Part shown: one piece after another, positions 1-64,000 of the stretch | How the letters are laid out: each line of letters begins with the position of its first letter | How positions within the stretch are numbered: position 1 is the first letter of the stretch | From: Thalia democratica | Lineage: Eukaryota | Length of the DNA stretch: 64,000 bases | Assembly (NCBI GenBank): GCA_965202585.1 | Contig: OZ241830.1 | Coordinates: 32,984,001-33,048,000 of the forward strand | Reading direction: 5' to 3' | Made by a program: the position numbers and the translations under genes | Notes under the pieces: model-generated | What the model saw: the letters and a program-made list of their open reading frames with translations, nothing else | What the model was told of the DNA's origin: nothing | Databases searched by the model: none

Positions 1-13996: not shown

Positions 13997-16290
13997 AGTG
14001 CAGCAGCATTTCAACTGTAGCTTTCTCAACAGCGTATTTTGATATATAAACACCAGTCATCCCGATCACTTACAATACCTAGATTACTAATGTTTGCAAT
14101 GATGGGTATTTCCCAAGTACAAAAAGTCGGCGGAGTGCAGAACTTTTGGTGAGTTAACGAGGCAAACATCAAATGTTACCAAGGCACGTTTGAAAACTAT
14201 TTTGTAAAATTCAATTTATAAGTATATTAATTTAACTAAATACCTAATTTAAATATTAAATTACTAATTAAGTCGTTTTACATACAGAGTGCAGCATTAT
14301 TTCAACTTAGCTTTCGCAACAGCGTATTTTGATATAATAACACCCGTCAGTCCGTTCACTAGCAATATCTAGGTTGATTGTGATTGTTATTATGGTTATT
14401 CCCCATGTGCGAATAAGTAGGCGTAGTGCAGGACTTTCGGTAGGGTTAACGAGGCAAGTATCAAGTATTACCAAAACATGTTTTAAATAATTTTGTAAAA
14501 TCTAATTATAAATATTTATAATTTTAAACTAAATGCCTTATTTAAATATATGATTAATAATTAAGTCGTTTTAAACACAGAGTGCAGTAGCATTTCAACT
14601 GTAGCTTTTGTATTAGCGTTTTTAGATATAGTAACACCCGTTAGCTCGATCACTGACAATACCTAGGTTGATTGTGATTTCGATTATGGGTATTACCCAA
14701 ATACAAATAAGTCGGCGGAGTGCAGGACTTTCGGTGGTTTAACGAGGCAAGCATGAAATGTTACCAAGGCACGTTTGAAAAATATTTTGTAAAATTCGAT
14801 TTATATATTTTCATCAATTTAAACTACATACCTTATTTAAATATTCAACAAAAAACATCGGCGAAAGTCTGCAGAACAGAAGTTTGGACTTTCGTTTGCT
14901 GTGAAACAAGCTCAAATTTAACAAAAGGGTTGATTATGCCAATTCGATCATCAGACCACAAGTTTCGGTAGACTGAGACCGACAAGATTATTTAAGTATT
15001 AAATTAAATTACTAGTTAAGTCGTTTTACACACAGAGTGCAGAAGCATTTCAACTGCAGCTTTCGCAACAGCGTATTTTGATATAGTAACACCCGTCAGT
15101 CCGATCACTATACCTAGATTTAATATTTTTGCAATGATGGGTATTCCCCATGTACGAATAAGTAGGCGGGGTGCAAGAATTTTGGTGGGTTAACGAGGCA
15201 AACATCAAATGTTACCACGGCACGTTTGAAAAGTATTTTGTAAAATTTGATTTATAGGTATATAAGTTTAAACTTTACGCCTTATTTAAATATTTAATTA
15301 CTAATTAAGTTGTATTTTACACATGGTGCACAGCATTTCAATTGTAGTTTTCGCAAAAAAGTATTTTGATATAAGAACTCCTGTCAGCCCGATCACTAGC
15401 AATATCTAGGTTGATTGTGGTTGTGATTATGGGTATTCCCCAAGTATAAATAATTCGGCGTAGTGCAGGACTTTCGGTGGGTTAACGATGCAAGCATCAA
15501 ATGTTATCAAAGCACGTTTGAAAAATATTTTGTAAAATTAGATTTACATATATTTATTAATTTAAACTATATGTTTTATTCAAATATTAAAATACTAATT
15601 CAGTCGTTTTACACACAGCGTGCAGCCGTATTTCAACTGTAGCTTTCGCAACAGCGTATTTTGATATAAGAACATCCGTCAGCCTAATCACTTACAATAC
15701 CTATGTTGATTGTGATTGTGATTATGGGTATTCACCCAGTACGAATAAGACAGCGGAGTGCAGGCTTTCGGTGGGTTAACGAGGTAAGCATCAAATGTTA
15801 CCAAGGCACGTTTGAAAACTATTTTGTAAAATTTTGATTTATAGGTACATAAATTTAAACTTTATACCTTATTTAAATATTAGATTCTTAATTAAGGGGT
15901 TTTACACAAATAGTGCAGCATTATTTCAACTGTAGCTTTGGCATTAGCGTATTTTGATATAAGAACACACGTCAGCCTGATTACTTACAATACTCAGATT
16001 ACATATGTTTGTAATGATGGGTATTCCCCAAGTACGAATAAGTCAGCGTAGTGCAGGACTTTCGGTGGGTTAACGAGGCAAGCATAAAATGTTACTATGG
16101 CACGTTTGAAAAATATTTTGTAAAATTTGATTTATAAATATTTATAAATTTAATCTAAATGCCTTATTTAAATAATCAACTTACTAATTAAGTCGTTTTA
16201 CACACAGAGTGCAGCATTTCAACTGTAGCTTTCTCAACAGCGTGTTTTGATATAATAACTACCGTCAGCCTGATTACTTACAATACCTAG
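13997..16290 (+). pseudogene. Degenerate multi-sushi (CCP/SCR) exon-intron array; each unit is one ~188-nt phase 1-1 exon plus a ~105-nt intron
   Basis: Consensus translation: (E)CSSISTVAFATAYFDIxTPVSPITYNTQITYVCNDGYSPSTNKSAEC-[frameshift]-DFRWVNEASIKCYQ(G). This shows the four-Cys, C-x-x-G-Y, W pattern of CCP modules. Units have a CAG acceptor and a G|GCACGT donor-like end. Every copy carries stops and/or frameshifts. Confidence 0.8.
14846..14987. mobile_element. 142-bp insertion into the array spacer with a ~13-bp target-site duplication
   Basis: Flanked by TTATTTAAATATT (14833-14845) and TTATTTAAGTATT (14988-15000). The other units have this motif only once. Confidence 0.6.
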
Positions 16291-17446
16291 ATTAAATATT
16301 TTTTCGAAGAAACGTGTTTTTTCAGTAGTACACGCAAAAAAAGTGGAAACTAAGGTTGATTTGAATCTATTGTAATGCAATGATATAATTGTTGTCACGT
16401 GTACAAAAATTCAGACTAACAGATACACTTACAAAGTATTTTACACGTACTTTGTTTAAATATAGTTTTTATCTTCAAAAGCATTGTTCACGAAACTGCG
16501 TATATGTTTCAAGTTTGGGATATTTACAATATAAAAGTTTGATTATGAATAACAAAGTTATGATTGTTTGAAAAATAATTAAATTAGAAAAAGTATTGCT
16601 CTGTTTAACTTAATAATTCAAAATTAGTTAGTGATCAGCTCAATTAGAAGTATAAAAAAAAGTTAATACTAACTTTATTGACCGAAATTTGATCTACAAG
16701 TTTAAATGATAGTTATTCAAAACTGTTTCAAACTAGTTTGATATGAATTAAAAATATACTTTCAAATAAAACTTCTATTTTAACCATATCATTTTTAAAT
16801 TTAACTATCATATTTTTAAAGTAAATAAGGTTTTACTAGTAAAATAAATGACGAGGCTTTGATTAAGTGTAAGTAATTAATTTAATAATGAGAATTATAA
16901 AAAGCAAGCTGTTAATTACAGTTTGTTTTTATTTTAATTTTAAAAATTTTTGCTGTACTCTGTTTTCAATACATATTTTTTTTTAAGAGTCAACTCTGGA
17001 TTTTTTAATCTTTATATTTTGTTTAGCGTAACTACTTTTATAAAAATCGGTTTATATATATATTATTTTGTTGAAACACATTAAACTTAAATGACTATTG
17101 ACCTTATGAAGAGCTCAAATTTAGCTATTAAAATTTTATTTATATTACTGTTAGAATTTTTTTATCTACAAATAGTGGTTTTAAGTCATGGTAAAAAATA
17201 AATGTTATCAATTTTATCTAATTTTTCTAAAAGTATTAATTGAGTTAATTTGCTACTGACAAACAATTCAACTTCAAAAACTAATTAAAGCTTTTGTTTA
17301 AATTAAAAAAAAAGCGGTTTTAACCAAATACTTTTCATTTAAATAACTCTTTTCCTATAAAATATAAAGTATTTTTAAACTAAAAAATTATTTAAAATAT
17401 TATGTTGATTCTTTTCCAAGAATGTAATTTAATTTTTTTTTTAATA

Positions 17447-18227
17447 CAGTAGACTACCGCTTAAGTACGCACTTTTTTTAGTACGCACCCCGCCTTAAGT
17501 ACGCTCTTAATCCAGAAATACAAAAAAAATTCTAAATTTTCTCTATATTTTTTTCTAAATTCTTTATATATTTAGATCAAATTTAAATAAACAAATAACC
17601 TGAATTATTGCTTTCACAGATTTTTTGCGAGAATCAATTCTCATTTCAGCATCGAAAATCCTAAGAAGTTCTCTCATATTATCACGGGAGACATATGTTG
17701 GCTTTGGTGGTGCAACTTTTTTTTAAATTTTAATGTGACATAATAAAAAACTAGTAAACAACAAAAAAGTTAAAAAAACCTACAAGTACAACATAGTTAA
17801 GTCATAATTTAATTTTAATGTACACACATTGATGTTTTGAAAATGTTTGGTAAACACAATGTAGTTTGGTACCTCCCTCTAACAATACGAAATATGGAAA
17901 AAATTGCTTAATTTTTTTTTTTATATCATTGACTGACATTGACTTTCTATATTAAATGTATGTATTAATTATGTAGAAACTTTTAATAGAAAAAAATATC
18001 ATTTTAAAATCTATTAAAAAATTTTGCAGATTAGAATTATGTATTTAATGTTATTCAAAATAAAAAGACTAGTTTATTTGGCTTAACTATTTAGTGGCTA
18101 GTTGTAAGAAAGAAAACAAACAACTAAATTTCATATTATACTATGTCGTCAAAAAGTACGCACTACCCGTGCTAAGTACGCACTTTTTGGTCGGGTTCAA
18201 TTTGCGTACTTAAGCGGTAGTCTACTG
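17447..18227. mobile_element. Tc1/mariner-pogo-type MITE, 781 bp
   Basis: Perfect 25-bp TIRs (CAGTAGACTACCGCTTAAGTACGCA and its complement at 18203-18227), a TA duplication on both sides, and subterminal AGTACGCAC repeats at both ends. Confidence 0.92.
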
Positions 18228-21200
18228 TAATTTTATTTCTATGGCAAAAAATTATTGTTGAGACAATAAGATAGATTTAAAACTAAATTTTAAAAAGTTA
18301 ACGAACATTAATCTAGTTTGTTTTTGTTAGATATAGACAACGAAACAGTCAGTTTGGGTTTCAAAAGTTCAAATAAAAAATATTTCCGCTATCTTTTTTT
18401 TAATTTACAATAAACTGGAATTTAAAAAGAAACTATTTTATCAAGACTTTTTGGCATTATATCACATAAGCTATAACAACATTTATATTTTTATATACCG
18501 GCTAAATAGTTTTTTGAATAATAAAATATCGAAGTAAAAAAAAAAGATCGAATGACATAATGTACAAAACATACCAAACTAAGTTATTACTGAATAGTAA
18601 TTAACTTTAATAGTTAGGTAACAGAATAGTTATTTCTCATATTAGAGTTTTTAAGAATAACAAAGATTTGAAAGCAGTTTAGTATAGTAATATTACCAAG
18701 TTATTTATACTTTTTTTCTTTCAATATTAATAATTTTCTAAATTTTAAAATTTTACAGACTAAACTTATGAATTTAATTTGTTTATAATGCTTCTATAAT
18801 TTACCTTTGCAGGCTTCGCTTAGTTTAAAGCATATCGGATATACTGTTATATGCCTGACTTAAGTAAACAATCTCTACTTTTATTTTAAATTGATATTTT
18901 CACTTAATTTAGCAAAGACGTTTTAGACTAGTTAAAGTAAAAATACTTGTTTTAAAAAACTTATTTAGGTTATTAAAATAACTAAAAACAAAAATAATAT
19001 TTTATCTAGAAAGTTGTATTTGTAGCTTTAATCATTTTTAAAGTGTTCAATAAAAAGCTGACTTGAGTATTCAACTCATTTATGCTGAACATTATTTTAG
19101 ATAAAACTTGCAGTACCTTAAAAAATAAAACTTGTTTTAATTCTTGTATTTTATATGAGCATAAAACAAAAACATATTTAAAAAGTAAAGCTTCTAACCT
19201 ATTATTTAATACGGTATATAAGTAATATCGTTAAATAAATTATATAATTAAACTAGAAAAATCATATGGTCCTAAAGAAAATGTTCATTAACTGTACTTT
19301 ACTTTAAAATTTACACTACTACTTTTTATATGTGAATATTTTTATTTATGCTTTTAGTTAACAATTAGTTTATCACAAGTTACATACATTAAACAATAAG
19401 TAAAAAAGATGCCAGTCAATGCGAATTAAAGTATCTAAACAAACAAATTTGGTTAATAAGTGTTTACGTTTAATTTAATAACGGTTTAGTTATTGCCGAA
19501 AACTAACGATTTACGTACAAATACAACAGAACAATATATCCGCTACAAGGCGCAAATGAGCAACTGGTTTTGTTAACAGCAGACGGAGCGTGAATTCAAA
19601 GCAGGGAATACAATACAATGTGCTATACAGCCAAAGGGCACACACGGCAGTGCAATTGATTAACAATGCTAAGCTGATTTATATTAGAAAATATTAGTCT
19701 GAGAATGATTTGTTAAACTTGTTTTTTTAAGTTTTAATTTTATTTTTGAAATTACATTCTTTTCAAAATTTAGCAGGTAGTTAGCAAAGCAGCAATAGAT
19801 TGATTAAAAAAAAATTGAAAAGTTTATTCAGGGTTGCTCGAGTAGCCGGTGTCTTTTGTTGATTTTTGAACTATTCGCTTGCACACATTGTGTTTTGTTT
19901 GTACAACTTGCTAGTGAATAGTTTTCAGCGGTAATGAAATATCAGTTTGAATTTTACTACGCTTTACTTTTGTTTGAATTAGTTTACGGTCTGGTTTTGT
20001 GCACAGTTTTGGTGAAATATGAAAATAATGTTTTATTACTTTTATACAACAATACTTTTTTTGACTTGTTTGTCAAAAACTCTTTTTTACTACAGATATT
20101 TTTAACAAATTACCTTTGGATGCATTGGTATAATTAACTAAATCTTTATTTAGTAAGTTTTATCTTACACTTACATGCGTATAATAAAACTAATTTCCGT
20201 TTTCTATTTTTCAGAAAGTGAATAATGTTTAAGTTTACAAATTAAAATGTTTTTTGTTTTAATTATTTTAAAATATTTAATAAGTTACAAAACATAAGTT
20301 ACTTAATTTAATTGATGTAAAAGTTCCGATGTTTATTAAAGTCCTTTCTTTCGTTAAATTTAAAATAAAAACCAATTTTAACCAGCACAAATGCTTAAGT
20401 CTTTATATAAAATGAAATTAGTTTGAAGAAGTCTTACAAACTTAAGATACAGCCAACAATTTATTTAAATTTTACATAAAGTAAATATACATAACAGATT
20501 CTGTTAGTGCTTCGGTATAAACTAATTGAAATTTATACTACAATAGAAATCAAGAAACTTTTTGAAATGACATTTTTTCTGGGTTTATTTGTTAAATATC
20601 TTACCTTTTGTTCAAAATTGAAAAACCACAAGTTAAATTACATAAAATGAACTTCACAACATTATGTTTTATATCATAAACAAAGAAAAAATACATAGAA
20701 GGAAAAACAAAGTAGAAGCGACATTTATTAGGCACATTTTTCTACTAAAACTTTAATTTTATGTAATTGCCTCGACCATTTAAAAATAGAAGTTTCAGTC
20801 GAACACGTACCTACAGCTACATGGATATGAATAGCACGCATTCTTCTACTTATGAGCGCTTAAAACCAGAAATTTTTCAGCTTTAATTCTCAGCAAGGCG
20901 ACCACGTAAAAGGGTTACGCCCAGTGCAAAGCTACCAGAGAAATTTTGCAAAAACTTTCGCGTTAAAATCGTCACGTTTACGACTGAAATATCGGAAATT
21001 TCACATCAAAAGTTGAATTTTTGTCTTGTACTTTAATTACCATAATCTATGTTACATTCGGTCGTAAAATTGAATTGATATTTGTAGTAAAATGCTTGTT
21101 ATGTGGTAGTTGGTAAAGATAATAAGCATAAGTAAATTTCAAAAAAGCTTTATATAAACATTGGTTGTTTGTTTTCTTAAGTCAAAACTGGAGTAAAACT

Positions 21201-23833
21201 TTATTAGTAAAAATGGTTCAACAAATGAATAAAAAATATAATATAATTTTTTTACGCATGCACTTTTACTTTTAGATGTAAAGTAATGAGCTAGACTGCT
21301 GGAGAGTTTTCAAAAGTGCATTATTGATTTTTTGAAAAGGTGTTTTGTTTACCTTAACTTTGTTTATATTTTAGTAAAAAAACAATTTATTAAATCTTTA
21401 AAAAAATAAGTACATTTGTAGGCAACTCGTGTAAAACAGAAATATTTTTGCATTATGTGTTACAAAAGTTTTTACTTCTCCAAGAAAATAAAAACTTTAA
21501 AACTTTTTATTATGTTTTGATTTGAAACATATTATTTACCGGTTTTTATTTTTATTTTATAAAATTAGCTAAGTTCAAGGTAAAAATACAGAAAGAAAAA
21601 TGTTTAACTTCAAGTTTACATAACTCCTTCACATATACATGTTAATCAAACATAACAGAATTTATCAGAACTGTTTTTAAATTTTATTAAAATAAAACTT
21701 TAGCTTTTAAAGAATCTAACATTTTGCATTTTGCATTTAACATGTTTGTTAAGAATAAAATAAAGCATTTTATCGTAAATATCTAGTTACATTTATTTTA
21801 TTGTGAACATTTCTTTTTGTTTAATTTTTGTACAACATTTTTTATAATTGTGTTTGTTTTTTGTAAAGTTTTTAATGTTCGGCATTTTAAATTAAACCAA
21901 ATTTAGCTAAGAATGTGTTTTATTTGTTTGTATACTTTTTTTTAACAAAATTTGAGAAATATAATAGTTAAAGTATTTATATTAGTTTGTATTAGATGTG
22001 TTTACTTATATTTAAAAAAGTATTTCTCAAAAATAAAAACATGATTTATGTAAAAGTAAACGTTTTAGAAGTTTGCGTTTTGGTTATAGATTTAACTTTA
22101 AATTAGTAAATATGTTTAAATAGTATAATGCTGTTTTATAACCTTTAGTTAAGCTATTTACTAAAAATTTGCTTAAAACAATTAAAGAAGTTGTTTGTAT
22201 TATTTTTTTACTCGACAAAAAATCTAAAAATAGCTAAGTAAAATGATTAAATAAAAAGCGAATAAATCAAACATGAATTAATAAATTAATAGTATTGTTA
22301 GTTTTATGAGTCAAACAAATACTGTAAAATATAAAGTGACTCATCTATAAAAGTCAAGGTCAGTGATACTCATCCAATTAGAGAGTTAAGAACTCAAAAT
22401 TAAAGGAAATTAGTAACGCCTATTTTGGTTATTGCAACACAAAAAGAAATACCTAACTTTTCTTGTTTGAGTTCAAAACTAGAAAAAACCAAATGTAAAA
22501 AAATACTTTTACACATACTTCGCTATGAATATTTAGTAAAACCATGCAAAACAATTGTATTTTCTTCAAACTAAGTTAATTAATGCCAACAATCGGTGAA
22601 ATTAATGCCACACTTCACGGAATGTTGCAATTCGTATTTCTCCTCTTAATCTTTCCACTTTCTTCTAAATACTAGTCAGTCTAGTGACAGCTGCTGCATT
22701 TTACGTCATTATCAGTCAGTTTTTATCGCTAGCTTGCTTCATTGTTATAAGTACGAAAAATTAGACAGCAATTTATTAGTTTTGCAGTTTATTTAGGTGT
22801 AAATGTAGTAAAAAAAAAACAAATTCATCTTTTAGTATGCTTTTTGTATGTTCATAGAAGTTTTTATTTGTAAACATTGTTTGTTTTATAGATTTCTATT
22901 ATAAACAAAGACGTGGTTTAGTTTGTTAATGTTTCTTTTTTAGTTTAAGAGGTATGAATGTTTAAAATCGTTTTTAAACATTTCAAGTGATTTTTGAGAA
23001 AAAAAGATTCTGTGTTTTGCTTTGAGAAAAAGAAACTTTTTTAAAACATATTTTTTTTGGATATTTTGCTTAAGAATATAAAAATGAATTAGTACAAAAT
23101 ATTAATTATAACTAATACCTTAACACTTTTCTTTACATTAAACATACCTGGTTTTGTTTATAAAGTTTAGTTTAATAATTAGTTGAATTTCATTTATTGA
23201 AAAAAAAATTTAAATCAAAGAGTAGAAGTTGAATGCTTTTACAATATATAGATGCAATTAAAAACTATTTGAATTATTGTATCAAGATTTACATTAAATA
23301 ATAATCGTTTCTTTTTCAGCTTTGGGTTTTTTAGCCCTTTTTGTTATCCGAATAACTTCGGTAACTACTTGTTAGTAATTTGCACATTCAAATAGTTCCA
23401 AGATTCTTGTATTTTATTTTGTTCCAGCACTGATGAAATTATTATAAGGAAACTCAAGTAAAAAACATTCAATTAAAGACAAAGATTACAAGGTAAGGAG
23501 TCATAAAATTTTCGTATAAAAACTAAGTAGATATAGAGTCATAATGTAGATGTAGAGTAACTATTGTAATTGCTTTTGTTACATTTAAAATGTCTGTAAA
23601 ATTTTCTGATCTAATTAATTTATTTTAGAATATATATCTTGATTTTATACATGATACAACTTATAAATTTCGTTTTTAAAATGTAGCTCCCTTTTTAACT
23701 GTAACAGCTATTTGCGTATTATTAACTCATCATTTAAAGTAAAACTCAATTTAAGGCTTAGCTGTTTTACCTTTTACTTAATAATGTTAGTTTACAATTG
23801 TTATATCACAGGAAAGAAATCAAAGAAGTAAAT

Positions 23834-23927
23834 ATGAGGTTTGCCTCATTAGGAAGCATTTTCCTTGCTCTACTATTGTTGTTAAGCTGCCACACTACTA
23901 ATGGACAAGATTCTACTGAGTCTAAAG
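23834..23927 (+). CDS. ITGB4: Integrin signal-peptide exon ([31 protein letters not shown])
   Basis: Hydrophobic core and a phase-1 donor that matches the PSI exon. An acceptor at 23811 implies an upstream non-coding exon or a trans-splice site. Confidence 0.85.
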
Positions 23928-26900
23928 GTTAAAAAGAATACTCCTTTAATGTATTTAAATCTGTGATTGGATATGTTTCAAAATTTGTTAGAAATTAGTT
24001 CCAAATAACCAAAATGATTGATTAATATATTGTTGATTTGATTTCCTTTAGATCTTTAATTAAACTCAACAGTTTGACTAGTTTTTGAAACACTAGTAAA
24101 TGAAAACCAAAACAAATATTATTGATGAAGTTTATAATTTTGAATTATTTTAAATCTTAGTTTAATTCAACCGTGAAATTTTTGTATTTATTTACTAAAA
24201 TAATCAAAATGTATGGAGAAAGACAAATATTTGACATATGCTCGTTAGAAAAGTTTACCTTAAGCAAAGTTTAACTTGTTTTGACTTAAATTTGCTTTGA
24301 TTGTAACATTTTTTGGTTTTGTATCTTTCTGAAAAAAAACTTGCTTTTAAAAAACGGCATTGTTCAACCTTTCACATTAAAGGTTAAAGCATGATTTATA
24401 AGTAGTTAAAAGTTGAAAAACTATACAACAAAACATATTTTTATTTTATGCTAAAGTGTTAATATAAAACGACAAAGTAAATAAAGTGAACAATTTTTTA
24501 AAAAGACTTTGTGAATGTCTTATGTGTAACAGAGATTAAAAATAGAATAAATTGTAAAAATTAATTTTATTTTTTATTCAAATCCTTGCAAAAAATACTA
24601 TTAAATGTAAAGTTTAAACAGCTGACTAAATATTCGCTAAAGATAAGCAAATGACAAAATGTATCAGTGTAAATAAATCTTTTTTGATGTATAAATGGTA
24701 AGAAGTAAAATTATTTTGCGGTTGTTATTTTTAAGACAGCTAAATTAATATTTTTTGTTTGTTTTAAAACATACAGAGTGCATAAAACCAAAATAATCCT
24801 TAAAATGGAAACTTTGCATTGAATAGATATTGTCACGTCTTAATTTAGTTAAACTGGTATGATATATATTTTTTCAAGGTTATATTTTTAGAAACTGTTT
24901 TTTAAATTTATCGAGAAACTTTTAATACTTATTCATTCAAGAGTACGTATTTTTAAACAAATCAGAATTAAAACAATTTTGACTTAAAACTGTAAAAAAT
25001 ACTAAACTTCATTAATACGAAACTCAAAAGAAAAGTTGTTTGTTTCATAGTGAAAACAGCTAGTGTTCAAAATATATTTTCCAGATATTTCTGTACTACG
25101 TGCTGCTTTTATTTGCTATTATTACGTCACAATCTAAACAATCATTTTGTTTCCCCATAGTAAGAATTTTACACAGCTAATCAATTATGCTTTTTCTAAA
25201 GGGTTTTGTACATTTTTTGATTTCTTGTTCAGTTTTTAAGGCACAAAATATTTTATTCATTGCGAAGAAAGCTTTTATGATAAAAATTTGCAATTGTTTA
25301 AATACAAATAATAAATGTTGTGAGTCAAACTATAAAAAAAACGTTCCTGTATTTGTTTTATCACAGTTTTATATTTAAATGATCAAAAGCGAGGGTTTTT
25401 TTTTGACAAACATAATTTAATAATATGTTGCTTAGTAAAACATTTATAATAGGTTACTGTAATTTCTTAACTAAAATCCTAGTAGTCACTATTTTAAGGA
25501 CAAGTTGAGCTTTTAAGATGTACTTAATCTATGGTGTCTTGTGTTTTTGTTTACTATTCCTTCAAAATAAAGTAAATGTTTATCACTTAGATACTTATGC
25601 TGGATAAATACTCAAGTATTTTTAAACAGATAAAGACAAAACAAACTTAAAATTGAAATTTTTCATGTTACCGCAAAACCTTTTTAGTATTTCAAACACT
25701 ATTAATTTTTTTTAATAATTAAAGAATATCTGCAAGAAATATATTATTTAAGACAATATAGTAAAATAGATAAAAACTGTAAAGAAATAACAAAAATCAA
25801 CTAAATAATTTTTCATTTCAGACCTGTGCAAAGCATCAGCTGGATGGCAATACTCCGCCTCCTCATCCAGGTATTTCTCCTCATCATCAGGAGGAGGTTT
25901 CTCCTACTCCATGTCGGAGTTAAGTGTTATTTGCGGGGATTCCCTCGTTCCGCAAGAGTGCATCAGAGCGCATCCGCAGTGCCAGTGGTGCGCGCAAGAA
26001 GTAAATTGATTTTATTAATTTCAAACTATTAAACTTTGTTGACCAAATATTTAGAGTGATTTTTATTTTAGGTTAATGAAAACTTTTACATAAGTTTACC
26101 AAGTATTTATAAAACTTTTCAACTATTTTGATGCACAAAAATTACTTTAAAATCATTTTTTAAGTCACATTTTTAACTCATAGTTTTATTTTTCCTTCTT
26201 ATTTTGGTATTTATCATGGTTCATTCTTAACTTTTATATTAATTAGTAACATTTTACAAACAAAACTTATCAATCATTTTGTAACAGTCTTAGTTTATTA
26301 TTATTCACGTTTGATAACTTAAAATATTATTACTTTTCATCAGTTGTTTCTTCAAAAGATCTTTGATAAAACTAAATTTTTTAATAATCTTTATAAACCT
26401 CAACATAGAGAAAAACTTGAATTTTTAGTTTAAAATCCTTTAACTTTTGTGAAAGCTTGCTTTTAAGTAAATACGTTTAAAGTTGTGGATATGTTTTAAA
26501 ATAGATAAAATTTCACAAAGTTAATAGAGTTTTTATTTCAAACTGTTTTTACTACTTCAAATGAAGCAGTTTAACTAAATTGTAATCAAAACTTAAAACA
26601 CTATTTTAAATAATTAAAATATTTTTTTTTAATACAAATTAGTTCATGATGCTTATATCTAGCTTAAACTTAAATTATATATATTTAATGAAGATTTATT
26701 GTCCAGAATTGTATTCTTTAACTGTAATCCAAAGTAAAACGGAAAAACCATAAAACACATAATTTATACTCTATACGGCTTTAGTATAATATCGAAATTC
26801 CTATATCATGTTCAAATATCCCAAAGTCATGAAGCGTAAGAAGAACTATCAATATGTTTAAACTTAGAATTTGTAGATTTTTTTTTGATAAAGTGAGAGT

Positions 26901-29900
26901 AGCAAAGTGGCAAAAAAACGTTTACTAAGTAAAACAGGAGTGATAGGTTGCTTATCTTTTAAAAGATAGTTTGAAAACTTATGAAAATGCTAAACAATGT
27001 TTTCTGAAAAAGCTGTTTTAAAAAAAGTTTTTATTCAGCTAAAGAAAAAAATCTGCATTTTTTCAAACTGAATAAAACATACACAATAGCTTTGTATATA
27101 AAAAATATTAGTTTGTAAATACAATATTTATGTTTTAAAATATCGGTAGAAAATAATTTATTTTAAATATCAAAAAAAACCTTACAATCTACGTTTATAA
27201 AATAAAAGTCAACTATAAGTGACCTTTTTTAAAAATTTTTGTTAAAAACGATTTTTGTTACAGCTATCTATATACATGTTTTTGTTTTGACTGGAATAAA
27301 ATACGACTTCTGTGTAATTTTCTTATTAATAGTAGAATTTAAGACACTTATTAAGCTTCATCAACACTAAACAGGGATTTAAAAAGAAAAGATGCAATGT
27401 GGAGAGCGTGCTGCAAGAACAAAACTGCACTCAGTTGGAAGTTGTCAAGTCGGAAGCCAAAGGGGAATATTATAAAGGCGAATACCAGCGATTTAACGCA
27501 AAATCTTCTCAGGTGGGTGAAATTTTGGAGATTTAAATTTTTCCACAAAGAGCAAATTATAAGCTCAGTTACAATAAATTATATGGTGTTAAGTAACAAA
27601 TAGATGAAGTAATAGCTGTCCTTTTTATTAAAAAAGCAAATTTTTCGAAATCTTTAAAGTTTATTTTACTTAAAACAGACAAATGCTTTACTTTAATTTG
27701 TAAGAGTTTTTAAAGCACTTGTGTTTAATTCAAAAATAAATTAAGTTTAGAAAATAGATATCTTAATTAAGCTTATAATTAAAATAACTAATGCATGCTT
27801 CTGTTAAAAGCAGATAATTTTTAAATTCGATCATCTTTTACAAAAAAAAAAGTTATTAATAAGAACACATGTTTCCAAAATTTTTTTTTCAGCTTCACAC
27901 AAGTGACTATAAAAATAAATTTCATTATAGTTTGAACTTCAAAACCTACTTTAAAACAAAATATTACTAACATAATTGCTGTTCAGTTTTTATTCGCTCA
28001 AGCATAACGAAATTTACAGGTTATTAAAGGTTAAAACGCTTTGGAAATAGCAATAATTTAACATGAACTAGATAAAACACTTAGGCGTAATTTGTTTAAA
28101 TTTGCAGCTTTATTTAGATTAAAACATAAACATAAACAAACTAAGTTGCAATCTAGGTAAATTAATAGTTGTCAGAAGATACGCTTAACTAATTAATTAG
28201 TTATAAAGTATTCTTACACGTGGAAATAATGTATACAAATATAATCAACATTCAATTATGACGTATAACGATATCAGATAGTTTATCTTTGGAAAATGAC
28301 GCAAGCTTGCAAGCTCTTGAGATAGACAAAGTTGTTCTCTCTTTCGCACAGATAAAATTTACTTGTGATCGTTTTTGCTCGATTCTTTTTATATGAAACC
28401 TAATCTAACAATAATTAGTCATTTTCCAGGCTTAAATCAATACAAAATGGTTGTGTAAAGTAGATAAACTTTACCTAAAATAACTTACTCTAACTTTATT
28501 AATACTTTTTTAGTTTGAGTTGACACTCAAATTTAAATTTCAAGGTAAAAATTTAAATAAACAAAACAAGTAAAAAAAAAACTTCAAGCTGTTTTTTAAC
28601 AAAAAATTAAAAAAAACATCAAAAACGTTATTATATAACAGGTTTATACTACAAAAAAACTAAATCCTTAAAAGTCTGAATGTAAAATTAAGATAACCTA
28701 GTTTGTGGTAACTTTGTTTAAAAAATATTTCTTGATCTAAATAATATAAAAGATGAATTACTACTTCTACAAACATTGAAAGAGTTTAATTTTTGTTTTT
28801 AGTGTTATAGGCGTAAAACACAATTTTTTAAACAAGTTAGAAATACTTGCCAGACAAGCGACAATTAAATCTTGATTGAAAAATATAACTATACGATAAT
28901 TAATCATAGCTTTACTATTTAACTGTTTCATCTTTATCTTCAACAACTCTTTTTAATAGATATATTTTTGATATTTTTTGTTGTTATGTAAAAGTTTTTA
29001 GTTTTATAATTAACAAAATTTATAAATTGGTTTTGACATGTATTTGACTATTCTAAATACTCTTTTATATCAATGATAGTTATAGTTATACAAATGCTCA
29101 CATGAACTTATTGTTTTAAATACAACATTAAAAATTTATGCAAGCTATCATAAATTTTAGAATAATAATTTACCTTTATGGTTATTAAAGCTGTTAAAAC
29201 TTTTATCTATTAGTAAAACATTACGAAACTTGTAGCACTTGTAGAACTTTTAAAAACTAAAATAATTACCATCGGTTAAATTTTAAAAAAATTAAAAAAA
29301 ATCTTATTAGCTTCTAAATCAGTTGTTATACAGGTAAATGTACGCATCGGTGACACAGTACCATTTGAATTCAAAGTTAAAGAACCAGAAGTCTACCCTG
29401 TCGATTTGTACTACCTTATGGACCTTTCGTTCAGTATGAAGGACGATTTGAAAAATGTTAACAAACTCGCAATTAAAATTGGTTTGTTTTGTTTGAACTA
29501 TAGAAAAATTAACAAAGTTTTTTATAACTTTTGCACTATGAGTTTTATAAAAGTTGAAATATATTAAATCAAACAAACAAAAACAAAAAAATGTTGTCTA
29601 AAAATAACTCAGAATTTGTTTTGATTATTTAATAAAGTTTTACATAACGTTTATAAAATTTTTAGTAATTGTTAAAACAAAAACTTTTCATTATAATATC
29701 AAAGATTTTTACTAATACTTCTTCAGTTGAAACACTTAAAATGCTGACATCTGGAGCCGACGGAACCGTCAGATTGGGATTCGGAACTTTTGTTGATAAA
29801 GTTCAAAGCCCCATGACACAAATGACACCTTACAAGTTCGTTGCATTATTAACACTATCAATTTAAAAACAAAATCAAGTTATTTTGTTGAAATTAAAAA

Positions 29901-32900
29901 ATTACATCAAATTATTTTCTAAGTTGTTTATATTAGTCGAATTTAGAATTTTTATCAAAAAATTAGTTTTACTGATCTGCTGAAAATCAAACAGACCTAA
30001 ATATGACAATTACGGTGACTTAGGACTAAAATTTGGTTTACAGAGCTTAACGCTAAAAAAAAAACTATCGTTTGAAACAATATGTAAGGTTTTCAACAAA
30101 ACTCCAATTTCTTCATTTACAAATATTTTTCAGACTGCAGCACCCATACTTTAACGACACGGAGCCACCCTTCTTATACGAGAACAGGATAGGGATGACA
30201 GACAACATCACCCTGTTTCAGGAAGTCGTGGGTGACGTGAAAGTTTCAGGTAACCTGGATCCCCCAGAAGCCGCACTGGATGCCATGTTGCAGGTATGAT
30301 TGATGTTTGGTTTAAAATTGCTTTTATTTGCTACGATATGATAAACACAAAAATAAATAATATTGTTCTTAAAATACGTTTATTTTTTGAGTTGGTTAGC
30401 TTAATATTGTAAATTTATTCTAGCGTAAAATAAATTTAGTAGTAAAACTAAATTATATCAGGTGGCGAAATGCAACGATCTGATTGGTTGGAAGGGTGAA
30501 GCTTTGAGGTTGATGCTGGTTGCCACGGAATCAGCTTATCACTACGGGGGTGACGGTATGGACAAGATGGCAGGGTTCACCAGGAGCAACGACGGTGAAT
30601 GCCACACCGACAAGGAAAACGGAAAGTTAGTTTCTTATAAGGGGAATTAAATATAATTTTGATTTGTTTATAACTTTCATACTTTTAATTTACTTGAATT
30701 TTTATAATTGTTTACTTCGATTTATTGGCTAGATAAAAGTTACTATGTTTAACGACATTTAAATCATCTTTGATTTTTGAACAGTGAAGTTTATTTCAAG
30801 TTTGATAAATAAGCAAACAAACTAAACCTTATATTTGTGTCTTTTATGAGCATTAAAGTTGAAATTGTGCCAACTTTCGATTTTTGAATGGTTTTAGGAT
30901 TAATTAAATTTATCAAAAAAGTTATTTTATTAGTTATTTTAGTGCTTTTAAGACAATATAATTAATCAAAACTTTAATACAAAAAATATCTTTAAAACTA
31001 TAACTTTTAGAAAAAAATATAAAAATGTTTTAAGGTATTAACTTTACAGATATATGGACGATGGAACAATGGACTACCCAACAATCACACAAGTAGTAGA
31101 TGCAGTAGAAGAAAGCTCCATTACACCGGTATTTGCTATCGGAAGAACTTACGAAAACATGTACCAGGTTATAAGAACTATTTTTTACTTATATTGTAAC
31201 AATATTACTTTTCACAGCTCTTAATACGATTATGAGCACCATGTAAGATTTTTAATGGTGGAGTTGTTTTATACTCATAGAATTTTTGTTAATTTTTTTT
31301 TAGTCATACTACTGTACAAACCGAACGACTAAGATAATACATTGTCCATCAATTGTTTATGACGCAGTAATTAAAACTTAATATTGCTAAAGTTTAGGTT
31401 CGTTATTTTTTTTATATGTGTTGATTCTATTTTTTGAAAACTAGTATTAGAAGTTTTTAATCACCAACGTTGTGGAATTATTCTACAAAAAATTGTATTA
31501 TTATTTAATCAAATTCATAAAAAATCAAAGTTTTTTTAGTTGTTGTATAACATCTTTTATTTCACTTAAGCAATTTTTGAATTTATTGAAAGTTATATGA
31601 TTTATTTTTGTTGTCTAAAATCTATTTGAATTTACAAAAAAAAAAGTTTTCAACTAGTAGTAATTTGTTATTTGATTGCCATAATTTAAATATGTGCTTT
31701 GAGTTATAAAAAACTACATACTTTCACAGTTAGTTTACATTATGAGGCGAACATTTAAAGCTTAACTGTCAAATAAGACAAGTTAAAAACACTTTTCTTC
31801 ATACATAAACAAATCTAACGCGAGTAAACAAAACAACTTCTAAATCAATTTTATGAATGAAAATAAGCAAGCTCTGACTAATTTTGACATTTGTAAACAA
31901 CAACTACAAAAAACAATTTAAAATCTCTGTCTCAAGTATCTAAGTATGTATCAACAAACTTAATTCAGTGCTTACGAATATCACAAACATTTTGAAAAGA
32001 TTATAAAAGTTTGGTTTAAACCCTTACAACTACTTTTATCTTAATAGTTGATGTTTTAAACATTATATGCTACTTAAGTTTGCTAAGCTAGTTTGGTGTT
32101 TATTCATTATTAACAATTTAGGTAATTAATCAACAAATGTTCAAAATTTTGAATACGTTATTTTTGTAACAGCACGTCTCGAAGAATGTATTCAAAGGTT
32201 CAACATTCGGAGTATTGAAAAACGATTCAAGTAACATAGTAGACCTCGTTGAAAAGGCGTATCTAGATATTTCTGGTTCGTTTTGAATAAAACTCTTCAA
32301 CTTTTATTTGTATACTAACGTATTTGTTACAATTAAATAACACGTTATATTTTTTCAACAAAGTACCATAATACAAATACTTAAAGAACTAAATTTTCAA
32401 AATAAATTGTTTTTTTTAGTAGTGAGATAAGAACTTAACTATATCCTACTAATAAATTACATAATTTATGAGCAAAAGTAATTAACAAAAACGTTATTGT
32501 AATACTTGCAATAACAGGTCAGCAGGATCTTAGGACAGCCAATCCGAACGAAGATAACTTGTGTGTGTGGTATGATGTACAGTTACCTTACAAAAACGTA
32601 AAAGATACATTGGAAGTTTCAAACGCTGTTGTCACAAAACTCAAGTCCGGTGACGAGGTAAGCGTGTTGTGATGACGCAGAAGTGTTAGAGGTCTAACTA
32701 ATCAGTTTAAACAATAGAGTTTTCATTGTTACTTAATTAGATGTGCTAAGCTTAGTAATCAGATGGCACATCAATCCTCTTTATAAAACAGTATAGGTGA
32801 TTTGAAAACATAGTTTAAAATTTTACGTTTTTAATATAAAAACTAGGTGAAATACGATATGAACATCAATGCGAACTTGGAAGCTTGCGATAAATCAGCT

Positions 32901-35900
32901 CTGAACTGTTCAGGAGGCGTCATCAGCCTGAAAACTAGGAAGTACGAGGAAACGTTGCCTGTTGAAACCACCATACTAGCTGCATTCGGCTGCTCTGAAT
33001 TCGTTGAAGTAATAAATTAAATATTTGGTCACTTTAAATTAATATTGTTGTTTCACTTTACATTGTTGTTTTTGAAAACCAAGAATAACTATAAGTTAAT
33101 TGTACATTAATTTCGAGGTAAAAACGTTGATATATTAACATAAGTGTTGTTAAATTTTGTATAATATTTAAAATACCGGAAAAAAAAGATAATAGTTTTG
33201 CTATGCTTATGTATTTAAAACCAAAGCTTTATTAAACAACTTTTAAATTTACACAATATATCTATACATTTTTTAACATTCATTGAAATAATGTTTTTTA
33301 TAGGAAAACAGTGCAAAATGTAGTGGCAGAGGTAACTTTTCCTGTGGTATCTGTTTCTGCCCTACTGGCTGGCTCGGCATTGCATGCGAGAAAAGCACGA
33401 TTCCTAAAGGGTGCATTGGTCATGACGGAAAAACATGTTCAGGTTAGTTTTTGTAGATTCATAGTTTTCTCACTAGTTAGTTTTAACTTGATAGTCATTT
33501 TGCCATAAAACATTATTTAAAAAACCTTTAAAGAGGTATTTAATTCTGTGTTAAAATTGCGGGTTATTTTTTTCAAGCTTTGTAAGTTACGCTCGATTTA
33601 ATTCATTAAAGTTCGGTTTAGTGTATAAACTTAGTGGTGTGAAACTTTAGTCTAGTTTTATACTTATTAAAACTAATTTCAATAGGATAATGTGCTGAAA
33701 AAAACTTTTTTTAAGTTGTACATATGCTTAAAAACCATTATATTTCAAAAAAAGTTTTCAAAGTTTGTTTGGTAAACAAAGTGAGTTTAATACTTAATTT
33801 AACGTTTAGTGTGACAAAATTTTATTTAGAGCGAAGTAAATGTTTAGAAATAACATACTTTTTAAAAGGTGCACTAATATAACTCTTGTTTTAAAAGATG
33901 TTTAACTATTTTGAAAAAAATATGAAAATTTGAAACAGACACGAATCAGTGAATGTATTATATATCAGATTTAAAGCTTTGACATAAAAAACATTTAATT
34001 TTAGAGCGAGGCGATTGTTCGCCGATAACAAACGAGTGTCAGTGTTTTCCCGGGTACAACTATAATAAGGAGCGGATATACGGGGACTTCTGTGAGTGCG
34101 ATGAGTGCCCGAAAAACGCGGGAGTCGTCTGTAGTGGACACGGAACGTAAGTTAAACTTTCTTATTTATTTTAAGAGTAGTAATTACAATTTTTTTAAGT
34201 ATACTTTTGTTTACTTTAAAGAGTTTGTTTTCAGACTTTAAAATACTGTTAAACCAAAAGATAAAAAATAAATTTTTCTAAATGGTTTGAGAGTTGCTAA
34301 CAAAATATACTACTTATCTGTACTTTTATGCAAACAGTGGTTTTCCTAAATTCATTTAAGATTTTTTATATATTGTCTAGAACTTTTCAGTTTTAAATAA
34401 CATTAAAAATTATTTAGTTACAGTAAAAATACAATTTACACTCAAAATACCATCAACGCGACAAATTTATGCTTTACCAGTTTTATACAAAAGCTTCCAC
34501 ATTCAAACTGCAACAGTTTATTAAAATTTCACCTTTTTACAATTCAAATGAAATAGGCCCACCAAGGTGAGAGAGTGCGGGTGCGAGTGCTTGTGCGACG
34601 AGGGGTGGGGCAGGATCGACTGCAGCTGCAGCATGTCGCGGCTCACGTGCACCTCTCCCGCGGGGGCCATCTGCAGCGGGAAGGGCGTCTGCAAGTGCGG
34701 GACCTGCAAGTGCGAGACCGGGTACACCGGGCCCTACTGTACCGAGTGCATAGAAGGGCCTAACAATGTTAGTTGTTGCAAATGTTGTGAATATGTTTGG
34801 TGTTTTGTTCGTTATGTTTGAAGATATTGATAAAATTTGAATTGTGGCTGAACTTTTTTTTTCTTTCGTTTTGACTTTTTACAAGTTAATTTGAAAATAA
34901 AGGTGTTTGATTATATGCATAATAAATGAAAATAACATTTAAAAACTTTATCTGCAACTTTTTAATGAATTGTAGATTTATGCAAATGAAAATTTTACAA
35001 CATTTGTTTATTTTAATAACAAAAAAAAACTTTAACTGGCATCTAAAATATTTTAAGTTAAGTTACAAACATGTATAAACTGGAATAGAGATCTTTAAAC
35101 CAAGATTAGACATAAAAAAATGTGTTTGTAGATAACTTTTACAAAAAGTGTATCTAATCCATATATTCATACTCAAACGACAATATAACACAAACTAAAA
35201 AATATAAAATGATACAAAAGTGTTACAAAACCTAAGTTTTCTTTTACTTTAACCCAACTATGCTTTACACAGGAATGTCCAAGCTGCGACAAGTTTGAAA
35301 ACTGTGTCAAGTGCACCATGCACGGTACCGGACCTCTGCGAGAAAGCTGCGCGGAATCGTGCCCTCATCCCATACAAGCAGCAGATGTTTACTCGCTCGA
35401 CGACGGTTGGTTTGCAGAATAATTACTCATGCGTGCGATAATCTATTTGAACTTGAAAGTTTACTTTGAACAAAAATGTGAACAAAAAGTTTTTTAACAA
35501 CTAGCTAAACCATTTTTTTTTATTTCAATTGAGTTACCCAACAACGCATAAAACTTTAAACCAATATATAAACATATATTTTTGTAAACTAATATTTTGA
35601 CATTGAACTTTGTAGAAGTACTTGACCGTGTAAAAAATAATTAACTTTTTTTACGCTTTAGCATTCAATGAAAATAAAATATCACCCGGAAATAAGGCAC
35701 ACGTTAACGAAGTGTAAAATTTAAATTATCATCAAATTGCAGAGGAAGCAGATAAAAGGGGGATGACGCTGTGCAGTAAAACTGACCCGCTTGACGACTG
35801 TGCTTTTTACTACGAGTTTGCCACCATCGGAGATGACGAGTACACCATCATTGCTGAGAAAAATAAACGTTTGTATCATATGTACTTTATTTCAGTTTAG

Positions 35901-38900
35901 ATTTGTTTAGCTTTGTAAATAATCGCAAAAACTAAAATAATTTTTGATAAAAGTGTTTTGACTTTAAAAATATTTTATAAACAGTAAAAAATAAAAAATT
36001 GTTTGTAAAGTTTTACGTGAAAAAGAATTCTTTTTGAAATGAAACTTTTGTATTGTTTCGTTGTTTTTAAGACACGAAAAACTTAATAACAGATTAATTA
36101 AACTTTTGTTTAAATTGTAAACTTCAACGTTTTTACATTGATTGAAACAAAACCAATTTTTTTCTTATAAAAGCAATAAAATAAAGTTAACTCTAAAGTG
36201 CTTTTCTATTTAAACTAAAAATCTATTAAATAGTAATGTAAACAAAACAAGCCATTTTGAGACTTTGGAAATTTAAAGTTAAAATTTATTCAGATTAATT
36301 ATTCTACTCTCTACTAAACATTCTTTTTTTTCGTCAAAATTTCGTTTAAGCAATGTAGTTGTCAATAAACCAAGTAATTTACAAACAAAACATTCCCTTC
36401 AGGTTGCAGGAAATCGTACTCCTTGTTGATAATCCTGTGGTGCGTCCTTCTCTTCCTCCTCATCGGGTTGATCCTCCTCTGCTGCTGGAGGTGCTGCGTG
36501 TACGTCATAGACAAGGAAAAGGAGAAAACGTTCTTGAAGGAGAACATTCCATTACCGACACTCATACCCCTCGTTCCTACTATTGGCGCAGGTTTTATGT
36601 TTATTTATACAAATTGTAAATAAAAGCTTAACTAGTTGAAAATTTCTTTTAAATTTTTTCGGACATATTTAAAAAACTTTTTTCTTTTTTTTTTATGAAC
36701 AACCACATTATTTTATTTACTACGTAAATAGTAATGTTTGAAATATTGAATAGTAATTTTTGAAAAAGTCTTTTTAAATGTTATTTGTAAATATCTAGGA
36801 AGCGTGATTGAGTTCATCAAAGCCAAGTACCTGATGAGAAAGAGCGACAAGGTGGCAATCATCCCTGTAAGAAGAAGTTTTACTCGCGGGGAAACCCGGC
36901 TCAACTACCGCACTTACAAAGGTTTGGCGGGAAATTGTAATAACTTATTAATTTTTCAATATGTAAGCTAAAATCTAACTTTTACTAATAAGTAACTTAT
37001 TACACTAGTTGTTTTGAATATTACTGGTTCATTTATCTTTAAATGTTTTATTGTTAACGATGTTTCAGTTGTTGTTGAGCTGATTATACTTTTGTTAACC
37101 TTTGCACTAGATATACATTTTTTTAATTTTACACTTATCAACATCGTTGAACATTAGTGCATTGGTATTGTTTTAACTTTGTATTAATTAATTTCATCAC
37201 AGGTTCTGCTGAAGACAACGATTTTGAAGTTTTGAGTCAAGGTGAGGAAGGAACCATGATCAGAAAACGAATCATGTCAAGAGAAAGGTTATTTGCTTTA
37301 AATGAAAGTATAAACTGCTTTCTTGTTTAATGCTGTATAGTTTTTAAATTCTAACTGTTAGACTAACAGTACGGAAGATAAGAATACGATAAAACCGAAA
37401 AAAACTATTAGTTGATTCTATTATCATGATGCAATGAAATTTTATCACCGTCTTAAAAAGGAGTGAAAAGATCTAACAAGGTTCTTATATTAAAAATTAA
37501 TCATAACTAAAATTTATCAGTGCAAGCCAACAAGAGTCAGAACCTCTGTTGGGCGCCGGCCAAGTTCAAGAAGAGAGAATAAAGAAGGTTGAGACTGGAG
37601 TTACTCAGAGCGGAGTGCATTTCGAGGTCTTGGACGAAAACGACCAGAATCGTCCGTTAGTCCAAGACGATGAAGCTTTCCAGCAAGAGGAAATCAGCAG
37701 TTACGGAATGGGAGAAGTTGTGTGAGTGTTTGTTTTAAGAAAAAGTTATACTTATAACTATGTTTATAATCTAAGTTCAGGTTTACTTTAATTTAGCCTT
37801 TCTTTAAACGTTTACGGTAGTTTATATAGTTTGTGAAAAAATCTATTGTATTATTTTAATTTAAAATTTTATTTTAGTAATGTTTTAACTAATGCATTAA
37901 AAAAACTGACATCCTACATTATTAATCAATAATCTTGATTAATTTTTATCAGTTAACATTTTTCTGTAGTTTCAAAGACGGTGAGGAATATGCAAATATC
38001 GAAATTCCCCTAATATACGATTTCGAAGGTAAGGAGGACGCCTTTTGGGTGGAACTTTACAATCAGGAGAGAGGAACAGCACTTGGACTGAAAAGAACTA
38101 AAGTTGTTGTTATCAAGGATGAAGGTTAGCATGTTTTATTGTTATTATTACAATTTTAATAGTAATAACTGTAAATAATTTAATCTTTTTGACTTTAATA
38201 TTTTTTAAACTTATGGTTTTATTTACTTTTAACTAAAGAAAATTGTATCTTAAGTATTCCTGTTGCAACCTAAACATAACAGAAATTAAGCAGTTGTATT
38301 CTACAATTGTTTCGATACCATAAAACTTAAAACCAAACAGACCACGGAGTAATCGGATTCCCGAAACCCAGCTACGTGTTCAAAGAGAATGACGGGATCG
38401 CTAAAATCCCCATCCACAGAACTGTTGGCATGGACGGACCTGTTAGCGTTGCCTGGGTTACTAGGGACATGTCGGCGTTGGCAGGAACCCATTTCGTCGG
38501 AGGAAGGGGCGTGTGCAATTTCGCTGATGGACAGGTTTGATTTAAGTTAACGATTATTTTAGCTTTGATTTTGTTATATAATTTAATGAAATACTTTACT
38601 ATAGTTATACTTATGTATTTTAATTATAAAGTAAACTTATATTCAACATGTTTTGTATAAAAGTTTATTAATGTTTGTTTTGAACTTAAATGATGTATAA
38701 CAATCAACGAAAATGAAACATTTAATAATAACACAAAAACGTTTTTTTACAAATTTTTAAGTTGTTTACAGCTTAAGGCTGGGTTTTAAAGAAGTTAATG
38801 TTTTAATATTTATTTTTGTAAGCAAATCTTATATTGTTATGATTTATTTAATGAAAAAAATTACAGTGTTACGTAAGGATAAATTAAATTTTGGAAAATG

Positions 38901-41900
38901 TGCGTTTGGTGATTTAATTGCTTTCTTATTTTGCATATTGTGAGTATATTATAAATTTTAAGTATTTCTTTTTGTAACTGCTGTTAATTATCATTTTTAA
39001 AGGATTAATTCAACTTTACTCGTTTAAAAAGTTCAAGGAGTTTGCCAAAAAGCATTAAAAACTAATTCAGTTCAATGTTTTTTGTACTCTTCTCCTTTTA
39101 TCTGTTTTACGTATATTTAAGTGGTTGAGTTATGGTTCTGGAAACTTTCAACACTGTTTTAACGAAATATTTTTATTTAAGAAGTATTAAAAAAGTAATA
39201 AAAAAAATATAGGTGACGCAAACAATAGAAATCCAGCTGATAAACGACCACATATACGACGAGAATGAGAAGGCGTTCAACATTCAACTGGAAGATGTGA
39301 AGGGTGGCGCCGAACTGGACCTGGACCACTGCATGGTGACCATGCTGTCCGATGACGAGTGCCCGCTTGTACAATTTCCCAAGGACGCCTACCCCTTCAT
39401 GGGTTCGTTGATTGATAATTAACTAAAAATTATTAAAAACAATCTCACGAAGTATGTGACATATACAGCGTATGACTTTTGACTGATAGAGCTTAAACAA
39501 AAGAAGTAATTGTAAGGTCAATACTCGTAAAAGCAATACTTTTATATAAAATCTTATTACTTGGATTTATCGTGTTTCCCGCTATAAATTATTTTTTAGT
39601 CACAATGTAATATTTTTAAAACAGAAACGATTGACATAACTAGTTACTTTTTACATGATTGTTAGTGTTAAAATTACATATCTAAAACTTTAACCTAATT
39701 AACACTTAAAACGAGTTTATTTAAGCTAAAAAATGTAAATAACAACTCATAACAGAGAACTGCGGTGAAGCTGATGTGACAGTGTTGCGTACTAGGAGCA
39801 CCAGAGGTATATCGATGGTAAAATGGCACACAGAAGACGACACTGCAATTGCTGGAAAGGACTACGTACAATCATCGGTTTGTTGTTATATGTAAGACCT
39901 ATATTTAAACAACATAGGATTTCATACACTCTATAGGAAAAGGAAATAAAAAAACTGCAAGTTTCGGTTGCTTGATGCAAAAAATATTCTGAAATAAGAC
40001 AGCGAAATTTTAACAGTTTTTAAATTTTCATTATCGAAAAATTAACTTAGTTATCATATATTATTGAAAATTAATCAATTTTTGTAAACAATATGCTATA
40101 TGCAAGCTATGTTCGTGTGGAAGTTTGAAAAAACCTTATCACACACTAACAGGGAGTAGTAACGTTCGAGGATGCAGAAACGGAATCCCACATATTCGTT
40201 CCGATCATTGATAACGACGAGTACGTCACAACAGGAAGATCGTTCAGAATCGTTTTATCTGATCCGTCAACCGGAACGAAACTGGCACCGCTCAACACCG
40301 TCAACATTTCCATCATCGAAGATGACGGTTTGTGCTCTCAGTTGTAAATAACCTGTAAGCTTAGACGTTTCCAAACTCGCCAAATAACATATTTAAGTAT
40401 AGTAGCTCCTTAAATAAAAAGAAATGTAGTATGAAACGTATAATTATGACCGATTTGTCTAGTTCAATTTTCGGACTTTTTATAAATTTTTGCTACTACA
40501 AGGTTTTAAGAAAGAGATTTAGAATTAGTTTATTTTTGTCATTTAACGCTTCGAACTTAAAGTGGCCGAGCAGTTCATCTGTTGTGTAAACATAAAACTT
40601 GCTACTTAAAATCTTAAAATAGAAAACAAGTACAAAACAAGCTATACATAAAGAAAATAAATAAAACACTTTAAGATAAAACATCAAAACCTTTAAAACA
40701 AAAAAAAATAATCTGGAAAAGGGAATACCTAGCTTAAATTAAAATGTAATTTATAGTCGCACACATACTCTATTCCACCGACCGCGAATTCTATCAAGAA
40801 ACAAGAGAACGCTTTCAAATGAAAAAAATTCTAACCTCAAATGACATTTAGATAGGAAATGCGCCCGTGGCTAAAACATAAAGTAGCATAACTTTTATTA
40901 AAATCGTAGTTTCGCAAGCCCACATGAAACTGTTACACTAGCTTTTGAAATGAATTAAAAAAAATGTTTAGAACTTGAAAAGTGTCTGAAAAAAGCTAAT
41001 AGGTGATTAAGCGCGCTTATTTTGTACTTGTAAAAATATCTGTCTAATTCGTATTTAATTGCTCGTGAACTTTCAAAAACCGCATTAGATAGCGATTGTT
41101 AAAGTACATATTTAAATGATTAAATCAATTATAAAAAAATCTCTTTAAACATTGAAACAACACAGTTTATTTTTTACCGAATTGCTGATACTTAAAAACA
41201 GTTTGTTTTATATTAAAAAACAGATTGTTTTCAAAAGCTTAATTGTTTTTACTTGTTATTAAAAACTAGACACGCTTTTTACAAATTTATTATTTCTAAA
41301 ACGTAAATGATTGAACTGCTTTTATTATTAGAAAAAAAACTAAAAACAACTTATTTATAAGACTAAAATATTAGTATCTGCGGAATTTATCTAAAACTTG
41401 TACAGAACCCGGAGTGTTTGAGTTTTCGAAGCCGCTGCTCATAATGAGATCACACAAGACCCTCGGGAGACTGACTATTATCAGGTCTCTTGGATCAGAC
41501 GGCGAGATCAGAATCCCATGGATACTTTCTGCCAACGAAGGAAACGTCGGAGCTATTCCAGATGGTTTGTGTTAAATTTAGTTTGTTTGTAGGTAAGCAC
41601 AATAGTTAAATGAAAAAACTATTTGATTTTAAATTTAAGTTGAAGTACATAGTTGCTGTTATTTTTGCATATAGTTTAAAACTTGGCTATTATGAAGTTG
41701 CATAACTTTTTATTTAGAAATATGTTATGTTGTTTAGTTATATGGAGCTTATTTTAAATGAGTTGCTTAAAAAAATTCAATTTAAAAAATGTAGTTAAAA
41801 ATCAACACTTTAGATATCATAAACTAAATCAAAAAACACATTGAATTATTAAACATATACAATATAAATTATATTACCCAAAATACAAATTATAAGCGAT

Positions 41901-44900
41901 TATCTCATGTTTGCCGACGCCACTGGAAATAAACAGGCGAAACCTCAAATATTCAAAATTTGAAATATTCGGTTACTTCCGTCCGCAATTTATTCTACAT
42001 GCCAAAGGAGAATTTCTTCAAAGCGTTTTAATTAATATTAAATCTTATTAGATAAATTATTTTGTGGTTTACAGAAGAATATGTCGAAAAATATAACCTT
42101 TTTTCAACCTTTTTGTAAAATTTATGTAACAAATGCGTAACAAAAGACAACTTCACAAAATTTTACTAATCAAGATAAGAGTCTGTATTTAAAATATAAC
42201 GTAAACAAATTCGTTACTAAATACACTTAAAAACGTTTTTCGACAAAAGGCCTTCTGAGCATGAAAGGAGAAATGTTGTTCGGCAACGGAGAAATAAGCA
42301 AGCACTTGGACCTCGACTTGTCGGAATATAAAGTTGTTGAGGATATCTCATTCTTGTGCTGCATGCTCCCACCTAGCGGAGGGGCGAAACTGGGCGTTAA
42401 ATCGAAATCAGTCGTTCGTGTGTTCGCCGAAGAAGGTTTGTATTAATTGATTTTAACCTGATATAGTGATATTAGTTTACATAATTGATGAATACTTTGT
42501 TTTATAAGATGTTTTCATTATAAAATCTTTCTAAAATGTTTATATTCTACATTAACTACAAAATGATAGTTGTGGTGCAAATCAGTAAAAATAGTTTTTT
42601 TTTCAATAACTTGTTACGAGTTTTACACAGTTCAAATATAAAACTTTTATTAAGTTTAGATAATTTTAATTTTTCACAGAAATTAAAAAAAAATTGGTTT
42701 CAGTTTTCAAAAGTTTAGAATAAGCACAACTATATTAGCTTGTAACTCTCGTAACTGAATCGTTTACTAATAAATACTAATTGAAAACATGTTCTAGCAA
42801 AAAGTAAAATTTGTTTAGATCTCGGAACAATTTCGTTCGCGCAACCCAGCTTCGATGTCATGGCAACCCAGGGAATAGTGACCCTGTTGGTAACCAGATC
42901 AGGAACCTGCGAGAATGCTGCATTTGTTATTTGCGAGACTGGTGACGGAACCGCGCAGAGTGGACTTCACTACAGAGGTGAGTACACTATAATTTGAAAA
43001 AAAGTTTATTTGTTGTATACTTATTTAGTACGCTTTTAAACGCAGAAAATAAAAATATTTTTCAAAAAAATAAAATGGAAAAGTTAAAAATTTTACAAAC
43101 AAAATTAGCTTTTGTTTTTTTATTCGATAGACGAAACAGAACATAAAGTTTTAATGCGAGTTTCAAAAATATACTTTCAAACAAAATTGGCGACTTGCTG
43201 TGTGTTTATTTAAAATATTCTTACATGTTCAAAAGCAAATCCTTTTACTTCCATTAAATTTATCCAAAACCACGAGTTCATTTAAATTATCCGCGTGTGC
43301 AATGCAAATCATTTTATGGATTATCGAAACCGATTATTTGCATTTTTGCTGCAACGTGCTTCGCGCTTGAGTGATTGTTCAAGCACCGTTATGACGTAAT
43401 AACACACGTGTTTGTAATTACCGCCTCAACACAGAGAGGTGTTACATTCAAGTGTAGTTCAAATTTCGTTGATTTACCGCAGCAGCTTTTAAACCGGTTT
43501 CGCACGCTTTGTATTTTTTAACAATTTTTTAGTAGAGTTTAGTTATCATTTAAAACGTTTTAAACATTTTTTTGTGTTTTAAAAATAAATTACAATAGCC
43601 ATTGAATTGTAAATCAAAGAAATAATTTAGTTAAGGAGTTAAAGTTTTCAAAATGAACTAAACATTTTTAAGTTTATTTATAAATATTTTGTTGTCAAAA
43701 CTTTCGTTTTTACATAACAATACGAATGTAAAGCTGACCAATATACAATGCTTATTTATTTTTTGTAATTTGATAATGATGCTTACGATAGTTATATCAA
43801 ATAGATTGTAAAAGACGGTAAAAAATGAATAAAACCTTTAACTCAATCTAAACAGTAAACGCAATAATTCTAGTTTAATGCAAATAAGTAAACTCACAGG
43901 TGGCAAGATGAGCGTGGTGTTCGATACTGGCGAGGCGACGAAGCAGGTGCAGATTGCAATATACAACGACCCGAACCACCAGGGTGTGCTGAACTTCACC
44001 GCGACACTGCACGGGTCGCCCGGCGGACCCAGCATTGGCGATGTGGGCAAGGCGCAAGTTAACATGACTTGCGTCTCTGCAGGTTTGATGGTTGAAATTA
44101 AACAAGTTTAAAAGTTGATTTGATATGCGCTTAAAAAATAAAAACACTTGGTACGTCAAGTTTAAACTAAAGCCTAAAATTATCAAAACGGTTTTTGTTT
44201 AAATAAGTATGACTTTTGTTTAGAATTGGTTGTAATTCTGACTTACAAGCCCTTATAAAAGTCAAGTTTTAAGTTTCTATTAAATTCGTTTAAATTTCGA
44301 AGTGGAATAAAATGCTTAGAAGTTTTGAATACTCAATTTAGTTTTTCAAGTTTTGAATGCACACTTTAGTTTTTTAACTTTTCAATACGTTACAAAAAAA
44401 TACATTTTTTTTGTTTTAACAAAACAACTATTAAAATAACTTCAGAAATATCTTTAAAATAATACTTGAATTTTCCAAATGTGTAAAAAGTAATTTCTTT
44501 ATAAGAATGATTCTCATACGAAAAACAAACGTTTTGTTTCTTTAATTTTTTCTTTGGTATTGTTAATTTGAGACTTAGGAAATAGTATAAATTTTAACAT
44601 CAAGTTAAACCAAAGATAGAAATGAGTTAAGTTTAGAAGAGTAGTAGAAACTACAGTTTTTATTGGGTAAACATAAATTGATCGCTTAAAACTGTTTCAA
44701 ATATTTCAAAATAGTATTTAGTATACTGCTGTATTTTAAGAGCTTTCAAAATACTATTTTTTTAACAAGTTTGTTGTCAAATTAATTTGATCTTAACAAA
44801 AGTACAAATTTAGCTATTAAATTTTTTTGAAAATTTTTTACAAACAAATATTTACTTGTCTCGTTCATTGTGCTTTCAATTTCAATGCGGTTTCGCTGAA

Positions 44901-47900
44901 AAGTTTACTACTTTAGCAAACAACTGAAACCACTGCTCTAAAGCAAAAATATATGATTAAGTAGCCAACACTTTTATCTTTTTATTGAAAGGCAGAAACT
45001 AGAGAAAATAGTGAAATAAATCTTTTTTTGACATTTTATACGGGATTACTGGTCCATTATGTAAAACATGATAAATTTGGTTGTGAAATACCAAGACATA
45101 ACACTTCGTGATGTATTACAAATGTATAAAGTGCGGTTGGATTGGATATCAATCTGTAGCTGTAGGCTATACGCTTGATAGCTTTAAATCTAAGCGCTAA
45201 GGAATTTGTGAATTCATCTCCATAAAGATTAAATTGCGTCGCTCTAAGAAGCCATTATCACGTAATTACATTTTATTACGAGGGCTTTCCAATTTAACAT
45301 TGAATACACACTTGACAGCTTTTGCAAATTACTTGAAAAAACTACACAGCTATGCACAGCTGAGAAATAACTTTGATATTTTTTTATTATCATATAATGT
45401 TAAATTAGTTGTAACCAAACACCATTTTTAAGAGCTGCTGTAATTTGAGGTAAATTTTAACTTAAAAAAAAACGACGAAATTTTTCATGTTATTTAAATG
45501 TATTTAAATACTTTTAAACAGCGGTTTTTGATAAACTATAAAAATTAACAATATTGTCTTCTCTAATGAGGACAAATATTGTCTTACTAATCTATAAAAC
45601 TTATGTTTTACTGGTGTTTGTTTAAAAAAGATGCCTTATACTCAAACAACTTTTTTGGTAGAACAAATACAACAAAACTAGTAATTTTAATAAACAATTT
45701 TTTAGTGTTAATATATATACCTATGCCGACTAAAACAAAACTAACTTTTTGAAAAAAATCGCAAAATTACCTAAAATTTAGTATTAGTATAACCTTTTTA
45801 CAAAAGATACCTATGACTTTATTTATATAAACAGTTCCAGTGATACCTGTGGGTCTTGCTCCAACATCAGGACCTTGCACTGTCGAATTTGCTAAAGGAA
45901 AATACATTACAAGAAGAAGTGCAAAGGTGAAAATTTAACGTTTTACTTTTGTGGAATGTGAACTCGACACGATAAATTTATAATAAGTTTACGCTCTAGT
46001 GCAGTGAACTATACCAAAATAAAAATGTAAAATATTCTGTATATTAAATAAAACTCTATTATGGAAATTATAAGCTAGCTACGCTACAATTTTTGGTGAT
46101 TCACTGTGTATTTTAAACAACATATAAGTAGATATTTTTTGCATTTGAACTGAATATAAAATTTGGACTTGAAGTTTTAAACATTTTTCTTTTTCAGTAA
46201 AACAAATATTTTAACAATTTTAAGTTTTTTAACAGAAGTCAGTTCATTTGGTCAATCGAAAAAGTTAACCCCAATAAAAGTAACCAAGATAAAAAAAAAT
46301 GAAAAATGTATATTTTACGCAGAACTTGCGCATTCCAGTACATCGTTCTAACACCGAAGGATGCTGCGAGGCCACTTGGGTTTGTGACGTCACTGAAGAC
46401 GATCTTGACGTCATAATCAAGGTTGAGGAGAACAAGAGAAAGTCCGTCATTTCCATGATATCAGCATCTTCTCTTCAGTCCTCAGGGGAAAACTCCTCCG
46501 ACGAAGATGGTCTCCTAACTGGAACGGTCTGTTGAACAAAATTAATTTTAATGACAATATCTGTTTTAGACTGTGAATGATTAATAAAACAAATATAATA
46601 CTGTGCGCATAATTTCTTATTAGTCCTCATGAGTACTTTGTGAATTTTTTTCGAGTTTAAACTTACAACATGCAAAATAAATTTTAATTGTTTTTCTTAA
46701 TAAAAGTTTCTTAAATTAAAAAAAACCCTTAGTTTAAAAGGATATTTTGAGTAGACTCTATTGCAAAATTACGCATTAATACTTCAAACAGCACCTTGTC
46801 CTTATCAAAACGACCTATTTCAGATAAGATTCGAAGACGGAGTGAGCACGGTTGAGATCGAACTCCCACTGAGGGCAAAGAAGGCGTCAACCTCCCCGCA
46901 GAACGAAGCACTGGTCAGCTTGTCCGGATTGAGGTGGGTTGAAGCCGACAAGGATCCCGAAGACTTGAGGTTGGGACTCAAAGAGGCTCAAGTCATCATA
47001 CTCAACGATATCGGTAAGAAAATTTAAACTATTTTATTCAATTAACTATAAAAATTAGTATAACAAGTTTATTACTAAGATTTTAAGTCTTAGATCGATT
47101 AAGTTTTTTTAAATTCTACAAAGTAAAAGCTAATTAAAGTACATACAAAACATTTAGATGGTTTTATCTAATAAAGTATAAGTACTTTTTTACTATAATG
47201 AAACAGTTAAAAAAATAACTAAACTTTCAAATCAACAATACAGACGCTGGAACGCTGGGATTTTCCAAATCGACGTACTCAGTGAAGCAGAACGAAGGAG
47301 TGATCACCGTTCCGGTCCACCGACTTGGCGGCATGGACGGAAAGGTGACGACAAAATGGCGCACGACGGAAAAGAGCGCGAAGGAGGGCAGAGATTTCGA
47401 GGGAGGAAGCGGAACCCTCACCTTCCTCCACAATCAGGTTTGAAAGTAGAAAATAACAAAGTGTCTATCTTTTTTAAGAAAATATTGTATATTAGTGCTA
47501 ATTAAGTTGTTTTTATATGTTCGGAAAATATGATTTTGTTATAATTTTATTTAAATTTTTTTAATTGTCTGTTTTAGTTTTATGAATCCTGAACTTATAA
47601 TTTTTTTAAATACCAAAAAACGCTATTTTAGTTTCGTAAACATCTTAACTTCTTTTAGAAAACTGCACTACTTAAAAAGTGTTCCATATAAAACAGTTTC
47701 TGAAAGTTTCCATTTTGTCGTTAAAAAAATGTGTATAGGTACAGCAAACAATAGAATTGAAGTTGAAGGATGCCATCAGAGATGACAGCGATGAAAGGAA
47801 GTTCACGATTGAGTTGTACAAGATAAGAGGAGGTGCAAAATCTGGGTTGAGACAAGCAACTGTTTACATACTTGCTGATGAAGGTATTGTGTTTTTATAT

Positions 47901-50900
47901 GTATAATAGAAATCTACTTTCACTTTAGAAATGTTAAAAAGTTTTATGCAACGTTTCAGACTGTCTTTTAAAATTTTGACTTGTTTATTGATAAAAAGGA
48001 TAGGTAAAGTTTACTTTTAATAAACGAATTTTAACAACTGACCGTTTTATTTAAAATAAGTATATACTAAATATATACAATTAATAGATAAGTTAGCTAA
48101 AGTATGTTTTACCTTTTAGTTAAGATAATTGAACTTAATTCCATAAAATGTTTGCAAAACACCCGAAAAAAATCAATCAAATTGAAAAGAAAAATTAAAA
48201 TAAAAAAAGATACAAAAACTTATAGATACAAAAAAAAATCTTAAATTTTACAAAACAAAATATTTTTAGACCGCAGCATTGTGCAGTTCAGCAAGGAATC
48301 ATACCCGGTTATAGGAAACGCAACAAGCGTCAAAATTCCCATCCTCCGCACTGGAAGTTGTCAGAAGAAATCAGTTGCAGTTTACAAGACTGTTGAGGGA
48401 ACTGCGAAGCCTGGTGTTGACTTTGATGATAAACAGGTATAGTTGTGCAGTAAAACTATAAACTAAAGTAACAGACAAACAATTTACTAAATTTTGAAAT
48501 TCTATACTAATTTTGGTGCTAGATAATGTTTTAAACCTCTTTTTAATTGATAATTTTTATTACTTATTAGTAAATTGATACTTTAATAAGTCCTTAATAC
48601 TTAAAGTTTATAATTATTATAACTTATGGTGTACTATAGTTATAATTTACATTATTGTAACTGTAAAGTATTATTGCTTTTATATTTTTCATATTTTTTT
48701 GTTATACAAAAAAGTATTTAAAAATATGAAATAAATTCTTACACAAAAAACTACTTTTTAAAAACTCTTATTGCATTATTAGGACTACGTGGTGTTTGAG
48801 CCCGGTATGACTCGCGCCACCATTGAAGTCGGGTTGTCGGGTAAAGCTATTGAGGCTAAGGAGTTCACTGTGGAGCTGTCAACCGAATACGATGCTGAAG
48901 ATGAAAACGCTCCTCAAGATAAGGATCTCGGTAAATCCGTGCTAGGAGCTGTGAAGACGGCAACCGTGTCTATTGTCAGCGCCAGAGGTTAAGTGATATT
49001 TTAAGTATTTTTTTAAACTTAAAATTTATTTTAAAGCATTTTAAAATAAAAGTTTAAATAAGAAATGTATTGTTAAAGTACACGAAGAATAATACTTTAA
49101 ATTGAATTTCATAAATACATAAATAAAATATCAAAAAAATTCAAACTATTATTGAGATAGTAAATAAAAGTTTATTTGCTTAAGTAAGTTTAACAAAAGT
49201 TTACCAGATATTTAAAACAACAAACATTTTAGTCATGCAATTAAGAAATTTTGTTGCACACAGAACCAGGTCAGTTCGACTTCAGCAAGCCGTCGTTCGT
49301 GTTCCGAACCAGCAAACCGGTCGGAATGGTCCCCATAATCAGGTCGGGTGGCACGGACGGTCAAGTTGACGTACCGTGGCGCATCGAGTCACTGGACAAA
49401 CCTTCGCCGTTCGCCGGTGCCGAGGGAACACTCAAGTTTCAGGACGGGGAAGTCACCAAGAACGTGGAGATCACGCTGGAGGGCGTGCCTAGCGACGAGT
49501 TCGTCATGGTGCTGTTGCCAAGCGACGACGGCTGCCTGGTGCTGGGCAGCTCGACCAGGGCTACTGTGACCATCATCGGTGAAGCAGGTTTGTCGAACTT
49601 TAAAACATTAATGAGATTTAGATTTTAAAACTCTCTGTAAGGACTGTGTTTTTTAAATATTATTGTTTTTTTTTTAAATAGACACTAAATGTGTTAAAGC
49701 TATTTTATTTTTTGTAAACTCTGCCTGGTTCTAGCACAAAGTTTTTATATAATCTAAAGCGTGACAATTGTACCTAAATAGTATTAGTTTAATAAAGTTT
49801 ATGTTTTAGCTTGATCAACTATTGATTTTGTTTCATTTATACTAACAAAATTGTTTGTACTTTAAAACAATTCACAGAGGAGCCAATGATAGTGATGAGA
49901 AGGCCTGAGCTGCAGCTGAAGTCGGCCGAAGTGGTCGAAATCACCGTGTTACGTCACGGAAACGTCAATGACGTCACTTTTGTCGGCTGGGAGAGCGCTA
50001 ACGGAACGGCCATCGAAGGTGTCAACTATTTGGGCGGATCCGGTAATTGCTAATATTTTTTGAATTTTGTTTGTACATTTTGTATGGTACTTAGTGTAAA
50101 AAGAAACTGTTTTTTGATAATTTCAATAGTAATAAATAAAACTTTTATCAGAACATACGTAAACTTTTGTAACTTTTCTAGTTTCTAAAAACTTATACTA
50201 CCGTGAAGTAAACAAAATATCATAAATTAACATTTGCTTGTTTAAGAAATAGTATTTTTTCAAATTTTACTTCAATTGTTGAACTTATTTAGGAAACATG
50301 GTGTTTGATCCTTATGAAACAAAGAAGAAGATTCTGATACCAGTTTTGAAATTGTCCGAAGAAGAACCAATAAATTTCACAGTCACTTTGTCGCATGTTC
50401 GCGGAATCGGTAAACTCGGTTCATCCAACTCCACTGAAGTTATACTCGAACCATTAGAAAGTATGTAGCTTGTATTTTTTGGTTTCGTGATATTTATAAC
50501 ATTTATTTTTACTTTGCAGAAATCACACTTCAAGGCGAAGCAGCTCCAATGCCACAATCAGGTAAAAATTTTATTAATTTATTTTAAATTGAATTTTGTT
50601 CTGGTAAATAGCGTAAAATTAAATTAGTTTTTGTAATAACCAAATCAAAACTTAATGTATTAAGCAAATATAAATAAATACTTCAAGTACCAGAACATCT
50701 GGCGATCAAACGAAACTTAAACTAACAAACCGTAAACTACTGTAAGTTAAGATTGTTAAAAATTCCAAGTAAATGTTTATCATTCGAACAGACATAGAAG
50801 TAGAGTTCGTGCGCAAGAGGTACTTGTTCCGTCAATCGCAACCGTCAGCCAACATAACAGTCAAGCGTTCCTCATCCGACGGCCCCTGCACCGTTCAGTG

Positions 50901-53900
50901 GCAATCGGTGAACCTGCACCCCTTGTTCATGGACAACTACTCTCCGATCAGGGCCAGGCTGGACACCACCATGTCGTCGACGGGCTTCAGCGAGCACGAC
51001 GACCAGTCCATGATCACTTCGCAGGGCCACAGGAGCGTGACGAGCATCGGGGACGTGCTCGATGAAGATCAGATCGATTGGGGATCCGGTTGGTGTTTTG
51101 TGTATAAGTTTATGCTAGTTTTTATCTTTTTAAAGTTTATTAATAAGTTTTACCGTAATCTCAGCCTGTTTTAATCTGTAATAGTATTTTATGTCAGCTA
51201 AAGCTCGTTCTTTTAATTTTCAAAGTATTTTGATTACTGTATGTCTTTAGAAAGCGTTGATAAAGTTTTACTACTCTAATCAATGAAAACCAATCTTGTA
51301 ACAACAATAGTAAATAAAACTCACATTGCTTTAAAGGTTCAGTGACATTCGAGGACGGACAAGAGGAAGCGAACATCGAAATAGTTTTGGGCAGGGAGAT
51401 GCCGATGAGGGAGATGAGCTTCAAATTGGAACTGTTGGATCCTCTGGATGATAACGTCAAACTCGGATTCCTTCCCACGACTCTCGTGACTGTCATCAGG
51501 GATAAAGGTAAATTATTAGCATATATCTTTTTAAACGGTCATTTTATATTACATTGTGTAAAGCTTTATATTATGCGTTGCCCTTTTGAATATAACTTGA
51601 TGGGTAATATTAAGACAAAACATCAGTATTGTTTAAAATAAGAACTTTAGGAAAAGTGGTGTTTTTAAAAATTAAGATAAAAGCCGAACTCACAAAAATA
51701 TCATATTATTCTACTTTTATAGACGCGGGAATTGTTGGTTTCCCCAACTCAAGGTACGGCTACAACGTTACCACGGAAATTATTTTGGTTCCGGTTCAGC
51801 GAACATCCGGGGCCGACGGAACCATTTCAGTTTCGTGGAGCACTAAAGACGCAACTGCAGTCGGTGAGTTTTCTTGTGATATTGAACAAGTAGAAATATT
51901 TTTTGTGGACTTAAGCTTTCTTCAACGAGTCAACTACACGAAACATATATAAAATAGTTTTTAGATGGTTGTTTGTCAAGTTTTTAATTGTTTTAGTTTA
52001 TAAAACACAATAAACTAAATAACAAATTCATCAGGTGGCAAGCACTACCTGCCAGCGGAAGGAAACCTGATCTTCCAGGACGGTGAGGTGAGAAAGGAGA
52101 TAGAACTGAAGATGCCGGTGAGGGTGGAGTTTTTTGAGGAAGACGAACTCGCATTCCACGTTGTACTCAGCAATCCCACAGGAGGTGCTAATATCAACGT
52201 GGCCGAGACTAAAGTAGTACTCGAAAACGATTTGAGTGAGTTTTATATTGGTTTTAACAAAAAAAAAAAAAAAAGTTATGAGCTTAATTAATCGCAAAAA
52301 ATTACTAAAATTAAAACAAAAACTTAAAATGCTGTTTTATAAGTTGAAAGAAAAAAAATTAAAGCACAAATAGTTAAAAAATGTACAATAATTACATTAA
52401 TTTTTTACACATTAAACTTACAATTATTTGTATCTAAAAGAGTTTATTTTTAATCTTAGTGAATTTTAATTTTTGAAAAACTAAACCTTTACTTGGCCAC
52501 TAAAAAAACTTAAAACTTTTTAACTACTCTACAGTTTTTTATCTTGATTGAAACTTTAAAAGGGTGTATTACAAAAATACAATAAGAAAATTAAAAAATA
52601 GTTAAACGATTTTTGTCAACTGTTTAGTAGAACGACTAGTATCACTTGTCAAATATTTTTTTCCAAATAAGCTACAACTATCGATAATAAAAAATTTACA
52701 AAATACAAAACTATTAAATCGTATACTTTAGAATTGTTATTACCTGTCAAGCAGTTTCGTCGAATAAAACAGCTAATTACTCAATAACCTAAACACAGCT
52801 CGCGGTGAACTTTCGTTCGAGGCGGACAACGCCAGTTTCAACCAATCAGACGGAAGCATCAACCTTCCAGTCCACCGCAGCAAGGACCAGAGCGGCATAG
52901 TGACGGCGTTCTGGCAGGCGAGGGGAATGCCCGGCAAACCGAGGTGCAGGTACGAGGGAATGAACGGCACCGTTGTGTTCCAAGATGGGGAAAGTGTTAA
53001 AGGTGATTGTTTTGATTGATGCGTACAAAAATATTTTTCTTATTATGACCGGTACTGTTGTGTTCAATGATGGTGAAAGTTTGTATAGTGATTGTTAATT
53101 TTGTTTGGTATTTTATTTAGAGAACTTTTCACAACTTTCATTGATAATCATATTAAGAAAATGTTATTTAAACAGTTAAATGGTTCAGAAAAACATTATA
53201 AGAAACTTAATGACTTCTTTATTTGTGCTGAATTTGAAAATAGTCCGTTGTGGTTTAATTCTATTAATAAACTAATTTGTAAACATTTTCAATATGAACA
53301 GATATAACAATCAAGTTGGTGCCACAAGTTCAATCAGTGACTACCGACCACGTGGTACTCGAAATTGATCCACCTAGTGGTAGAGCCTTGTTAGGGGAAT
53401 ACCCTGATTGCTCCGTAGTAATCAACAACGACGTTTGTGAGTAAAAAAACATCTTTTGTTGAACTTATATAGAAAAAAAGTTTTAAGTTTTAAAACACAA
53501 GGCTACTCAAGCATTTTTATAGAAAAAAGAATAATGATCAATAACAGCAAACTTGTTTTGTTACGTAATATATAGTTGTTTTTTATAGTGTTTTACTTTA
53601 AAACTCGTTTTTTTATCACTTGTTAAATAATTTCAATGGTGTAAAAATGTTATAAAGTAAACAAATTATCTTGAATGTAACATTTATTAAATATTTTTTA
53701 AAGCTTAAACATTTTAAACTTTCAGTCCCAGGAAACTTCAGTTTGGAGCACAGTGACTACAAGTTCCAACAGAGCGAGGGTAAAGGAATTGTTAAAGTAT
53801 TGAGAACTGAAGGAAAACGCGGCAATGTTTCACTCTCTTGGAAGGTTTTGATTGTTTATCATTAAAACTACAAACTATCTCAAGTTTTGTGAGAGATCTT

Positions 53901-56900
53901 TGAAAAGTTTTTTTAAATAAATAGTCATATTTAAAAAATTAACATTTTCTTGTTTATAAACACTTTGGTTTATATTATAAGTAGATAAACAAAGTTGAAA
54001 CAACATTGAGCTGCTTTGTAAGTTTTAATGCAGTTGTACTAACATAGAACACTAAAAATAACAATTTTAGTTAGAATGTTTCTCTATAAATTAGTTTAAA
54101 CAAAATTTAAAGTTATTTTTAACTTTTTAAAATTTTTGCAAATACTAATTTTCACATTAATTGTTTGCAATAAATTATGATAAAAACATCCCATTCAGAT
54201 CGTACCAGCTTCAGATGCTGCTTCATTCTCCACTATGATTGGACAAAACGGAACAATTGAGTTTGAAGACGAACAAAGCTTCGGTGAAATTGAAATAAAA
54301 TTCCCTGAAGACACAGTCGAGGAACAAGAAGAGTTAGTTTATTTTGTTTTAATAGATTATTTTTTGACATTCAAACTTTGTAAACCAAGTATATTTAGAG
54401 TGATACTTTTGTAATACATCACTTGCTTAGCTTTTTTCATCTAGACTATATGTTTAATAAGAAAAAGAGTTACAAGTGGCGCTGTTGTATTATTCTGGAT
54501 GATTATGACAATTAATTACCTATCATTACTATAACAAAGTGTTGTGTTAGATTTTGACAAAGTGTTTCAATCAACAGAGTAATGATAATGCTTCTGCCAC
54601 CCGACGGTAGAGCTGACCTTTTGGACCCATACAAATCACATTTACTGGTAGACAACGACCTCCAGTGTTCAATCAATTTCACATCTGATGTTTATAACAT
54701 TCGTGGAGATGTGGACAGCTTTTTGTTGCCGCTTGTGAGGGACGGACCCAAGTACAGACCCATCACCGTCGCGTATAAAACTATTGGTGATTAAGTTTAT
54801 TGTAAAGACCATTTAAATTTGATTGTAAAAATTTTCTAATAAGTCATGTTTTTATTAATTTATTGCATTGAACTAACTAAGGTATTAATATTATTTTGTA
54901 ACGGCACAAAACCTGAGATTCTTAATTACAATTATTTTTAAATTAAAATTTAACTTAATTATTACTTTTACGTTGTTTAAAACTATTTATTCAAAACCGT
55001 ACTTACTATAAAAAATTTTGACAAAAGTAAGTCACCACATAGTATCACTATAATCAAAAACAGACGGAACAGCTATTGATTGCAAGAATTTCATCGGAGG
55101 CGACGGAGAGGTGGAGTTCGGACCTGGTGAGGTGAAAAAGGATATTTTGCTGCCTGTTATGAACGACAACCAGGGAGGTGTGCTGACATTCCAATGTCAA
55201 TTGACCAACGTGCAGAGTGGTGGTCCCGGAAAGATCGGTGTCATCGGGGACTGCACTGTCAATATTGAGAACATTCCTGGTCAGTTCTAACAAAATGTTT
55301 TAGAATAACGAGATATTGATAGTTTGTGCATTACCCAGTTGTTTTTGTCATTCATACTCAATTGACGAATTTTTACTTTCAAACGACAAAAGTTGTGATG
55401 TGAATTTATTCCGTAGACTGTTTAAAAGCTTACTTATTTGATTACTTTCAAGTATCTGAAAACTACGAAACAAAAACATAGGCTGTATTGTTTCACATTT
55501 AACCGTAATTTACTGACTTTACGATATCAATATAAAAGTATCCTTTTAAATATCTAATATTTTTATTCTCACAGCTGCGGGTCGTGTGGACATGTCATCT
55601 CCTGAAGTGATGACGAAGCAGAGCAGCGGAGTGGCGATGATCGGAGTGACAAGATCTTCAGGTAGGAAGGGAAGAGCGGAGGTTCCGTGGTTCGTGGAAG
55701 TCATACAGGGAACGAGTAAGGAGGATGATGACCACTACAACAAATTGGAAGGAAAAGTTGGTTTTTTGAAAAATCATTTTAAAAACTTACTGTTCAAAAT
55801 ACTTTTTTAGTGTTTTATTCATTTGTTTCAAATATTTATCTTTCAATAAATGATTTTGAAATACAATTTTGTTAGAGCACTATGTTTTTTTGTCAATTTT
55901 GATCAATTAGTGCTATTTAAGTAGATAAAGCTATACAATGTTATTTTTTGTTATCCAAGTTATCCAAACACGTTTGCATTATTTTTTAAAATTAATCCTC
56001 GTGAAAGCTTAAATCTAAAAGTTTAATTTGTAAACTAAATATAACTAAAGTACATTTTCATGTACCTAGGTTATAAGCTATACATTCTTCGCAGCTCATC
56101 TTCGAGGATGGGGAAACGGACAAAGTGATTGACGTCACGTTGAGCGACAAACCGAGCAATTATGACGTCACGATACTCGACGTCACATTGATGACGCCGA
56201 TTTCACAAGACGGTGTCGTTCTCGGTGATTCCCCAACTTCAAGAGTAACCGTCGACAATGACATTGGTTATTTTGAACTTATATACAAATAATGTAAAAC
56301 GTAAAACTAAGTTTTAAGCTTAAAGCATCAGTCTTTTTACAATTGTTTGAATTTCGCTTTTTAATTAAGCTATGAAAAATAAGTTACATGATTAAAACTG
56401 GGTTTACTAATAAAACTTTGGATGTTTTGATAATTTAAAGTTTTGACACCGAAAAACTCTTAAAAATTATTTAAAACAAAGCTGTATCTTAAAACTTTAT
56501 ATAAACAAAACAAAATTTCCAGACGCGGGCGTGATTGAAACGGAGCAGGAGCAGATAATAGTGTTTGGAACCGACGCAAACGTCAGGATTCCCATTCAGA
56601 GGAACGGACCGGGAGTCAGGTTTCCTGCTACTTGCACTTGGGAAGCTGAAGACGATACCGCAATCAGGGGCAAGCACTACAGAGCGTGGAAGGGAATCAT
56701 AGAGTTTGAAGAAGGAGAAAACAAGTTGGTGTATATTAAAAAAGAAAATTCTTAGTTTTGTAGTTTTATTTTACAACATTTCGTTTTGAAGTTTTTAATG
56801 GTCTATGAGCACAGAATGTTTGGAAAAGGTTTTTAACTTATAAATGAAGGTTACTTACTATTTAACGATGTATTGTTTTTTATGTTTAAAAACAAAGTGC

Positions 56901-59900
56901 TTTGATATAATGTAGATAAAGCTAACATAACTTTTATTGAAAACCAATGATCAAAGCTGCTTTGTATTTAAATTCAAGTTTTTAGTTTTAAGCTTTTTTT
57001 TAAAAGTTCTGTTAGCTATTTCCTTATACTACTAAATAAAATCGAAACAATTTAGCTTAGATTGTTTTCTATAGAATTTTTAAAAGTTTAAAAGTAGAAA
57101 AAGATATAGCAACAGTGGTGAAACAACAACTTTCATCAACAGAGGTGAAATTGTTATTCCAATCGCTAACGACCCGAGTGGTGACGTCATGTTTTTCAAC
57201 GTTAAACTCATTGAAGCGCAAAATGGCGCGAAAATTGGACCAATGAAAAACACGCAAGTTATGATCGATCACGTTGAAGGTTTGTTTACTTTAACTACAC
57301 TTAAACATCATTTCGAAAAAAAAATCTGTAAATCATTTTCAAATTATTTTTGATAGAAAGAAAAAGTTCTAACATAAAACAAAAACTTGTTTTTTATAAA
57401 ATTTTGATATAGTTGTTTTAAAACACAAAATTTGTAAAATAATCTTTAGAAAAAAATTGATGTCTTTAATAGATATACCGACCTTTAAATTTTTTTTTTA
57501 ATAATTCATTATCATAATTTGTATAAAATTTTACAATGTGTTGTTAAAAGCTTAAAGATAATAATATGTTACTTAAAACTCTAAACCGAAAATAAAACAT
57601 AATCATAATTTCAGAAAAGACCCAAGAAATTCTCGTACAACGACCTTGGAGCCCGGATGTGAACGTCGCTGGCGAGATATCATTCAGTGACGTCACAATG
57701 AAAGTGCAACAAAGCGAGGGAGAACTGGTTTGCAAGGTTTTGAGAAGTATTGAGAATGAGGCGAAGGGAAGAGTTGTGGTTCCTTGGAGCATCCAAGGAG
57801 GCGGTCCTTTGTACGAGGTTTGTAAAGTTTCATATTTTTTTTGAAAATTGTACGAAAGTAATTGAAACTAAATTTTTCAAAATATAAAACAAAACTTTTA
57901 AAATAGTTAAACAATGTTTTCTTGTGGTCTATAGGATAAACTATACTGTTCAAAGACTAAAATTAAAAACTATCAGCTTTTTTTAAATTTTATAAAGTTT
58001 TATAGGGTAAAAACTTTGTATTAAATTTTTACAAAAAGTAGATTGGGTTGTTTTTAAACGACTAAGTTAACTTGATAGTAAACAAGTTTTTTTTAAAATT
58101 AATTCAAACAAAATGAACAAATGACAGAAACTTTTCGGACAAGAGACTTTCAAAGAAGGTGAAACGGAAAGCCATATAAAAATTGAGCTGACAGACGCGC
58201 CTCTCCAAGAAGAAGAAAACAACTTCACGTATGTTTTGCTTACAAGCTGTTACAAGTTTTAACTACTTTAAATAAAATGCTACAACTTTATAATAAGTTA
58301 TGTTTAAAGCATATATTACAACTCGTTGTGTTTATATATACTAAGTAGCAATTTGTTAGCCACACATAATTTATTGATTAAAACTAAATTCAACAGCAAT
58401 TACTTTTAGCTTGAGGTTATTATTAATCAGTTGTTTTAAAATATAGGTACTGTCTTTAAAATAAAAAATAAGTTTTATTGCTTAAACAAACAGCATTGTG
58501 CTCGGCAAGCCAACCGGAGGATTTGCACTTGACGAAGATGCAAGCGAGTGCAAGGTGACGGTTGTGAATGACGCCAGGAAGGGAGAAATAAGCTTCGATA
58601 AAGATCAGATCACCGTGGATCAGTCGAGTGAAAAGATCGTCATTCCAGTACACCGAACTATCAATAATAAAAGTAAGTGTATATAAACACATTGGAAAGA
58701 GTAATTGTATCTAACTAATTAAACTTTAATTTTTTTTTGTAAGACATATTTTAAGGTACCCTTTAAATTAGAGTATCTAATAAAATAATGATTAACAAAA
58801 GTTAGTATCTAAAGTGAAATATATTTTATTCAAAAGTATTACAAACATTTAAAACCAAAGTTGTAGTGATTTCGTTATTAATATGAAAGTAGCTTAACTT
58901 GTTTGTTAAAAGTTTTAACCACATATACAAAAAATTATAAATTAAAGTTTACAAAAACTATATTTTTTACAGAGAAAGTTCGCGTTCAATGGAAAACAAA
59001 ATCTGTTGACGGTAAAGAAAACGGTTTCGACAACTTGTCTGGAATTGAGACGTTTTCAAGTGGCGAGGAACTTTCTCACATCGAGATCAAGATCGATCAG
59101 AAGCCGCTGGATAGTTCACAGGACACATTCGTCGTTGAGCTGATCGAACCAAAGAACATTTTTGCCACTTTGGGAGAAATTCCAACGTGCAATATTACGA
59201 TAAACAACGATATTGGTTAGTACTTAAAAAGCTTACAGGTATTTTTTTGTTTTAAATATGTAATTTAAAACCCTTATATAAATTTAATGTTACTAAGAAG
59301 ATATCAACAAAAAAAAAACATTAAATTAAAAGCTTTTTTAAAATCAACAAAACTTAAAAAAGTTGGGAAAAAGTTTTTTTTATTTTGAATTATTTCTTAA
59401 AATTTATAAACTCATAATGCAATTAGTTTAAAATAGTATAGATAAAATGTATCAAATCTCTAAAAAAGTTATAAAATATTCGAGAAATAAGCTTCATGTT
59501 AAAACAGTTGCTTATATTTTAGCACAAGCGGTGATAGACTTGAGTGAAACGAGCAAGCAAGTTAAACAGAGCGACGGCAAATTGCAGCTGAAACTATTGA
59601 GAACAAAACAACCGCTAGGTAGCGTGCAAGTGCCATGGAAAATTGAACCTGATAAAAACGATTCAGTTTACTATGATATAACAGGTCTATATGCTTGTTA
59701 TTTAGTACTACATGTAGTAATTGTTGAATTTAATATAACTCTAAAAGCTTTAACTTTTTTATTGAAAAAAAAAATTGTTATCGAGTTTATCAAAAAAATT
59801 AACAGTTTAAGAAGAATATTTTTACTAATTTTAACTTTTTGTTAAAACCGTTTAATTATTTTAAACATTTGATAGCTGCTATATCTAACTCAGAAAATAA

Positions 59901-62900
59901 TCGCATAAAGCCAAAAAAAAAAATAAAGTACTCTTTTTAATAACTACTTCGGAGCAAAATGTTTAAATAAAGTTCGAAAATAATGAAACTTAACTGTGAC
60001 GTCATAGGAGACGTGTTGTTACGCGACGATCAGATGGAGCAGGACATCGACATTCTCCTCCCAGAACTTCCACTGTCCAACAGTGAGGAGAAGGTGAAAG
60101 TGGTGTTGGGACACCCCATCAAATCTGCAGCCGTCCTCGGACCTAACCAGAGCTGTGACGTAACAATTCAACACGATCTTGGTAAGAATTAATATGTTTT
60201 TCTATTCATTAAAATCTAAACGTAGTAATTTTATTAAATGATATATGAAAATTATTTGATTACTAATGAATACCGATTAAGACATCGCAGAATTTTATCA
60301 GTTGAAGAAAATATGATTGAAAATAAGTACCTGAAAATACTTTAAACGATTAGTTTTAAACACTATAACAGCTTTATACTTAATAAATAAGTACTTAATT
60401 AAACTATCAGGACAAGGAATAGTCCAGATGGCGGCGGATGAAGTGACTTGTTCAAGCGAAGATGGAGAAGCTGTAGTGATTGTTAAGCGGGAAGTCGGAA
60501 GCGCTTTTCCCGCCGAAATTGATTGGATCGCCGAAGACGAATCAGCTGTTTTCAAAAATCATTACGAAATCAATGAAGGTGAATCTATAACTGTGTTAAA
60601 ATCTAAAAACTTCATCTCAAAAGTTGTAGTGATTAATCTATTTTAAGCAGTAGTGTTTAGATATTTCTTGCTTTTTAGCACTTAAATTTTATTTTAAGCT
60701 ATCTCTAGCTACTTTAGACAAAAACATTTGTAAGCAATATACTATATGGTACTTTATTGTGAATAAATATACACAAAAGTAATGTTTTTATACAGGTACC
60801 ATCAAGTTAAAGTCTGGAGAGTTGCAAAAAGCAATAAGAATTCCAGTTTTCAACGACCCAAGTGGTGAAACGTTTACTTTCAACGTCAATTTGCTTGAAA
60901 TCAGGGGCCGTGACGAACTCGGATTCAAAATCAACACTCAAGTTTCAATTGAAAACACTCCAAGTAAATACACAGTATTTTCTATAGTTTGATAACATTT
61001 GAGTTTGAGCTGAATTAACACAAAGTATTTTTTTAATCCACATAAAATTTTAAATCAAATTAAGCTTTATTTGTTGTAAATTGATGCGATACAAACCAAT
61101 TAAGAAGATTTATTTAAGTAAAACTATGCTTTAAACATACCTGTTTTAACCTAGAATGTATAAAAAACACAAAGTAAAAATCATTTTTACATTCATCTAA
61201 AACAGTAGCTAATTTTTAACTTAAAGTTTACAATAGTTTAAACCAGTGGTCGTCAAGGTGTACACTGGTGCACATTAGTGTACACAAAACTTTTTTTGGG
61301 TTGCACGAAATTTTTAGGTACACGAAACTCATTAAAGGGGGCACGAAATTTTGATATTACAAAAAAAAATACATAGAGTTAGGTTAAGTATGTAGTTAAT
61401 GTTTAATAAAGTATTTAAAGAATACTAAACTTGGGATTTTGTAGTAATTGCGGAGAAGTGTTTAATTAATAAGTATTTAGGATAAAGCCATATAACTAAA
61501 ACATCATTGTGAAAATAAGGTAAAACAAATAAAGAGGTCAATTAAAAAGAGTATCAAATAAAAAAGTTCAGCTTCAGTTCTTAAATGGTTTGCATGTAAA
61601 TACAAACTGAGTTATGACTTTTAAGGAGAAATGCACTAGTAAAAAATTTACGTAGTCCCGCCACTAGCGGTGCTTATTGAAATTAGATCTTGTTGTGCAC
61701 CAATTGTTATTTTTTACAGCTTTGCGTACACAGAATTTGATTAGCTTGACGACCACTGGTTTAAACTGTTCTAAATTATTTGACTTGCAAATTATTAACC
61801 TTAAAACTTTTCAGTGCTCCCCGGACCGGTGTTGGACTTCAAAGCGGGTCTGAACACTCCACAGACCATAGGAGCTTCGTGGTCTGCTCCCGAAGCAGGC
61901 GGTCCCGTGTCAGGATACCGGGTTTCATACTGGGACAAACCTGAAAACATCAAACAAGTCGAAGTCGCCAACGACGTGAGTAGTAGTAGTTGGCATTTTT
62001 GTTGAATTTATTACTTTTGTTAAGTTCTTATTTATAAATAGTAAGATATAAACTTAATTCGCAAAAAATAAGTCTTAAATAACTACGAAAAAAATTGTTA
62101 AAAAAACATGTTTAATCTAACAGATCAATGAAATAGAAATAGAAGACGTGAAGGCAAACACACATTACCAAATCAATGTCAGACCTTTTAACTCAGTTGG
62201 TAATGGACCAATTTCAGAAACACTAACAGTTGATACTCCACCAGGTATAAAGCAAAAGATGTATAAACTCAAGAATCTATTACTATTAAAATATGAACTA
62301 AGTTTTCATTATAAACTTCTTTTTTAACCAAACTACTATTAATATTAATAATATTAATAAACTACTAATTCTAAAATAATATTTAATACTCTTATAAAAA
62401 TAAACTTTTATGTGTACTAAACTTTAATTTTAATGATAGTGCACGGAGTGATATCGGTGGCTGAGGACAAGATCGAGTTGAAGCAGACAGACGGTAAACT
62501 GAAGTTAAAAATACTGAGGGAAGGTGAAAATAGGGGTAGGGTTGTTGTGCCTTGGATGGTTAAAACAACATTGCCGAAATCTGCTTACAAAGTTAGTGAT
62601 ACATGCAATTGATAACTAAAATTATAATTTACTATAATATTGTTTTGTTCTTTAACTGTTATGTTTTTAATAAGTTATAAATATAAAACAAACGTCTAAA
62701 AAAATTTCAAGAAAAAAAAAAGGATTTAAAAAAAAAATGATAACAAAATATTTTTTTTACTAGAATTCATTAAATATTTGAAGTATGACTTTTTTTCGCA
62801 GAACTTTAGCGGTCATGAAACTTTCAAGGACGGCGAAAAAGAGAGCACAATTAAGTTTGATTTACCCAGCAATCCTCAAAATAACGAAAAAGAAGACTTC

Positions 62901-63888
62901 AGGTAAAATCTGAATAAAGAGTTAATGTATGTTTAAACAACTAATCAACTTTGCGTCTTGCATCAAAATCATAACTAGTTGTTTTTTAGCTATAACTCAA
63001 GCTCCCTAATGATATCTGTTTTAGTAATGTAAAATAAGTTTCTTAAATAAATCTTTAAACATCAATTCAGCATCATACTGGGTCAACCCACCGGCGGCTC
63101 GGTCCTCTCAGAAAAGGCCGAGTGTCACGTCATAGTCACGCACGACATCCAGCCCGGAAAAATACAATTCCACAAACCCTCGTACGAGTTCAACCAGACA
63201 GATGTGGAGGTCGTTGTGAAGGTGGTGAGGTCGGTGAACTGCAGCGGAAAGGTCAGGGTTCCGTGGAGGGCCATTGTTGAGGACGATCAGTTTTCTCCCT
63301 ACATGGAAATCGGGGGTCACGAGACCTTCAAGAGCGGCGAGGAAGAATCTCACATCAAAATCAAGATTCCACAGGTGAGGATCGTTTAACCTTCTAAAAT
63401 ATATTTATTACAAGTTTTTCTACAACTAAAACAAGCTTTACCTTTAAAGAAATAAATGAATATAGTTAAAACTTTATTGCATTCGCTTGATTATAAAGAT
63501 TTTCAGTATTCATTTTTTAATGCTGTTTTTGATTACTTTAGTAAACCTTAAGGTTTAGCAGTTCTGTGAGTAAAAGTAAAAACAGCACAAAATACTTTTA
63601 AAATTTTACAGGATCCGCGCCCTGTCCTCAAGGACAATTTTAAGATCATCTTGATGAAGCCAAAACCTGATAGCAGCATCATTGACGCAGATTGCAGTTG
63701 TGACGTCACAGTTGTGAACGACATAACACCGGCAGTCATTGAAATGCTGGAGGAGGATGTTAAGGTGAAGCAGTCGGATGGAGAACTGTCATTACACGTG
63801 CTCAGGAGCGAGGAACTGAAGGGAAGGATCGTGGTTCCGTGGAAGATCTTGCCGGAAAGCGACGACTCCGTTTACATGAACGTCACAG
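23834..63888 (+). CDS. ITGB4: Giant integrin beta-4-like subunit, 3-prime incomplete: signal peptide, PSI, hybrid, beta-I, 4 I-EGF, beta-tail, TM, then at least 24 cytoplasmic Calx-beta domains and 1 FN3
   Basis: 68 GT-AG exons in continuous phase (11,317 nt): 23834-23927, 25822-26000, 27375-27512, 29334-29481, 29727-29835, 30134-30293, 30462-30625, 31050-31167, 32173-32275, 32518-32657, 32847-33008, 33304-33442, 34005-34146, 34557-34767, 35273-35405, 35743-35868, 36403-36591, 36799-36921, 37203-37287, 37521-37721, 37970-38124, 38341-38534, 39213-39402, 39756-39877, 40153-40327, 41406-41564, 42250-42435, 42819-42977, 43900-44082, 45835-45926, 46323-46526, 46824-47013, 47244-47437, 47739-47883, 48270-48436, 48783-48987, 49264-49587, 49878-50042, 50293-50460, 50520-50561, 50792-51088, 51337-51507, 51723-51863, 52035-52235, 52799-53002, 53302-53436, 53726-53844, 54199-54332, 54578-54786, 55064-55279, 55575-55756, 56095-56266, 56523-56724, 57143-57279, 57615-57817, 58128-58228, 58494-58672, 58973-59215, 59523-59684, 60008-60181, 60411-60578, 60796-60963, 61815-61975, 62124-62244, 62440-62591, 62802-62902, 63071-63374, 63612-63888. 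The symbol means beta-4-like. Confidence 0.93.
29334..32275 (+). CDS. ITGB4: Integrin beta-I (vWA-like) domain exons
   Basis: [19 protein letters not shown] (MIDAS DxSxS plus ADMIDAS DD), [43 protein letters not shown] and [10 protein letters not shown]. Confidence 0.97.
33304..35868 (+). CDS. ITGB4: Integrin I-EGF1-4 and beta-tail exons
   Basis: [54 protein letters not shown] and DDCAFYY. Confidence 0.95.
36403..36591 (+). CDS. ITGB4: Integrin transmembrane and juxtamembrane exon
   Basis: [40 protein letters not shown]. This is the only long hydrophobic helix after the signal peptide. Confidence 0.95.
36799..60963 (+). CDS. ITGB4: Cytoplasmic Calx-beta domains 1-21
   Basis: Repeated motif series: GxixF..y.v.e..G...i.v.R..g..G...v.W.t....A..g.dy....GtlxF.dGe....i.i.....f.v.L..p.gg..lg...v.i.nD. 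Domain boundaries mostly coincide with phase-1 introns. Confidence 0.9.
40757..40851 (+). CDS. Candidate alternative terminal exon after Calx-beta 3 ((V)[30 protein letters not shown])
   Basis: TTATAG acceptor in a phase matching the donor at 40327, 31 open codons, GC-richer than the surrounding intron, and ATTAAA downstream. Confidence 0.4.
53045..53097 (+). repeat. Intronic tandem duplicate of the 3-prime end and donor of the exon ending at 53002
   Basis: ATGACCGGTACTGTTGTGTTCAATGATGGTGAAAGTTTGTATA|GTGATTGTT versus ATGAACGGCACCGTTGTGTTCCAAGATGGGGAAAGTGTTAAAG|GTGATTGTT located 85 nt upstream. Confidence 0.8.
61244..61758. mobile_element. hAT-family MITE, 515 bp, in the integrin intron just upstream of the FN3 exon
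   Basis: 14-bp TIRs CAGTGGTCGTCAAG / CTTGACGACCACTG, a perfect 8-bp TSD GTTTAAAC (61236-61243 and 61759-61766), and subterminal GCACGAAA and TGTACAC repeats. Confidence 0.93.
61815..62244 (+). CDS. ITGB4: Cytoplasmic fibronectin type III domain (2 exons)
   Basis: PGPVLDF...SWSAP...[11 protein letters not shown]...[33 protein letters not shown]. Confidence 0.93.
62440..63888 (+). CDS. ITGB4: Calx-beta domains 22, 23 and the first half of 24; the gene continues beyond the window
   Basis: Same motif series as domains 1-21. The last exon ends at a phase-1 donor (ACAG|GTAATG) with no stop codon. Confidence 0.9.
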
Positions 63889-64000
63889 GTAATGAAAACT
63901 TATTTATAATAAACACTTAAAAAAGTTTGAGCAACTAGCTGTTGTTAATCATCAATATTTTGATTTGCTTAATATACATGTCTGTGATTATGTTTTTACA

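Follow-up and report, generated by a model that had tools for sequence, protein, structure and literature searches.

A giant integrin beta gene of Thalia democratica, with beta-4-like ends and a predicted cytoplasmic array of Calx-beta and FN3 domains

Does this locus of Thalia democratica encode a single integrin beta subunit whose cytoplasmic part is a giant rod of Calx-beta and FN3 domains, or does the rod have another origin? The window, i.e.: the whole stretch of 64,000 nucleotides analysed (GCA_965202585.1 OZ241830.1:32984001-33048000), had been proposed to hold one phase-continuous open reading frame of 68 exons, still open at the window edge. An independent exon-chain search by dynamic programming (codon log-odds, GT-AG sites, phase and stop bookkeeping; start ATG at 23834) reproduced this proposal exactly, returning 68 exons on the plus strand from 23834 to 63888, identical to the earlier exon list, with no in-frame stop and with a G+C content of 0.484 in exons versus 0.232 in introns. 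The predicted junction of the transmembrane (TM) exon (36591 > 36799) was returned as well. After retraining, the search kept all 68 exons and extended the chain to a stop codon at window-equivalent 129528-129530, followed by AATAAA. The gene thus extends 65 kb beyond the window, to C6:33113530, exon 69 starting at window-equivalent 64161. The full model has 213 exons, of which the window holds exons 1-68, and encodes a type I membrane protein of 13,640 aa (~1.5 MDa). Within the window the exon boundaries are predicted ones, with an error rate that can be measured at the RNA-covered 3' end: six of nine junctions there were predicted exactly, an acceptor was misplaced by 6 nt, and the prediction failed for two small linker exons.

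The initial annotation described a complete integrin ectodomain followed by one TM helix, and we recovered both, with the full integrin beta domain order: signal peptide, PSI, hybrid, beta-I with a DxSxS MIDAS, four I-EGF repeats and beta-tail. Over exons 2-15 the Pfam matches follow this order. All features are on the plus strand. Exon 1 (23834-23927), where the exon chain starts, carries the start codon and the signal peptide (hydrophobic window aa 1-19), and exons 2-3 (25822-27512) encode the PSI domain (partial match to PSI_integrin, E 1.2e-4) and the start of the hybrid domain. The beta-I (VWA) domain, with the MIDAS DLSFS, lies in exons 4-9 (29334-32275) according to the Pfam Integrin_beta profile and a signature alignment: the profile tiles these exons collinearly (2-31, 41-63, 76-121, 123-172, 174-212 and 215-244 of 248), a phmmer search against PDB matches integrin beta-1 (E 5e-8), and the alignment reveals the beta-4 signature (TES..H..DG plus a 2-aa insert). 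Exons 10-16 (32518-35868) supply the second half of the hybrid domain, the four I-EGF repeats and the beta-tail domain (Pfam I-EGF_1, EGF_2, EGF_integrin and Integrin_B_tail). Exon 17 (36403-36591) encodes the single TM helix (hydrophobic window aa 757-780) and a Cys-rich juxtamembrane segment, CCWRCC; the motif LLCCW is common to the environmental protein P0111, and CW(K/R)CC to lamprey beta-4.

A further TM segment would place the repeats outside the cell, a danger that had been pointed out for this reading. A hydrophobicity scan of the whole 13,640-aa product revealed no hydrophobic window besides the signal peptide and aa 757-780, neither a second TM nor an internal signal peptide. Since the protein begins with a signal peptide and the Calx-beta array lies C-terminal to its sole TM, the array is predicted to be cytoplasmic. 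Conventional integrin beta tails measure ~47 aa and bear HDRR and NPxY/NxxY motifs (Pfam Integrin_b_cyt). The reported lack of a membrane-proximal NPxY was borne out: none occurs within 80 aa of the TM on its C-terminal side, and Pfam does not match Integrin_b_cyt in exon 17.

The tail had been estimated at ~3,000 aa, with at least 24 Calx-beta domains plus FN3. This is right for the part within the window (aa 1-3772), where our iterated domain HMMs count 24 Calx-beta and one FN3, but far too small for the whole gene, whose tail of ~12,850 aa contains 94 Calx-beta and 19 FN3, that is, 113 beta-sandwich domains. Pfam, run on 50 tail exons scanned singly, recognised Calx-beta in 15 and fn3 in two. 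Single-exon matches to Calx-beta (PF03160), a beta-sandwich of ~100-120 aa, reach an E of 7.8e-13, and a 3-kb exon of the gene scores 150.7 bits. The proximal array (exons 18-62, 36799-60963) comprises ~22 Calx-beta by Pfam single-exon matches and our own HMM, the first of them interrupted by an acidic insert. Exons 63-64 (61815-62244) encode the first FN3 (Pfam fn3, two exons), which opens a 541-aa super-repeat of one FN3 and four Calx-beta; the FN3 HMM matches at aa 3401-3495 and again every 541 aa. The Calx-beta domains of this first super-repeat follow in exons 65-68 of the chain (62440-63888), and the gene continues past the window. Over the full tail, ~24 Calx-beta are followed by ~16 copies of the super-repeat, ~11 further Calx-beta (largely in the 3-kb exon), a Ser/Asp/Lys-rich linker, a terminal Calx-FnIII-FnIII module and ~190 aa rich in Lys, Glu and Ser. 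Most super-repeat units are exactly 541 aa long; they are mutually 39-65% identical and their introns are unalignable, and the duplications are therefore old.

Calx-beta domains that bind Ca2+ in the NCX manner (CBD1-like) are marked by acidic residues clustered in the E-F loop (DDxxxExxE) and by a DDD that follows strand G. In the consensus derived from the 94 domains, ...PLPQDPSGKTKESF..., such a cluster is absent. Searched with a strict motif for the NCX-type cluster, 0/94 domains matched, although this search is crude and also missed NCX-like strings in proximal domain 2. Given such a consensus, tuning of the array by Ca2+ appears doubtful.

Which integrin, then, has acquired this tail? 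In a maximum likelihood tree of 37 ectodomains, the query grouped with P0111 and P0136 (SH-aLRT 99) and this group joined the beta-4 chains of lamprey, sturgeon and teleosts in a 7-row clade with four vertebrate beta-4 (SH-aLRT 98), the 30 other beta chains falling outside; these values come from a quick search with SH-aLRT as the sole support measure, and branches are long. The best full-length ectodomain match is lamprey beta-4. The opposite end of the protein tells the same story. Pfam matches the terminal Calx (124134-124484) and the two FN3 that follow, the FN3 exons find integrin beta-4 FnIII domains as their best PDB matches (E 3.5e-11 and 3.4e-10), and model residues 13173-13477 align collinearly with residues 1023-1358 of lamprey beta-4 (E 6e-27). 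The array is therefore flanked, on one strand, by a beta-4-type ectodomain and a beta-4 Calx/FnIII-1,2-type C-terminus, the opposite ends of a single known protein. That the locus is one gene, the tunicate orthologue of vertebrate integrin beta-4, is highly probable. The mitochondrial code agrees with a tunicate source, AGA/AGG standing at conserved Gly positions of COX1.

Vertebrate beta-4 (ITGB4) has ~1,750-1,920 aa and forms the hemidesmosome receptor alpha6beta4. The giant integrin shares with it the ectodomain clade, the beta-I signature, the single TM, the Cys-rich juxtamembrane segment, the absence of an NPxY/Integrin_b_cyt tail (scanned in the lamprey sequence), and a tail of Calx-beta and FN3 domains that ends in a Calx-FnIII-FnIII module collinear with Calx/FnIII-1,2. 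It differs in having 94 Calx-beta rather than one and 19 FN3 rather than four, in ~12,300 extra residues that separate its FnIII-1,2-like pair from the membrane, and in its 541-aa super-repeat; no connecting segment or FnIII-3,4 pair was recognised, the ~190 aa after the FN3 pair giving no Pfam match. Beta-4, which pairs with alpha6, binds the actin-binding domain of plectin through FnIII-2. In the terminal module, the arginines of PNRLAF and YRSLLVEGL align with those of vertebrate PGRLAF and KRxxLIENL, and we take them to be the probable counterparts of human R1225 and R1281, a mapping made by chain-index arithmetic. Human beta-4 no longer binds plectin when it carries R1225H or R1281W (PMC4452579). 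With these positions conserved, the terminal FnIII module may be a plectin-binding one. The genome carries plectin-repeat loci and intermediate-filament loci.

The claim of one integrin beta gene with an intracellular Calx-beta/FN3 tail gains from its nearest relatives in the tree, environmental P0111 (Logan contig L012) and P0169 (ENA contig L028), as well as from the beta-4 clade and the lack of a second TM. Both relatives have the TM motif LLCCW and a multi-Calx-beta tail in one frame. Frame 2 of L012 (983-5845) gives a single HSP to model aa 69-1666 (E 1e-163), and L028 (10286-17776) aligns with model aa 69-2590 (E 0); each open frame runs from ectodomain through TM into the Calx array, and pairwise alignments are collinear across the exon 17/18 region. 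They differ from the giant integrin in their compact, nearly intron-less loci and are 26-28% identical to the model; in the available parts, no FN3 was detected.

The critical point is intron 17 (36592-36798, plus strand), whose unspliced frame stops at 36620-36622, a stop overlapped by an AATAAA, and whose splice sites are weak (donor at 36591, GTTTTA; acceptor at 36799). Two genes could be read here: a conventional integrin beta ending at 36620, with a ~45-aa tail, and a separate giant cytosolic Calx-beta/FN3 protein starting at or after exon 18, possibly the second cistron of a tunicate operon, with trans-splicing at 36799. Prediction would then have joined the two in phase by accident. The stop and AATAAA just after the donor, the weak sites and the host itself (tunicates use SL trans-splicing and operons) agree with this, and so does the search for RNA across 36591 > 36799, where a run search on 36300-40400 matched DNA-like runs only; neither this junction nor any 5' exon yielded an RNA read or contig. 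But the two same-clade relatives encode ectodomain, TM and Calx array without a break in the frame, collinearly with the spliced model, and beta-4-type sequences stand at either end of the array, on one strand. Moreover, exon 18 starts mid-domain, a start at the one Met it contains (YLMRK) would leave the first Calx-beta truncated, and the 45-aa read-through tail lacks both NPxY and an Integrin_b_cyt match. We consider two genes very unlikely. The same weak sites and read-through stop do mean that a short-tail isoform of conventional length, ending at 36620, could exist, and it might even predominate. A single gene whose giant form is minor, most product being short-tailed through intron-17 retention and polyadenylation, or of medium length through titin-like skipping of whole super-repeats, deserves more weight than two genes, though we still regard it as unlikely. 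Besides the AATAAA at the read-through stop, it draws on the super-repeat being 1623 nt, a multiple of three, so that skipping one would keep the frame, on a minor alternative exon seen in RNA at the 3' end, and on the RNA-like run X6, in which a 3' exon was detected and 5' exons were not. This last pattern is, however, also expected from 3' bias on a 41-kb mRNA. Against a minor giant form, every part of the array is under purifying selection and unit length is strictly kept despite 35-60% divergence between units; both argue for translation and use of the array over its whole length.

Selection was read from a haplotig (C130), which differs from C6 by 290 synonymous and 99 nonsynonymous codons over 114 exons. 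Split by region, the ratios are 39:7, 86:25 (exons 18-62) and 165:67, and all parts of the gene are under purifying selection. At the 3' end the gene is transcribed and spliced: RNA contigs of X6, from the same organism, and of the marine metatranscriptomes X4 and X5 skip nine GT..AG introns, the same nine that the DNA run X2 covers. These observations bear on whether the array might be non-functional, be it an artefact of assembly, the product of tandem duplication that recently ran away, or a pseudogene decaying 3' of a normal integrin. Its high repetitiveness, its unusual length and the lack of an annotated counterpart of this size in our searches would invite such a suspicion. The present data count strongly against it, and we hold it to be extremely improbable: 13,640 codons run without a stop, the divergence of units and introns marks the duplications as old, an independently assembled haplotig has the same exons with a synonymous to nonsynonymous ratio of ~3:1, spliced RNA contigs occur in three runs, and the 3-kb Calx-beta exon has a 1013-aa, 61%-identical relative in an environmental contig.

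What could a single, functional giant beta-4 do? Outside the cell its ectodomain would pair with a laminin-type alpha chain; inside, the tail would serve as a long, possibly elastic tether, reaching up to ~0.4-0.5 um if extended, that would carry a plakin/intermediate-filament-binding module a long way from the membrane. We put this mechanism forward tentatively, as slightly less probable than its negation. The initial annotation had suggested a tail acting in place of plectin-type linkers, which the C-terminus speaks against: it is collinear with the plectin-binding part of beta-4 and keeps both arginine positions. Because it retains the Calx-FnIII-FnIII module and these plectin-contact positions, the rod would more likely work in series with a plakin linker than instead of one.

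The possible novelty of the gene had also been raised, and it stands only in part. Ciona intestinalis Ci_beta5 is an orthologue of vertebrate beta-4, with short Na/Ca-exchanger (Calx)-like ORFs within 10 kb 3', and its authors left an extended tail undecided (Ewan et al. 2005, PMC1145181). Calx-like sequence 3' of a beta-4 orthologue in a tunicate had hence been noted in 2005, yet that account (PMC1145181) gives neither a gene model nor a size and describes neither FN3 domains nor a super-repeat. The part that stands is size: the giant integrin is far larger than any integrin we found described, and our searches found no annotated counterpart of comparable size. Long tandem Calx-beta arrays are known from ADGRV1/VLGR1, FRAS1/FREM and the sponge aggregation factor MAFp4 (PMC11670116), where they are extracellular, in contrast to the predicted cytoplasmic array of the giant integrin.

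With titin, twitchin and obscurin the giant integrin shares a megadalton chain, ~100-aa beta-sandwich domains, super-repeats of fixed length and modules in sets of exons whose skipping would keep the frame. The likeness is one of function only and we do not claim homology: the domains are of the Calx-beta and not the Ig type, a kinase is absent, and the chain is covalently part of a TM adhesion receptor. The constancy of unit length in ~16 copies, despite divergence to 39-65% identity, led us to a more speculative reading, which we think improbable, in which the five-domain, 541-aa super-repeat would be a molecular ruler and the tail would run alongside a periodic cytoskeletal polymer and organise it over ~0.3 um, as titin does on the thick filament. 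If true, this would be an adhesion receptor with a built-in filament template and spring and a plakin-binding module at its end. Five beta-sandwich domains span roughly 20-22 nm, near the axial repeat of intermediate filaments.

A splice-chain search blind to the exon list of the initial annotation, combining codon log-odds with GT-AG site matrices and tracking phase and split-codon stops exactly, returned 68 stop-free exons on the plus strand, from the ATG at 23834 to 63888, with the frame still open at the window edge. The single 68-exon chain that the annotation had read from the sequence was thus reproduced independently, and so was the junction that it placed between the TM exon (36403-36591, plus strand) and the next exon, from 36799. 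The window has 28% G+C and no N; within the gene model, exons reach 48.4% G+C and introns 23.2%. The least secure exon of the window is exon 40 (50520-50561, plus strand), a micro-exon of 42 nt predicted by the chain search alone, lying between two Calx-beta exons and preceded by a 59-nt intron. A 62-nt 'exon 69' at 63939-64000 from the first chain search was spurious and was superseded by the extended model.

When downstream DNA was added and the search retrained, all 68 exons were retained and the chain was extended. Positions above 64000 are given here as window-equivalent, i.e. the coordinate on the contig (C6) minus 32,984,000, and were taken from loci L003-L010 and L026. Once its joints were corrected with RNA, the full gene model comprised 213 exons and 13,640 codons over a span of 105.7 kb, with a product of about 1.5 MDa. 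It ends at a TAA stop codon (window-equivalent 129528-129530, plus strand), with an AATAAA about 45 nt further on. Exons past 129.1 kb, obtained when the search carried no end penalty, were spurious and partly the antisense of a minus-strand gene; the RNA joints fixed the end. The next downstream gene is apparently on the opposite strand (window-equivalent 134,400-137,100, minus), with a 320-aa open frame at 136134-137093.

Pfam searches with single exons recovered PSI_integrin first, then Integrin_beta VWA, I-EGF_1, EGF_2 and Integrin_B_tail, as expected for the complete integrin ectodomain first proposed. The VWA profile was tiled collinearly over exons 4-9 (profile positions 2-31, 41-63, 76-121, 123-172, 174-212 and 215-244 of 248). 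Hydrophobic windows were limited to the signal peptide and aa 757-780, in agreement with one TM helix and no further one. From these domains, the predicted product is an integrin beta. In the tail, single-exon Pfam searches matched Calx-beta in 15 of 50 exons and fn3 in two, and HMMs iterated on the spliced product counted 24 Calx-beta and one FN3 within aa 1-3772, the part encoded in the window, bearing out the claim of at least 24 Calx-beta domains plus FN3 there. The tail length of about 3,000 aa given by the initial annotation holds for this part but not as a total: the full tail has about 12,850 aa and 113 domains, mapped by HMM as 94 Calx-beta and 19 FN3. It starts with about 22 Calx-beta, followed by 15-16 super-repeats of one FN3 and four Calx-beta with a period of 541 aa, then FN3-Calx-FN3, 11 Calx-beta (most of them on a 3-kb exon, window-equivalent 120928-123927, plus strand) and a Ser/Asp/Lys-rich linker. 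The end consists of a terminal Calx-beta (window-equivalent 124134-124484, plus strand), two FN3 (125411-126942, plus strand) and a Lys/Glu/Ser-rich stretch of about 190 aa.

The super-repeat units are 39-65% identical to each other and in most cases exactly 541 aa long; they have a common exon pattern (174/168/168/161/121/152/101/176/402 nt) and unalignable introns, indicating old, length-constrained duplications and not a recent blow-up or artefact. A second copy of the locus is present on another contig of the assembly (C130; loci L018-L025), 96,011 bases long and ~98% identical, which is most likely the other haplotype. It corresponds to window positions ~21,700-64,000 and beyond, and stops within the super-repeat array, so that the 3-kb exon is absent from it. 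Between the two copies we counted 290 synonymous and 99 nonsynonymous codon differences in 114 gap-free exons (synonymous:nonsynonymous 39:7 in the ectodomain, 86:25 in the proximal tail and 165:67 in the distal tail). The nonsynonymous share is about a tenth of the neutral one, and selection acts on every part of the gene. Old diverged repeats, this selection signal and spliced RNA contigs together make an assembly artefact or pseudogene very unlikely. The silent-site difference of ~6% implies a very high heterozygosity. Intron 75 (window-equivalent 66823-66984) is 162 nt long on C6 and carries ~5.2 kb of extra DNA on C130 (~65,470-70,820), probably a mobile-element insertion rather than an added repeat unit.

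We sought the place of this gene, one of about six integrin beta loci in the genome, within the family. Exon 7 matched 130 proteins (phmmer, 1.84 billion cluster representatives), of which the long ones were lamprey, hagfish and fish beta-4, a fused amphioxus model, and P0111, an environmental homologue. Among 37 ectodomains compared by maximum likelihood, the query clustered with P0111 and the protein P0136 (SH-aLRT 99), and this trio joined vertebrate beta-4 (SH-aLRT 98), with the 30 other beta chains outside. The beta-4 clade has the signature 'TES(A/W)(F/Y)H..DG' and a two-residue insert, where other chains show 'TDAxFHxAGDGK-LGG'. With its position in the clade, its Calx and FnIII-1,2 modules and its lack of an NPxY tail, the predicted product belongs to the beta-4 subfamily; the annotation had likewise seen no membrane-proximal NPxY. 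A connecting segment and an FnIII-3,4 pair were not recognisable in the giant product. The placement agrees with that of Ciona Ci_beta5 as a beta-4 orthologue by Ewan et al. 2005 (PMC1145181), who left its long tail undecided but reported Calx-like short ORFs within 10 kb 3' of it.

At both ends the locus resembles beta-4. Its ectodomain is of beta-4 type, and so are the terminal FN3 exons 100 kb downstream, whose top PDB matches are integrin beta-4 FnIII domains (E 3.5e-11 and 3.4e-10). Residues 1023-1358 of lamprey beta-4 (Calx, FnIII-1 and FnIII-2) align to model positions 13173-13477 (E 6e-27). The environmental contig L012 holds one unbroken ORF (P0111, 1875 aa) that forms a single HSP to model aa 69-1666 (E 1e-163), and frame 2 of a second one, L028, aligns to aa 69-2590 (E 0), its sole break being a gap of ~96 nt between two ORFs. 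Both run through the beta-tail domain and then a TM ending in LLCCW, as in the spliced model, and in all three the first Calx-beta is split by an acidic insert and the second starts with the same 11 residues. Read without assuming any splicing, the TM and the Calx array of these relatives are encoded as one polypeptide.

This single frame weighs against two separate genes, an integrin beta and a Calx-beta/FN3 gene, a reading that has some grounds at intron 17, where donor (GTTTTA) and acceptor are both weak and where read-through meets a stop at 36620 overlapping an AATAAA. Tunicates use operons and trans-splicing, which also counts against one gene. Yet both ends of the locus are beta-4-type, in the ectodomain and in the terminal Calx/FnIII-1,2; selection acts in ectodomain, proximal and distal tail; and the 3' end is spliced in RNA contigs, so that we consider two genes highly improbable. 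A short-tail isoform coexisting with the giant form is a real possibility, though less likely than not.

Searches of sequencing runs with 36300-40400 found three runs, all DNA-like, with even depth across introns. With the 3-kb exon they found X6, a run from the same organism, as well as X4 and X5, which are marine metatranscriptomes. In contigs from these three, nine GT..AG introns located from 123927 to 129426 are spliced out, with zero depth within them, while the same introns are covered in the DNA run X2; the 3' end of the gene is transcribed and spliced. Predicted junctions there were exact in six of nine cases, and one acceptor was off by 6 nt; the RNA also exposed two small mispredicted low-complexity-linker exons and added one last exon. 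Contigs of X6 and X5 contain a minor extra exon at window-equivalent 124577-124883 (L026:1577-1883), between the terminal Calx and first FN3 exons. No open frame of at least 45 aa was listed within this stretch, and it may belong to an isoform that is unproductive or has a regulatory role.

Having one TM and type I topology, the protein would carry its 12,850-aa tail in the cytoplasm. The tail is acidic (pI ~5) and contains no internal signal peptide, and Cys makes up 1.2% of it, compared with 6.7% of the ectodomain; an extracellular Calx array was rejected, since there is neither a second TM nor a second signal peptide. The beta-4-type head would bind matrix outside the cell. Beta-sandwich folds measure about 4 nm per domain as a generic figure, and the chain of 113 domains would span ~0.4-0.5 µm if extended. 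Its far end would be the module that binds the plectin actin-binding domain in vertebrates. Two plectin-binding arginines align with PNRLAF and YRSLLVEGL of the giant product, under a provisional human numbering derived from 1QG3 chain indices and the human sequence. In humans, R1225H and R1281W abolish plectin binding (PMC4452579). Plectin-repeat loci number at least four in the genome, which also has several intermediate-filament loci. With the beta-4-type end module and the aligned arginines, these make a very long, perhaps elastic tether, in series between membrane and plakin/intermediate-filament anchor, the likeliest reading of the sequence. The earlier proposal that the rod acts in place of plectin-type linkers is disfavoured by that same end module. 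A period held so strictly at 541 aa suggests that the tail binds a partner that is itself periodic. Ca2+ control of the tail, also proposed, appears doubtful: the consensus of its domains has no NCX-type acidic loop, though a few Calx-beta domains close to the membrane resemble the NCX type. A regular-expression scan for NCX-type Ca2+ sites proved too coarse to be of use.

Integrin beta-4 is the core of hemidesmosomes, its tail of ~1,000 residues is regarded as a vertebrate feature, and tunicates are the sister group of vertebrates. Compared to vertebrate beta-4, the tunicate tail is 12 times longer but has in common the two domain types and the plectin-binding-type end module, from which it follows that the Calx/FnIII tail is older than vertebrates. 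Vertebrate beta-4 may have kept a single Calx-beta out of a former array, or the array of the tunicate may result from expansion. Full-text literature searches for a giant tunicate beta-4 or cytoplasmic Calx-beta arrays gave nothing beyond Ewan et al. 2005, whose open question on the tail is answered by this gene. Protein searches yielded nothing but fragments, part of them under a wrong name, and no annotated counterpart; a model comparable in size may nevertheless sit unnoticed among current Ciona gene models. Apparently undescribed so far are the size of the product (1.5 MDa, with 94 Calx-beta and 19 FN3), its super-repeat and the distance of 12,300 residues that separates the end module from the membrane. 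The gene is a natural example of a rod of titin scale joined to a transmembrane receptor, making junction spacing, elasticity and filament templating at cell-matrix contacts directly testable.

Public data already hold mislabelled pieces of this gene. The single protein match to the 3-kb exon is a 1013-aa fragment, 61% identical (P0138, NCBI, on a 3,140-bp contig), labelled 'Calx-beta domain-containing protein [Planctomycetota bacterium]', a mislabelled MAG fragment of this gene family. Beta-I fragments P0001 and P0135 carry the name 'syndecan 4' and come from a palindromic, chimeric JGI contig (L027); P0135 is 61% identical over the beta-I domain only and does not reach the TM. A homologue search with P0111 returned environmental relatives only, and neither it nor the one with the 3-kb exon yielded an annotated tunicate protein. 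Three Branchiostoma 'Integrin beta' models (P0103, P0133 and P0134; 2,658-2,797 aa) contain two ectodomain stretches, separated by ~320 aa of Calx-like sequence; they may be fusions of tandem genes, and a Calx-tailed integrin could also be present in cephalochordates. On L012, a tetraspanin-like ORF (6509-7462) is flanked by the integrin/Calx ORF on one side and by additional Calx-beta ORFs on the other, all on one strand. In vertebrates, alpha6beta4 acts together with the tetraspanin CD151; the arrangement on L012 may be a coincidence, or the ORF a nested gene. Lastly, the mitochondrial COX1 gene of the assembly, which is intact on contig C1833, uses AGA/AGG at invariant Gly positions (FGHPEVY, GGGDP, LAGxSS) and TGA in frame, as in the ascidian (tunicate) code 13. 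Its closest matches, 86-91% identical, are marine metatranscriptome proteins, in line with a tunicate that is probably pelagic. COX1-like stretches with many stops of all three kinds at C4:56.84-56.95 Mb and C757:31.3-32.1 kb are numts.

Follow-up and report, generated by a model that had tools for sequence, protein, structure and literature searches.

The proximal tail of a giant beta4-like integrin of Thalia democratica probably consists of three diverged tandem copies of a linker and five-domain module

The analysed window, a 64-kb stretch of the Thalia democratica genome, harbours a plus-strand gene that was modelled with 52 exons encoding 3,025 residues, without any stop codon and with GT-AG borders throughout. 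In 5' to 3' direction the gene encodes an integrin beta ectodomain, represented by Pfam matches to Integrin_beta (VWA) and EGF / EGF_2, a membrane helix and, according to a profile segmentation, exactly 15 Calx-beta-like domains between the helix and position 55279 (Table 1). The entire region downstream of the helix is cytoplasmic tail, the distal part of which includes a Pfam fn3 match at 61805-62002. The layout is that of an integrin of the beta4 type, comprising a beta ectodomain, one membrane helix and a tail with Calx-beta and FN3 domains. The stretch 36.3-55.3 kb comprises 34 of the modelled exons. Splice junctions were curated by hand; about two thirds are predicted only, among them those beyond the region 45.8-51.8 kb, and the model is least certain at the exon pair 37203-37287 and 37521-37721, which encodes the ambiguous loop of domain 1. 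The donor sites in this gene often read GTTTG.

No sequencing run recorded as RNA was listed, but run X4 contains intron-skipping contigs, described here as transcript-like, which were used. Ten junctions fit these contigs, including those of a 42-nt microexon (50520-50561). This microexon had been proposed in a preliminary description of the locus and withstood the analysis, having GT-AG borders and agreeing with an X4 contig. Between 50460 and 50789 this contig has 39 letters left unplaced, which match the microexon, the other three letters of which fit either side. The X4 contigs contain the junction of linker 2 (44082/45835), the junctions of domain 7 and those of domain 10 (49587/49878 and 50042/50293), and they fit the junctions 45926/46323, 46526/46824 and 47013/47244 of domain 6.

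Searches against the organism's own genome detected, besides the gene itself, only a co-linear copy on contig C130 sharing 93-94% identity, which is therefore probably allelic and not a paralogue that could be used for dating, and which does not support the repeat independently. The identity to this copy amounts to 98.05% in the exons and 93.7% in the introns, and the codon differences comprise 113 synonymous and 28 non-synonymous ones. The microexon is 100% identical in both copies, its flanking introns 95-96%. The comparison shows purifying selection on exactly the modelled exons.

Table 1. Features of the integrin gene from the membrane helix to domain 17 (SW, Smith-Waterman score).
Feature	Position	Strand	Remarks
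Transmembrane helix, integrin beta chain	36423..36488	+	hydrophobic 22-residue stretch, exon 36378-36591
Linker 1, juxtamembrane, KENIPLP...TIGAG, opens unit 1	36537..36593	+	19 residues, including 4 Pro
Domain 1, type A, divergent Calx-beta-like	36591..38120	+	exons 36799-36921, 37203-37287, 37521-37721, 37970-38124; best partners (SW) domains 11 and 6
Acidic loop of domain 1	37241-37710	+	79 residues
Domain 2, type B, canonical Calx-beta	38124..39353	+	Pfam 43 bits, first exon; best partners domain 7 (SW 229) and domain 12 (SW 205)
Domain 3, position 3 of unit 1	39360..40323	+	Pfam 22.8 bits, C-terminal half; closest to the adjacent domain 2
Domain 4, type D	40327..42428	+	best partner domain 9 (SW 155)
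Domain 5, type E, closes unit 1	42435..44072	+	Pfam 29.7 and 19.7 bits on two halves; best partner domain 10
Linker 2 ([18 protein letters not shown])	44073..45878	+	coding 44073-44082 and 45835-45878, 1,752-nt intron between
Domain 6, type A	45873..47009	+	best partners domains 1 and 11
Loop of domain 6	46425-46517	+	31 residues
Domain 7, type B	47013..47879	+	Pfam 48.9 bits
Domain 8, position 3 of unit 2	47883..48980	+	Pfam 33.7 bits
Domain 9, type D, one single exon	48987..49580	+	Pfam 21.7 bits; best partner domain 4
Domain 10, type E, closes unit 2	49584..50453	+	profile segmentation, Pfam
Linker 3 ([16 protein letters not shown])	50454..50561	+	mostly 42-nt microexon 50520-50561, after 59-nt intron
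Domain 11, type A	50561..51503	+	no Pfam match; best partners domains 1 and 6
Loop of domain 11	50956-51081	+	42 residues
Domain 12, type B	51507..52231	+	Pfam 21.9 and 30 bits on two halves; best partners domains 2 and 7
Domain 13, position 3 of unit 3, not domain 3/8 type	52235..53432	+	nearest is distal domain 19
Domain 14, type D	53436..54659	+	best partner domain 9 (SW 118)
Domain 15, type E, closes unit 3	54663..55279	+	domain 16 adjoins directly, no linker
Domains 16 and 17, additional pair (D-like, E-like) following unit 3	55279..57272	+	outside the triplication; best partner of domain 16 is domain 9 (SW 150); domain 17 groups with domain 21, adjoining the E clade (tree)

Membership in the Calx-beta family was assessed by searching stop-free exon pieces, those of domain 4 left out, with Pfam PF03160 at a cut-off of 27 bits. 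Domains 2, 5, 7, 8 and 12 exceeded the cut-off with 29.7-48.9 bits, half-domain pieces of domains 3, 9, 10, 13 and 15 reached 12.8-22.8 bits and domain 14 reached 13.3 bits, so that among the submitted exon pieces positions 2-5 of each unit were assigned to the family. The five exon pieces of the A-type domains 1, 6 and 11 gave no match to PF03160 at E <= 1. A profile built from domains 2, 7, 9 and 12 alone matches these domains at 3-24 bits, and hhalign relates type A to the remaining domains with 99.6% probability and E = 2e-23. Domains 1, 6 and 11 are very divergent and best called Calx-beta-like. Each of them carries an acidic, Ser/Thr-rich loop of 31-79 residues, inserted at the same site and containing a common LDE(D/N)-like motif.

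The junctions internal to the units comprise only 1-3 residues beyond the profile ends. Longer ones were found solely after domain 5 (15 residues), domain 10 (15 residues) and domain 17 (19 residues). The linkers which had been described as opening each unit are indeed present at their proposed places, but the term proline-rich hardly applies to linker 3 with its two to three prolines. Linkers 1 and 2 have the motif L(V/A)PT(I/S)G in common, directly preceding the (I/V)EF with which the A-type domain begins. All peptides quoted in the preliminary description were likewise recovered in place; the start of domain 14, given as VPGNFSL, reads FPGNFSL after splicing.

The proposal of a five-domain super-repeat in domains 1-15 was confirmed, the period lying far beyond chance. 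The mean Smith-Waterman score peaks at a lag of five domains (121) and of ten domains (113), compared to 49-78 at other lags. Domains at the same position share 28.2% identity versus 22.5% otherwise (permutation p <= 5e-5), and of the periods 2 to 7 that were examined by permutation none but 5 stands out. Furthermore, the three units of 667, 619 and 623 residues align co-linearly over nearly their full length with Smith-Waterman scores of 690, 526 and 459 (shuffled sequence, 43 +/- 5) and end to end in BLASTP with E-values of 2e-76, 1e-55 and 2.5e-47, at a unit-to-unit identity of just 27-34%. Domains at positions 1, 2, 4 and 5 are more alike across units than neighbouring domains are.

A domain tree, built after cutting out the A-type loops, largely agreed with the predicted classes. 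It recovered the clades of type A (domains 1, 6 and 11; support 83/70), type D (4, 9 and 14; 86/84) and, weakly, type E (5, 10 and 15; 54/76). Of the expected class 2/7/12, domains 2 and 7 were paired (93/91), and the addition of domain 12, the placement of which is weakly supported, was not rejected (AU p = 0.51). Position 3 had been considered the least good fit, which applies to domains 3 and 8, as these pair weakly (54/76) and are each most alike their own B-type neighbour in Smith-Waterman comparisons. Domain 13 lies outside this class altogether, since a clade of domains 3, 8 and 13 was rejected (AU p = 0.012). Its Smith-Waterman score is 170 against domain 19, compared to 78 and 37 against domains 3 and 8, respectively, and it belongs with the distal domain types and not with domains 3 and 8.

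Units 1 and 2 have five intron positions of the same phase in common, two of them within domains, while unit 3 has three intron positions in common with each of the other units. Domains 2 and 7 contain a phase-0 intron at the identical alignment column, and an internal phase-0 intron is also common to domains 3 and 8. Due to the five positions common to units 1 and 2, including the two within domains, two successive genomic block duplications seem likely. The preliminary description had assumed a block triplication. Its core, the duplication of the linker and the five domains as a block, is well supported by the alignments, tree classes, introns and loop insertion, but two successive duplications look likelier than one triplication.

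We consider it very probable that block duplication gave the proximal tail of this giant beta4-like integrin its three tandem, by now diverged copies of a linker and five-domain module. The module comprises a short proline-containing linker followed by a type A, a type B, a variable third, a type D and a type E domain. Sequences and introns together indicate that a genomic block of several exons was tandemly duplicated twice, with unit 3 branching off first and units 1 and 2 representing the youngest pair. As the introns at the domain borders are of phase 1, whole blocks could presumably be copied in frame. Later, the third position of unit 3 may have been replaced or may have become similar to the distal domain types.

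A possible though rather doubtful alternative holds that the proximal repeat is no triplication of its own. Proximal repeat and distal modules of one FN3 and four Calx-beta domains would then stem from a single series of amplifications, the proximal repeat being its old and diverged end, and the linker and the A-type domain would have been exchanged for FN3 at the first position. Proximal and distal modules both comprise five domains and are both closed by an E-type domain, and in the tree the E clade has domains 17 and 21 as its sister. The part of unit 3 that begins with the C-terminal half of domain 11 and extends through domain 15 is co-linear with domains 17-21 at 167 bits, as strong as its match to unit 2, and domains 13-15 score 347 against domains 19-21 compared to 223-226 against domains 3-5 or 8-10. 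However, domains 18 and 22 are not of type B, being separated from types A, B and E by a branch with 97/99 support, FN3 and type A share no similarity, and the distal modules within the window number just one and a half.

It is highly improbable that no block was duplicated and that the similarity at lag 5 is due to convergence, or to position-specific selection after single domains had been duplicated independently. The class topologies do differ and leave types A and E unresolved, and domains 3 and 8 resemble their own B-type neighbours most. Such a process is nevertheless difficult to reconcile with co-linear alignments of about 600 residues that include the linkers, with the internal introns of domains 2/7 and 3/8, which agree in both phase and alignment column, and with a loop insertion at one common site in domains 1, 6 and 11. 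Least probable of all is an artefact of the assembly or of the exon model, despite the predicted junctions and the ambiguous loop exons of domain 1, since units of such low identity cannot be assembly duplicates, the probably allelic copy is co-linear with purifying selection on exactly these exons, and the transcript-like contigs join the exons as modelled.

The comparison with titin, which had been drawn in the preliminary description, is appropriate in a formal sense only. The A-band super-repeats of titin consist of blocks of 7 and 11 Ig/FN3 domains that originated by block duplication. The integrin tail resembles them in that different domain types follow one another in a fixed order, that this block recurs in tandem and that each domain is more similar to its counterparts in the other blocks than to its neighbours. 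It differs in comprising only three copies, in being composed of Calx-beta-like instead of Ig/FN3 domains, in its location in the tail of a membrane receptor, in the proline-containing linkers between the blocks and in the lack of a known periodic partner lattice.

In vertebrate integrin beta4 the tail contains one Calx-beta domain, four FN3 domains and a connecting segment, without an internal repeat of Calx-beta blocks. The present gene has the beta ectodomain, the single membrane helix and the order of Calx-beta before FN3 in the tail in common with it, but encodes 15 proximal domains in three blocks and further ones distally. Long tandem Calx-beta arrays are also a feature of ADGRV1/VLGR1 and the sponge aggregation factor; theirs are extracellular, whereas the array described here is part of a cytoplasmic tail. 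In NCX1 the Calx-beta domains CBD1 and CBD2 are joined by a very short junction, and one of them contains a long disordered loop. Very short junctions and a long loop in one domain also occur here; however, when type A is aligned with the usual order of motifs, its loop precedes the F.DGE strand and is not located in the F-G loop. The combination of Calx-beta and the integrin beta-tail domain has been counted among the domain pairs of vertebrate origin (PMC11788884).

A search of the literature library used here detected neither a paper combining "Calx-beta" with "super-repeat" nor a description of an ordered Calx-beta-like block repeated in an integrin cytoplasmic tail. The search for orthologues with the single-exon domain 9 (HMMER, whole library) yielded one fragment of 120 residues with 99% identity and otherwise generic Calx-beta arrays, and none of the best 150 matches resembled the integrin, membrane-helix or FN3 pieces of this gene. 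A metagenome scan with the exon of domain 11 revealed no relative, and these searches thus recovered no orthologue.

Super-repeats in giant modular proteins usually signal either that the protein interacts with a filament at regular intervals or that blocks were amplified in the past, and the repeat pattern by itself does not demonstrate a function. As a tentative and rather unlikely suggestion, each unit may form a stiff five-domain segment, with linkers of 15 residues, the putative flexible hinges of the preliminary description, between the units and one acidic loop per unit as a possible, regularly spaced site of docking or regulation. More speculative still, and improbable at present, is the idea of one five-domain period over the whole tail, formed proximally by the linker and A-B-x-D-E, distally by FN3 and four Calx-beta domains, with a common C'-D-E end. 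Such a tail might serve as a molecular ruler for a periodic cytoskeletal lattice, the acidic loops of type A and the FN3 domains acting as docking sites.

The map of the individual domains with their types (A, B, D and E), linkers and acidic loops can guide the choice of fragments for expression and of loops to be assayed for partners. It also suggests an order in which this very long tail may have grown, with units 1 and 2 as the latest copies and with unit 3 and the distal modules having features in common.

Stop-free pieces of the plus strand upstream of 36 kb matched the VWA domain and EGF repeats of an integrin beta chain, and from the hydrophobic helix to the end of the window Calx-beta-like pieces follow one another, with an FN3 domain interrupting the run. 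Based on its location downstream of the helix and the ectodomain matches, the repeat was assigned to a beta4-like integrin chain, within its cytoplasmic tail. The window is eukaryotic DNA and AT-rich. At 29280-36591 an integrin beta ectodomain runs on into Calx-beta domains. The genome is AT-rich and of non-vertebrate appearance; a 2024 paper (PMC11788884) counts the Calx-beta/beta-tail pair of integrin beta4 with the domain pairs that originated in vertebrates.

Coordinates of features, with unit comparisons and domain-tree support
Feature	Coordinates	Strand	Score or support	Remarks
Hydrophobic helix, 22 residues	36423-36488	+		within one exon
FN3 domain	61.8-62.2 kb	+		interrupts Calx-beta-like run
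Junctions matched by run X4, linker 2 to domain 7	44082/45835; 45926/46323; 46526/46824; 47013/47244; 47437/47739	+		intron-skipping contigs
Junctions matched by run X4, unit 2	47883/48270; 49587/49878; 50042/50293	+		intron-skipping contigs
Stretch aligned to second gene copy	31573-61576			G000:C130:30001-60000 (loci L007, L009, L008)
Unit 1 vs unit 2			Smith-Waterman 690; BLASTP E 2e-76	33.8% identical across 580 positions
Unit 1 vs unit 3			Smith-Waterman 526; BLASTP E 1e-55	
Unit 2 vs unit 3			Smith-Waterman 459; BLASTP E 2.5e-47	
{1,6,11}			maximum likelihood 83/70	
{2,7}			maximum likelihood 93/91	domain 12 beside pair, placement not settled
{3,8}			maximum likelihood 54/76	
{4,9,14}			maximum likelihood 86/84	
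{5,10,15}			maximum likelihood 54/76	adjoins {17,21}

Chaining exons via reading frame and GT-AG sites gave a model of 52 exons (36378-63887; 3,025 residues) free of stop codons, which is supported by two independent checks, the contigs of sequencing run X4 and a second gene copy. The X4 contigs (kind of run unrecorded) skip introns precisely at modelled junctions; this support is confined to 45.8-51.8 kb, and junctions elsewhere are predicted. One contig passes from 50460 through 39 unplaced letters to 50789. This agrees with the 42-nt microexon (50520-50561) proposed in the preliminary description, since three of its letters could be assigned to either flank. The intron ahead of it (50461-50519) measures 59 nt and the remaining model introns 148-1,752 nt. 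Donor sites read GTTTG in 9 of 33 cases (36591-55279), many acceptors are ACAG with a scant pyrimidine tract, and a generic splice matrix mis-ranked junctions of this genome. The two exons coding for the domain 1 loop are the least certain part of the model.

The second copy, on a 96-kb contig of the same assembly (C130), is co-linear and 93-94% identical overall (model exons 98.05%, introns 93.7%). The exon identity and the excess of synonymous over non-synonymous codon differences (113 versus 28) are the signature of coding sequence under constraint. A search of the genome with A-type and B-type exons (domains 1/6/11 and 2/7/12) revealed no paralogue, the C130 copy being the sole match, and this copy most likely represents the second allele or haplotype. 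Six gapped exon positions were counted over the aligned exons as a whole. The counterpart of exon 58494-58672 differs in length by one base, which may be a frameshift in the C130 copy or an alignment artefact, and DNA contigs of runs X1-X3 carry a 6-nt in-frame deletion at 48884, within domain 8's acidic loop.

With domains 2, 7, 9 and 12 as seeds, an iterated profile detected 15 domains in the stretch from the helix to 55279, followed by domains 16-21, FN3 and domains 22-24. Exon pieces from positions 2-5 of the three five-domain units (1-5, 6-10, 11-15) matched Pfam Calx-beta with 12.8-48.9 bits. Domains 1, 6 and 11 are termed Calx-beta-like because their pieces had no Pfam match at E <= 1 and scored weakly against the seed profile (3-24 bits), while a profile-profile comparison of these three with the other domains gave 99.6%. 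All three have a loop inserted at one common site, 79, 31 and 42 residues long, respectively, and abundant in acidic and Ser/Thr residues. Junctions between domains mostly extend 1-3 residues past the profile ends, those after domains 5, 10 and 17 being exceptionally long (15, 15 and 19 residues). The linkers opening units 1 and 2 share L(V/A)PT(I/S)G directly before the (I/V)EF domain start; linker 3 contains only 2-3 prolines.

The proposed five-domain super-repeat was borne out. Mean Smith-Waterman scores of domain pairs reached 121 for lag 5 and 113 for lag 10, versus 49-78 for all remaining lags. In the curated alignment identity was 28.2% at the same position versus 22.5% (permutation p <= 5e-5), and among periods 2-7 only 5 stands out. 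Furthermore, unit pairs align over their whole length in both Smith-Waterman and BLASTP comparisons, shuffled sequence giving a Smith-Waterman score of 43 +/- 5. Best partners were reciprocal within 1/6/11 and within 2/7/12; domains 4 and 9 chose each other and 14 chose 9, and domains 5, 10 and 15 selected one another plus distal 17 and 21. The domain tree, on which the preliminary description had staked its grouping of 1/6/11, 2/7/12, 4/9/14 and 5/10/15, agreed with it, the union of 12 with 2/7 being not rejected (AU p = 0.51). Its caveat that position 3 fits least well also proved apt: {3,8,13} as one clade was rejected (AU p = 0.012), and domain 13 groups with distal types across a 97/99 branch. 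Domain 3 (39360-40323) and domain 8 (47883-48980) are closest to their upstream B-type neighbours, domains 2 (score 144) and 7 (105), which hints at local conversion or a B-derived origin of this position.

All three units have phase-1 introns at the borders between positions 1 and 2 and between 3 and 4. Among the five intron positions that units 1 and 2 have in common are phase-0 introns at identical columns within domains 2/7 and 3/8, besides a phase-1 intron where positions 4 and 5 meet; unit 3 has three in common with each other unit, plus internal introns of its own. Taking together the shared introns, the top alignment score of units 1 and 2 and the (unit 1, unit 2) topology at positions 2 and 4, the data point to a multi-exon block duplicated in tandem twice, in succession, of which unit 3 would represent the older branch. 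Of the "block triplication" suggested earlier, tandem copying is retained on the strength of the co-linear units and introns, and the single step would give way to two.

In the stretch 55279-60959, unit 3 is followed by two further domains, D-like 16 and E-like 17, and then by a 19-residue linker. That proximal and distal repeats form one amplification series is possible, if rather unlikely: unit 3 is co-linear with domains 17-21 (167 bits, on par with unit 3 versus unit 2), and domains 13-15 score 347 against 19-21 and only 223-226 against 3-5 or 8-10, but domains 18 and 22 fall outside type B. The distal module of four Calx domains and FN3 may derive from the same ancestral block as unit 3. 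For the three proximal units, convergence does not account for the intron sites shared inside domains, nor assembly error for an identity of only 27-34% between units.

Neither the best 150 matches compared from the protein library nor the metagenomes scanned yielded an orthologue, and the literature searched held no paper pairing "Calx-beta" with "super-repeat". An ordered domain super-repeat is a known kind of organisation, of which the present version is new. Judging from the anatomy, it is possible, though rather unlikely, that the tail would consist of stiff five-domain segments joined by hinge linkers, with the acidic loops as putative docking or regulatory sites.
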